From Candidatus Shapirobacteria bacterium (GTDB taxonomy: Bacteria > Patescibacteriota > Microgenomatia > PFEM01 > JAPLYW01): a DNA stretch of 32,331 nt. The position numbers were made by a program, and so were the translations under genes. The stretch covers positions 1-32,331 of the forward strand of contig JAPLYW010000005.1 of assembly GCA_026395335.1 (NCBI GenBank), given 5' to 3'. A model generated the notes under the pieces. The model did no database searches, was not told where the DNA came from, and saw only the letters and a program-made list of their open reading frames with translations. How positions within the stretch are numbered: position 1 is the first letter of the stretch; the number at the start of each line of letters is the position of its first letter. Shown here one piece after another: positions 1 through 32,331 of the stretch.

Positions 1-1616
1 GGCATACCGCCACCCATACCGCCCATTGGTGATTCTTTTTCTTTTTCAGGAATATCAGTAATCAAACATTCAGTTGTTAAAATCATCGTTGCTACAGAAA
101 CAGCATTTTGTAATGCCGTTCTGGTAACTTTGGCCGGGTCAATAATACCAGCTTTAATCATATCCAAATATTCACCGGTTAAAACATTAAAACCAAAACC
201 AGCCGGATTTTTCTTAACATTAGAAATGACAACATTCCCATCCTCACCGGCATTAGAAGCCAAAAGTTTCATCGGTGACTCCAAAGCTTTTTGAACAATC
301 TTAGCACCGGTCAACTCATCACCACTTAAATCTTTAAAATCAATCGCTTTAGCCGCAGTTATCAAAGCAACGCCGCCACCAGGGACAATCCCTTCTTCAA
401 TTGCGGCTTTAGTAGCCGCTACGGCATCTTTAACTCTTTCCTGTTTTTCTTTCATCTCTGTTTCGGTTGCCGCTCCAACTTCAATAACCGCTACGCCACC
501 AGCTAATTTAGCTAATCTTTCTTGAAGTTTCTCTTTATCAAATTCAGAAGTTGTTCGGTCTAATTCTGCTCTAATTTGCTTAATACGGCTTTCGATCTCT
601 TTTCTCTCACCTTTACCGCCAACAATTACGGTAGTATCTTTATCAGCCGTAACTCGATCAGCTTGGCCTAAATCTTCAATTGTTACATCTTCTAATTTGC
701 GGCCAATATCCTGAGAAATCACAGTTCCACCGGTTAAAACAGCAATATCCTGAAGCATTTCTTTTCTTCGATCACCAAAACCAGGAGCCTCAACTACTAA
801 AACATTAAAAGTGCCTCTTAACTTATTAACAACTAAAGTTGCTAAAGCCTCGCCATCAACTTCATCAGCAATAATAACCAAGTTCTTGGAAATCTTAACT
901 AATTTTTCCAAAAATGGCAGCAATTCCTGAATAGAGGAGATTTTTTTATCAGTCAATAAAAGATAAGCGTCTTCAATAGAAGCTTCCATAGTATCGGAAT
1001 TGGAAATAAAGTAAGCGGAAGAATAACCTTTATCAAATTCCATCCCTTCCTTATAATCAATCACTAAATCCATACCTTTACCTTCTTCAACAGTGATAAC
1101 TCCATTAGAACCAACTTTTTTCAAGGCTTCAGCGATTTTACTGCCAATTTCTTCATTTTGAGCTGAAATAGTCGCTACCTGAATAATCTTATCAGAGTTG
1201 TCTTTAATAACTTGGGATTGTTTTTTAATTGCGGCTAAAACCTGATTAGCTGCCTTTTCAATACCTTTGTTTAAAATCATTGGGTTAGCTCCAGCCGTAA
1301 TATTCTTAATCCCCTCATCAACAATGGCCTGAGTTAAAATTGTCGCTGTCGTTGTTCCATCCCCAGTCACGTCATTAGTTTTATCAGCAGCTTCTTTCAT
1401 TAATTGAGCCCCCATATTTTCAAAAGGATCTTGTAACTCAATTTCTTTGGCAACCGAAACACCATCATGAACAACAGTCGGCGCTCCCCATTTTTTGTCC
1501 AAAGCCACATTACGACCTTTTGGGCCTAAAGTTGTTCCTACTGCTTTAGCCACGGCATCAACACCTTTTTTTAATTTTTCTCTAGCTTCTGATGAATATT
1601 TAATTTGTTTCGCCAT
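1..1616 (-). CDS. groEL: Chaperonin GroEL (3' end runs off the window)
   Basis: Absent from the ORF track because there is no stop in the window. Manual translation from ATG at 1616 gives [37 protein letters not shown]...GDGTTT... and ends in a PMGGMGGGM tail at the window edge. Lies downstream of groES. Confidence 0.98.
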
Positions 1617-1630
1617 TTTGAGTCTCCGAA

Positions 1631-1662
1631 AAACAAGGTTCTGTCGTTTCGACAGGTCCTTA
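1631..1662 (-). repeat. Dispersed hairpin element, copy 1 (groES-groEL spacer)
   Basis: Minus strand reads TAAGGACCTGTCGAAACGACAGAACCTTGTTT, 31/32 identical to 23579-23610. Confidence 0.95.
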
Positions 1663-1671
1663 TATTGTACT

Positions 1672-1995
1672 TTACTTAATAACCGCTAAAATATCTTCAA
1701 ATTTTACAAAAATATATTCCTTGCCAATCATTCCAAACTTGACTTCATCTCCGCCCCATTTTTTATAAATCACAATCTCACCAATTTTAAATTCAGGTTC
1801 AATTTTTTTCCCGGAATCAGTAATATGAGGTCCGCCCAAAGCAATAACTTTACCTTTTTGTGATTTCTCGTCATGAGTATCCGGAAGAACAATTCCTGTT
1901 GCTGTCTTCTTTTCCATCTCCACCGGCTCAATTAAAACATAACCAGCCATTGGTTTTAATTTTGGCAGAGAACTAATATTTTCCATTTTTGACAT
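1672..1995 (-). CDS. groES: Co-chaperonin GroES
   Basis: [12 protein letters not shown]...TATGIVLPD...GKVIALG...[10 protein letters not shown]...EDILAVI is the Cpn10 signature. Start could be 1986. Confidence 0.97.
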
Positions 1996-2030
1996 TGGGA
2001 TTAATTATCAATCAATACTAACAATTGCTT

Positions 2031-2059
2031 ATTGTAAAAAGATTGGTTGCTCTTGTCAA
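2031..2059 (-). promoter_or_regulatory. Sigma70 promoter of groESL
   Basis: Minus strand TTGACA (2059-2054), 17 bp spacer, TACAAT (2036-2031). Confidence 0.8.
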
Positions 2060-2098
2060 GAAGCTAATTAATAACTCTAACTCTTAACTTTTCTCCTA

Positions 2099-2107
2099 TG
2101 CTATACT
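2099..2107 (+). promoter_or_regulatory. Extended -10 promoter, probably giving a leaderless mRNA
   Basis: TG-C-TATACT followed 6 nt later by the ATG at 2114; no SD sequence. Confidence 0.6.
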
Positions 2108-2113
2108 TCAAGC

Positions 2114-2809
2114 ATGAATTTTAAAGAAGTTTTCTCTAACAATAAAGTAGTTTTACCAGTTGTTCATGTAAAAACAGAGAAACAAACACTTAACAATGTT
2201 TTTATTGCTAAAGAAAACGGAGCCGACGGAGCTTTTCTTATTAGTATGGAAGGAATGAACCATCATGATTTATTAAAAATGTATGAGGTTGTCCAAAAAG
2301 AGGTACCTACTTTTTGGCTTGGTATTAACTATCTTGATCTTAGAGCGATTCATGTTTTTGAAAATTTAAATAGTCATATAAACGGAGCCTGGGTTGATGA
2401 TGCTGAAATTTTTGAACAGGTAAATTTGCAGCTTAACGCCGAGAAAATTAGTGAGGCTAGGAAAAAAAGTGGTTGGAAAGGATTATATTTTGGCGGAGTT
2501 GCCTTTAAGTATCAGCGAGAAGTCAACAACTATAAAAAGGTAGCGGAAATTGCTAAACATTATATGGATGTTATCACTACTAGTGGAACACAAACTGGCT
2601 CAGCTCCTGATTTAAGAAAAATTGAAATTATGAAAGAAGCAGTTGGTGATTCACCTTTAGCTATTGCTAGTGGGATTTCTCCAGAAAATGTCGGTAAATT
2701 TAAAAAAGTCGCTGATTGTTTTTTAGTCGCTACCAGTATTCTCAAACCAGGAACTGAAGATTTTGATCCGTCAAAAGTTAAAGAATTAATTGAAGCTGTT
2801 AGAGGCTAA
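2114..2809 (+). CDS. BtpA/SgcQ-like TIM-barrel (ribulose-phosphate-binding barrel) protein
   Basis: LPVVH, GADGAFLI, WLGINYL, YFGGVAFKYQ, DVITTSGxxTGSAP, AIASGISPENV, FLVATS (C-terminal phosphate-binding-type motifs). Confidence 0.8.
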   Translation: MNFKEVFSNNKVVLPVVHVKTEKQTLNNVFIAKENGADGAFLISMEGMNHHDLLKMYEVVQKEVPTFWLGINYLDLRAIHVFENLNSHINGAWVDDAEIFEQVNLQLNAEKISEARKKSGWKGLYFGGVAFKYQREVNNYKKVAEIAKHYMDVITTSGTQTGSAPDLRKIEIMKEAVGDSPLAIASGISPENVGKFKKVADCFLVATSILKPGTEDFDPSKVKELIEAVRG

Positions 2810-2812
2810 TTA

Positions 2813-3331
2813 ATGAAAAAAGAACAAGAATTTAACCAGTTGGAAAATCAAATAGAAAAAATTATTAATGTTAATTCTACTAGTGAAAATGAAACAGAAA
2901 AGGTTTTAAGTAATTTAGCCCATACTCCATTCGATATGGATGGCAAACATTATGAATCAGTCGAGGGATTTTGGCAGGGATTGAAATTTCCTGAAGGAAG
3001 TGATGAAAGAGAAAAAATTGCTGAACTTTTTGGAATTGAAGCCAAAAAAGCCGGAAGAAAAGCAGAGGATTTAGCTGAATTTGAATACCAAGGTAAAAAA
3101 TTTAAAATTGGTTCAAAAGAACATCAAAAATTAATAAAAAAAGCAATCACTGCTAAACTTAAACAAAACCCTTCTGTTTTAAATTTACTATTAAAAACAG
3201 GCGAGAAAAAGATTACTCATATTCTTAAAAATTCTGTGGGACAGATTTCTCCTGATAGTAAAACCATTCCCGGAGAAAAATTTTGTCAAATCTTAATGGA
3301 TTTAAGGGAAGATTTCAGAAAAAAGTCATAA
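2813..3331 (+). CDS. NADAR-domain protein
   Basis: LSNLAHTPFDMDGKHYESVEGFWQGLKF...AKKAGR...AKLKQNP...LLLKTG...ILMDLRE matches the NADAR pattern. Starts 3 bp after the BtpA-like gene. Confidence 0.85.
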   Translation: MKKEQEFNQLENQIEKIINVNSTSENETEKVLSNLAHTPFDMDGKHYESVEGFWQGLKFPEGSDEREKIAELFGIEAKKAGRKAEDLAEFEYQGKKFKIGSKEHQKLIKKAITAKLKQNPSVLNLLLKTGEKKITHILKNSVGQISPDSKTIPGEKFCQILMDLREDFRKKS

Positions 3332-3332
3332 A

Positions 3333-3369
3333 AAAACCGGAGGGCTATTCACATAGACCTGCCGGTTTT
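3333..3369. terminator. Probable bidirectional intrinsic terminator
   Basis: AAAACCGG-AGG-GCTAT-TCAC-ATAG-ACCT-G-CCGGTTTT is an imperfect hairpin with A and T tails between convergent genes. Confidence 0.7.
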
Positions 3370-3381
3370 AATTTAAATTTT

Positions 3382-3669
3382 TCAGTTAATAACTTTTACT
3401 TTATCTTTCTTAGATATGATTTTCTTTTTTTGTCTTGCTAAAAATTTTTTAAATTTAAAAATATCTTTAACAAGATAATAAAGACAGAAACAAGCTAGAA
3501 TAAAGACAATTCCTAGTACAAAAATCGTTGAAGTTAAAGAAGAATTTACAATCTCCGTTACCAAAGGATTCCAAATACCTAAAAGGTATAAAGCAATTAC
3601 TAAAACCACGAATAAAAAACCAGATGTTCCTATACAGTCCCGTATAATATTACAAACATACTTTCTCAT
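3382..3669 (-). CDS. Hypothetical small membrane protein (2 TM segments, basic tail)
   Basis: Two hydrophobic stretches. ATG at 3669 has an AAGGAG SD and is preferred to the TTG at 3687. Confidence 0.65.
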   Translation of the reverse strand: MRKYVCNIIRDCIGTSGFLFVVLVIALYLLGIWNPLVTEIVNSSLTSTIFVLGIVFILACFCLYYLVKDIFKFKKFLARQKKKIISKKDKVKVIN

Positions 3670-3706
3670 TTCCTTCTCCTTAAACAAAAATATTAAGTTA
3701 ATAAGA

Positions 3707-4591
3707 TTATTTACAGATTGTTTTCTTCACTAACTCATAAAGTTTAATTAAACCTGCCAGAAGGGTTATCTGCTGTAAAGAATTATCAGCATTATTAGAA
3801 CTAAATCTATAACCTTTTCCTTCATCATCAGACCAATCAGTTGGGTTTAAACCACAAGCATCACCTGGACAAGATGTCGTAAATCTGCCTTTACCCCTTT
3901 TAAAGGTATAGAACTTGTTTTTCTCATAATCAGTGAGTGTGAACATTTTTTTGTAAGCAATCTGCATGGCGTTATTAACTTCTGGGATGTCAATTTCATC
4001 ATTACTTAAAGACATTAGCCATTGTTTAAAAGGAATGCTGATCTTTCCATATAGCGAACCACCCTGACCTCCTTTAGTAGTCACTGTCCGAACAGTCATT
4101 AGTTGAGAAAAAGATGCAGATGTTTCTTTTTCAGGAAATTCCAAAAAAGTAGTAAAAAAGGTAAAACTAGCGGAAATAGCACGGACTTGATCCCAGTCTA
4201 TGATAGATTCTTTACTAGTTCCATCACATAAAGCACACTTTTTTTTCAAGTATTTATCATACCCTGATCCGTTACAAAAATGGCATGTCTTCTTGGCTCC
4301 TTCTTTAGAAGAGGGTATTTTAATTAAAAACTCAATAAAGTTGTCTTTTTCACCTTGGTGTTTAAAAACTTTATTAAAACCAATATCTCCATTAAAATCA
4401 CTGGCGAATTCAGAAAACTTAAACTTATCCATTAAAGTCTTCATTGTGTAATGATTTTGTAAATTAATATGAAGATTTTCAATAAATTCTTTATGGACTC
4501 TTAGGATAATTGCCGGTATTTTTTCCTCAAAGGATAATTCATACCAGCAGGGAATGTTTTTGTACATAATTGAATCACGCACTTTAATCAC
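3707..4591 (-). CDS. Hypothetical protein with a DnaJ-type CxxCxGxG zinc-finger pair
   Basis: 294-codon ORF with CHFCNGSG...CALCDGT and CPGDACG. True start may be GTG at 4582, which follows a GAGGTG SD. Confidence 0.75.
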   Translation of the reverse strand: MIKVRDSIMYKNIPCWYELSFEEKIPAIILRVHKEFIENLHINLQNHYTMKTLMDKFKFSEFASDFNGDIGFNKVFKHQGEKDNFIEFLIKIPSSKEGAKKTCHFCNGSGYDKYLKKKCALCDGTSKESIIDWDQVRAISASFTFFTTFLEFPEKETSASFSQLMTVRTVTTKGGQGGSLYGKISIPFKQWLMSLSNDEIDIPEVNNAMQIAYKKMFTLTDYEKNKFYTFKRGKGRFTTSCPGDACGLNPTDWSDDEGKGYRFSSNNADNSLQQITLLAGLIKLYELVKKTICK

Positions 4592-4710
4592 CTCTTTTGA
4601 AGTAAAATTATTAAAAAGTTAAAGAACACTGAAAATTTATTTTAAAAGCAAATTGTTGGGATTTCCGCTTTTAGAAAACCTAAAATTTACTGAATAAACT
4701 AAGTAGGAAG

Positions 4711-4739
4711 AATATAAGTCAAAAAGAAGCAAAAGTCAA
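4711..4739 (-). promoter_or_regulatory. Sigma70 promoter for the 3707-4591 gene
   Basis: Minus strand TTGACT, 17 bp, TATATT. Confidence 0.6.
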
Positions 4740-4748
4740 ATAAAAAAT

Positions 4749-5492
4749 TTATTCATTTAAAGTCAAAAGAAACATTAGGCCAACCCCCAAAAGCAGACCT
4801 AAAAGTTGAATGAATGATTTGCCAATTTTAGTTTCTTTATGAAGCTCTGGAATTAAATCAGAACCAGCAATATAAATAAAATTACCGGCGGCAAAAGGGA
4901 TAATTAATTTACTGAAAATAATAATTTTGGCTCCAATCGCTAAAGTTAAAATGGCCCCCAGAACAGCTGTTAATGCCGAAATAAAGTTTAAGAACAAGGC
5001 TTTTTTATTAGTAAAACCGCCATGAATAAGAACGCTAAATTCTCCAATTTCCTGAGGGATTTCATGAAAAATAACCGCTAAACTGGTAGTTAAACCTAAA
5101 GAAAAACTTGTCATAAAACTAGCGGCCACGACCACACCGTCAATAAAGTTATGAAAGGCATCACCAATTAAATTCATAAAAACTACCGGATGTGGATGCT
5201 GACTTGAAGTTGGAATATGACAATGACGCCAGGCAATAAATTTTTCCAAAATGAAAAAGGCTAGAATGCCGCCTATAACCGCAAAAGAAAAACTGAAACC
5301 AGTTCCTAAATCATTAACCGCCTCAGGCAGAAGATGGAAAAAAGCTCCGCCTAACATACTTCCGGCTGCAAAACTAACTAAAAAGAATAAAATCTTTTGT
5401 AAAACTTCTTTTTTAAGGCATAAAAACAGAACACCAACAAAGGAGATTAAACTGATAATAAAAACGCTAATTAGAGAAAAAAACCAAATCAC
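4749..5492 (-). CDS. ZIP family metal (zinc/iron) transporter
   Basis: SFAAGSMLGGAFFHLLPEA, His-rich loop WRHCHIPTSSQHPH, GDAFHNFIDG, HEIPQEIGEF, FIYIAGSDLIPELH. Confidence 0.95.
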   Translation of the reverse strand: MIWFFSLISVFIISLISFVGVLFLCLKKEVLQKILFFLVSFAAGSMLGGAFFHLLPEAVNDLGTGFSFSFAVIGGILAFFILEKFIAWRHCHIPTSSQHPHPVVFMNLIGDAFHNFIDGVVVAASFMTSFSLGLTTSLAVIFHEIPQEIGEFSVLIHGGFTNKKALFLNFISALTAVLGAILTLAIGAKIIIFSKLIIPFAAGNFIYIAGSDLIPELHKETKIGKSFIQLLGLLLGVGLMFLLTLNE

Positions 5493-5614
5493 CTTTTTAA
5501 ACCTAATTTAATTAATCTTTTTTTGTATTCTAACATAATTGAAACATGACAGTCATTTGGATGAAAAAGTAAACGACCTTCCTCAATTACTTCTGTAGTT
5601 TTCTTTGAGGCCAT
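5489..5614 (-). CDS. Putative 41-aa small protein coupled to the ZIP gene
   Basis: ATG at 5614 gives MASKKTTEVIEEGRLLFHPNDCHVSIMLEYKKRLIKLGLKR. It fills the intergenic gap and its TGA overlaps the ZIP GTG (GTGA). Confidence 0.45.
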   Translation of the reverse strand: MASKKTTEVIEEGRLLFHPNDCHVSIMLEYKKRLIKLGLKR

Positions 5615-5637
5615 ATATTTTAATTGCCAATTTTTAG

Positions 5638-6312
5638 CTACGATTTCCAGTTTGGTAAGAATTTTTTGTACCATTGGTTCTCCTTTGAAAATTTTTGATA
5701 AACTTTTTCTCTTTGCCATAAAATTTTTAATTGACAAATTTCATGGGCTGTAAAAAGGTTTTGCTCAGATTTAGGAAAAGCTAAATGCTTTTCGTCTAAA
5801 AACATATTAAGACAAATTTTATCCTTAACTTTTTTATCTCCAGGTCGCCTTCGCTTTGAAACTAATTCTATTAAAAAAATTGTTAATAAGCGGGTTAACC
5901 AAAGTCTTTTTTGCCCAGTAATAATCAGTAAATCAATATCGTCATTTTCATCAGCATTCTTCATAGCTAAGTTACCAGTAACACTCACCATTTTAATAAA
6001 AGGGATTAATCTTAACCAATTAGCAACCTCCTGAGCTATTTTGGTTTTTTCCTGACTCCATTTAAATCGTTGAAGTCTTTGTTGAATAATTTTTTGGCGG
6101 TTTTTAAAACAATAAAAACCATCGTGATATGTGATATGTAATACAAGATAAGAATCTTCATTTAATTGCTTCCGTATCTCGTTTTGCGTCTCACGTCTTA
6201 CGTTGCCCGTATCACTTATTAAAAATTTATGGATTTCTTCCAAAGTTAACGGGTAAGCAAAAACATCAGCATAGGCTAATGTTTTTAAAATCTTTTCCTG
6301 AAACTCGACCAT
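5638..6312 (-). CDS. Nucleotidyltransferase-fold protein (CPR-type family)
   Basis: VSVTGNLA...DDIDLLII fits the Pol-beta-like G[SN]-x-DxD pattern; also KICLNMFL and terminal FLPN. ATG at 6312 is preferred because the TTG at 6357 lies inside the repeat element. Confidence 0.75.
   Translation of the reverse strand: MVEFQEKILKTLAYADVFAYPLTLEEIHKFLISDTGNVRRETQNEIRKQLNEDSYLVLHITYHDGFYCFKNRQKIIQQRLQRFKWSQEKTKIAQEVANWLRLIPFIKMVSVTGNLAMKNADENDDIDLLIITGQKRLWLTRLLTIFLIELVSKRRRPGDKKVKDKICLNMFLDEKHLAFPKSEQNLFTAHEICQLKILWQREKVYQKFSKENQWYKKFLPNWKS
6123..6214. repeat. Two degenerate 7-bp-period arrays inside the CDS
   Basis: CGTGATA TGTGATA TGTAATA CAAGATA (6123-6150) and CGTATCT CGTTTTG CGTCTCA CGTCTTA CGTTGCC CGTATCA (6173-6214). 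Confidence 0.8.
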
Positions 6313-6351
6313 AAATTTTTTTTCTATTTTGATCCGCCAGTTAGCGGAGAG

Positions 6352-6383
6352 AAACAAGGTTCTATCGTTTCGATAGGTTCTTA
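6352..6383 (-). repeat. Dispersed hairpin element, copy 2
   Basis: Minus strand TAAGAACCTATCGAAACGATAGAACCTTGTTT. Its two differences from copy 3 are a compensatory G-C to A-T stem pair. It is followed by a TCCGCTAACTGGCGGA hairpin. Confidence 0.95.
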
Positions 6384-7976
6384 CTTTGAATTTCCCAAAT
6401 CGTATTGGGAAAGAAGCTGTTTGACTCCTTGACTGGTTGTTTTCAAAATATCTGAAGCTGCGGACCCACCGTTTAAAGCATTAACTGCGTCTTCGTAATA
6501 TTTAATCATTTTATCGTTAATGCCATTATCAAAAGTCCCCGAGCAAAGATACCAAGTCTTGGCTTTAGCCGCTTGATTTATAAAAGGAGCCACTAAATTA
6601 TTATTTGTTAATAAACTGGCCATATCGGTTCTGGCATAAGGTTCACCAAATAATCGTACTTGTGACTGAGCTTGATAAAGTTTCTGAAGTTCCTCTTTAG
6701 AAGATAAAAATTTTAAAAAAGCCCAAGCTTCTTGCTGATGAGAGCTCCTTTTACCAATGCCTTCTATCCAAAAAGAAGCCCAGCCAATATCTGTCCCGGA
6801 TAATTGCGGAACAGGAATTACCCGAAAATCTAAATTAGGATTAATATTTTTAATTTCAAAAACATCCCAAGAATAGCCAAAATACATGGCTGTTTTGCCG
6901 GTAGCAAAAGCCAAAGTTGAAACAGGTAAAGTTTCATCCCAGACTCGATCTACATTATTAAAAATGGTATAAAAAGTTAAAGCATCTTCAGCTAAATTTC
7001 CGGTTGGTTGAGATAAATCTACGCCATTTTGTAACATCATTAATCCTAAAATATCAGACCAATGGTCAACGTTACTGGTATTGCCCAAAGCTACACCAGC
7101 CGTTTGAATTCGGCCGCTTTCATCCCGAACTGTCAAGTCCAAAGCTAGTTGTCTTAATTGATCCCAAGTGGTTGGCGGTGTTTTACCGGCAGCTTGAAAA
7201 ATTTGTTGATTATAAAAAAGAGCTAGATTGTCAATCTCAAGGGGTAAACCTAAAAAAGAAGTCCCGGAACGCAAATTTTCTTTAGCCACCGGATAAAAAG
7301 TATTCTCAAACTCCGTTGCACTCATTACTTCTGTGGGAACAGCTTGTAATTCATTTTTTAACATCGGTAACCAAGTAATATGGAAACGAAAAATATCCGG
7401 ACCTTCGTTACGAGCCAAAGCGGACTGTAATCTTTCCCGATATTCTTTCGGAGATTGCTGGGAATAACTAATCTTAATATTAGGATTTTTACTCTCCCAT
7501 TCACTAATAATTTCTTTCATAACATTCTCTGGCTCCCATAAACCCCAATAAGTCAAAGTTATTTGTTTTTGTTTTTGTAAACGAGGAATTAATAATTTAA
7601 AAACAGCAAAACCACCAAAAACCAAGATTATTAAAATTAATAAAATTGTCAGAATTTTTTTAAAACCGAACTTAGGCTTCTCATTCAAATTAAAATCATT
7701 AGACTCGTTAATTAATTTAGCGGCTGCTTCTTCCGGTGAAGAAAAACTTTTTTCTTCCGTCCCAAAATTTTGAGCATTTCCCTCAAAATTTTTTCCAAAA
7801 TCCTGCGTAGAAGAGTTATTTGTCTCAGGAAAAATTGGTTGCGCTTGATAAGAAGGTTGCGGAAAATCATTTTCAACTAGAGGTTTTTCTTCTTTAGGCG
7901 GTAAAGAAGTTTCTTTTTCTTCTGCAGGAAAAGAACTCGTTAAATCTTTTGACGGAAAAAAACTTTGGTCAGGCAT
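6381..7976 (-). CDS. Membrane-anchored extracellular solute-binding protein (family 1, sugar-type)
   Basis: Low-complexity N-terminus, one TM segment, then TLTYWGLWE, GPDIF, LALFYN, PPTTWDQL, FATGKTAMYFG. Confidence 0.9.
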   Translation of the reverse strand: MPDQSFFPSKDLTSSFPAEEKETSLPPKEEKPLVENDFPQPSYQAQPIFPETNNSSTQDFGKNFEGNAQNFGTEEKSFSSPEEAAAKLINESNDFNLNEKPKFGFKKILTILLILIILVFGGFAVFKLLIPRLQKQKQITLTYWGLWEPENVMKEIISEWESKNPNIKISYSQQSPKEYRERLQSALARNEGPDIFRFHITWLPMLKNELQAVPTEVMSATEFENTFYPVAKENLRSGTSFLGLPLEIDNLALFYNQQIFQAAGKTPPTTWDQLRQLALDLTVRDESGRIQTAGVALGNTSNVDHWSDILGLMMLQNGVDLSQPTGNLAEDALTFYTIFNNVDRVWDETLPVSTLAFATGKTAMYFGYSWDVFEIKNINPNLDFRVIPVPQLSGTDIGWASFWIEGIGKRSSHQQEAWAFLKFLSSKEELQKLYQAQSQVRLFGEPYARTDMASLLTNNNLVAPFINQAAKAKTWYLCSGTFDNGINDKMIKYYEDAVNALNGGSAASDILKTTSQGVKQLLSQYDLGNSK

Positions 7977-8029
7977 GATATAAGTTCCCCAATAAATTTG
8001 TCTGTTATACTAATGTTATCATAGACGAA

Positions 8030-9823
8030 ATGAGTAAAAAAATGCAACCAGATAAAAAGAAAATATTAAAATCTTATTTTAAAATAAAAAATTGGTGGCA
8101 ACAAACTTTAGTTTACCTTTTAGCTTTTTTGTGTCTAATTATTTTTATCTATCATTTAGCTTATTGGCAAAAAATTTATCCAGGAGTCAAAATTTTAAAT
8201 CAAATCGTCGGTAATCAAACTGTTTCCGAAGCTATTGACATAATAAACCAAAAATTAAATCTACAAAAAACACCCTCTTTTTTAAATCTTTTTGCTGCCA
8301 AACAGCAATGGCAAATTAATCTTGAAGAGATTAGTTTTAGTTATGATCTAGAAAAAACTGTCCAAAATGCCTATCAAATCGGCAGGACAAAACGTACAAT
8401 TAAAGATCTTAAAACTAAATTTAAACTTTGGTTCAAAGAAGAAAATTTACCTTTAGCTTATCAGTTAAATCAAGATTCTTTAGAATCGCAAGTTGCCAGT
8501 ATCGCTTCACAGGTTTTTATTCCAGCCATTGAACCAACAATTAAAATTGATCGGACCCAAGAAAATCCAAAGATTATTATTGAATCGGGCAAAGACGGTC
8601 AGGAGCTAGATAAAAGAAAATTATTATCTTTAGTTAATAATCATTTAGCAGAAGTTGATTTCAGTTCAATTGAACTCCCTTTAATTGAAACTTCCCCTTC
8701 TTTGACTAACGAAGAAACTAAAAATACTCAACAGCGAGCAGAAAAATTTTTAAACAAAAAGATTGTCATCACCGCTGAAGAAAATAAGTGGGAACTTGAA
8801 GAAAATGACTTAATTGGTTTCCTTTCTTTTAAAAACGAATTTGCTCAAGAAAAAATTGCTAGTTGGACAGCCAATCTAGCGCTAACTGTTAACCGTTTAC
8901 CGGAAAATGCCACTTTCCAATTTAATGGGGGCCGAGCTACAGAGTTTCAACCGGCTAAAGATGGACTAACTCTTGATCAAAAAAAGACTACTGACTTAAT
9001 TACTAAAAGTCTTGAGCAAATTGAGAGAGGAGAAACCCCTCAAGAAATTAAATTACCATTAACTAGAACTCCACCCTTAGTTAAAACTGCAGATGTTAAT
9101 AATTTAGGTATTAAAGAATTACTCGGTAAAGGTGTTTCTTATTTCCAAGGTTCCATTGTCAACCGCATTCATAATATTCAATTGGCGACTTCTAAACTTA
9201 ACGGTATATTAATTCCGCCAGGGGAAATTTTTTCTTTTAACAAAAACTTAGGTGATGTTTCTGCCAGCACTGGTTATAAAGAAGCTTATATTATTAAAGA
9301 AGGACGAACGATCTTAGGTGACGGCGGCGGTGTTTGCCAAACTTCAACGACTCTTTTTCGCGCTGCTCTTCAAGCCGGTTTGCCGATTATTGAACGTCAT
9401 GCTCATGCTTATCGGGTAGGTTATTATGAACAAAATTCACCGGTTGGGATAGACGCAACTGTTTTTGATCCAACGGCTGATTTAAAAATTAAAAATGATA
9501 CTCCCGCTTATCTTTTATTACAAACTCATATTGATTTACAAAAGAAAATGCTGACTTATGAATTTTATGGTACTAACGACGGGCGAAAAGTGACTCTAAG
9601 CAAATCCAGAATCTGGGATCAAACTTCTCCACCGCCGGATTTATATCAGGATGACCCTACTTTACCTAAAGGCACAGTTAAGCAAGTTGACTGGCAAGCT
9701 TGGGGAGCTAAAGTCTCTTTTGATTATCAAGTAGAACGCAGCGGAGAAATTCTTCAAAAACAAACTTTTTACTCTAATTATCGTGCTTGGCAATCAGTTT
9801 ATTTAAGAGGGACCGGCCAATGA
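8030..9823 (+). CDS. VanW family protein with N-terminal TM and putative peptidoglycan-binding region
   Basis: RIHNIQLA...LNGILIPPGEIFSFN...GGGVCQTSTTLFRAAL...ERHAH...GIDATV...DLKIKN. Confidence 0.92.
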   Translation: MSKKMQPDKKKILKSYFKIKNWWQQTLVYLLAFLCLIIFIYHLAYWQKIYPGVKILNQIVGNQTVSEAIDIINQKLNLQKTPSFLNLFAAKQQWQINLEEISFSYDLEKTVQNAYQIGRTKRTIKDLKTKFKLWFKEENLPLAYQLNQDSLESQVASIASQVFIPAIEPTIKIDRTQENPKIIIESGKDGQELDKRKLLSLVNNHLAEVDFSSIELPLIETSPSLTNEETKNTQQRAEKFLNKKIVITAEENKWELEENDLIGFLSFKNEFAQEKIASWTANLALTVNRLPENATFQFNGGRATEFQPAKDGLTLDQKKTTDLITKSLEQIERGETPQEIKLPLTRTPPLVKTADVNNLGIKELLGKGVSYFQGSIVNRIHNIQLATSKLNGILIPPGEIFSFNKNLGDVSASTGYKEAYIIKEGRTILGDGGGVCQTSTTLFRAALQAGLPIIERHAHAYRVGYYEQNSPVGIDATVFDPTADLKIKNDTPAYLLLQTHIDLQKKMLTYEFYGTNDGRKVTLSKSRIWDQTSPPPDLYQDDPTLPKGTVKQVDWQAWGAKVSFDYQVERSGEILQKQTFYSNYRAWQSVYLRGTGQ

Positions 9824-10896
9824 TTATTTTAGGAATTGAAACCAGTTGCGATGAAACGGCCGTGGCAATTATTGAAAATGGGAGAAAAATTTTATCTAAC
9901 ATCGTTGCTTCTTCAATTGAACTTCATCAAAAAACCGGAGGTATTATTCCGGAGATTGCTGCCAGAGAACAATTAAAATATATTGTCCCTGCGATTAAAG
10001 AAGCTTTAGAAAAAAGCAGACTAAAACCTAAAGATTTAGACGCTTTAGCTGTCACCAGCGGTCCGGGTCTTATCGGCAGTTTATTGATTGGCGTCGAAAC
10101 TGCTAAAACTTTAGCTTATCTTTGGAAAAAACCGATTGTACCGATTAATCATTTACAAGCCCACCTGTACGCGAATTTCATTCGCGAGCATCCAGTATCC
10201 AGTAGCCCGCTTTGCGGGATTCCTACAGAATGTCAGTGTCCAGTTTTTCCTGCTATTGGGTTAGTTGTTTCCGGCGGCCATACCGATTTAATTTTAATGA
10301 AAAATCATAGCCAGATAAAATGGCTGGGCGGAACCAGAGATGATGCCGCTGGTGAATGTTTTGATAAATGCGCTCGTTTATTAAATTTAGGTTATCCCGG
10401 CGGCCCGGCTATTGCCGCCACAGCGGCAAAGTACATAGTACATAAAACAGAGAACAAAGTTAAATTACCCAGACCAATGATAAACGACGATAATTTTGAT
10501 TTTTCTTTTTCCGGTTTAAAAACAGCCCTTTTAAGCAGGATAAAAGAATTAGAAAATAAAAAAGTAAAAATAAATACTTATGAAATTGCTTACGAAATTC
10601 AGGAAGCGGTTACTGATGTCTTAGTTAAAAAAGTTCTAAAGGCTGTTTCTCAAAACCAAGTTAACTCTTTATTATTAGCTGGTGGAGTTACGGCTAATCC
10701 CCGCTTAAAAGAAAAAATGAAAGAAGCTTTAGAAAAACAGCAAATAAAGATACCTCTTTTTATTCCTGAGCCAAAATTTTGCACTGATAATGCCACTTTT
10801 GTGGCCAGTTGTGCTTTTTTTAATTTTGAGCCAGTCCCTTGGCAAAAAATCCAAGCTGACTCTAGCCTCGAAATCGAAGAAGTGATAAAATTTTAA
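9820..10896 (+). CDS. tsaD: tRNA N6-adenosine threonylcarbamoyltransferase TsaD
   Basis: MIILGIETSCDETAVA, GPGLIGSL, HLQAH, VSGGHT, TRDDAAGECFDK, FSFSGLKT, CTDN. ATG at 9820 overlaps the VanW stop (ATGA). Confidence 0.97.
   Translation: MIILGIETSCDETAVAIIENGRKILSNIVASSIELHQKTGGIIPEIAAREQLKYIVPAIKEALEKSRLKPKDLDALAVTSGPGLIGSLLIGVETAKTLAYLWKKPIVPINHLQAHLYANFIREHPVSSSPLCGIPTECQCPVFPAIGLVVSGGHTDLILMKNHSQIKWLGGTRDDAAGECFDKCARLLNLGYPGGPAIAATAAKYIVHKTENKVKLPRPMINDDNFDFSFSGLKTALLSRIKELENKKVKINTYEIAYEIQEAVTDVLVKKVLKAVSQNQVNSLLLAGGVTANPRLKEKMKEALEKQQIKIPLFIPEPKFCTDNATFVASCAFFNFEPVPWQKIQADSSLEIEEVIKF
10170..10243. repeat. In-frame palindrome plus heptamer insertion in tsaD
   Basis: CGCGAAT-TTC-ATTCGCG hairpin, then CATCCAG TATCCAG, then CCCGC-TTT-GCGGG and ATTC-CTACA-GAAT, then TGTCCAG. 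Confidence 0.8.
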
Positions 10897-10902
10897 GACA
10901 AG

Positions 10903-12975
10903 ATGGAAAAAAATTACGAACCGCAAAAAACGGAAAATAAAATTTATCAATTTTGGGAAAAGGGTAATTATTTTCAACCAATTTTTGATAAAAAGAAAAA
11001 GTCTCAAAAACCTTTTGTGATTACTCTCCCCCCGCCCAATGTTACCGGCGAACTTCATTTAGGCCATGCTCTTTATTGTTTAGAAGATTTAATGATCCGC
11101 TATCATCGTATGTTGGGTGAGCCAACCTTATGGTTACCGGGCTTTGATCATGCTTCTATTGCTGTAGAATACCTAGTCAATAAACAATTAAAAAAAGAAG
11201 GAACTAATAAACAGTATATCGGCCGGGAAGAATTCTTAAAAAGAGCTAAAGATTTTGCTGATAAATCAAAAAGCCATATTAAAAATCAATTAATATCTTT
11301 AGGTTTTTCTCTAGATTGGACACACGAAGCCTATACCATGGATGAAAAACGATCCTTGGCAGTTAAAGAAGCTTTTAAAAGACTTTATGAAAAAGGTTTA
11401 ATTTATCAAGGTGAAAGGATTATTAATTGGTGCTCGAAATGCCAGACCGCTTTATCTGATTTAGAGAATGATTATCAGGAAGAAAAAGGAATTCTTTATT
11501 ATATAAAATACGGCTCCATAACCATTGCCACAACTAGGCCGGAAACAATGTTTGCTGATGTCGCTGTCGCAGTTAATCCTAAAGATAAACGTTATTCAAA
11601 ATTAATTGGCAAAAAAGTTTCCTTGCCATTAACTAATCGCAAAATTCCTATCATTTCCGATGAATCCGTTGATTTAAAATTCGGTACCGGAGCGTTAAAA
11701 ATCACTCCCGGCCACGATCCTTTGGATTTTGAAATCGGTCAAAAACATAAACTAGAAATACTAATCGTAATTAACACCAAGGGCCATTTAACTTCTTTAG
11801 CCGGAGATTATCAAAACTTAACTGTTAATGAAGCTAGAGAAAAAGTTGTTGCTGAATTAAAAAAACAGGGATTGTTAGAAAAAACTCAGGAATTTCAACA
11901 CGCAGTTGGCCATTGCCAAAGATGTGGAACAATTACTGAACCTTTAATATCTAAACAATGGTTTGTTAAAACTAAAACGTTAGCTAAACCAGCTATTGAA
12001 GCGATTAAAAAAGGCAATATTAAAATCATTCCCAAAAAATTTGAAAAAGTTTATTTAAATTGGATGGAAAACATTCGCGATTGGTGTATTTCCCGCCAAC
12101 TTTGGTGGGGACACCAAATTCCAATTGAAGATGAAACTGATGTTTTAGATACTTGGTTTTCTTCAGGACTTTGGCCTTTTGCCACTTTAGGCTGGCCTGA
12201 AAAGACCAAAGATTTAGAAAATTTTTACCCAACTACAGTCAGAGAAACTGCTTACGATATTTTATTCTTTTGGGTAGCCAGAGAAATTATGATGAGTCTA
12301 TTTTTAACCGGTAAAATCCCCTATGAGATCGTTTATCTCCATGGATTAGTTCGTGATAAACAAGGCCAAAAAATGAGCAAAACTAAAGGCAATGGTTTAG
12401 ACCCGTTGGAACTAACCCAAAAATATGGAACGGATGCCTTAAGAATGGCTTTAATTGTCGGAAATGCTCCGGGAAATGATTTTTCTCTAACTGAAGACAA
12501 AGTAAAAGCTTATCGTAATTTTGCCAATAAAATTTGGAATGCGAGCCGGTTTATTCTTTCATACGAACAGCAGAACATAGTGTCCCGCGAAGCGGGATCC
12601 CGCTCCGCGGGACAAAGAACAAAGAGCATAGGAAAACATAAAGACGACATTTGGATTTTGGAAGAAACAGAAAAAGTTATTAAAAAAGTCACTAGTTTTA
12701 TTAACCGTTATCGTTTTGATTTGGCAGCGGAAACTATATATCATTTTTTCTGGCACACTTTTTGTGACCAGTATTTGGAAATAAGTAAAAAGAGAAGAGA
12801 TGAAACCCAATTAACTTTAATACAGGTTTTAGAAACTTCTTTAAAATTACTTCACCCTTTTATGCCTTTTTTAACTGAAGAAATTTGGTGCCGAATGAAA
12901 AATATTTCAGTTGAGCATTCTCGAGACAAAGCGTCGGGACAAAAACCCCTTATTATCACCTCATGGCCAAAATGA
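10903..12975 (+). CDS. valS: Valine--tRNA ligase (compact form)
   Basis: PPPNVTGELHLGH, ATTRPET, GTGALKITPGHD, DWCISRQLWWGH, DVLDTWFSS, KMSKT, LLHPFMPFLTEEIW. Confidence 0.97.
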   Translation: MEKNYEPQKTENKIYQFWEKGNYFQPIFDKKKKSQKPFVITLPPPNVTGELHLGHALYCLEDLMIRYHRMLGEPTLWLPGFDHASIAVEYLVNKQLKKEGTNKQYIGREEFLKRAKDFADKSKSHIKNQLISLGFSLDWTHEAYTMDEKRSLAVKEAFKRLYEKGLIYQGERIINWCSKCQTALSDLENDYQEEKGILYYIKYGSITIATTRPETMFADVAVAVNPKDKRYSKLIGKKVSLPLTNRKIPIISDESVDLKFGTGALKITPGHDPLDFEIGQKHKLEILIVINTKGHLTSLAGDYQNLTVNEAREKVVAELKKQGLLEKTQEFQHAVGHCQRCGTITEPLISKQWFVKTKTLAKPAIEAIKKGNIKIIPKKFEKVYLNWMENIRDWCISRQLWWGHQIPIEDETDVLDTWFSSGLWPFATLGWPEKTKDLENFYPTTVRETAYDILFFWVAREIMMSLFLTGKIPYEIVYLHGLVRDKQGQKMSKTKGNGLDPLELTQKYGTDALRMALIVGNAPGNDFSLTEDKVKAYRNFANKIWNASRFILSYEQQNIVSREAGSRSAGQRTKSIGKHKDDIWILEETEKVIKKVTSFINRYRFDLAAETIYHFFWHTFCDQYLEISKKRRDETQLTLIQVLETSLKLLHPFMPFLTEEIWCRMKNISVEHSRDKASGQKPLIITSWPK
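12581..12614. repeat. 34-bp GC-rich near-perfect palindrome in frame in valS
   Basis: TGTCCCGCGAAGCGGGA|TCCCGCTCCGCGGGACA with one mismatch, flanked by GAACATA, GAACAAA and GAGCATA heptamers. Confidence 0.9.
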
Positions 12976-13619
12976 CATACGAGAATAAAAGAGTTCACTC
13001 CGAGAGTTCACTCCGAGGAGCAAAAGAACAGGAGAGTAAAAAGAGGAATCCTTGGATTTTAAACAAAACTCAAGCTATCCACCGAGTAATGAAACCTATG
13101 GCCGCCAGAATCGGACGCCGGCTAGGTCCTAGCGGCATAGTTTTAGTAACTTTATTAATTATTGGTTCTATTGTTTATCCAAAAGATGAAACCCAAAAAA
13201 TTAAACTCCAATTGATAAATAATCCTTACGATTTGGAAAGCCATTTAAAATTAGCAGAAAAATTTTTACAAAATCATCAATTTACTGAAACAGAAAAAAC
13301 TTTATTATTGACAAAACAAATAAATCACTATTCATTAGCAAACAATAAAGTTCTTGAGGAAAGAACAAATGTAAATTTAGAAAGAATATGGCAAGAAAAA
13401 AATTTATCCGATCCTCAAGATATTAAAAAGCTTATTTCTTCTTGGGAAAAAATTATAGAAGCTAAACCGGATTATCGCGATGGCTATCTTCAACTGGCAG
13501 TTCTTAATTTTAAGCTTTCACAAAAATAAAAAGCAAATTTTTATTTGAAGAAGGCCTTGGAAATTGATCCTAATTTTATAACCAGCCAAAAATTAAAAGA
13601 AATTTTTACTCAGTCTTAG
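12963..13619 (+). pseudogene. TM + TPR protein with an in-frame TAA at 13527-13529
   Basis: The frame continues past the stop: PDYRDGYLQLAVLNFKLSQK*KANFYLKKALEIDPNFITSQKLKEIFTQS*. This is one TPR split by the stop. True start may be ATG at 13089. Confidence 0.7.
12991..13016. repeat. 13-bp tandem duplication
   Basis: GAGTTCACTCCGA x2, followed by GGAG. Confidence 0.85.
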
Positions 13620-14301
13620 TTTCTTCTGGTTTCTTTTCTCCTGCTTTAGGTGTTTCTTCACCAGCTTTTTCCGTTTCACCACCTTCAGCTGTTACCTCTT
13701 CTGCAACTGGAGCAATAACAACTTCTTCTTTAGCTGGCGGTTCTATTTTTGCCAAAACCTCTTTACCATCAGTTAAAATTTTAATTCCTTCGGCAATTTT
13801 AACTGTTTCTACTAAAATAGTATCGCCAATTGTTTTTAGCCCGGAAATATCAACTTCAATTTTTTCTGGTAAATCAGCTGGTAGGGCTTCAACTTCAACC
13901 TCTGACAAAGGTTGAATTAAAATACCAATTTTATCTTTAACTGCTAAAGATTCGCCAATTAATTCCACCGGGACTTTTGTCGTTACTTTTTCTTTTAAAT
14001 CAACTTGGTAAAAATCAGCATGTAATGGCTCGCCACTGGTAGGATGAAATTGAACAGAATGAATTAAAACTGGACGAACATTTTCTTCATCAGTAACTTT
14101 TAATTCCAGTAAACCTGTTTCACCAACTTCTTTTAAGACAGGTAAAAAAGATTTGGCTGAAAGTTGGACTGCTAAAGATTTAATTTTTTTACCATAAATA
14201 TTAGCCGGTAAAATCCCCTTTCTGCGAAGAAATTTTACTTCCCGACCGACAGTCTTTCTTTTTTCAACGCTTAATTTGGTTTTTTCTCTTTTAACAGTCA
14301 T
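13606..14301 (-). CDS. rplY: 50S ribosomal protein bL25 (Ctc type)
   Basis: LRRKGILPANIYG, VQFHP...HADFYQV, EVEALPADLPEKIEVDIS, acidic tail. Confidence 0.96.
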   Translation of the reverse strand: MTVKREKTKLSVEKRKTVGREVKFLRRKGILPANIYGKKIKSLAVQLSAKSFLPVLKEVGETGLLELKVTDEENVRPVLIHSVQFHPTSGEPLHADFYQVDLKEKVTTKVPVELIGESLAVKDKIGILIQPLSEVEVEALPADLPEKIEVDISGLKTIGDTILVETVKIAEGIKILTDGKEVLAKIEPPAKEEVVIAPVAEEVTAEGGETEKAGEETPKAGEKKPEETKTE

Positions 14302-14313
14302 AAAACTATCTTA

Positions 14314-16773
14314 TCATTTTATAAGACTAAATTCAAAGACTAAATCTTGATCAAAACTAGGACTGAGAAAAAGTCCTTCGGTTGTTTGAGCAAACTTTAA
14401 TTTATCGACCAAAGCTGTAACACCTATTGACGGTTGAAGCCAAAAGTTAAAACTCTCATCTTGAATCCCAGGTTGTTTTTGTAGAAAAAATAAATAATGA
14501 CCAATCTCTGATTCCCATTTTTCATCTAACTGATAAACAATCTCTACTGAACGTTTTTCTTGAATTGGAACCTCTATTAAAAATCCAAAAACCTGATAGT
14601 TATGATCTTGTTTTATCTCTCTATCGGTAATTTCTTCTACCTGCCCTGTTTGATTATTAGTAACTTTTAAGCTTATTAATTTACTATTTAATGGAGTATA
14701 AAGTCTAATATAGCTTTTATAACGACCAGCTGGAAAAGCTTCTGAAGGCGATGTATTTTGGTAATCAAGACGTAAAGTTTCTTTAATATCTCCATTTTCT
14801 TCTATTTTTATTTGATGAGAAAGGCTTCTTTTTAAAAAGTAATTGGCTTTATTAATTCCAACATTTGCTTCTATCACCATTAAATAGTCATTTAAACACT
14901 TCGTGTTTGTTACCTGGCACCTAACATTTTTTATCTCTCCTCCCCATGCCAACTCTTGAGCGATCAGTGTCGCTTTATCATCATAAAACCATAAAATTAA
15001 ATCTTTAGCCTTTAAAGAAGGTAATAAATTTTTAGCTAAGCCAAACCAAATTTTCTGATCACCCTGTTTAATTTTTTCAAACAAAACACGAGCAACACTG
15101 CCCAAAAAATCTTGCTTTTGAGTTGAACCTGGGAAAAAATTAATCTCCGAATGGTATTCAGCTCTTTCAAAAAAATTGTCAGCATTAATTTTTTCTTGAT
15201 AATCAGGTAGTTCTATCTCGCCGATTGATTTTAAAATCCGCTGGGCTAAAAACAAATTGACGCCAATTACCCCATCAACTTTTCGACCGGTTTCCTTCTC
15301 CAAAAACCAAGCTGCTTTCAAAGCTGATGAAGGGAAATCAGGATCCCAGTTAGAATCACGAAAATACCAACCGGCTTCACCTAAATATTTTTTCAAATCT
15401 TCCGGCGGCTCAACATGACCTTTTAATTGTCCATCAGCGCTATAAACGTCTTTAATCTCAAAATCCACTAATTGGCCTTCATCAAGAGTTAAAAGACCAA
15501 AACTACCGATAAAACCACCGGTCGGCCGTAACTCACTATTATTTTGGAAAAGAATTAAATAAGTCTGTTTTTTCTCTAAACCAATTAATGAAGGCAAAAG
15601 TTCAATCCCCTTTCTGGCTTGAAGAATAAGATCTCTAGCTTCTTTTAATTGTTCTTTCTCCGGCCGATCACCTATTTGGCTTTCTGCTAAAGAAAGTTGG
15701 CTAAAACTTTGGTCCAGATTAATTTTTATCTCTTTAATTGAGCTATCAATAGACAACGGTTCTTTTTGAAAAATAGATTTTAGGAGACCTTCTAATTGCA
15801 ATGTCGCCTGTAAAAAATTATCAAGACCTTCCGAAACCGTCTCTCCTAAATTTAACAATTTGTTTAATTGTGTTGTTTTCTCCTGACTGAAAAAGTTTAA
15901 AAGTGGGGTTATTTGCCCTAACTGCTCTTCACTTTTCTGAAAAGAATTTAAGGCCGTATCAGCCTGATGGCTGGCTTTTAATAAATTCCCTTGAGTTAAA
16001 GAATTTTTCGCTTGCTTTAAATTTTGTACGCCTAAAAGGCTCCAAAAACCTAAAGAAAGAAAAGGGTAAAAAATTGCTAAAATTAGTAAAGTAATTAAAA
16101 AAGAAATGACGGCTTTTTTGGAAAAAACTTTTGGCAAAATGGGCTTTTTTATTTCTAATTTTTCTTTTTTCGGTTGGTCTTTTAATTGAAAGGATTTCTC
16201 TAATTCCTCTAACCCTTGACTTAGATCAACTTTAGTTTGCCAACCAAGATTTTTATTATTTTCTAAAAGAAAAAATGATTTACCCTTAGTTCCATTACCA
16301 AACATAGCTTTTAACAAACCATAAATAAAATCAGAAATAAAAATCGCTTTTTCTTTTATCGTCCCATCTAAATGTAAGAATTTTTGGTACTCCTTTAAAA
16401 CCATCCCCGGACCATAAACATAAGCAAAACGAATGATTCTAACATTAAGTTTTTTTTCAAAAGATAACTGAATAATTTTATCTTCTAAAGAATCTTTTTC
16501 TGATAATGATGGCAAGGCAAAAAGAAGTTTCGCTTGTGGAGAAACAGAGTCAAGAACTTCTTTGATTAAAACCCAATTTTGATGAAAACAAAAAACATAA
16601 TTGCCTTTTTTAAAAACTTCTAAATCTAAATTTCTAGTAAAAGAAATTGATTGGCAATTGTACAAAAGCAAAGCTTTGTTTAAAAATTCATTGACAAAAT
16701 TTTCTCCGCCAACAATTAAAACTAAAGGTTTTTCTTGACTCTCGCCAACTCTGTGAAAAATTTTATCATTCAT
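14314..16773 (-). CDS. DUF4012-domain membrane protein with a degenerate N-terminal epimerase-like region
   Basis: YLILFQNNSELRPTGGFIGS, RDSNWDPDFP, VDGVI, NVGINKANY; TM segment near residues 220-245. Confidence 0.85.
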   Translation of the reverse strand: MNDKIFHRVGESQEKPLVLIVGGENFVNEFLNKALLLYNCQSISFTRNLDLEVFKKGNYVFCFHQNWVLIKEVLDSVSPQAKLLFALPSLSEKDSLEDKIIQLSFEKKLNVRIIRFAYVYGPGMVLKEYQKFLHLDGTIKEKAIFISDFIYGLLKAMFGNGTKGKSFFLLENNKNLGWQTKVDLSQGLEELEKSFQLKDQPKKEKLEIKKPILPKVFSKKAVISFLITLLILAIFYPFLSLGFWSLLGVQNLKQAKNSLTQGNLLKASHQADTALNSFQKSEEQLGQITPLLNFFSQEKTTQLNKLLNLGETVSEGLDNFLQATLQLEGLLKSIFQKEPLSIDSSIKEIKINLDQSFSQLSLAESQIGDRPEKEQLKEARDLILQARKGIELLPSLIGLEKKQTYLILFQNNSELRPTGGFIGSFGLLTLDEGQLVDFEIKDVYSADGQLKGHVEPPEDLKKYLGEAGWYFRDSNWDPDFPSSALKAAWFLEKETGRKVDGVIGVNLFLAQRILKSIGEIELPDYQEKINADNFFERAEYHSEINFFPGSTQKQDFLGSVARVLFEKIKQGDQKIWFGLAKNLLPSLKAKDLILWFYDDKATLIAQELAWGGEIKNVRCQVTNTKCLNDYLMVIEANVGINKANYFLKRSLSHQIKIEENGDIKETLRLDYQNTSPSEAFPAGRYKSYIRLYTPLNSKLISLKVTNNQTGQVEEITDREIKQDHNYQVFGFLIEVPIQEKRSVEIVYQLDEKWESEIGHYLFFLQKQPGIQDESFNFWLQPSIGVTALVDKLKFAQTTEGLFLSPSFDQDLVFEFSLIK

Positions 16774-16810
16774 AAATTCAATTTTTACATAACTAATGTG
16801 AAAAGCAGAA

Positions 16811-17254
16811 CTAATAAGTTTCTTTGTCTAAAGTTTGATTGACTAAACTATCTGCCTGATAATTTTTTGACCGAGGAATAAAATTATAAAAAATTTTAGC
16901 AGTAACTTTTTTTTCTAACTCTCTGGTTTTAACAATTAAACTTTTCAATTTAAAATCTTTAATTTTATATAAACCATTCAGTTGGCAAACAACTAATTTA
17001 GAGTCTAAATAAAAGTTTATTTTTCTCTTATCTGTTTCATCAATTAAATTGGTAACCAACCAAGATAAGGCTTCAATAACTGCTTGATATTCAGCGACAT
17101 TGTTAGTTGTCGGTCCAAGATATTTCCCAAAACTAGCTAAGATTTTTTCTTGTTGGTTTTTAATGACAACACCAATAGCCGCCGGCCCGGGATTACCTCT
17201 AGCACCTCCATCAGTAAAAATAATTAAATCATTTTTTCCATCTAAATTTGTCAT
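16811..17254 (-). CDS. rnhA: Ribonuclease HI
   Basis: FTDGGARGNPGPAAIG, TNNVAEYQA, DSKLVV, IPRSKNYQADSLVN. Confidence 0.93.
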   Translation of the reverse strand: MTNLDGKNDLIIFTDGGARGNPGPAAIGVVIKNQQEKILASFGKYLGPTTNNVAEYQAVIEALSWLVTNLIDETDKRKINFYLDSKLVVCQLNGLYKIKDFKLKSLIVKTRELEKKVTAKIFYNFIPRSKNYQADSLVNQTLDKETY

Positions 17255-18577
17255 TTAAAAAATTTTACCTTTCTGTTTAATTAACTGCATTAAAGTTTTT
17301 GGAAAACCAAATAAAGAAGGGACAACACCAATTGTTTTATAAATAAAAATGCTAGTAGCAATTAAAACTAAAAATTCTGTAGCTACAGTTATCATCGCCG
17401 CTCCCCAATAAGAAAAATAAGGAATAACAATTAAGTTTAAAACAACATTAAAAACCAAAGCAGAAAAAGCTATAAAAAAATAAGAGTTTTGTTTTTTTAA
17501 ACTAACTAAAGTATAACCGGTTAAATGATTAAAATAAGAAAGAAAAATAGCAAAAGATAAAATCCTTAAAATAGAAATCGTGTCAAAAAATTCTCCAAAA
17601 CGGTTTAGGGTTAAAATCCTAATAATTAATGGGGAACCAAAAAAACCGAATAAAAATATTATTAATCCCATTATCAGTAAAACATCAAAAGATTTTTGAT
17701 AAATAATTTTAAATTTATTACGCCAGTCGTCTTTTGTCGCGTATTGGGAAATAACCGGTAATAAAGAACTCATTAAATAAGCTGCCCCTAAAATTAAAAC
17801 ATCATAAACACGATAAGCGACCGCATAAATTCCAACTGCGTCTGCTCCTTTTAAGTAGCCCAACATTACCGTATCGATTTTATTATCAACCGTAAACATT
17901 AATAATACTGCTCCCATTGGTAGAGACTCAAACAAGAAATTTTTTATAAATTGTCTATCAATTTTGAGATGAAAACGGATTGTCTTAACAGCTAAGAATC
18001 CAACCGTAAAAACCGCAACAATATTAGCTATTAATATCGCTCCGATTAAAGCCATTAAACCTAAATGCATTTTAATAAAAATCCAGGAAATTAGAAAAAC
18101 CAAAGCGCTGGCTAAAATATCAGCTACTGCTAATTTTTGCATCTGCATCTTTGTTTGGAAAATTAAGCCAAAAGAAGCCTTAATCGCAAAAAGGATTAAA
18201 ATTAAAGAACCTAATAAAATCCCCTGACGAATAAGCAGATAATTAGAAATCCCTAGCGGCAGCAAAAAAGCCAATCCAATCATTAAACAGGCTCCAAAAA
18301 AAGCTAGGACTAAACGGATAAAAAAAACATTAACTAAAATTTCATCTTGTTTTTCTTTAACCCTAGAGGCTTCCCTAACCCCAATTGTGGCTGTTCCCCA
18401 ATCAGAAAAAGCACCAAAAATAGTTACTAAAGTTAAAATATACATGTAGTTACCATAACCTTCGCGACCCAAAGAAGAGGTCAATAAAATCATCGTCGCC
18501 AAGCCAAAACAAACAGTAACGATTTTAGTGACTATTTGGATTATGGTATTAAGGGCAACCTTTTGCGAAAGATGCAT
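17255..18577 (-). CDS. Wzx-like polysaccharide flippase
   Basis: Multi-TM protein with KVALNT, LGREGYG, IDTVML, VGIYAVAY, LNLIVIPYFSYWGAA. Confidence 0.9.
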   Translation of the reverse strand: MHLSQKVALNTIIQIVTKIVTVCFGLATMILLTSSLGREGYGNYMYILTLVTIFGAFSDWGTATIGVREASRVKEKQDEILVNVFFIRLVLAFFGACLMIGLAFLLPLGISNYLLIRQGILLGSLILILFAIKASFGLIFQTKMQMQKLAVADILASALVFLISWIFIKMHLGLMALIGAILIANIVAVFTVGFLAVKTIRFHLKIDRQFIKNFLFESLPMGAVLLMFTVDNKIDTVMLGYLKGADAVGIYAVAYRVYDVLILGAAYLMSSLLPVISQYATKDDWRNKFKIIYQKSFDVLLIMGLIIFLFGFFGSPLIIRILTLNRFGEFFDTISILRILSFAIFLSYFNHLTGYTLVSLKKQNSYFFIAFSALVFNVVLNLIVIPYFSYWGAAMITVATEFLVLIATSIFIYKTIGVVPSLFGFPKTLMQLIKQKGKIF

Positions 18578-18597
18578 AAATCAATTATACCCGCTCT

Positions 18598-19878
18598 TTA
18601 ACTTAATTTCGACCAAGACAAACCAAGAACAATAGTTAAAAGAAGCTGATTTTGTTGAAGAGTTAACCAATAATGGTCATTCAGCCCTAAAAACAACACC
18701 GTTGTTAACCCCAATATTAAGACTAGATAAGAAGACAATAAACGACTAAACAATCTACGATAAGTTAAGATTAAAAACCAAACAAAAATAATCAATCCGG
18801 TAAATCCAGTTTCTGCAGCTATAAGAAAATAAATATTATGAACCGGTTGTAGCCAATAAGTAAAACCGACTAAAGACCAATAATCAGGAAGACGAGTAAT
18901 AAAATTATTTAAGCCAACTCCCGACAAAGGAAAATTTCTAATCATTAGTAAAGCTGACTCCATTAATTGTTTTCTTTGGGAAAAAGCTTCATTAGTAGAA
19001 AAATAGGGGACAACAACAATTAATAAACAGCTAAAAAGAAAAAATAAAGAAGAAATAAAAAAAAGCTTTTTCTTTTGAAAATGATTTTTATGAATTATAA
19101 AATAAAAAACGGCCATTAAACTCAAAAACCAAACCGAGCGAGAGAAACTAACAATTATGGTTAATCCCCCTAAAATAAAAGCCAAGTATTTAATCGACTT
19201 GATTACTTTATTTTTTCCCACCGACCAATTACTTAATAAAATTAAACTTACTAGAAGAAAACCAGCCAAAGCATTAGGATGAGCAAAAATCCCATAAGGC
19301 CGCAAAACTAACCGACCATTAAGAATAGTTTTAGCAATTCCCGGAGTAGCTAAATCAAAAGTTCGTTCTCCCAACCACCAGAAAATACCGTTTAAAGAAC
19401 CTTGTTTTAAAAACTGGCCTAAAGCAATTAAAGAAGAATAGACTACTGCCCCGGCAAGTGGATACTGGATATAAGGAAACCTTGTTTCTCGAAGCTCGAA
19501 ATTAGATACTGGATACTGATTCTTAGCGATATAAAATCCAAGCAGGGTAAACTCAACGATTTTGGCAAATTTATAAAAGGCTACCCCTTGGTTTTGAGCT
19601 AAAAAAGCATTGACCAAAAGAAAAACAAAAATTGTAAAAACCCACCAGCAGCTCCTTAATATCTTACGTATTACATATCTCTTATCACGTATCCCCCAAA
19701 CCCACAAGAATAAAATTAAAAAAACTAAAATGTCGGTTAAATAAAGAGTAGGAGATAAATAATCAACTTTTAAACCTAAAACATAACTCCAATTTGGCCA
19801 AAAATGTTTTCCTAGCTGAAAAGGTAAAAGCAGTATTAATAACCAAAAAAAATTCTGATGAAGCTTTTTTTTAAACAT
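18598..19878 (-). CDS. O-antigen ligase/polymerase (Wzy_C) family membrane protein
   Basis: RPYGIFAHPNALAGFL, SFSRS, PLSGVGLNNF, PVHNIYFLIAAETG. Confidence 0.88.
   Translation of the reverse strand: MFKKKLHQNFFWLLILLLPFQLGKHFWPNWSYVLGLKVDYLSPTLYLTDILVFLILFLWVWGIRDKRYVIRKILRSCWWVFTIFVFLLVNAFLAQNQGVAFYKFAKIVEFTLLGFYIAKNQYPVSNFELRETRFPYIQYPLAGAVVYSSLIALGQFLKQGSLNGIFWWLGERTFDLATPGIAKTILNGRLVLRPYGIFAHPNALAGFLLVSLILLSNWSVGKNKVIKSIKYLAFILGGLTIIVSFSRSVWFLSLMAVFYFIIHKNHFQKKKLFFISSLFFLFSCLLIVVVPYFSTNEAFSQRKQLMESALLMIRNFPLSGVGLNNFITRLPDYWSLVGFTYWLQPVHNIYFLIAAETGFTGLIIFVWFLILTYRRLFSRLLSSYLVLILGLTTVLFLGLNDHYWLTLQQNQLLLTIVLGLSWSKLS
19469..19502 (+). repeat. Dispersed element, copy 4: 'empty' form lacking the central hairpin, antisense within the CDS
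   Basis: ATATAAGGA|AACCTTGTTTCTCGAAGCTCGAAAT aligns to copy 1 ATATAAGGA[CCTGTCGAAACGACAG]AACCTTGTTTTTCGGAGACTCAAAAT. Flanked by GATACTG heptamers. Confidence 0.75.
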
Positions 19879-19899
19879 AGCAAAAAACAGGGGACAGTT

Positions 19900-20352
19900 T
19901 TAAGCTTTCCGTTTAATAACGACATGTCTTTGTTCGCCTTCACCTTCAGAAACTGTTTCAACTTCTGAATGATTGGCTAAAACTAAATGGACAATTCTTC
20001 TTTCAAAAGAAGACATCGGAGGTAAAATTTGGCTTTGACCGGAAACTTTAACTTTTTCTGCCATATTCATCGTCATTCTTTCTAAAACCTCTTTTCTTTT
20101 TTCCCGATAGTCCTCAACATCAACTAAAATCCTTACCCATTCTCCTAATTTTTTAAAAGCTATCATTGTTATCATTTGCTGCAGAGCAGCCAACGCTTGA
20201 CCATGATAGCCAATCAAAACCCCTGGTTCATCAGTTTTAAATTGGATAATAAAAACATCTTCTTCTTTTTTAATAGTGAAATTAACTTTCATTTGAAGAA
20301 GATCAAATAGTTCTTGAGTTATTTCTTTAAGAATTTTATCTTGTTTATCCAT
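19900..20352 (-). CDS. jag: Jag/KhpB/EloR RNA-binding protein (KH + R3H, no Jag_N domain)
   Basis: GVLIGYHGQALAALQ, DVEDYRE, PPMSSFERRIVH, SEGEGEQRHVVI; follows yidC. Confidence 0.9.
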   Translation of the reverse strand: MDKQDKILKEITQELFDLLQMKVNFTIKKEEDVFIIQFKTDEPGVLIGYHGQALAALQQMITMIAFKKLGEWVRILVDVEDYREKRKEVLERMTMNMAEKVKVSGQSQILPPMSSFERRIVHLVLANHSEVETVSEGEGEQRHVVIKRKA

Positions 20353-21131
20353 GGTTTTAGACCTCCCCAACCACTAATATAATATTGTTGGACAACAGTT
20401 GATAGAGAAAAAATAAACCAATAAAGGACTAGACCTGAAGGAAAAGTAAAGCCGATAAAAATAGTCATTAAAGGAAAAAGATAAAGCATTTGTCGTTGCA
20501 TAGAAGTAGCCATGTCATCAGTTTTTGTTTCTGTTTTTTCCGCCTCTTTTTGGAGATTGGCTACTTCCGGCATCATCATTTTTGAAGAAATAAACTGAGA
20601 AAGGGCCGCTAAGATTAAGAATAGTCCGGGTAAAGGAAAGGAAAGACCATTTAAATGAAAAACATCAGGAGTAGCTAAGTTAAGATACCAAAATCGAGTA
20701 TTAATTATTGTCCCTTCAGCTAATTTTAAAGAAGGATATAAAATTTGATTTAATCTCGCGATTACATCACCATTCGACCGCAAAACTCCGATAAAAGCCT
20801 GATATAAGGCAATTAAAATAATTAACTGAACAATTTGCGGCAAACAACCGGCAGCCGGATTAGCCCCATGCTGACGATAAAGTTCCATTTGAGCTTGCGC
20901 TAACTTTTTCTTATCATCGGCGTATTTCTTTTTTAATTTTTCCAACTCCGGCGCTAATTCTTTTATTTTCTGAGCGGCTCTCATAGAAGGAAGAGTTAAA
21001 GGCACTAAAAGACCTCTAATAATTAGAGTTAAGACGATAATTGCCAACCCAAAATTATGAAAAAGAATTTCATAAAAAAAGATTAAAGCATTTACAATTG
21101 GATGATAAAGTAATGTTCCCCAGAGTGACAT
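20319..21131 (-). CDS. yidC: Membrane protein insertase YidC
   Basis: NFGLAIIVLTLIIR, ELYRQHGANPAAGCLP, FPSGLVLYW. Confidence 0.96.
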   Translation of the reverse strand: MSLWGTLLYHPIVNALIFFYEILFHNFGLAIIVLTLIIRGLLVPLTLPSMRAAQKIKELAPELEKLKKKYADDKKKLAQAQMELYRQHGANPAAGCLPQIVQLIILIALYQAFIGVLRSNGDVIARLNQILYPSLKLAEGTIINTRFWYLNLATPDVFHLNGLSFPLPGLFLILAALSQFISSKMMMPEVANLQKEAEKTETKTDDMATSMQRQMLYLFPLMTIFIGFTFPSGLVLYWFIFSLSTVVQQYYISGWGGLKPWINKIKFLKK

Positions 21132-21133
21132 AA

Positions 21134-21367
21134 TTATTTTTTCTTTTTTTTGAGTGGTAGAGAATCAAGGCCACCTTTTGACCAAGGATGACAGCGGCTA
21201 ATTCTTTTTAATCCCAACCAACTTCCTCGAATTATACCATAATAATTAATTGCTTGATAAGTGTATTCTGAACAGGTTGGTTGGAAACGGCAAGATTGAT
21301 GCCAGAAAATTAAAAAGGGTGTTTTTTTCTGATAAAACCGAATTAAAGATAAAACACTTTTCTTCAT
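21134..21367 (-). CDS. yidD: Membrane protein insertion efficiency factor YidD
   Basis: [10 protein letters not shown]...[14 protein letters not shown]. Confidence 0.96.
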
Positions 21368-21376
21368 TTAAGAAAA

Positions 21377-21742
21377 TTAAGAAATAAGCTTCGCTTTCTG
21401 AAGAATTAATCTAACCTCCTCTTTAACTTGAAAGTAATTTACTTCAGTCATTAATTTTTTTACTAAAAAAACACCATCAAAGTTTTTTTTAGTTTCATTT
21501 TTCAAAGACCAAATAACCTCTGATAGCCAACGCCGTAAACGATTACGAATAACCGCTTTTTTACTCACTTTATTGGAAATAATAAAAGCAAATCTTGAAG
21601 CTTGATTTATATCAGTTTCAATTCCATTAGAAATTTGCGGAGCAACCAATAAACCGAACAGACTCCCTTGAATAAGTTTTCCTTCTTTTTTAATACGATT
21701 AAATTCTGTTCGAAGAGGCAACCGATATTTTTTCGGAAGCAT
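21377..21742 (-). CDS. rnpA: Ribonuclease P protein component
   Basis: MLPKKYRL, FIISNKVSKKAVIRNRLRR; conserved synteny. Confidence 0.95.
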   Translation of the reverse strand: MLPKKYRLPLRTEFNRIKKEGKLIQGSLFGLLVAPQISNGIETDINQASRFAFIISNKVSKKAVIRNRLRRWLSEVIWSLKNETKKNFDGVFLVKKLMTEVNYFQVKEEVRLILQKAKLIS

Positions 21743-21751
21743 ATAATAAAT

Positions 21752-21892
21752 TTAAAGAGTTAATTTTTTACGTCCCTGCAACCTTCGACGTTTGATAACT
21801 TTACGACCATCATGGCTTGCCATTTTCTTAAGAAAACCGTGTTTACGGACTCTTTTGAGTTTTTTTGGTTGATAAGTTCTTTTAGTCGCCAT
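21752..21892 (-). CDS. rpmH: 50S ribosomal protein bL34
   Basis: [24 protein letters not shown]...[10 protein letters not shown]; start reassigned to ATG at 21892. Confidence 0.97.
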
Positions 21893-21942
21893 TGAGTTAA
21901 GAATACATAAAAAAAAATTCAAAAACAAGAGGAAAATTATCA

Positions 21943-21972
21943 TTGACAAATTGTGGATAACCTTGTTAAATT
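21943..21972 (+). promoter_or_regulatory. dnaA promoter with an embedded DnaA box
   Basis: TTGACA (21943-21948) and TG-T-TAAATT (21964-21972), with a perfect DnaA box TGTGGATAA (21952-21960) in the spacer. Confidence 0.75.
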
Positions 21973-22006
21973 AAATTATTATCTTCTGCCCTACTTTCAA
22001 ATTACC

Positions 22007-23383
22007 ATGGATAAAGAAAAGATTTGGTCCAATGTCTTGGAAAATTTAAAATTGACTCTTTCTTCGGCCAATTTTGCCACTTGGTTTAACCGTACTTTTA
22101 TTACCGAAATTAAAGAAATTGACGAAATCAGACAAATTACAGAGATTGGTTGCCCTTCCTCTTTTATCAGCAGCACTGTAGAAAATCGTTATTATGCCCT
22201 AATTAAAGAAGCCATAGATCAAATTACTAAAAAGAAAAATGATTTGGTTTTTGTGGTTAAACAAAGTAAAGAACCTCTAAATAAAAACCCAAAGTTAGCC
22301 AACGAACCTCTTTTCAAAGAAATAAAAGAAGAAAAAACCGAAATGGAAAATGCTTTAAAAAAAATCGGTTTAAAAGCGGATTTTACTTTTGATAGTTTTG
22401 CGGTTTCTTCATCAAATCAAATGGCCCATGCTGCTGCTTTAGCTGTCGCTCAAACACCAGCCAAAGCCTACAATCCTTTGTTTCTTTATGGTGGAGTAGG
22501 GGTGGGTAAAACTCATTTGATACAGGCCATCGCTCATGAAATTCTTAAAAAAAATAACCAGGCAAAAATTATTTATTGTATGGGCGAAGAATTTACTAAT
22601 GAAATTATTAATGCTATCCGCGAAAAAGCCACTAAAGAATTTAAGGAAAAATACCGTTCTACTCATTTATTAATGGTTGATGATATTCAATTTATCGCTG
22701 GTAAAAATACAGTTCAGGAAGAATTTTTTCATACTTTCAATGCTATCTGGCGGGCTGGTGGACAAATTGTTTTGACTTCTGACCGCCGCCCGGAAGAAAT
22801 TAGTAAATTAGAGGACCGTTTACGTTCGCGTTTTGAAGGAGGATTAATTATTGATATTCAACCGCCGGATTTTGAGCTAAGAACGGCTATCCTTTTAATT
22901 AAAGCCCAACAAAAAAATATTCAACTTCCCATGGATGCAGCCCAACTAATTGCCAGTAATATTACTTCTATCCGTAAAATGGAAGGTTTCCTTACCCGTT
23001 TAATCAGTGAAGTTCAAACTAAAAAAGTAACGATTAATCCTGATTTAATTACGGCTATTTTAGGCCAGACAAATGGTTTAATTAATCCGCAAAAATTAGT
23101 TAAGCCTAAAGAAGTTTTAAGTACAGTCGCTAATTTTTATAATCTCAGAATAGCAGATCTTACTAATCAAAAAAGGGATAAAAAAATAGTTGTTCCTAGA
23201 CAAATTAGTATGTACCTTTTACGTAATGATTTAAAAATAGCCTTAATGGATATCGGCCGCTTTTTAGGAGATAGGGACCATACTACAATAATGCATGGTG
23301 TGGAAAAAATTACTAGACTTTTACCTGACTCTGAGGATTTGCGTGTTGATATTATGGGGATAAGAAAAAAACTTTATGGATAA
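22007..23383 (+). CDS. dnaA: Chromosomal replication initiator DnaA
   Basis: YNPLFLYGGVGVGKTHL, DDIQF, QEEFFHTFN, RLRSRFEGG, RDHTTIMHG. ATG at 22007 is preferred to GTG at 21953. Confidence 0.99.
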   Translation: MDKEKIWSNVLENLKLTLSSANFATWFNRTFITEIKEIDEIRQITEIGCPSSFISSTVENRYYALIKEAIDQITKKKNDLVFVVKQSKEPLNKNPKLANEPLFKEIKEEKTEMENALKKIGLKADFTFDSFAVSSSNQMAHAAALAVAQTPAKAYNPLFLYGGVGVGKTHLIQAIAHEILKKNNQAKIIYCMGEEFTNEIINAIREKATKEFKEKYRSTHLLMVDDIQFIAGKNTVQEEFFHTFNAIWRAGGQIVLTSDRRPEEISKLEDRLRSRFEGGLIIDIQPPDFELRTAILLIKAQQKNIQLPMDAAQLIASNITSIRKMEGFLTRLISEVQTKKVTINPDLITAILGQTNGLINPQKLVKPKEVLSTVANFYNLRIADLTNQKRDKKIVVPRQISMYLLRNDLKIALMDIGRFLGDRDHTTIMHGVEKITRLLPDSEDLRVDIMGIRKKLYG

Positions 23384-23520
23384 GAATTTAAAGTTTTACA
23401 CTTATCCACAATTAATTTAAAGTTATCAACTGGTTTTTAAACAGAAATAAAACCCAAAAGGCGTAATTAAAAAAGATGAATTATTCACTTATCCACAAGA
23501 CTACTAATACTACTATTTTA
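23355..23520. other. Replication origin oriC (DnaA boxes and DnaA-trios)
   Basis: Perfect TTATCCACA at 23402 and 23489, an overlapping degenerate TTATTCACT at 23481, one-mismatch reverse boxes at 23355 and 23375, then ACTACTAATACTACTATT (23500-23517). Confidence 0.88.
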
Positions 23521-23531
23521 AACATAAAAGG

Positions 23532-23560
23532 TTGATAGAAGTAATTTTGTAGGATACAAT
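23532..23560 (+). promoter_or_regulatory. Sigma70 promoter of dnaN
   Basis: TTGATA, 17 bp, TACAAT. Confidence 0.65.
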
Positions 23561-23578
23561 TATTATATAATAATAAAA

Positions 23579-23610
23579 TAAGAACCTGTCGAAACGACAG
23601 AACCTTGTTT
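23579..23610 (+). repeat. Dispersed hairpin element, copy 3 (dnaN leader)
   Basis: TAAGAACCTGTCGAAACGACAGAACCTTGTTT, ending 16 nt before the dnaN ATG. Confidence 0.95.
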
Positions 23611-23626
23611 TTTTGTAAACAAAAAA

Positions 23627-24751
23627 ATGAAAGTCTATATTCTTCAAGAAAATCTTACTAAAGGCTTAACTGCTGTTAATCGTTTTATTACTACTAAAAC
23701 ACAATTACCGATTTTAAATAATATTTTAATTAAAACTGATCAGGGTAGATTAAAACTTTCCGCTACTAATTTAGAAACTGGTATTAATTTTTGGTTGGGG
23801 GCTAAAATAGAAAAAGAAGGTGAGGTTTGTATCCCCGCAAAAACATTAGCGGAATATATTACTTCTTTACCGGCTGATAAAATTGATTTAGAAGTGGAAA
23901 ATAATCTTTTAAAAATTCATTCCGGCTCTTATCAGGCTCAATTTTTAACTTCACCCTCGGTTGAATTTCCTGAAATTCCCACTTTAGAAAAAAAACCGGA
24001 AATTAATTTAAGTTTTAAAGATTTATCTTTAGCCATTAACCAAGTAGCTTTTGCCGCTACTCAAGATGAAGGCCGCCCGGTTTTAACTGGAGTTTTATTA
24101 AAGGTTAAAAAGCAAAGTTTGTTTTTAGTGGCAACCGATGGTTATCGTTTAAGTGTTAAAGAAATTAAGGATTTGAAAGAAATTGAAAAAATAAAAGAAA
24201 CAGAAGAACTTTTAATTCCTGCTAGAGCCTTAATAGAGGTAGGAAAAGTTATGAGTAGTAATAATTCTGAAAATAATTTAGGATTAACAATTACTCCTAA
24301 AAATAATCAAATTATTTTTTCTAATTCGGAGGTGGAAATTATTTCAAGATTAATTGAAGGAAAATTTCCTGATTTTGAGAAGATTATTCCGGAGAAAGGT
24401 AAAACAAAGATTGTTATAGAAACAGAGAGTCTGTTACAAGCAGTGCGTACGACCTCAATTTTCGCCCGAGAAGCCGCCAATATTATAAAAATGGAGGTTA
24501 GTGACTCTAAGATAGAAATTAGCGCCAATAATCCCCAAATGGGTGAGAACAAAATTAAACTAGAAGCTAAAACTGAAGGTGAAGGCGGGAAAATTGCTTT
24601 TAATTCCCGTTATTTAATTGATTTTCTTAATTCTACGAAATCAGATTTAATTAATTTACAAATTAATGACGCTTTAAGCCCTGGAGTTTTTTCTCCAGTA
24701 GATGATCCTTCTTATCTTCATGTGATCATGCCGATAAGGTTGCAGGAATAA
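23627..24751 (+). CDS. dnaN: DNA polymerase III beta clamp
   Basis: LPILNNILI, SATNLE, RPVLTGV, VATDGYRLS, SRLIEGKFPDF, IAFNSRYL, VIMPIR. Confidence 0.99.
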   Translation: MKVYILQENLTKGLTAVNRFITTKTQLPILNNILIKTDQGRLKLSATNLETGINFWLGAKIEKEGEVCIPAKTLAEYITSLPADKIDLEVENNLLKIHSGSYQAQFLTSPSVEFPEIPTLEKKPEINLSFKDLSLAINQVAFAATQDEGRPVLTGVLLKVKKQSLFLVATDGYRLSVKEIKDLKEIEKIKETEELLIPARALIEVGKVMSSNNSENNLGLTITPKNNQIIFSNSEVEIISRLIEGKFPDFEKIIPEKGKTKIVIETESLLQAVRTTSIFAREAANIIKMEVSDSKIEISANNPQMGENKIKLEAKTEGEGGKIAFNSRYLIDFLNSTKSDLINLQINDALSPGVFSPVDDPSYLHVIMPIRLQE

Positions 24752-25783
24752 TTATTGTAGGAGGTATTCGTCTTTAACAGCAGGAAGATAAATACCAACT
24801 TCGGCAGTTCGACCGTCATTTAAATTAGCTGTTCCAGTTATAAAGAAAATTGGCTGAAGATAACTTTGAAAAGCTTGACTTTTTATATAGGTAAGGTTGA
24901 TTTTATCTAAATTAATACCAGTAATATTTTCTATTTCACTAGTAGTAGTGTAATAATTAGGAATATTAAAATAATTAATAAAATTGATTGATTTAAGTTT
25001 TTTAAGAATTTCTTGACTTGTTTTTAAAGGGTAATTACTTATCTTTTTTATTTCTTTAAAAGAAGGTTGATAATCAAGTTTAATAATATTTTTATCTAAA
25101 TCCATTATTAAACTTATTTTAGCTTCTAATAATTCTTTATTTTCAATTTGATAGATAAAATCTACTTCAACAGCATTAGCTTTTTCAGGAGAATTTAATC
25201 GTTCAAATTCCACTTCTCCGATTTGAAGATAATATTTATCTTTAGTGATTAGACTGACGCCTTCTGGAGGATAAAATTGGTTATTAGATAGGAATTTTTT
25301 AGCTGTTTCTTCCGTATCTAATAAATCTGGGATAGAATTATTTTTATTAGTTTTAAGTTTTAATTGGTTTAATTGATAGGTAATTTCTCTAGTTGAAAGA
25401 TTGATTGAAAGATATTTTTCTTCAGTTGACCATTCATAAAAAATATTATTGGTTCTTTGATCATTATAAACTTTAGGCTGGTCTGTAAGATTAAATTTTT
25501 GAGCAATTAAAATAGCTTCTTGGTCGGATAAAGAGGGGTCTTTCACTTCATAAACAATTTCTTCTTTCTTTAAATTTTGAAGATTTTTCTCTAAAGAAGA
25601 AAAATCGATTGATGTTTTAATATTATAAAAATCAAAGGTTGGCTGTGGAATAGATAATAGATCTGATTTTATTTTTATACCATTAATCTTATTTATAAAA
25701 TAAAAAACGATTAAAAAACTAGCGATTAAAGAAAGTAAGATAAAGAGCCAATATTTTTTTAAAAAGTTTTTTGTTGAATTCAT
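24752..25783 (-). CDS. Hypothetical membrane-anchored extracellular protein
   Basis: 343-aa ORF with an N-terminal TM segment and C-terminal YLQPIFFITG; last gene of the T4SS-like run. Confidence 0.75.
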   Translation of the reverse strand: MNSTKNFLKKYWLFILLSLIASFLIVFYFINKINGIKIKSDLLSIPQPTFDFYNIKTSIDFSSLEKNLQNLKKEEIVYEVKDPSLSDQEAILIAQKFNLTDQPKVYNDQRTNNIFYEWSTEEKYLSINLSTREITYQLNQLKLKTNKNNSIPDLLDTEETAKKFLSNNQFYPPEGVSLITKDKYYLQIGEVEFERLNSPEKANAVEVDFIYQIENKELLEAKISLIMDLDKNIIKLDYQPSFKEIKKISNYPLKTSQEILKKLKSINFINYFNIPNYYTTTSEIENITGINLDKINLTYIKSQAFQSYLQPIFFITGTANLNDGRTAEVGIYLPAVKDEYLLQ

Positions 25784-25789
25784 TTTAAA

Positions 25790-28558
25790 TTATGGTGCTG
25801 TAGTTTTGGTATTACATTGAGCCGAACTATTACAACTACGAGATGGTAAATTAAGAGGAATATTCTTAGGTTCCATTTTAAGGATACCATATGGTTGAAA
25901 TTCATAATGTAAGTGGGAAGCATAAGGGCCGCCACTGCTATCCACATAACCAATAATTTGTCCTTTTATAACTGAACCTGAAACACGATCTCTTTCTAAA
26001 AGGTGATAATATCTAGTGTGGAAAATTTTACCTTCGCAAGTTCCGGCAATATCAATATAATACCCTGCACCAAAAGTTTGATGCCCGATTGTAGCTGTAC
26101 CTTTATGAGTAGCGTAAACTGGTGTTCCTCTATTAGCACCAATATCAATAGCTTCTTCATGATGAGGACCATGGGAAGTTGCTCCTTCTGGACCTTGAGC
26201 AATTTTTCCACTAGTTGGCCAACCAGAAGGGCAATCCATTGGTGGGCTACCAATAATAACAACAGTACTAGTTGTTCCTGGGAAACTTCCATCAATACCT
26301 TCAACTGCAAGGGTAGCATTAATAGTGTTAGTAATGGCAGTATTTTCAAACCTGGAGTCAACTTGGGTAGTATAATCTACTTGCCATGTTGTTCCAGAAC
26401 TAATTTCTCTACCCTTTTCGTTTAAATCTTTGGAAAAAGAATATGTTGGGAGGGTTAATTGTTTCCCATCAGTGCTAAAAGAAAAATTATCTTTAATATT
26501 AATAATTCTTAGGCTATAACCATCATTAGCCTTAATTGTTACTATGTATTTAATTTCTGGATTATTACTAAGTTCACTATTGTCTATTTTTGTACGATCA
26601 GCAGTTTTTTCTAATTTAAAATAAGGTGACTCATAAGCAGAAACATTAGTGACAGTGGTTTCAGTTACTTTTGCAGGCAAGATAAAAGAGCCGCTGACTA
26701 CTAAAACAATAAACAAAGTCAAAACAGCTAGAGTACTTAAAACAATAATTAAAAAAAGAGCCACTGGAAAAATAACTGGAGCGGCAAGAGCCGTAAAAAA
26801 TACTCCAATTCCACCTCCAATAGCGCCTAAAGTTATTGGCGCCATAACAAAACTGGCTAAACCCAGACCACCGAAAACAAGGGGGATAATTCCGAATAAA
26901 TTAAAAGGGTTAGGGATAAAAACTAAAACAGCAATGCCAATACCAATAGCCATTAAGCCTTTTTCCGGATCATTAATAATTTGTCGAATAAAACCAATAA
27001 TTTTTCCTCCAACCTTTTTTAATAATTCAAAAACAATAGAAGCTGCGGCAATGACAACTCCGGGTACTCCTCCGGCGGCAGTTCCAGCCACAGTAGCGCC
27101 TATTTCAACGCCTAATCTAGTTGCTAACCAAGTAGCGGCTTTTTTAACCCCAGCCTTAACAGCTTTACCAGCCGCCGTTTTAGCTAGCCAGTGAACTATT
27201 GGCTGGCCAACTTTTTGTGAGAAAAATTGTCTTATTGGTGTTAAGAAGGAAGTATATTGACCTTTAGTAACAAATTTACTAAATCTTTCATAGGTATTAA
27301 TAATAAATTTAAAATGGTTAAGACCATTTTTAATAGAGCCGGCATAGCCGCCTTTTGACCAATCAGTATTATTTGGGAATGGTATTCTATCATAAGAAAT
27401 TCTCTGTCGGCCTGTAATCTTGTCGAATTTATAAAAGCGTTTTAAAAAAGCGGCTGCTGGTTTGTCTTTATAATGGACATTACCGTTTTTATCTTTATAT
27501 TCAATTTTTTGTTGTTCTTGGAAACGGGCAAATTTATCATTTAGTTTTACTAAAACCGGATGTTTTTCGGAAACTCCTAACTCTCTAAGACGTCGAATTG
27601 TGAATTCAAAATCTTCGGCAAAGATTCCTTGAGTAATCATGGCCTGCCATTCCGGAGAAGCATCGTCAGCCGCTAGTTTTAGAATTTTAGCCGGTAAAGT
27701 ATAAATTCCCCTTTCAATAAAGGCTGCAGTAGCTTTGGGATATAAAACTGTATAAAGTGGTAAAAAAGCTACGCCGTCATTTTGAGCTAATTGATCTAAA
27801 ATGGCTTGAGGGAGAGTTGCGTCTAAAATCGGCGAAGTGATTTTAGTAACTTCTTGAAAGGGTTTGATAATAGCTGGAGTAGCGGCAATTTCCTGAGCTT
27901 CAGTAATAAGGTTTTGTGTTTTCCCCCTAGTAGCTTCTTCTTTAATCTTTTTAAGCTCATCATTAACAATTTTTTCGGCTTCTTTAAGAACTTGATTTTT
28001 AGTAACTTTTTTAAGCTCATCATTAACAATTTTTTCGGCTTCTTTAAGAACTTGATTTTTAATTTCTTCGGTAAAAAAGTCTGCTTGCGCTACTGGAGGA
28101 AGAGAGGCAATAGTTTTATCAGTAGCATTTTTAGCCATTTCTTCCACCAAAGGTTTGGGAATTTGTATATTAGCCTTAGTAATAATTTTTCTAAATTCCT
28201 CATTAAAATTTCGGTAGCGTTTCTGATTTTCTTTAGAAGAAACTTTTTTCTGTAATTCTAATGTTTCTTTTTCTTTGTCTTTCTCATAAATTTCTACTAA
28301 TTCAGAAAGGTTAGGAGGAATATCTGGGGCTTCCTGGTTTTTTGATTGCGAAGAAATCTCCACGATTTTAACCGTCATTAAAGGTAAAAATTCCGGATCA
28401 TTAGGGTCAATATTGACGCCTAAAATTTGCGCTAGCTGGATAATTTTATCCAAAGCATCTTTTCTACTTATATCCTGATGGGGCCAATTTTTTTCTTGAA
28501 GATCATAAATAATGGGTAGAAATTCTTCGAGATTAACGAGTTCTTTTTCTTGGATCAT
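25790..28558 (-). CDS. Large membrane protein with a C-terminal M23 peptidase domain
   Basis: GWPTSG, HEEAIDI (HxxxD), GTPVYATHKG, YYHL, GQIIGYV, HLHYE (HxH); central Ala/Gly-rich multi-TM block. Confidence 0.88.
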   Translation of the reverse strand: MIQEKELVNLEEFLPIIYDLQEKNWPHQDISRKDALDKIIQLAQILGVNIDPNDPEFLPLMTVKIVEISSQSKNQEAPDIPPNLSELVEIYEKDKEKETLELQKKVSSKENQKRYRNFNEEFRKIITKANIQIPKPLVEEMAKNATDKTIASLPPVAQADFFTEEIKNQVLKEAEKIVNDELKKVTKNQVLKEAEKIVNDELKKIKEEATRGKTQNLITEAQEIAATPAIIKPFQEVTKITSPILDATLPQAILDQLAQNDGVAFLPLYTVLYPKATAAFIERGIYTLPAKILKLAADDASPEWQAMITQGIFAEDFEFTIRRLRELGVSEKHPVLVKLNDKFARFQEQQKIEYKDKNGNVHYKDKPAAAFLKRFYKFDKITGRQRISYDRIPFPNNTDWSKGGYAGSIKNGLNHFKFIINTYERFSKFVTKGQYTSFLTPIRQFFSQKVGQPIVHWLAKTAAGKAVKAGVKKAATWLATRLGVEIGATVAGTAAGGVPGVVIAAASIVFELLKKVGGKIIGFIRQIINDPEKGLMAIGIGIAVLVFIPNPFNLFGIIPLVFGGLGLASFVMAPITLGAIGGGIGVFFTALAAPVIFPVALFLIIVLSTLAVLTLFIVLVVSGSFILPAKVTETTVTNVSAYESPYFKLEKTADRTKIDNSELSNNPEIKYIVTIKANDGYSLRIINIKDNFSFSTDGKQLTLPTYSFSKDLNEKGREISSGTTWQVDYTTQVDSRFENTAITNTINATLAVEGIDGSFPGTTSTVVIIGSPPMDCPSGWPTSGKIAQGPEGATSHGPHHEEAIDIGANRGTPVYATHKGTATIGHQTFGAGYYIDIAGTCEGKIFHTRYYHLLERDRVSGSVIKGQIIGYVDSSGGPYASHLHYEFQPYGILKMEPKNIPLNLPSRSCNSSAQCNTKTTAP
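27948..28061. repeat. 60-bp-period tandem duplication
   Basis: 54 identical bp at 27948-28001 and 28008-28061, encoding KNQVLKEAEKIVNDELKK twice. Confidence 0.95.
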
Positions 28559-30417
28559 AAAGCTGTTTGTGGTTCATTGTTGGCTATGGCAGTTTTACTT
28601 TTCTGAATCATCTCCTCTTTTCTTTTTTGCATTTCTAAAAGTTCAGATGGTCTGGTGGTGACAAGTTGATGTTCTTCCGGTGAGGCTACAACGTGCATAG
28701 CTACATGGTTTGGTCCGGCAAAAAATATTCCTTCGCCAACATCAGAGGCTAACAACAATTGTTTTTCGCCTTCAGAAAGGTAAAAAACTTGAGCTACCTT
28801 GTCAATAGCTGCGGGCGATTGTTTCATTAAAATTTGGATAGAAGAATTAGTTAAAACCGCCTTACCATATTCACTACCAAGAAAATCTTCGACATCTTGG
28901 GTGATGGTGGTTAGCCCTAAATAATATTTTCTGGCTCTTTTGGCAATGGAATATAAAAAATTAGCTGAATCAGGATATTTCATTAGGTACCAAGCTTCAT
29001 CAACAACTAAAATTCTTTTTTTCATATCTTTTTTAATTCTTGTCCAAATATAATCCAAAATAATAAACATGGCAATTGGCCGTAGGGCTTCTTCCATTTC
29101 CCTAATAGAAAAAACCGTAAAAGGATTTTTAATATCAATATTAGAGGGTTGGTCGAAAATACCGACAAAAGAACCTTTGACAAATTTTTCAATCCTGTCC
29201 GCTAAACCTTTTGCTTGAGCTTCCTCCATACCGATTAAAGTTTTATAAAGATCCTCCATCAAAGGCGGTTCTTTTTTCTGAGTGGTTGGATCGTTAGTAA
29301 TACCTTTCATTTTATAAGTCAGAACTAAGGCCCGATCTAAGATGGCCTCTTCCGAAGCGGAAATTTGGCCCATGATAATTTTAAATAAGGAATGAAGAGA
29401 AAGGATTTTCATTCCCAGCTCATTTTCACCTTCCTCATAAATAGCTGAAAGGTCAAAAGGGTTAATTTTTGCCTGACTTTGAAAACCAAAACTTATAAAT
29501 TCTCCGCCAACAGCTGTGGCTAAAGTTTGGTATTCTTTCTCAGGATCAATAACAATAATTTCCGTCCCAAACATTAAAGAGCGTAAAATTTCCAATTTAA
29601 CTAAATAAGATTTGCCGGCTCCGGCTTTGGCAAAAATAACCGCATTGGCGTTTTCCAAACTAAAACGGTCAAAGATAATTAAAGAATCGTTATGTTCATT
29701 AATACCGTAAAGAACACCTTCATTAGCGGTTAGTTCTGAGGAAGTAAAAGGAAAAGTTGTGGCTAAAGATGTTGTATCCATATTACGGGTAATCATTAAT
29801 TTATCGACACAAGTGGGGATAGTAGTTTTAAAGCCGTCTTCCATTTGCAAAGTGGCGTGTTTGGCAATAATGAGAAGTGAGCCTAAAGTAGAGATGACTT
29901 CTTTAGAAATTTTATTCAACTCCTCTAAAGAATCAGCCGGGATAGTGATATAAAGTCCAAATTGGAAAAAACGTTCGGAGCCTTTAACTAATTGTTCTTG
30001 TAAAGATTTGGCATCTTCTAATTTAGCTTGAGTACTGGGATTGATTAATCGGCCTCTTTCTAAATCGGTTTGAATTTCTGCTTCCATTTCGGCTATTTTT
30101 CTTCTTAAATTATCCAAAACTCCTTTACCTTCTACAGGATAAATATACATAGAAATATCCAGCGAATTATCAAAATTAATTAAAGGTGATAGCCAGTTAG
30201 AAGAAACAAAACGAGGATAACCAGCTACAAAAAGCGTTCGGAAATATTTATTACCTATTTTTAAATAATCAAAGTCAACTTCAATGGCGGAAGGAGCAAT
30301 AATATCTTGGACGGAAACCATACCCTTGCCCAATTGCAAAATCGGCTCATCAAGCTGAGGTGTTGTTTGATTATCTGCTAGTGGTTTTTTAAGAAATGGC
30401 AGTTCCATTTTTGACAA
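28555..30417 (-). CDS. VirB4-like (TraE/ConE-type) ATPase
   Basis: Walker A AKAGAGKS, IIVIDPEKEY, INPFD, Walker B ILVVDEAW, KRARKY, TITQDVEDF. Confidence 0.93.
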   Translation of the reverse strand: MSKMELPFLKKPLADNQTTPQLDEPILQLGKGMVSVQDIIAPSAIEVDFDYLKIGNKYFRTLFVAGYPRFVSSNWLSPLINFDNSLDISMYIYPVEGKGVLDNLRRKIAEMEAEIQTDLERGRLINPSTQAKLEDAKSLQEQLVKGSERFFQFGLYITIPADSLEELNKISKEVISTLGSLLIIAKHATLQMEDGFKTTIPTCVDKLMITRNMDTTSLATTFPFTSSELTANEGVLYGINEHNDSLIIFDRFSLENANAVIFAKAGAGKSYLVKLEILRSLMFGTEIIVIDPEKEYQTLATAVGGEFISFGFQSQAKINPFDLSAIYEEGENELGMKILSLHSLFKIIMGQISASEEAILDRALVLTYKMKGITNDPTTQKKEPPLMEDLYKTLIGMEEAQAKGLADRIEKFVKGSFVGIFDQPSNIDIKNPFTVFSIREMEEALRPIAMFIILDYIWTRIKKDMKKRILVVDEAWYLMKYPDSANFLYSIAKRARKYYLGLTTITQDVEDFLGSEYGKAVLTNSSIQILMKQSPAAIDKVAQVFYLSEGEKQLLLASDVGEGIFFAGPNHVAMHVVASPEEHQLVTTRPSELLEMQKRKEEMIQKSKTAIANNEPQTAL

Positions 30418-31186
30418 GATTATTAATTTGATCTCTAATAGTTAGATCTTCTTGGGTTTTAGCTAAAGGTTGATTGGGAATTTCATTTTTAATTTCCGGT
30501 TTAATTGGCATAGCAGTTTTAACGATGGGTGTTTTATATTGGGAACTTTCAGCCATAGGTTGGCTGACTAACTCAGGGTTATAAATATTAAAGAAAAGTC
30601 GAATTAATTCCTGGCTTTCCAACTGATGAGATTTTAGACCCAAACGGGCTAATTGGCGTAAAAGATGATCACGTTTTGGATAAAGATTAATTTTTGCCTG
30701 CTGAACAATATAATTTTTCTCAAAAGGCAAACCTTTTTTCTGGCTGGCAGTTTTCATTAAAGTTTTAGCGACGCCTAACTCTAAAGAAGTCATAGGAATA
30801 ATTAAAAAGAATTTTTTGTCTAAAACATTGTTTTTTTGTATGATCTCTTGAATAAATTGATGATATTTAATTATTTGTTCTTTGATTAATTTTCTTTCTT
30901 CTTTAAGCTGTCTTTCTTCCAATAAACTTAAATAAGAAGAAATATCTTTTCTGGCGGAACGAATAACGATTTGGACAGTAAAATTTAAAGAATTTAGAAG
31001 GGCGGCATAGGCATAAATAGTGGCTTCCTGTTCTTTTTCTGATAGAAGACCGAAGTTAATAGCTGTGGTGGCTAAAACTAAACAGGAAGAACCGTCTTTT
31101 AAAATAACGATACCGTCTTTAATATCTTCAATCTCCAAATGTTCTTGGGTTGAAGCGCGAATAGCAATTTTGGCAGGATCAGACAT
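30389..31186 (-). CDS. VirB4-associated hypothetical protein (resembles a detached VirB4/TraC N-terminal region)
   Basis: STQEHLEIEDIKDGIVILKDG...INFGLLSEKEQEA...LNSLNF; lies between the PrgI-like and VirB4 genes. Confidence 0.7.
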   Translation of the reverse strand: MSDPAKIAIRASTQEHLEIEDIKDGIVILKDGSSCLVLATTAINFGLLSEKEQEATIYAYAALLNSLNFTVQIVIRSARKDISSYLSLLEERQLKEERKLIKEQIIKYHQFIQEIIQKNNVLDKKFFLIIPMTSLELGVAKTLMKTASQKKGLPFEKNYIVQQAKINLYPKRDHLLRQLARLGLKSHQLESQELIRLFFNIYNPELVSQPMAESSQYKTPIVKTAMPIKPEIKNEIPNQPLAKTQEDLTIRDQINNLVKNGTAIS

Positions 31187-31216
31187 ACTTTAAAAAAAAT
31201 TGATAATTAATATTAA

Positions 31217-31375
31217 CTAATTTCCCATTCTCAATTCTCCATTCGAGCTCTTAGCACGTATTTCGATTGGTTGGATGATTTCACCTTTTACCTCAATTTT
31301 AATTATATCAAATTGATAACCATCTTTTTCTGTTTCAATTTCGTAAATACCATTTTCTAAAGGGGTAACAATTAA
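31217..31375 (-). pseudogene. Out-of-frame C-terminal remnant of the PrgI-like gene
   Basis: The -1 frame reads LIVTPLENGIYEIETEKDGYQFDIIKIEVKGEIIQPIEIRAKSSNGELRMGN* with no start of its own. Confidence 0.65.
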
Positions 31376-32163
31376 TTTCTAATTTCCAAAATCGCACCGT
31401 CAATAATTTTTCCCTCATTATCCAAAACCATGCCGACAATAATATTTGGTCTGGTTGGCGGCGTGGGAATTAGTAAAGCCGGATTCATTTTTGCTTCAAA
31501 AATCGGTTTTCTGGGACGGCCGACTTGTTGAGGTAAAATCACTTTACCAGAAAGAGGTTTAGGCGGATTAGAAACAGGTCTGCTTTGTAACGGTTGATAA
31601 TTTGTCCTTGGTGGCGGTGTAAAAGAATAATTTAGTTTAGGTTTAGGAACAGAAGGTGGTGTTGATATTGGAATTGGTTGGAAAGGATGGACTAACTGGA
31701 AAAGGTTACCTATTTCTTTTAGAAAACTTTCTTCCTGTTGGTCAAGCGGATTTTTATTTTCTGAATAGGGTAAAGTAGCTAAATATTGGTTTAAAGTTTT
31801 TTTATCAGCGGTGTATTTTGCTGCTTTATTTAAAGGCGTTTGGAAAATAATCGGTTCAAACATTTCTGGTTTTTGCGATGTTTTTTCCCAAACAAATTGA
31901 GTAGGTAAGAAAATCGCCTTAAAAAAAGCCAAAACCCAAGTACTTAAAGGTCTCTCATTAAGCGGTAAAAAAGCAAGAGCAAAACCGGAAAAACCAAAAA
32001 AAATAATTAGTGGCCATTTAAATAAAGATGGAATTGGGAGAGCGTAAATAAGCAAGCCAAGAATAGCTCCGGCTGCTAATTGGGCAAATTGTTTCAAGGT
32101 CATATCGCCGATTAAGCGGAATTCGTAAGAAGCGATATTTTGTGGGACAGGATGTTGATCCAT
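31372..32163 (-). CDS. PrgI family protein with Pro-rich linker and truncated C-terminal beta-sandwich domain
   Basis: HPVPQNIASYEFRLIGDMTLKQF, two TM segments, NERPL; ends IVGMVLDNEGKIIDGAILEIRN. Confidence 0.85.
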   Translation of the reverse strand: MDQHPVPQNIASYEFRLIGDMTLKQFAQLAAGAILGLLIYALPIPSLFKWPLIIFFGFSGFALAFLPLNERPLSTWVLAFFKAIFLPTQFVWEKTSQKPEMFEPIIFQTPLNKAAKYTADKKTLNQYLATLPYSENKNPLDQQEESFLKEIGNLFQLVHPFQPIPISTPPSVPKPKLNYSFTPPPRTNYQPLQSRPVSNPPKPLSGKVILPQQVGRPRKPIFEAKMNPALLIPTPPTRPNIIVGMVLDNEGKIIDGAILEIRN

Positions 32164-32186
32164 GGGCAGTCTTTCTACTTTCTTCT

Positions 32187-32215
32187 ATTCTAAATTGCAA
32201 CTAAAGCGACTTCAA
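32187..32215 (-). promoter_or_regulatory. Putative promoter of the PrgI-VirB4 operon
   Basis: Minus strand TTGAAG, 17 bp, TAGAAT. Confidence 0.5.
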
Positions 32216-32260
32216 CTGTATATAAATCAATCAATTAAGAACGCCAATAGAACAAAACGT

Positions 32261-32289
32261 TTGACTTTTACTAATTGAAGTGATATAAA
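32261..32289 (+). promoter_or_regulatory. Putative divergent promoter directed out of the window
   Basis: TTGACT, 17 bp, TATAAA with extended TG. Confidence 0.5.
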
Positions 32290-32331
32290 AATAACCAAAT
32301 TATTAAATTATTTCACTGCCCGAAAGGGCAG

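Follow-up and report, generated by a model that had tools for sequence, protein, structure and literature searches.

A family of miniature two-hairpin elements, probably mobile, whose ends rebuild stop and start codons in a Candidatus Shapirobacteria genome

Mycobacterial MIRU are short repeats that lie in sense orientation in the intercistronic spacers of operons, sometimes in tandem, touch stop and start codons, and have been described as small translation-coupling ORFs. REPs mostly lie outside genes, at their 3' ends, and Correia elements are flanked by TA. As far as the portions of the sources available to us go, the Correia and ERIC elements, both bacterial MITEs, carry promoters or RNase III or RNase E sites by which they can alter expression (PMC10969869), Rickettsia palindromic elements (RPE), of about 150 bp, are reported from Rickettsia (PMC10969869), and the REP super-families bear a GTAG/CGTC tag (PMC3733652). 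Here, we compare with these systems a repeated unit from Candidatus Shapirobacteria, which probably represents a family of miniature mobile elements, non-autonomous and folded into two hairpins, with ends that rebuild UAA and AUG codons.

The window analysed is the whole 32,331-nucleotide stretch of contig JAPLYW010000005.1, in which a sequence-only reading had described three intergenic copies of a 32-nt hairpin pattern upstream of groEL, dnaN and a nucleotidyltransferase gene. Searching the window with this pattern returned exactly three matches with 0 mismatches, at 1631-1662 (-), 6352-6383 (-) and 23579-23610 (+), while 0/100 shuffles matched and 0 matches were expected. The spacing of the copies from the start codons (14, 39 and 16 nt), the compensatory G-C/A-U exchange, seen in copy 2, and the direct repeats AGRACCU...AGAACCU flanking the stem were also as described. 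The copies are thus real, but the 32 nt correspond to the first hairpin alone of a longer unit. Each copy lies on one strand as T[AAG ... RAAA]T and consists of two adjacent imperfect hairpins. Hairpin 1 comprises a (U)AAG/CUU(G) lower stem, a symmetric AAC/AAC internal loop and a CU-variable stem-AG, and hairpin 2 a UUUY/RAAA lower stem, a symmetric UC/UC loop and a variable upper stem; the order along the unit is U-AAG, AAC loop, CU-variable stem-AG, AAC loop, CUUG, then UUUY, UC loop, variable stem, UC loop and RAAA-U. Units measure 30-63 nt, for a net insertion of 30-57 nt.

Copy 1 (1614-1666, -; covariance model 55.1 bits, E 9.5e-10, exact pattern match and fold) is located between groES (1672-1995) and groEL (3-1616), with hairpin 1 at 1631-1662 followed by hairpin 2, and its last three nucleotides (1616-1614) are the groEL start codon. 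Copy 3 (23575-23629, +; 49.9 bits, exact pattern match, fold z = -4.4), immediately 3' of the dnaA-dnaN spacer bearing TTATCCACA boxes, comprises hairpin 1, then a hairpin 2 formed by a U-run and an A-run, and ends on the dnaN start codon (23627-23629); in both copies, the covariance-model match extends into the AUG. The first UAA of copy 2 (6325-6387, -; 49.2 bits, exact pattern match), at 6383-6381, is the stop codon of a solute-binding-protein gene (6381-7976) and ends a 542-codon ORF. Its hairpin 2 has a long near-palindromic upper stem, and the unit is followed by UAG and by the next ORF (5638-6312, -), which starts at 6312. The ORF list gives a TTG start within copy 2. The assignments of groEL and dnaN held, as did those of groES and dnaA, whereas the ORF at 5638-6312 matched no Pfam family at E<=0.001, so that its annotation as a nucleotidyltransferase is not confirmed. 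A fourth copy, a hairpin-less unit made of a short hairpin 1 and of hairpin 2 (19468-19503, +; 27.4 bits, E 6.5e-4), lies antisense and in frame (10 codons) within an O-antigen-ligase-like ORF with a Wzy_C domain (18598-19878, -), and its 10-residue insertion is missing from 5/5 orthologues. Within the window, intergenic location therefore holds for the three copies listed initially.

The constraint on the fold lies in its pairing. A search with two flank anchors yielded 204 instances, corresponding to 132 distinct hairpin inserts with 9-28 nt between the anchors, in which we counted a mean of 3.78 nested pairs per insert, compared with 0.62 in shuffled inserts and 1.71 when halves were mixed and matched. 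In 57 distinct units, 92.6% of cells were paired versus 81.6% in shuffles, and 109 cells were changed on both sides versus 37.8 in shuffles, a value reached by 0/500 shuffles; with slid partners, pairing occurred in at most 47.6% of cells. These figures apply to units chosen by a fixed-flank pattern, from which the covariance model was built, and the covariation test covers the stems other than the lower stem of hairpin 1, where the UAAG tag on the 5' side and CUUG on the 3' side are present in 57/57 aligned units. Covariation supports the stems. The invariant U.G pair renders the fold strand-specific, and each end of the unit folds on itself. Terminal inverted repeats were not found: when the 3' end (...UCRAAAU) is reverse-complemented, its only agreement with the 5' end (UAAGAAC...) is the flanking T/TA.

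These properties bear on the protein-binding operator put forward by the sequence-only reading, that is, a palindrome with direct repeats recognized by a regulator, as in CIRCE-like heat-shock control of groEL, dnaK and dnaJ. Copies do precede these three genes and their core is palindromic. However, this explanation is very improbable: the copies differ from one another in the sequence and length of the palindrome (132 distinct inserts), the direct repeats that make up the conserved flanks are separated by a variable distance of 7 to >20 nt, the U.G pair makes the fold strand-specific, and the element is also found before ribosomal protein genes, before a tRNA gene and inside ORFs. It is the pairing that is constrained, not the sequence. 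In the comparison with Rfam, no family, CIRCE-type and leader motifs included, reached its gathering score in the window; the highest-scoring weak hits were RAGATH-30 (15 bits, gathering score 59.5) and EF3314_EF3315 (18 bits, gathering score 100). With no paper describing the element found in the literature either, it is undescribed by any Rfam family or paper that we found.

The position of the copies relative to genes follows from the ends of the unit. The body has AA at its left end and A at its right end. A copy landing at the T of a stop codon thus restores UAA at its left border, and one landing at the T of an ATG restores AUG at its right border. At 11/38 unit starts, the UAA of the element terminates an ORF of at least 80 codons, against a TAAG background of 1.9%, and in 9 more of the 38 the unit starts at most 36 nt from an upstream stop codon. 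In this genome (G000), 17/31 intergenic copies are fused to AUG and 6 more have a start within 60 nt; an A precedes the U in 17/17 fused copies, as expected for the orphaned A of the ATG. Codon-rebuilding insertion at a T explains both the stop-codon starts and the AUG fusions. Filled groES-groEL spacers read ...RAAA-UAA(N)-AUG, with matching empty spacers in relatives. Like MIRU, the element occupies intercistronic spacers in sense orientation, sometimes in tandem, and touches stop and start codons, but it differs from MIRU by the lack of coding constraint outside genic copies, by its conserved two-hairpin fold and by its taxon. Unlike REPs, copies are fused to start codons.

The proximity of unit starts to upstream stop codons, in 11/38 cases at the stop itself and in 9 others within 36 nt, would also fit a REP-like or terminator-like RNA element of the upstream gene, whose 3' hairpin and U-run end or stabilise the transcript. 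UUUY directly follows hairpin 1, some copies lie between convergent genes or before the TTGACA-N17 promoter of the next gene, and copy 3 folds like an A-tract/hairpin/U-tract (z = -4.4). We nevertheless judge this explanation improbable, since the element resides within operons that should be co-transcribed (groES-groEL, ribosomal protein operons), the U-run follows the weak lower stem (3-4 pairs and a 3x3 loop) and is separated by 8-9 nt from the strong upper stem, its bases pair within hairpin 2 and covary there, and copies 1 and 2 have unremarkable folds (z = -1.2 and -1.9).

The downstream side of the copies raises a further alternative, that of a conserved, vertically inherited cis-acting mRNA leader serving as a Shine-Dalgarno (SD)-independent (re-)initiation signal or as a 5' or intercistronic stabiliser of highly expressed genes. 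In G000, 23/31 intergenic copies end at most 60 nt from a sense start, 17 of them fused to AUG, and nearly all are in sense orientation; where local GC skew and gene direction conflict, 4/4 intergenic copies follow the gene. The genes downstream include groEL, dnaK, dnaJ, fusA, rpsJ, rplF, rplM, infA, dnaN, and pnp-like and RNase J-like genes. An SD-like tetramer is present in just 1/29 element-bearing upstream regions, and relatives carry GGAGG at the position of the G000 element before infA and, in 12/75 loci, before groEL. The covarying stems, and the -10-like hexamers close upstream of several copies, also fit a leader.

The distribution of the element, however, makes such a leader rather unlikely. 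The 457.6-kb genome has 35 covariance-model matches, and the exact pattern is found in 9/41 relatives, with 0 to 26 occurrences per genome; the model matches in 5/151 genomes sampled across the phylum, one of which, from another class, has 20 copies. Comparing orthologous groES-groEL spacers, as had been proposed, showed the element to be missing in 25/25 genome relatives, and a full stop-to-start element was found in 6/75 metagenome relatives. With respect to the nearest genome, G002, the element precedes rplQ and rplM in G000 only and rplE in G002 only, while fusA, rpsJ, rplF and infA have it in both genomes, with different upper stems; it is also present at EF-G, DnaJ, DnaN, YidC and glycosyltransferase genes in distant families. 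Persistent flanks with changing stems at orthologous sites, and shared genes in distant families, would also be expected from an old functional leader. The distribution is patchy. In G052/G104, from another lineage, a sense ORF lies within 70 nt for only 8/22 copies. Some copies of the family are located ahead of a tRNA-Leu gene or of the next gene's canonical promoter, and five copies lie within ORFs, three of them antisense. These observations all argue against a leader.

Mobility is supported by these five in-frame genic insertions. They measure 51, 39, 36, 57 and 30 nt, two sense and three antisense, and are missing from 9, 5, 3, 5 and 5 orthologues, respectively. Their host ORFs encode GTPase, ComF-like, amine-oxidase-like, PBP-like and Wzy_C proteins, which are lengthened by 10-19 residues, and the net lengths fit body plus flank. 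Empty sites were taken from orthologues at 55-91% protein identity. At all three sites that could be read in the DNA, T(A) occurs once where the site is empty and on either side of the copy where it is filled, although a repeat of 1-2 nt looks the same as non-duplicating insertion next to a T. Copies insert at a T, usually TA, which brackets them afterwards. Among the proposals of the sequence-only reading, the REP-like micro-mobile element is the one upheld by lineage-specific presence and absence, genic insertions, T(A)-bracketed sites and patchy spread.

Judged by the portion of the RPE descriptions at hand, the element resembles RPE in being a small palindromic repeat without a gene of its own, in occurring in intergenic regions and repeatedly in frame in unrelated housekeeping genes, here in five unrelated ORFs, and in its reduced genome (PMC10969869). 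The same descriptions set it apart, with 30-57 nt added instead of about 150 bp and Patescibacteria MAGs instead of Rickettsia (PMC10969869), and they mention neither codon-rebuilding ends nor a stop-to-start placement for RPE (PMC10969869). It is also similar to Correia and ERIC MITEs, as partly covered in the same source, in being short, multi-copy, non-autonomous, mostly gene-adjacent and, probably, co-transcribed and able to alter expression (PMC10969869). In contrast to MITEs, it has no terminal inverted repeats, each end forms its own hairpin, and it is three- to six-fold smaller; a short target-site duplication, a MITE feature, is seen at the 3/3 readable sites, with the ambiguity noted above, and no partner transposase was found among the DDE_3, DEDD_Tnp_IS110 and Y1_Tnp families.

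Specifically, DDE_3 (IS630 type) and DEDD_Tnp_IS110 were detected in 0/5 element-rich genomes. Y1_Tnp genes are present in 26/41 relatives, comprising 4/9 element-positive and 22/32 element-negative genomes, and the three Y1 genes of G000 are flanked by other hairpins. With REP/RAYT and IS200/IS605-derived palindrome-associated elements, the unit shares imperfect hairpins, a short foot tag, the absence of inverted terminal repeats, a strand-specific fold, tandem clusters and the presence of Y1 (HUH) transposase genes in this genome. It departs from REP/RAYT systems in that the distribution of Y1 genes does not track that of the element and other hairpins flank these genes, and its tag is UAAG, not the GTAG/CGTC of the REP super-families as the available part of their description gives it (PMC3733652). 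We infer that a strand-specific mobilising enzyme may read the conserved stem bases and internal loops on single-stranded DNA, leaving the apical stems free to vary. In a genome with 93% coding sequence, two kinds of copy would survive, those that span a gene junction from stop to start in sense orientation and those inserted in frame where a protein loop tolerates them.

A role in translation, as in the cis-regulatory or translation-initiation RNA put forward by the sequence-only reading, is plausible. The copies would be co-transcribed, and the two hairpins may bring the stop and start codons together, such that the downstream gene could still be translated without an SD site. The earlier remark that SD sites are scarce here fits a crude count, in which an SD-like tetramer was present in 71/485 genes (rough gene starts). 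We tentatively propose, as a minority possibility, that the element acts as a "stop-to-start cassette", a selfish insert that restores UAA and AUG at its ends and juxtaposes the two codons through its hairpins, permitting SD-less starts by finishing ribosomes or at a structurally "leaderless" 5' end; the chaperone, ribosomal-protein and replication genes of some Patescibacteria might have it as their main context for starting translation.

Few known genomes are as streamlined as those of Patescibacteria (CPR), which are usually said to contain little mobile DNA. The genome studied here has about 35 copies of a 30-63-nt element, which occupy sites where translation of essential, highly expressed genes begins and also lie within five proteins. 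Gene callers will mis-set starts at such copies, as with the TTG listed in copy 2. Since few genes have an SD-like motif, the element offers a testable handle on translation start in these organisms. If the codon-rebuilding ends and the fold that juxtaposes stop and start work as proposed, a parasite would be able to spread among genes that overlap or abut and still leave them intact.

The three copies of the 32-nt element described by the sequence-only reading (1631-1662 and 6352-6383 on the minus strand, 23579-23610 on the plus strand) are exact, with no match in any of 100 shuffles, and the distances of 14, 39 and 16 nt reported between them and the start codons are right. Pfam also supported the naming of groES, groEL, dnaA and dnaN, but not of the "nucleotidyltransferase" after the second copy, an ORF without a Pfam family. 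Simple pattern scans of G000, the genome holding the window, revealed that the 32-mer is one module, hairpin 1, of a larger modular repeat. Hairpin 1 combines a (U)AAG/CUU(G) pairing, a symmetric AAC/AAC internal loop and then CU...AG closing an upper stem that varies in sequence and length between copies. Immediately 3' lies hairpin 2, with a UUUY/RAAA pairing, a symmetric UC/UC loop and a second variable stem, ranging from one pair with a tetraloop up to a 6-bp stem that forms a 16-nt palindrome. A U comes right after hairpin 2. Units are single, devoid of the hairpin 1 upper stem, or in tandem. The G-C/A-U exchange noticed earlier in the stem is present, and the proposed conservation of structure is backed by covariation. 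The 204 instances of hairpin 1 from G000 and other loci represent 132 distinct inserts, with a mean of 3.78 uninterrupted nested pairs, as against 0.62 when the inserts were shuffled and 1.71 when halves were mismatched. When 57 distinct units were aligned with MAFFT, 92.6% of cells were paired (81.6% in shuffles), pairing fell to at most 47.6% with slid partners, and changes on both sides affected 109 cells versus 37.8 in shuffles, a value reached by none of 500 shuffles. At the Y-R position of hairpin 2, 31 units have C-G, 16 have U-A and 9 lack a pair. Because these units were picked by a fixed-flank pattern, the lower stem of hairpin 1 is invariant in the set and lies outside the covariation test. 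Taken together, these results support the two-hairpin structure well; owing to an invariant U.G pair, the fold is strand-specific. The hairpin 2 upper stem of several G000 units is a perfect 16-nt palindrome (e.g., contigs C17:6077-6094, C19:6803-6820 and C7:11478-11495), which is also found solitary, even within ORFs (16 matches to a loose pattern in G000), and may be a second, nested micro-repeat. In addition, C30:20056-20440 (locus L214) carries a 204-nt tandem duplication with seven hairpin 1 units, upstream of a 318-codon ORF.

The 32-mer had been thought to match no recognized riboswitch, and no Rfam family reached its gathering score in the window, the lower-scoring matches amounting to noise. 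A covariance model made from the 57-unit alignment detected 35 copies in G000 (457.6 kb, 30 contigs, 93.6% complete). Four are in the window, contig C25 of this genome: 1614-1666 (-) before groEL, 6325-6387 (-), 23575-23629 (+) before dnaN, and a hairpin-less unit at 19468-19503 (+). The exact flank pattern was found in 9 of 41 relatives, G000 included, with 0 to 26 per genome across the set, and its reversed-pattern control in none; by the same pattern, the element is missing from two of the three remaining genomes in G000's family. Across the phylum, 5 of 151 sampled genomes gave covariance-model matches, with 20 copies in one genome of another class. Among the matches listed, with one genome per species, multi-contig matches came from MAGs titled Nealsonbacteria, Shapirobacteria, Parcubacteria, Paceibacterota, Berkelbacteria, Desantisbacteria and "Patescibacteria group", and singleton matches elsewhere are consistent with a rough estimate of about 20 by chance.

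The layout of the copies, T[AAG...RAAA]T, with a body that starts with AA and finishes with A, suggests how they could settle between genes. When the target is the T of a stop codon, insertion rebuilds UAA on the left, with the remainder of the old codon on the right; when it is the T of ATG, AUG is rebuilt on the right and the original A is orphaned on the left. Such rebuilding accounts for four observations. At 11 of 38 unit starts, a long ORF upstream ends on the UAA of the element (TAAG background, 1.9%); in 17 of 31 intergenic copies, the element is joined directly to the start codon of an ORF at least 40 codons long; A precedes the U in all 17; and RAAA-UAA(N)-AUG is the sequence found in filled groES-groEL spacers, fitting the empty spacers of relatives. 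The other intergenic copies have a start within 60 nt (six), at 61-330 nt (five, mostly upstream members of tandem arrays) or none (three). From their sequences, copies 1 and 3 appear to have inserted into the groEL and dnaN start codons, and copy 2, with UAG 3' of the unit, into the stop codon that ends a solute-binding-protein gene. In a genome that is 93% coding, selection would spare junction copies and tolerated in-frame copies. The dnaA-dnaN spacer adjoining copy 3 (23384-23560) bears at least two TTATCCACA (DnaA-box) motifs and looks oriC-like; the cumulative GC skew minimum lies near 20-22 kb of the window.

Five G000 copies lie within ORFs, named from Pfam where a match was found, and keep the frame. 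Two are sense, in a GTPase (51 nt, absent from 9/9 aligned orthologues) and a ComF-like protein (39 nt, 5/5), and three antisense, in an amine-oxidase-like ORF (36 nt, 3/3), a PBP-like ORF (57 nt, 5/5) and the Wzy_C ORF of the window (30 nt, 5/5). For the three genes with readable orthologous DNA, the empty site has one T(A) and the filled site has T(A) on both sides of the insert. Direct repeats of at least 10 nt accompany 3 of 36 matches, one being a tandem-array overlap (about 0.8% in mismatched controls); with a net gain of only 30 nt in the 11-nt case, long target duplications are not claimed.

Comparisons between relatives showed further presences and absences, which, like the insertions within ORFs, speak for a mobile repeat. 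The orthologous groES-groEL leaders, which the sequence-only reading had proposed as a check on a regulatory role, lack the element in all 25 genome relatives with a groEL start found, including one 91% identical in GroEL. In the 75 metagenome relatives, a full element fills the spacer from groES stop codon to groEL start 6 times, a spacer of just 5 nt, GAACC, occurs 7 times and a GGAGG site 12 times. Along a 20-kb ribosomal-protein region compared between G000 and its nearest genome, G002, units precede rplQ and rplM in G000 only, the same genes overlapping in G002, and rplE in G002 only. Units precede fusA, rpsJ, rplF and infA in both, with flanks alike and upper stems unrelated, and infA has an extra G000 unit at the place of the GGAGG of G002. 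About 40 nt between the map stop and infA (about 15816-15860 of locus L212, and locus L217) are conserved between the two genomes and possibly form an infA leader structure; the flanking units differ. In other lineages, the groES-groEL spacer holds a distinct 36-46-nt repeat (L015, L016, L245-L248, L269, L297), beginning with UAAG and finishing with ...GUCGAARG right before AUG, which has the look of a sister family.

Among known kinds, those closest to the element are MIRUs, REP/RAYT systems, Rickettsia palindromic elements (RPE) and MITEs such as Correia and ERIC. It is set apart from all of these by size, by an architecture of two hairpins with no inverted ends, by termini that rebuild codons and by placement from stop to start. 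RPE resemble it as in-frame genic insertions; this comparison and that with Correia and ERIC draw on a review (PMC10969869). A literature search of main texts found the element described nowhere and its 12-13-mers in no paper searched. The element has no terminal inverted repeats, and IS630-type and IS110-type transposases were found in none of five element-rich genomes. G000 has three Y1_Tnp (IS200/RAYT-like) genes, C15:5035-5721 (-), C7:11849-12523 (-) and C17:2151-2933 (+), each bracketed by a short hairpin repeat that is particular to it and not related to the element. We did not retain a Y1 transposase link, as these flanking hairpins differ and Y1 genes are common in element-free relatives. 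By features alone, the element may be likened to IS200/IS605-derived elements: its imperfect hairpins are strand-specific, their feet and loops are conserved, and it inserts next to a very short target. On C7:13033-15619 (L043, L213), a putative reverse-transcriptase-like ORF (337 aa) adjoins a 420-aa ORF, a layout that may resemble a diversity-generating retroelement.

Intergenic copies in G000 run in the direction of the adjacent gene, including four cases of opposite local GC skew, in line with the sense orientation noted earlier for the three copies. They precede chaperone, ribosomal-protein, translation-factor and replication genes, standing in place of the SD sites found in relatives. 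Both observations would suit a dedicated mRNA leader, evolved for gene expression and inherited vertically. We nevertheless consider this unlikely, given the patchy phyletic distribution, the copies within genes, some antisense, and those upstream of a tRNA-Leu gene or of the following gene's own promoter; in genomes G052/G104, moreover, a sense ORF lies within 70 nt of only 8 of the 22 copies. Replication was not retained as the cause of orientation: the element strand is G-rich in 30 of 36 copies, but genes favour that strand likewise (381 of 511), so the two effects are confounded. A promoter reading was discarded, the element having variable internal spacing and no TTGACA-N17-TATTAT-type pair, such as stands upstream of the 16S gene of the relative G016, and its strands appear not to fit the K-turn and Mini-III (ACCU) motifs. 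The G000 contigs contain no 16S gene; the G016 16S 3' region, whose anti-SD is canonical, offers only an 8-nt complement, ACCUUGUU versus AACAAGGU, in a normally paired region. Pairing with 16S rRNA was dropped because we estimate about one such 8-mer by chance. The 16S genes of G016 (L007) and G002 (L008) have large insertions near the 3' end, that of G002 appearing to contain an ORF, a putative homing-endonuclease gene.

A part in translation is plausible for an inserted element too. An SD-like tetramer precedes only 71 of 485 G000 genes, gene starts being crude. Folding of the hairpins would bring the AUG close both to the hairpin junction and to the stop codon (or 5' end), which makes SD-independent re-initiation at the element a reasonable model.

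What the first reader, a model, noticed from the sequence alone, without database searches (positions are those of the whole stretch)
6123..19694. Degenerate 7-bp-period arrays in frame within unrelated genes, in recurring families
Seen: a CGTATCT-type family at 6173-6214 (6 units, 42 bp) and 19660-19694; a TATCCAG family at 10189-10243 (tsaD) and 19461-19518 (ligase); a GWACAWA family at 10431-10458 (tsaD) and 12573-12630 (valS); TGTGATA at 6123-6150; weaker arrays near 14897-14935, 2072-2091 and 31218-31245. Each shared family has the same orientation relative to the coding strand. Period 7 cannot come from codon or protein repeats, and the encoded peptides look odd (e.g. LVLHITYH, IRDKRYVIRKI). 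Inference: a DNA-level process deposits heptamer tracts that survive in permissive loops. I recall similar tracts in other CPR genomes but know no mechanism.
Basis: partly seen in the sequence, partly recalled or inferred. Interest (0 to 1): 0.75.

Follow-up and report, generated by a model that had tools for sequence, protein, structure and literature searches.

The report
Heptamer repeats and repeat insertions in genes
Short runs of 7-base repeats inside ordinary genes of this tiny-genome bacterium are real, but they belong to a known bacterial repeat bias, and three of them mark places where the genome's own hairpin repeat was inserted in frame.

Summary
The window has 9 such runs; 0 of 200 codon shuffles and 0 of 200 synonymous shuffles reach 9. 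The excess recurs in the rest of the 458-kb genome and in relatives.

It is not one heptamer-depositing process. (a) Four tracts (6123-6150, 6173-6214, 10427-10459, 19660-19694) are local, decayed heptanucleotide microsatellites in poorly conserved loops. This is the coding-region form of the known, unexplained heptanucleotide-repeat excess of bacteria. (b) Three tracts (tsaD 10187-10244, valS 12571-12631, Wzy 19461-19518) are lineage-specific in-frame insertions. Their cores are pieces of this genome's dispersed junction repeat: a GC hairpin or a 33-nt unit. Each insert is flanked by a heptamer present three times, which makes the added length a multiple of three.

Recurring families and shared orientation are not significant.

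This scan has reported both phenomena before: heptamers inside genes in other CPR genomes, and the junction repeat on other pieces of this genome. Across 15 genomes, heptamer excess rises with the number of Y1 (RAYT-like) transposase genes. That is an untested lead.

The parts
6123..6150 (-). Heptamer microsatellite in a conserved hypothetical gene (5638-6357). The sense units are TATTACA TATCACA TATCAC. It coincides with a 7-aa (21-nt) insertion.
   Evidence: TRF finds period 7, 2.9 copies, 92% matches. Lag-7 score is 11. A 7-8 aa gap appears in all 5 relatives aligned. There are no dispersed copies at E<=0.05.
6173..6214 (-). Degenerate six-unit array (CGTNNNN on the + strand) in the same gene, in a variable segment 2 aa longer than in relatives.
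   Evidence: Lag-7 identity is 0.60 and the score is 10. Alignment. Identity to G003 is 19% across the run.
10187..10244 (+). tsaD insertion of about 15 aa. It reads ATCCAGT x2 (10190-10203), GC hairpin CCCGCTTTGCGGG (10206-10218), then a third TCCAGT at 10239-10244.
   Evidence: The insertion is absent from the 3 same-family relatives, and the loop is an insertion hot spot in other lineages. It is gapped against solved TsaD structures. The flanking repeat has spacings 7, 41 and 48. pLDDT is below 50.
10427..10459 (+). Heptamer array CAAAGTA CATAGTA CATAAAA CAGAGAA in a variable tsaD loop, with no length gain against the closest relatives.
   Evidence: Lag-7 score is 14. Alignment. In the model it is coil after helix 194-203. 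There are no dispersed copies.
12571..12631 (+). valS insertion of 12-14 aa. It reads AGAACA (12571-12576), two tandem 15-nt hairpin units TCCCGCGAAGCGGGA / TCCCGCTCCGCGGGA (12583-12612), then ACAAAGA x2 (12612-12625).
   Evidence: Gap in all 4 relatives aligned. It is 13 aa longer than the T. thermophilus ValRS loop. Hairpins. A 19/20 match to another in-CDS hairpin insertion on C7. Repeat spacings are 44 and 7.
19461..19518 (-). Insertion of 10 aa in an O-antigen-ligase-like (Wzy_C) gene. The core at 19478-19504 is one junction-repeat unit. It is flanked by CAGTATC in three copies, including an 11-nt direct repeat TATCCAGTATC.
   Evidence: Gap in all 5 relatives. Matches of 21/21, 25/26, 24/25 and three of 17/17 to junction units on other contigs. 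Spacings are 7, 44 and 51.
19660..19694 (-). Degenerate heptamer array (sense GATACGT GATAAGA GATATGT AATACGT) in a basic loop between membrane helices. G000 is not longer than its relatives here.
   Evidence: Lag-7 identity is 0.64 and the score is 11. Alignment. There are no dispersed copies.
31198..31244 (-). Heptamer array (sense GAATGGA GAATTGA GAATGGG ...) between two called ORFs. It has a 21-nt identical copy on contig C4.
   Evidence: Lag-7 score is 14. Sequence read. Exact copy at C4 29463-29483.
1628..1672 (-). Intergenic junction-repeat hairpin (AAGGTTCTGTCG-TTT-CGACAGGTCC type), one of three in the window.
   Evidence: Repeat family D1/I1. It shares the AACCTTGTTT core with 36 sites in the genome.
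6349..6393 (-). Intergenic junction-repeat hairpin, second copy, directly upstream of the gene that holds two heptamer tracts.
   Evidence: A 13/13 match to the Wzy insertion core.
23573..23617 (+). Intergenic junction-repeat hairpin, third copy, followed by a T run.
   Evidence: 95% complementary to 1629-1666.

Best explanation
Two DNA-level processes are superimposed in this window.

(1) Heptanucleotide microsatellites. Short tandem duplications with a bias for 7-nt units arise locally, most likely by strand slippage at replication. They persist in coding DNA only where the segment is tolerant, no stop codon is made and the net length change is a multiple of three. They then decay by point mutation into the degenerate arrays seen at 6123-6150, 6173-6214, 10427-10459, 19660-19694 and 31198-31244.

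(2) In-frame insertions of the genome's own dispersed junction repeat. Pieces of this repeat sit in loops of tsaD, valS and the Wzy-like gene. The pieces are a GC-rich hairpin of the form CC[CG]GC-N3-4-G[CG]GGG, or the 33-nt unit AACCTTGTTTCTC...CTCGAAAT. Each insert is bounded by a short direct repeat. One extra tandem copy of that heptamer brings the added length from 41 or 44 nt (2 mod 3) to 48 or 51 nt (0 mod 3).

Shown: the excess, its DNA-level nature, the insertions, and their membership of the dispersed family. Inferred: slippage as the cause of (1), and the order of events and frame restoration in (2).
For: Excess of lag-7 runs:
- Window: 9 runs, against a shuffle mean of 1.3-1.5; 0 of 400 shuffles reach 9.
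- Whole genome, score 12 or more: 29 runs, against 3.7 (codon shuffle) and 11.8 (synonymous shuffle), 10 shuffles each. This is the highest ratio among lags 2-24.
- Outside the window: 25, against 6-13.

Perfect five-unit arrays lie in conserved enzymes on other contigs: (TCAATTA)5 in an FAD oxidoreductase-like gene, (AATATCA)5 in a GT2-like gene, and (ACCAATC)5 in a cysteine desulfurase-like gene.

Lag-7 runs lie in the least conserved protein segments. Residue identity to G003 is 39%, against 61% overall, the second lowest of lags 2-24 and lowest among lags with 10 or more runs (lag 19: 0.37, 9 runs) (31 runs).

Relatives also show the excess: G024 (34, against 8 or fewer, at score 14), G003 (16, against 3-12) and others. 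Units are diverse and many sit in long open frames.

In print: heptamers are the most abundant long-SSR class, with a polymerase-slippage hypothesis (passages).

Junction repeat:
- CCGCCAGCTGGCGG occurs at 11 sites in G000 and 0 in the samples of G003, G008, G010 and G024.
- There are 24 hairpins of this type in G000.
- CCCGC-N3-GCGGG occurs 5 times, where I estimate about 0.09 from the word counts.
- 7 in-CDS copies at 6 loci lie in G000-specific gaps.
- Further unit insertions lie at C2 14629 and C19 14744.
- The Wzy core matches junction units at 21/21 and 25/26.

Frame arithmetic: three insertions whose flanking-repeat spacing is a multiple of three (63, 45, 30 nt) have no tandem heptamer. 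The three with spacing 41, 44 and 44 each have one.
Against: No copy-number difference at a heptamer tract was listed in the strain contigs laid. A contig of run X11 with 23 substitutions spans 5759-6426 without a gap. Slippage is therefore not observed directly.

Only 3 of 31 lag-7 runs overlap a clear insertion relative to G003.

G008 shows no heptamer excess, so the bias is lineage-variable. A universal polymerase property does not predict that.

The tsaD hairpin has no dispersed match at E<=0.05. Its assignment rests on the motif alone.

For Wzy the net gain against relatives is 30 nt, not the 51 nt that the flanking-repeat model adds. The ancestral state is uncertain.

Confidence: 0.7

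Rival explanations
1. One dedicated element or enzyme makes or carries the heptamer tracts. A candidate is the Y1 (HUH, RAYT-like) transposases of these genomes. On this view the arrays are footprints or cargo of transposition, not polymerase slippage.
For: G000 has 3 Y1_Tnp genes above the Pfam cut-off. Its 3 same-family relatives without the hairpin repeat have none.

Across 15 genomes, the Y1 gene count correlates with lag-7 excess. Spearman is 0.66 for the ratio and 0.76 for the excess per 100 kb.

In G024 the arrays form a dispersed element of about 230 bp that ends in a GGTGTCAACCTA hairpin. That hairpin resembles the flanks of a G000 Y1 gene.

The three window insertions have heptamer direct repeats that look like target duplications.
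Against: Units differ from array to array within each genome.

G034 has the highest ratio with one Y1 gene. G003 has a mild excess with none.

Related genomes are not independent and only part of each genome was sampled, so the p-values overstate.

As far as I recall, IS200/IS605-type Y1 enzymes make no target duplication.

The Y1 genes are flanked by hairpins other than the junction hairpin.
Confidence: 0.13
2. The arrays are selected features. They could be contingency loci that switch genes by frameshifting, or peptide or RNA motifs with a function of their own.
For: The same reading frame (ATA GTR CAT = I-V-H) recurs in TsaD, ProRS and DprA arrays of the CATAGTR type. Perfect five-unit arrays exist in three enzymes.
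Against: The hosts are housekeeping genes. The window arrays are degenerate and their length is unchanged in a 3-4% diverged strain contig. The tracts map to disordered or variable loops. The shared frame follows from the TAG that the other two frames of CATAGTA meet early, which I worked out from the sequence. Unit families are near chance.
Confidence: 0.07
3. Chance plus a reader's eye. In an AT-rich 32-kb window, some 20-40-nt stretches will look 7-periodic.
For: Two of the ten named places fail and three are periodic over only part of their span. Global lag-7 autocorrelation is flat. Several high-scoring runs are A- or T-rich low complexity (19033-19062, 16145-16171).
Against: 0 of 400 shuffles reach the observed count. 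The excess replicates outside the window and in other genomes. Among runs with at least 25% G+C, lag 7 has 19, against 0-9 for lags 4, 5, 8, 10, 11, 13 and 14.
Confidence: 0.03

Closest known systems
Heptanucleotide long simple-sequence repeats of prokaryotes. Source: Mrazek, Guo and Shah 2007, seen only as summarised in the Introduction of PMC4679880 and in passages of PMC4692102.
   Same: Tandem head-to-tail 7-nt units are over-represented relative to other unit lengths of 5-11 nt. Units are diverse. Polymerase slippage is the proposed origin.
   Different: Here 49 of 64 runs lie inside coding sequence and most are short (2-5 units) and decayed. The cited summary says that coding regions mostly hold units whose length is a multiple of three. 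I did not read the 2007 paper itself.
Single-unit dispersed heptamer families: TAACTGA of Beggiatoaceae, Cyanobacteria and Bacteroidetes (PMC4679880; abstract and sections 3 and 15 read); GGGAATC and GGGGAYT of Xanthomonas and Nostoc (PMC4692102, passages); GGGACCG x4 at 49 inter- and intragenic sites in Geobacter metallireducens (PMC2700814, passages); Calothrix STRR (cited in PMC4692102).
   Same: Period-7 direct repeats with no accepted mechanism. Some copies lie within ORFs at tolerant positions.
   Different: Those families have one dominant unit per genome and are mostly intergenic. G000 has many unrelated units. The ~230-bp composite element of relative G024 is closer to them. The supplements of the Geobacter paper, which hold the alignment of its 49 elements, could not be seen.
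Rickettsia palindromic elements (RPE; Ogata et al. 2000; recalled, no paper read here).
   Same: A dispersed palindromic repeat of the genome is found in frame inside conserved protein genes. It is absent from orthologues and sits in surface or loop positions.
   Different: The inserts here are 13-60 nt, against the roughly 100-150 nt I recall for RPEs. The source repeat is a gene-junction element that also forms tandem stacks.
REP/BIME elements and their RAYT (Y1 HUH) transposases. Their features are recalled.
   Same: Short GC-rich hairpins amplified at gene junctions. Y1_Tnp genes are present in the same genome.
   Different: The best NCBIfam RAYT scores are 33-51 bits, against a cut-off of 80. 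The GTAG head is seen only at the tsaD copy. The Y1 genes are flanked by other hairpins.

Membership tests
Heptanucleotide long SSRs (Mrazek-type) | Head-to-tail copies of a 7-nt unit | tested here: met
   TRF gives period-7 rows at 6124-6143, 10190-10204 and 10430-10444. Units are laid out. Perfect 5-unit arrays lie on C7, C26 and C19.
Heptanucleotide long SSRs (Mrazek-type) | More or longer runs than chance, and more than other unit lengths of 5-11 nt | tested here: met
   Lag 7 has the highest observed/shuffled ratio of lags 2-24. At score 12 or more it has 29 runs, against 10-14 for lags 5, 8, 10, 11 and 13.
Heptanucleotide long SSRs (Mrazek-type) | Unit-number instability (slippage) between strains or reads | tested here: inconclusive
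   Only assembled contigs of 4 runs could be laid. No unit-number change was listed at the tracts that the contigs bridged. 6 indel rows were not shown. No raw reads were available.
Single-unit dispersed heptamer families (TAACTGA, GGGAATC, STRR) | One dominant unit sequence repeated at many loci of a genome | tested here: not met
   21 non-low-complexity consensuses are almost all different. 13 pairs lie within 1 mismatch, against 6.7-8.2 expected.
Single-unit dispersed heptamer families (TAACTGA, GGGAATC, STRR) | Mostly intergenic, often just upstream of start codons | tested here: not met
   49 runs in CDS, 6 at gene edges and 9 intergenic, of 64. The genome is 91% ORF by my crude map.
RPE-like in-frame palindromic insertions | The insert belongs to a dispersed repeat family of the same genome | tested here: met
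   The Wzy core has 7 matches at E<=0.05 and valS has 1. The hairpin family has 24 copies. For the tsaD copy the evidence is the motif only.
RPE-like in-frame palindromic insertions | In frame in a conserved gene and absent from orthologues | tested here: met
   This holds for tsaD, valS, Wzy and 6 further loci on C2, C7 (two loci), C19 (two loci) and C26.
RPE-like in-frame palindromic insertions | Located in a surface or loop position of the protein | tested here: met
   In the TsaD model (mean pLDDT 89.4) the insertion is coil with pLDDT below 50. This was tested for TsaD only.
RPE-like in-frame palindromic insertions | Element length of about 100-150 bp (recalled) | tested here: not met
   Inserts here add 24-63 nt.
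REP/RAYT system | A RAYT-type Y1 transposase gene in the genome | tested here: inconclusive
   3 ORFs are above the Pfam Y1_Tnp cut-off. They score 33-51 bits against the 80-bit cut-off of NCBIfam NF047646.
REP/RAYT system | Repeat = GT[AG]G head plus imperfect palindrome (recalled definition) | tested here: not met
   Of 24 hairpins, only the tsaD copy is preceded by GTAG. The usual left flank is TTGTTTCTCT.
REP/RAYT system | Transposase gene flanked by the repeats it moves (recalled) | tested here: not met
   Two of the three Y1 genes are flanked on both sides by their own hairpins, which differ from the junction hairpin; the third shows one only on its right. One junction-hairpin insertion lies about 370 nt from the C7 Y1 gene.

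The most novel reading that the evidence does not exclude
The heptamer duplications next to repeat insertions are not incidental. Insertion of junction-repeat pieces, possibly by the RAYT-like Y1 enzymes, leaves a short direct repeat of the target. In genes, only those events survive in which an extra 7-nt copy (1 mod 3) repairs the frame. More broadly, the heptamer excess of this CPR class would scale with Y1 transposase load, so the long-unexplained bacterial heptanucleotide bias would have a mobile-element cause in these genomes.
Probability: 0.15. Interest if true: 0.7.

Novelty: new member of a known kind. Interest (0 to 1): 0.4.

Why it matters
It shows concretely how conserved enzymes of ultra-small CPR bacteria acquire lineage-specific loop insertions, by two routes. 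One is decayed 7-nt microsatellites that rewrite tolerant segments. The other is in-frame capture of the genome's own junction repeat.

Both routes create odd peptides that annotators could mistake for errors or for functional motifs.

The frame arithmetic (41 or 44 nt plus 7) and the cross-genome link between heptamer excess and Y1 transposase genes give a testable handle on the heptanucleotide-repeat bias. One of the papers read (PMC4692102) says it has had no detailed study since 2007.

Tried and rejected
I replaced it with local-run counts.
- The TRF period histogram for the whole genome shows 49 period-7 rows against 48 period-8 rows. With 3 or more copies it is 22 against 12. TRF's score threshold confounds unit length with copy number, so I did not use it as the test.
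- An Rfam gathering-threshold scan of the window and three G024 loci found only tRNAs and a tmRNA, and nothing at the arrays.
- Insertion overlap across the genome: 3 of 31 lag-7 runs overlap gaps of 4 aa or more against G003. That is similar to lags 6, 8, 12, 18 and 24, so 'tracts are insertions' does not hold as a general rule.
- The unit-family test is near chance.
- An approximate search for further copies of the 31225-31244 array found only the C4 copy.
- Strain contigs were fragmentary. Places they did not bridge say nothing. No heptamer-number variant was listed.
- A 7-nt target-duplication model for the other in-CDS insertions (C7 11480, C19 14202, C19 14744, C26 14829) found no clear flanking repeat.
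- The idea that the Wzy insertion is a simple tandem duplication of 44-51 nt is rejected. Its interior matches junction units, not its own flank.
- Stop-codon avoidance as the reason for shared orientation is rejected. By my own translation, ATCCAGT and AGATACG arrays are open in both orientations, so with 2 loci per family orientation carries no information.

Full report
**What is there**

The window is contig C25 of a 457,599-base, 30-contig assembly with 34% G+C. The assembly is reported as 93.6% complete and reads as densely coding under table 11.

- a conserved hypothetical gene (5638-6357, minus strand; no Pfam family);
- tsaD (9787-10896);
- valS (10903-12975);
- an O-antigen-ligase-like Wzy_C gene (18598-19878, minus strand);
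- a DUF4012 gene (14314-16773).

**Check of the observation**

Laid out in sevens, the named stretches show lag-7 identities of 0.40-0.76. I used a local score (+1 match, -1 mismatch). 7 of the 10 named places hold a run of score 10 or more. One scores 9. Two (14897-14935, 2072-2091) have none of 8 or more.

The window has 9 lag-7 runs of score 10 or more, against 0-5 for lags 4, 5, 8, 10, 11, 13 and 14. None of 200 codon shuffles and none of 200 synonymous-codon shuffles reach 9 (means 1.26 and 1.46). Synonymous shuffles keep every protein sequence, so the periodicity is a property of the DNA, not of the peptides.

The hypothesis came from this window, so the independent test is the rest of the genome. 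At score 12 or more, lag 7 has 25 runs, against 6, 10, 13, 10, 10, 10 for lags 4, 5, 8, 10, 11, 13. Against 10 codon shuffles of the whole genome, lag 7 gives 29 observed against 3.7 expected (11.8 with synonymous shuffles). This is the highest ratio of lags 2-24.

The simple genome-wide autocorrelation at lag 7 is flat. Among runs with at least 25% G+C, lag 7 has 19, against 0-9 for the other out-of-frame lags. Six of those 19 are in this window, so the window is a local hot spot.

**Perfect arrays elsewhere in the genome**

Other contigs carry perfect five-unit arrays inside conserved enzymes:
- (TCAATTA)5 in an FAD-oxidoreductase-like gene;
- (AATATCA)5 in a family-2 glycosyltransferase-like gene;
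- (ACCAATC)5 in a cysteine-desulfurase-like gene.

The gene names are my reading of the translations. I ran no family search on them.

Aligned to the same-family genome G003, the first two overwrite homologous segments with almost no length change: FNYQLSIINYQLF against FNLK-AIIDSYFF.

**Conservation of the segments that hold the runs**

Over all 31 lag-7 runs in G003-aligned genes, residue identity is 39%, against 61% overall, the second lowest of lags 2-24 after lag 19 (0.37, 9 runs). 11% of their bases lie in gaps, against 1.6% overall. Only 3 of the 31 overlap a gap of 4 aa or more. Heptamer runs therefore mark fast-evolving segments, and only sometimes insertions.

**The window tracts one by one**

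- tsaD-1 (10187-10244) is a roughly 15-aa insertion. It is absent from all three same-family relatives and lies in a loop where other lineages carry independent insertions. It is gapped against solved TsaD structures. In an AlphaFold2 model (12-sequence alignment, mean pLDDT 89.4) it is a coil with pLDDT below 50.
- tsaD-2 (10427-10459) and Wzy-2 (19660-19694) are in variable loops and add no length.
- hyp239 6123-6150 coincides with a 7-aa insertion, which is exactly three heptamers. 6173-6214 coincides with a 2-aa difference.
- valS (12571-12631) is a 12-14-aa insertion.
- Wzy-1 (19461-19518) is a 10-aa insertion absent from all five relatives.

**A second phenomenon inside three tracts**

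The tsaD and valS insertions contain GC-rich hairpins of the form CCCGC-N3-GCGGG. The genome has five of these. From the counts of the two arms I estimate about 0.09 by chance.

They belong to a wider family, CC[CG]GC-N3-4-G[CG]GGG, with 24 copies in G000. Eleven copies are the perfect palindrome CCGCCAGCTGGCGG, which is absent from the samples of G003, G008, G010 and G024.

Ten copies are intergenic, typically as ...AACCTTGTTTCTCT-hairpin-ATC(A/G)AAAT(G), just before a start codon. Five lie at the 5' ends of my over-extended ORF calls. Seven copies at six loci lie inside G000-specific gaps of conserved proteins. They are read in all three frames, as PPAGG, IRQLAE and S-R-x-A-G.

The valS tract is in fact a 15-nt tandem pair of such hairpins. 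It matches the hairpin insertion on contig C7 at 19 of 20 bases.

The Wzy insertion core (19478-19504) matches the hairpin-less 33-nt form of the same junction repeat at 21/21, 25/26, 24/25 and several 17/17. That unit stacks in tandem at gene junctions. It contains an internal CTCGAAG/CTCGAAA repeat, which contributes to the lag-7 score.

Further in-frame unit insertions lie at C2 14629 and C19 14744.

Earlier notes of this scan describe the same junction repeat elsewhere in this genome, in prepilin leaders, in the rpoA-rplQ spacer and at secD-secF. I saw the prepilin-leader copy at C30 37487 myself.

The four remaining in-gene tracts and the DUF4012 place have no dispersed copies at E<=0.05.

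**Flanking repeats and frame**

In each of the three window insertions, one heptamer occurs three times: twice in tandem and once across the insert.
- tsaD: TCCAGTA, spacings 7 and 41.
- Wzy: CAGTATC, spacings 7 and 44, with an 11-nt exact repeat.
- valS: AGAACAT, spacings 44 and 7.

The totals are 48, 51 and 51 nt.

Three other insertions with clear flanking repeats have spacings of 63, 45 and 30 nt. These are already multiples of three, and none has a tandem heptamer. Four insertions show no clear flank repeat.

This fits a history in which an insertion of length 2 mod 3 was rescued by one extra heptamer. There are two cautions. The three cases were picked for their periodicity. And the Wzy net gain is 30 nt, not 51. 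I hold this as a hypothesis.

**Families and orientation**

Unit similarity between arrays barely exceeds chance. The shared ATCCAGT of tsaD and Wzy is a 12-nt identity between two two-unit arrays. I cannot tell whether it is chance, a target preference or part of the insert.

Orientation agreement rests on two loci per family. The A-rich CATAGTR-type arrays lie mostly in sense orientation. I attribute this to the purine-rich coding strand of AT-rich genomes, which is inference.

**Relatives**

Lag-7 excess varies across relatives.
- It is strong in G024, but there about a dozen copies of a ~230-bp intergenic element built of heptamer blocks account for much of it.
- It is mild in G003 and absent in G008.
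- It is strong in G023, G025, G034, G035 and G038, with diverse units, many of them in long open frames.

G000 has three Y1_Tnp (IS200-like, RAYT-like) ORFs, and its three same-family relatives have none.

Over 15 genomes (120-458 kb each; the counts of Y1 genes come from whole-genome searches), Y1 count and lag-7 excess correlate. Spearman is 0.66 and 0.76. Related genomes are not independent. G034, with one Y1 gene, has the highest ratio. G003, with none, still shows some excess.

**Strains**

Only assembled contigs could be laid.
- A contig of run X11 with 23 substitutions spans 5759-6426 without a gap, so both hyp239 tracts have the same length in that strain.
- The same run shows paired +1/-1 differences at 19470-19504, that is, a diverged Wzy insert.
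- A near-identical contig of run X9 carries an extra 30-nt GC-rich in-frame insertion in valS behind 12193, bounded by GGCCTG on both sides.

Insertion of GC-rich pieces into genes is therefore polymorphic. Heptamer unit number was not seen to vary.

**Comparison with what is known**

The Introduction of PMC4679880 and passages of PMC4692102 report that Mrazek et al. 2007 found heptanucleotide repeats to be the most abundant long-SSR class in most genomes. They also report the suggestion that 7 nt matches the DNA segment held by the polymerase. I did not read the 2007 paper.

Single-unit heptamer families are described for Beggiatoaceae and Cyanobacteria, for Xanthomonas and Nostoc, and for Geobacter.

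My two full-text searches for heptamer repeats in bacteria and in the Candidate Phyla Radiation found no paper on heptamers in CPR genes (4 papers; 2 papers, both on Borg repeats). A third search on simple sequence repeats in prokaryotic genomes returned 4 papers, none on CPR.

This scan has reported heptamers inside CPR genes in several other genomes.

**Verdict**

The finding is real but ordinary in kind. It is a new member of the heptanucleotide-repeat phenomenon, combined with RPE-like in-frame insertions of a junction repeat that this scan has already noted in this genome.

Noticed in passing
window 27943-28062: A perfect 60-bp tandem duplication (1.9 copies, 95-100% identical) lies inside the 922-aa ORF 25790-28558 on the minus strand. 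It is in frame (20 aa x 2).
   Followed up: no
window 10903-12975 and 12963-13529: valS ends after 690 aa, and a 188-aa ORF with no Pfam or NCBIfam match overlaps its end. The same-family relatives G002 and G003 also have open frames of 679-683 aa, so the short ValRS looks conserved and not like a sequencing error.
   Followed up: partly
window 31187-31371: This 'intergenic' stretch has an open frame, in another phase than ORF 31372-32163, that runs to a TAG at about 31220 and ends ...SNGELRMGN. Its last 21 nt are identical to C4 29463-29483, where they follow an ATG (MANGELRM...).
   Followed up: partly
window 12193 (valS), run X9: A near-identical strain contig (1 other substitution over 466 nt) carries a 30-nt GC-rich in-frame insertion bounded by GGCCTG on both sides, within the conserved LGWPE region of ValRS.
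   Followed up: no
G000 C30 6770-6900; C4 29100-29200; C18 5380-5520: The junction repeat forms tandem stacks of 33-41-nt units (AAG.AAGMCCTTGTTTCTC-x-TCGAAAT), with the GC hairpin as an optional module. One stack lies upstream of a tRNA cluster.
   Followed up: partly
G000 C15 5035-5721, C7 11849-12523, C17 2151-2933: Three Y1_Tnp (RAYT-like) ORFs of 224-260 aa with an HUH-like NHFHFLL motif. Two of the three are flanked on both sides by their own hairpin repeat (AAGGCCWGGCCTTGTGAAG; GTGTCAACYTA..CCACATCCGATGTGT). The C7 gene lies about 370 nt from an in-frame junction-hairpin insertion.
   Followed up: partly
G024 C1 57176-57403, 321397-321597, 106217-106368 and about 9 more (loci L051-L070): A dispersed intergenic element of about 230 bp is made of successive heptamer blocks (GTAAGTA, GATTTAT, GAATTAT/GGGGTAT, AAAAGTC ... 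AATTTTG, ACTTTTG). It ends in a GGTGTCAACCTAAGACACC hairpin. It lies between divergent genes or tRNAs, often near CCCGCC-N3-GGCGGG hairpins.
   Followed up: partly
G000 C17 7227-7261 (ProRS-like), C17 15004-15049 (DprA-like), window 10427-10459 (tsaD): Three unrelated proteins share an I-V-H-[SK] peptide because each has a CATAGTR-type heptamer array read in the same frame.
   Followed up: partly

What the first reader, a model, noticed from the sequence alone, without database searches (positions are those of the whole stretch)
19461..19518. 'Empty' copy shows the element is modular, with exchangeable hairpin cassettes
Seen: copy 4 (19469-19502) is ATATAAGGA|AACCTTGTTTCTC-GAAGC-TCGAAAT. Copy 1 is ATATAAGGA[CCTGTCGAAACGACAG]AACCTTGTTTTTC-GGAGAC-TCAAAAT. 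Copy 2 ends AACCTTGTTTCTC[TCCGCTAACTGGCGGA]TCAAAAT. One scaffold therefore has two variable slots, each able to hold a different 16-nt hairpin. Copy 4 is antisense and in frame in the O-antigen ligase gene (NFELRETRFPY), nested within GATACTG heptamers. Inference: tiny hairpins insert into or excise from a scaffold that itself lands in heptamer arrays, a nested micro-mobile system with no mobiliser in this window.
Basis: partly seen in the sequence, partly recalled or inferred. Interest (0 to 1): 0.82.

Follow-up and report, generated by a model that had tools for sequence, protein, structure and literature searches.

The report
Tiny double-hairpin mobile element in gene
A 30-base piece of a small repeated two-hairpin DNA element has been inserted, in frame and backwards, into a cell-surface sugar ligase gene of a very small bacterial genome, one of about 44 copies that behave like miniature mobile DNA.

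Summary
Window 19471-19502 (+) is a true hairpin-less copy of a repeat with the layout AAGAAC-[hairpin H1]-AACCTTGTTTYTC-[filler or GC hairpin H2]-TCRAAAT. No comparable match occurred in 0 of 300 shuffles.

It is a 30-nt in-frame insertion. The peptide FELRETRFPY is absent from 29 of 29 ligase orthologs.

The genome (457 kb) holds about 44 copies, in all four H1/H2 combinations. Four more copies sit in frame inside other genes (PBP1A, an FAD oxidoreductase, ComF, an Obg-like GTPase), in both orientations. All four are absent from orthologs.

Intergenic copies are lineage-specific: the groES-groEL spacer has one in 0 of 29 relatives. They sit after (A)AT, often splitting a start codon or an ATGA overlap. 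The element's own ends (AAG...AAAT) then rebuild the stop and the start.

The element is therefore mobile, or was. It is closest in kind to REP/RPE elements and mitochondrial GC clusters.

The "heptamer target" idea is not supported. The "mobile hairpin cassette" idea has partial support for H2 only (5 of 11 identical palindromes lie outside any scaffold). H1 is never solo.

The mobiliser is unknown. Three RAYT-like genes exist on other contigs, but they are flanked by different palindromes.

The parts
19471..19502 (+). Copy 4: a hairpin-less (H1-, H2-) element copy. The 30 inserted bases can be written as 19473-19502 (AAGG...GAAAT, placed after ...GGATAT) or as codons 19471-19500.
   Evidence: 0 of 300 shuffles; absent in 29 of 29 orthologs.
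18598..19878 (-). Host gene: Wzy_C / O-antigen-ligase-family membrane protein (426 aa). It carries the insertion as residues FELRETRFPY.
19461..19518 (+). GATACTG heptamers around copy 4. Before the insertion this was a 28-nt array of 4 units (GATACTG GATATTA GATACTG GATACTG), the same length as the orthologous coding segment.
   Evidence: This is pre-existing coding sequence, not a target-site duplication: the repeat spacing of 44 nt equals 30 nt of insert plus 14 nt.
1615..1661 (-). Copy 1 (H1+, filler GGAGAC) between groES and groEL. Its last two bases are the AT of the groEL start codon.
   Evidence: The element is absent from this spacer in 29 of 29 relatives.
6326..6382 (-). Copy 2 (H1+ with a compensatory A-T pair, H2+). 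The TAA at 6383-6381 that stops the upstream solute-binding-protein gene overlaps the element's first two bases.
23580..23628 (+). Copy 3 (H1+, U/A-rich second hairpin) between dnaA and dnaN. It ends in the AT of the dnaN start codon.
19396..19407 (+). AGAACCTTGTTT inside the ligase gene. This is not an element copy; it is the antisense of the conserved KQGS codons.
10191..10238 (+). A separate 48-nt in-frame insertion in tsaD. It holds two CAGTATC-type heptamers and the GC hairpin CCCGCTTTGCGGG, and is bounded by the 6-nt direct repeat TCCAGT.
   Evidence: absent in the 9 closest orthologs. One contig of run X12 skips 10190->10239.
12583..12612 (+). Two tandem H2-like GC hairpins (TCCCGCGAAGCGGGA, TCCCGCTCCGCGGGA) inside a class-I tRNA synthetase gene.
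   Evidence: Many strain-level joints lie in 12115-12856.

Best explanation
Copy 4 is a genuine, hairpin-less member of a family of very small (about 30-70 nt) non-autonomous mobile DNA elements in a 457-kb genome that looks like Patescibacteria/CPR.

Anatomy (shown):
- The unit is AAGAAC-[CT..AG hairpin H1, 11-21 nt, optional]-AACCTTGTTTYTC-[5-7 nt filler or 15-16 nt GC hairpin H2]-TCRAAAT.
- As a single strand it folds into two adjacent hairpins. The first is P1 (UAAG/CUUG) closing H1 across an AAC/AAC internal loop. The second sits in slot 2.

Behaviour (shown):
- The unit has been inserted at new sites after (A)AT.
- Between genes it often splits a start codon (AT^G) or an ATGA stop/start overlap.
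- Because it begins AAG and ends AAAT, it rebuilds a TAA stop for the upstream gene and an ATG for the downstream gene. This explains why copies abut start codons in the gene's orientation.
- Inside genes only copies whose length is a multiple of three survive, in either orientation. The antisense strand is open in all three frames.
- Copy 4 is such an event: 30 nt, adding FELRETRFPY to a loop of the ligase.

Inferred:
- Hairpin-less forms arise mostly by slippage deletion between the 7-nt direct repeat AGAACCT that brackets H1.
- Movement goes through a single-stranded hairpin intermediate and needs a trans-acting enzyme. A Y1/HUH (RAYT-like) transposase is the leading but unproven candidate.
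- Intergenic copies are tolerated or co-opted as leaders; they are not regulatory sites by origin.
For: Copy 4 is homologous to the family, not a chance match.
- 0 of 300 shuffles give a comparable match.
- It matches the slot-2 variants at C26:13468 and C18:5410 with one indel.

It is an insertion.
- 29 of 29 ligase orthologs lack the 10 residues.
- The inserted DNA is present without any difference in an RNA-library contig spanning 19447-19807 and in DNA contigs of another run. It is therefore not an assembly artefact of one sample.

There are four further in-frame insertions of the same element in this genome.
- PBP1A: 19 aa, antisense, absent in 23 of 23 aligned homologs.
- FAD oxidoreductase: 12 aa, antisense, absent in 20 of 20.
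- ComF: about 12 aa, sense, absent in 22 of 23.
- Obg-like GTPase: 27 residues where all 18 others have 7-14, sense.
-.

Intergenic copies are gains.
- groES-groEL spacer: element in 0 of 29 relatives.
- dnaK, pnp, nusA and rplM leaders: 0 of 5 relatives each.
- Deleting AAG...AAAT restores an ATG and a spacer of ortholog-like length at groEL, pnp and nusA.
- At rplM it restores the ATGA overlap seen in G002.

Other features.
- Left flank is NAT in 28 of 35 copies. Tandem head-to-tail arrays are common.
- Distribution is patchy. Exact 12-mer counts are G000 35, G016 23, G022 17, G002 10, and most of 41 relatives 0-2.
- The 15-mer occurs in 6 of 300 other genomes sampled over the phylum, at 1-2 copies each.
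- Subfamilies share identical H1: 11 copies of CTGTCGAAACGACAG and 10 of CTGCCTTCGGCAG.
- Folds support the two-hairpin shape. Copies 1 and 3 have z = -2.6 and -3.9.
- There are 12 distinct H1 sequences in 18 full units here and 15 in 17 units from other genomes. Most form 4-9 bp stems.
Against: No mobiliser is linked to the element.
- The three RAYT-like genes are each flanked by their own palindrome, present at only 1-3 loci. None is flanked by the scaffold.
- PF01797 was not found in the element-rich genomes G016, G022 and G002, which are 91-93% complete.

No presence/absence polymorphism of any scaffold copy was seen in the four runs laid. These are contigs only, and contigs break at the repeat.

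Some copies look old.
- G009 and G016, from different families, share an orthologous copy with near-identical H1.
- The scaffold sequence recurs almost unchanged in scattered MAGs carrying many different CPR labels.
- This is more conservation than selfish repeats usually show, and it hints at a functional or machinery constraint.

28 of 38 intergenic copies directly precede a same-strand gene start. A regulatory role would also predict this.

The insertion-site rule rests on ends that are ambiguous by 2-4 nt.

Copy 4's own mini-hairpins are not more stable than shuffles (z = -0.84).
Confidence: 0.72

Rival explanations
1. The scaffold is first of all a cis-acting RNA element: a 5' leader or intercistronic signal for stability, processing or translation start of highly expressed genes. 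Copies in genes are rare by-products.
For: - 28 of 38 intergenic copies sit directly before a same-strand gene start.
- The genes served include groEL, dnaK, dnaJ, dnaN, fusA, nusA, pnp and ribosomal proteins.
- The hairpin is kept while its sequence changes.
- An orthologous copy is shared by G009 and G016.
- At fusA the element makes up the whole leader behind a TATAAT-like box. Relatives without it look leaderless.
Against: - It is absent at the same genes in the closest relatives: groEL 0 of 29; dnaK, pnp, nusA and rplM 0 of 5 each. These use short spacers, some with GGAGG-like motifs.
- Five in-frame coding insertions exist, three of them antisense.
- There is no Rfam match at gathering thresholds.
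- The 15-mer occurs in only 6 of 300 other genomes of the phylum.
- The proposed U/A closing pair of slot 2 shows no significant covariation (C-G 5, C-A 7, T-A 6, T-G 0; Fisher p = 0.11).
- Position next to ATG is explained by the insertion site alone.
Confidence: 0.15
2. One reading: the 9-17 nt palindromes are themselves mobile cassettes that enter and leave two slots of the scaffold.
For: - All four H1/H2 combinations exist.
- The 14-mer H2 palindrome is identical at 11 loci. Of these, 5 lie outside scaffolds, including inside the PBP1A and GTPase genes.
- H2-like TCC...GGA hairpins occur solo in genes: tsaD 10191-10238 and the tRNA synthetase gene 12583-12612.
- GC-rich hairpins number 170, against 25-53 in shuffles.
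- H1 is bracketed by a 7-nt direct repeat that could be read as a target duplication.
- At fusA, G000 is filled where G002 has a hairpin-less form.
Against: - H1 is never found outside a scaffold (23 of 23).
- H2 replaces the filler rather than adding to it. There is no 'filler plus H2' form.
- Deletion between direct repeats flanking a palindrome is an established route to the empty form (recalled general knowledge).
- The G002 fusA form is not the exact excision product.
- No enzyme is known that moves 9-16 nt.
- At least one solo H2 (C4:15253) is followed by a T-run and may simply be a terminator.
Confidence: 0.2
3. Copy 4 is a chance resemblance or ordinary ancestral coding sequence of the ligase.
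For: The neighbouring 12-mer at 19396-19407 is such a coincidence: it is the antisense of the conserved KQGS codons.
Against: - 0 of 300 shuffles give a comparable match.
- 29 of 29 orthologs lack the segment.
- The insert's limits coincide with the element's own ends.
Confidence: 0.01

Closest known systems
Rickettsia palindromic elements (RPE)
   Same: Both are repeated palindromic elements inserted in frame into unrelated housekeeping genes as well as between genes, adding a peptide without breaking the protein. I read passages of the review PMC10969869: about 150 bp, ten families, 44 integrations in R. conorii genes.
   Different: The element here is 30-70 nt rather than about 150. It has optional hairpins and is unrelated in sequence and host. 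It also rebuilds stop and start codons at gene junctions.
REP / REPIN elements with RAYT transposases
   Same: Both are short, hairpin-forming, high-copy elements, mostly between genes. The genome encodes three Y1/HUH proteins whose best NCBIfam match is REP-associated tyrosine transposase. Mobilisation in trans is the proposed route (passages of PMC3116915).
   Different: The RAYT-like genes here are flanked by other palindromes, not by this element. Copies form direct tandem arrays, not inverted doublets. Element-rich relatives lack a PF01797 match. Copies also occur inside genes.
Mobile GC clusters of yeast mitochondria and double-hairpin elements of fungal mitochondria
   Same: Both are tiny GC-rich hairpin units in an AT-rich compact genome. 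Both show short putative target duplications, single elements and tandem arrays, merger and shuffling of units, and an unknown mobiliser (passages of PMC4478555). Paquin 2000 and Weiller 1989 I saw only as reference entries there. In-frame var1 insertions are recalled, not read.
   Different: Those are organellar and these are bacterial. The sequences and target (AG there, NAT here) differ. Here the scaffold flanks are AT-rich and conserved, and only the hairpins are GC-rich.
IS200/IS605-derived miniature elements (single-strand 'peel and paste')
   Same: Both lack terminal inverted repeats, have a hairpin near each end, and insert next to a short fixed sequence without a clear duplication. 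Y1 transposase genes are present in the genome. The family features are recalled.
   Different: The left hairpin varies freely in sequence and can be missing. No full-length parent element with these ends was found. Orientation is not uniform with respect to the likely replication direction: copy 4 is opposite to copies 1 and 2 on the same side of dnaA.
MIRU (mycobacterial interspersed repetitive units) and cyanobacterial small dispersed repeats (SDR)
   Same: MIRUs sit at gene junctions in operons with ends overlapping stop and start codons. SDRs are 21-27 nt mobile repeats that nest in one another. Both are recalled; SDR is only named in PMC3116915.
   Different: MIRUs are tandem minisatellite-like units carrying small ORFs. 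SDRs are cyanobacterial and lack this scaffold. I did not read either source.

Membership tests
REP/REPIN-RAYT system | A RAYT (Y1/HUH) gene is present in the genome. | tested here: met
   Three PF01797 matches over Pfam's cut-off (45.1, 39.6 and 35.9 bits against 23). They carry HUH-like NHFH and YIHxN motifs. They fall below NCBIfam's RAYT cut-off (33-51 bits against 80).
REP/REPIN-RAYT system | The RAYT gene is flanked by copies of the same dispersed repeat. | tested here: not met
   The flanks hold AAGGCCWGGCCTT (3 loci), CACATCGGATGTG (3 loci) and TTAAGGTGSCACCTTAA (1 locus). None has the scaffold motifs.
REP/REPIN-RAYT system | Repeats are organised as inverted doublets (REPINs) and are extragenic. 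| tested here: not met
   Clusters are head-to-tail direct arrays (C17, C18, C30, C2, C26). At least 5 copies lie inside genes.
Rickettsia palindromic elements | In-frame insertion into unrelated protein-coding genes. | tested here: met
   Five genes are affected, and each insert is absent from orthologs.
Rickettsia palindromic elements | About 100-150 bp and belonging to the RPE sequence families of Rickettsia. | tested here: not met
   Units are 30-70 nt. The host is a 457-kb free-standing MAG whose relatives are 0.5-1.8 Mb.
Classical MITE | Terminal inverted repeats. | tested here: not met
   The ends AAGAACC... and ...TCRAAAT are not reverse complements of each other (read directly).
Classical MITE | Target-site duplication of fixed length. 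| tested here: inconclusive
   The ends can be read as a 2-4 nt AT/AAAT duplication or as insertion 3' of NAT without duplication.
IS200/IS605-type miniature element | Subterminal hairpins, no TIR, and insertion 3' of a fixed tetra- or pentanucleotide. | tested here: inconclusive
   Two hairpins are present and the left flank is NAT in 28 of 35 copies. However, H1 and H2 are optional and variable, and no cleavage data exist.
Curated RNA family (Rfam) | A match at the family's gathering score. | tested here: not met
   0 matches in the whole window against 4227 families.

The most novel reading that the evidence does not exclude
This is a previously undescribed class of micro-transposon in ultra-small (CPR-like) bacteria.
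- The minimal unit is a roughly 30-nt double hairpin, among the smallest mobile DNA known.
- It moves as single-stranded DNA through RAYT-like Y1 enzymes.
- It inserts inside start codons and ATGA overlaps while rebuilding both the stop and the start, so it can spread through a 91%-coding genome at little cost.
- It seeds new peptide loops in essential proteins.
- Its GC palindrome (H2) is a second, nested mobile unit.
Probability: 0.25. Interest if true: 0.8.

Novelty: new variant of a known kind. Interest (0 to 1): 0.62.

Why it matters
Genomes this small and this densely coding are thought to have little room for selfish DNA. Here about 44 copies of a 30-70 nt element persist. They do so by entering gene junctions in a way that restores the stop and start codons, and by entering genes in frame.

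This gives a concrete route by which new leader sequences and new peptide loops arise in reduced genomes. Affected proteins include a cell-wall synthase, a surface-polymer ligase and a GTPase.

It also offers a bacterial counterpart to the long-unexplained mobile GC clusters of mitochondria.

On the practical side, the repeat breaks metagenome assemblies. It also inflates ORFs, because several start codons were mis-called through it.

If the RAYT-like enzymes move it, the minimal substrate would be unusually small and easy to test.

Tried and rejected
**Pairing with 16S rRNA.** ACCUUGUU is complementary to the universal AACAAGGU near the 3' end of 16S, as seen in G003's 16S. I dropped this. 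An 8-mer match somewhere in 1.5 kb is not unlikely, and that rRNA stretch lies in the decoding centre (recalled). G000 itself has no 16S assembled.

**Sigma-70 promoter reading of TTGTTT...CAAAAT.** Rejected because the spacing varies from 10 to 20 nt between copies (read).

**U/A closing helix around slot 2.** The counts do not reach significance.

**Heptamers as target or duplication.** Rejected. The 11-nt repeat either side of copy 4 is the periodicity of a pre-existing 4-unit array (44 = 30 + 14). No other site has it. CAGTATC is not enriched genome-wide (41 observed, about 53 expected).

**Read laying.** Four runs were laid, all as contigs. No joint or indel was listed at copy 4. One contig of X12 ended at 19416, and contigs of X7 broke at 19479-19508. 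Small indels listed at 1615-1649 sit at depths that show cross-mapping from other copies. No conclusion on polymorphism of scaffold copies can be drawn, and no statement on expression.

**Genome-contig scan.** My pattern had a variable gap and was too loose. About 20 of them are true full elements and the rest are chance matches. Taxon breadth from that call is therefore only anecdotal, and the MAG labels are the depositors'.

**Viral contigs.** 118 loci hold the 15-mer, but 0 have either flanking module.

**Other candidate mobilisers in G000.** GIY-YIG (PF01541) and the TnpB zinc ribbon (PF07282) were not found. The one RVT_1 hit is a DGR reverse transcriptase with its own TR/VR pair.

**Literature.**
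- A search for the motif strings found 833 papers holding at least one of three short strings. The 20 listed were all unrelated.
- 'Patescibacteria + repeat + intergenic + hairpin' gave 2 papers, both on TIGR-Tas.
- 'Candidate Phyla Radiation + palindromic + repeat elements + insertion' listed 12, none on this subject.
- I therefore found no description of this element in those searches. Subscription journals and supplements were not searchable.

Full report
**What is at the coordinates**

It is flanked by GATACTG at 19461-19467, 19505-19511 and 19512-19518.

It lies antisense in ORF 18598-19878(-). That ORF is a 426-aa protein of the Wzy_C/O-antigen-ligase family (PF04932, 52.8 bits). On the gene's strand it reads NFELRETRFPY.

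The three other copies in the window are real.
- A 26-nt pattern covering the first hairpin and the core matches 3 times against 0 expected.
- One copy carries a compensatory G-C to A-T change.
- They lie between groES and groEL (1615-1661, -), between a solute-binding-protein gene and an unnamed gene (6326-6382, -), and between dnaA and dnaN (23580-23628, +).

**Is copy 4 more than chance?**

Yes.
- The window is a whole contig of a 457,599-nt genome: 30 contigs, 33.9% G+C, 93.6% complete.
- A scan of that genome shows the layout (A)TAAGAAC-[hairpin]-AACCTTGTTTYTC-[GAAGAC-like filler or GC hairpin]-TCRAAAT at dozens of sites.
- Copy 4 matches the hairpin-less consensus over 31 nt with no substitution and three indels. 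It matches the 26-nt core with one deletion.
- None of 300 dinucleotide-preserving shuffles of the window gives such a match.
- Its slot-2 variant (CTCGAAGCTCGAAAT) is one base from those at C26:13468 and C18:5410.
- A second AGAACCTTGTTT at 19396-19407 is a coincidence. It is the antisense of AAA CAA GGT TCT, encoding KQGS in a motif conserved in all orthologs.

**Copy 4 is an insertion**

I fetched the ligase gene from 29 relatives: same family, order and class, with 35-60% identity. In all 29 the ten residues FELRETRFPY are missing, and the flanks align without further gaps.

The 30 inserted bases run from the element's first base to its last. They can be written as AAGG...CGAAAT placed after ...GGATAT.

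The heptamers are not a target duplication. Removing the 30 nt leaves a 28-nt array of four heptamers of the same length as the orthologous coding segment. The 11-nt repeat around the insert is that array's own periodicity.

The inserted form stands unchanged in contigs of another DNA run and in a contig of an RNA library (19447-19807). It is therefore not an artefact of one assembly. Contigs cannot show transcription.

**The same element entered four other genes of this genome**

- A PBP1A-type gene (C19:13690-16110, transglycosylase plus transpeptidase) carries a full copy with H1, antisense. It adds 19 residues inside the conserved DYFD motif and is absent from 23 of 23 aligned homologs.
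- An FAD-dependent oxidoreductase (C7:2185-3534) carries a 36-nt copy, antisense. It is absent from all 20 other rows.
- A ComF-type gene (C2:14024-14773) carries a copy in sense orientation. It is absent in 22 of 23 rows; one row has six unrelated residues there.
- These three rest.
- An Obg-like GTPase (C7:10862-11792) has 27 residues where all 18 other rows have 7-14. These are encoded by a sense copy with H1 plus a separate GC palindrome.

In total there are three antisense and two sense insertions. The antisense strand of the element has no stop in any frame, and the sense strand has one (TAA) in one frame (read from the sequence).

**Intergenic copies are gains too, and the site explains their position**

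The groES-groEL spacer holds the element only in this genome.
- The 29 relatives have short spacers. The closest, at 91% GroEL identity, has TAG-12 nt-ATG.
- Taking out AAGG...AAAAT leaves TAA-11 nt-ATG.

The same holds at pnp and nusA (0 of 5 relatives each). At dnaK it holds too (0 of 5), where a degenerate second copy lies upstream.

At rplM, removal restores an ATGA stop/start overlap like that of G002. With the element in place, the upstream gene stops at the element's TAA and rplM starts at the element's AT plus G.

So the element enters after (A)AT. The left flank is NAT in 28 of 35 copies and NGT in 6. Its ends rebuild both signals. This accounts for three things without invoking a function:
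- 28 of 38 intergenic copies abut a same-strand start.
- Some TAA stops are shared with the element (copy 2, dnaK-dnaJ).
- Head-to-tail arrays form, because each copy ends in a new AAAT.

**Modularity**

Among 44 curated copies, the four states are H1+H2- 24, H1-H2- 10, H1+H2+ 7 and H1-H2+ 3. The 44 come from 50 matches to the 15-mer core within two mismatches, less six that I judged false.

H1:
- It always begins CT and ends AG.
- It is bracketed by the direct repeat AGAACCT.
- It varies widely: 12 sequences in 18 full units here and 15 in 17 units from other genomes. Most have 4-9 bp stems.
- It never occurs outside a scaffold (23 of 23).
- Hairpin-less forms are what slippage between the two AGAACCT repeats would leave. 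This is inference.
- At fusA the orthologous leader is filled in G000, hairpin-less but divergent in G002, triplicated in G016, and absent in three others.

H2 is different.
- The palindrome CCGCCAGCTGGCGG is identical at 11 loci. Six are in slot 2 and five are elsewhere, two of those inside genes.
- Related TCC...GGA hairpins sit solo in tsaD and in a tRNA synthetase gene of this window.
- GC-rich hairpins are 3-6 times more frequent than in shuffles: 170 against 25-53.
- The tsaD case is the one clear filled/empty polymorphism. A 48-nt segment (10191-10238) is absent from the nine closest orthologs and is skipped by a contig of run X12, between TCCAGT repeats.

**Shape**

As single strands, copies 1-3 fold into a first hairpin and a second hairpin in slot 2. 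The first is UAAG(G)/(C)CUUG closing H1 across a small internal loop. The z-scores are -2.6, -1.8 and -3.9. Copy 4 gives two weak mini-hairpins (z = -0.84). Rfam has no match.

**Distribution**

- The exact 12-mer is frequent in a few genomes of the same order: 35 in G000, 23 in G016, 17 in G022, 10 in G002, and 6 each in G007 and G009. It is at 0-2 in most of the 41 relatives.
- The 15-mer occurs in 6 of 300 other genomes drawn evenly from the phylum, at 1-2 copies each.
- True full elements turned up in scattered MAGs that depositors label Parcubacteria, Wildermuthbacteria, Shapirobacteria, Saccharibacteria and others.
- Viral contigs gave only chance matches.
- Some copies are old. G009 and G016 share one with near-identical H1 next to the ligase locus. 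G002 has one right before its ligase start.

**Mobiliser**

The genome encodes three Y1/HUH proteins of 224-230 aa.
- They pass Pfam's cut-off, and their best NCBIfam match is REP-associated tyrosine transposase.
- They fall below that model's cut-off.
- Each is flanked by its own palindrome, found at only 1-3 loci, and not by this element.
- No such gene was found in G016, G022 or G002.

The only reverse transcriptase belongs to a diversity-generating retroelement. GIY-YIG and TnpB-type domains were not found.

The enzyme therefore remains open. A hairpin-recognising single-strand transposase is the most natural guess, given the lack of terminal inverted repeats and the fixed short flank. It is only a guess.

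**Comparison with known systems**

The behaviour is that of Rickettsia palindromic elements (in-frame insertions; passages of PMC10969869) and of REP/REPIN elements (passages of PMC3116915). It fails defining features of both, in size and in RAYT flanks and doublets.

The nearest likeness in style is the mobile GC clusters of yeast mitochondria: short units, tandem arrays, merger and shuffling, and an unknown enzyme (passages of PMC4478555).

I found no description of this element in three literature searches.

**Verdict**

- The element is modular and has moved.
- The heptamer idea is wrong.
- The cassette idea is open for H2 and unlikely for H1.
- The mechanism of movement is unproven.

Noticed in passing
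window 10191-10238 (+), in tsaD (9787-10896): A 48-nt in-frame insertion holds two CAGTATC-type heptamers and the hairpin CCCGCTTTGCGGG. It is absent in the nine closest orthologs and skipped by a contig of run X12. The heptamer doublet CAGTATCCAGTA(T/G)C occurs only twice in the genome, here and beside copy 4. I have no explanation for that.
   Followed up: partly
window 12583-12612 (+), in a class-I tRNA synthetase gene (10903-12975): Two tandem GC hairpins (TCCCGCGAAGCGGGA, TCCCGCTCCGCGGGA) sit in coding sequence. Runs of related strains show many joints and a 30-nt insertion between 12115 and 12856, so this stretch looks hypervariable.
   Followed up: no
G000 contig C7:12564-15685: A diversity-generating retroelement. 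It has a reverse transcriptase (14606-15619), a target gene (13033-14295) with a variable repeat at 14154-14271, and a template repeat at 14361-14474 (118 nt, 74.6% identical). The cassette is bounded by an exact 25-nt repeat that also flanks the neighbouring RAYT-like gene.
   Followed up: partly
G000 contigs C15:5035-5721, C7:11849-12523, C17:2241-2933: There are three RAYT-like Y1 transposase genes in a 457-kb genome. Each is flanked by its own palindrome. PF01797 matches are common among the relatives (26 of 41 genomes, up to 13 in one).
   Followed up: partly
window 27948-28061: A perfect 60-nt tandem duplication (1.9 copies, 100% match) lies inside ORF 25790-28558(-).
   Followed up: no
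L189, L190, L191 (16S rRNA of G003, G016, G002): G003's 16S ends in the canonical anti-Shine-Dalgarno sequence. The 16S matches of G016 and G002 end in unrelated sequence, as if interrupted near the 3' end. G000 has no 16S assembled.
   Followed up: no
L321, L322, L324 (fusA upstream in G003, G001, G009): A TAAAAT/TACAAT box lies 6-9 nt before the fusA ATG, behind a conserved terminator-like hairpin. This suggests leaderless or near-leaderless fusA mRNAs in relatives that lack the element.
   Followed up: no
L048, L047 (groES-groEL spacer of G016 and G007): These spacers hold a different repeated motif (GTCGAAGG...GAGTCGAAGGATG). It may be another small junction element in those genomes.
   Followed up: no
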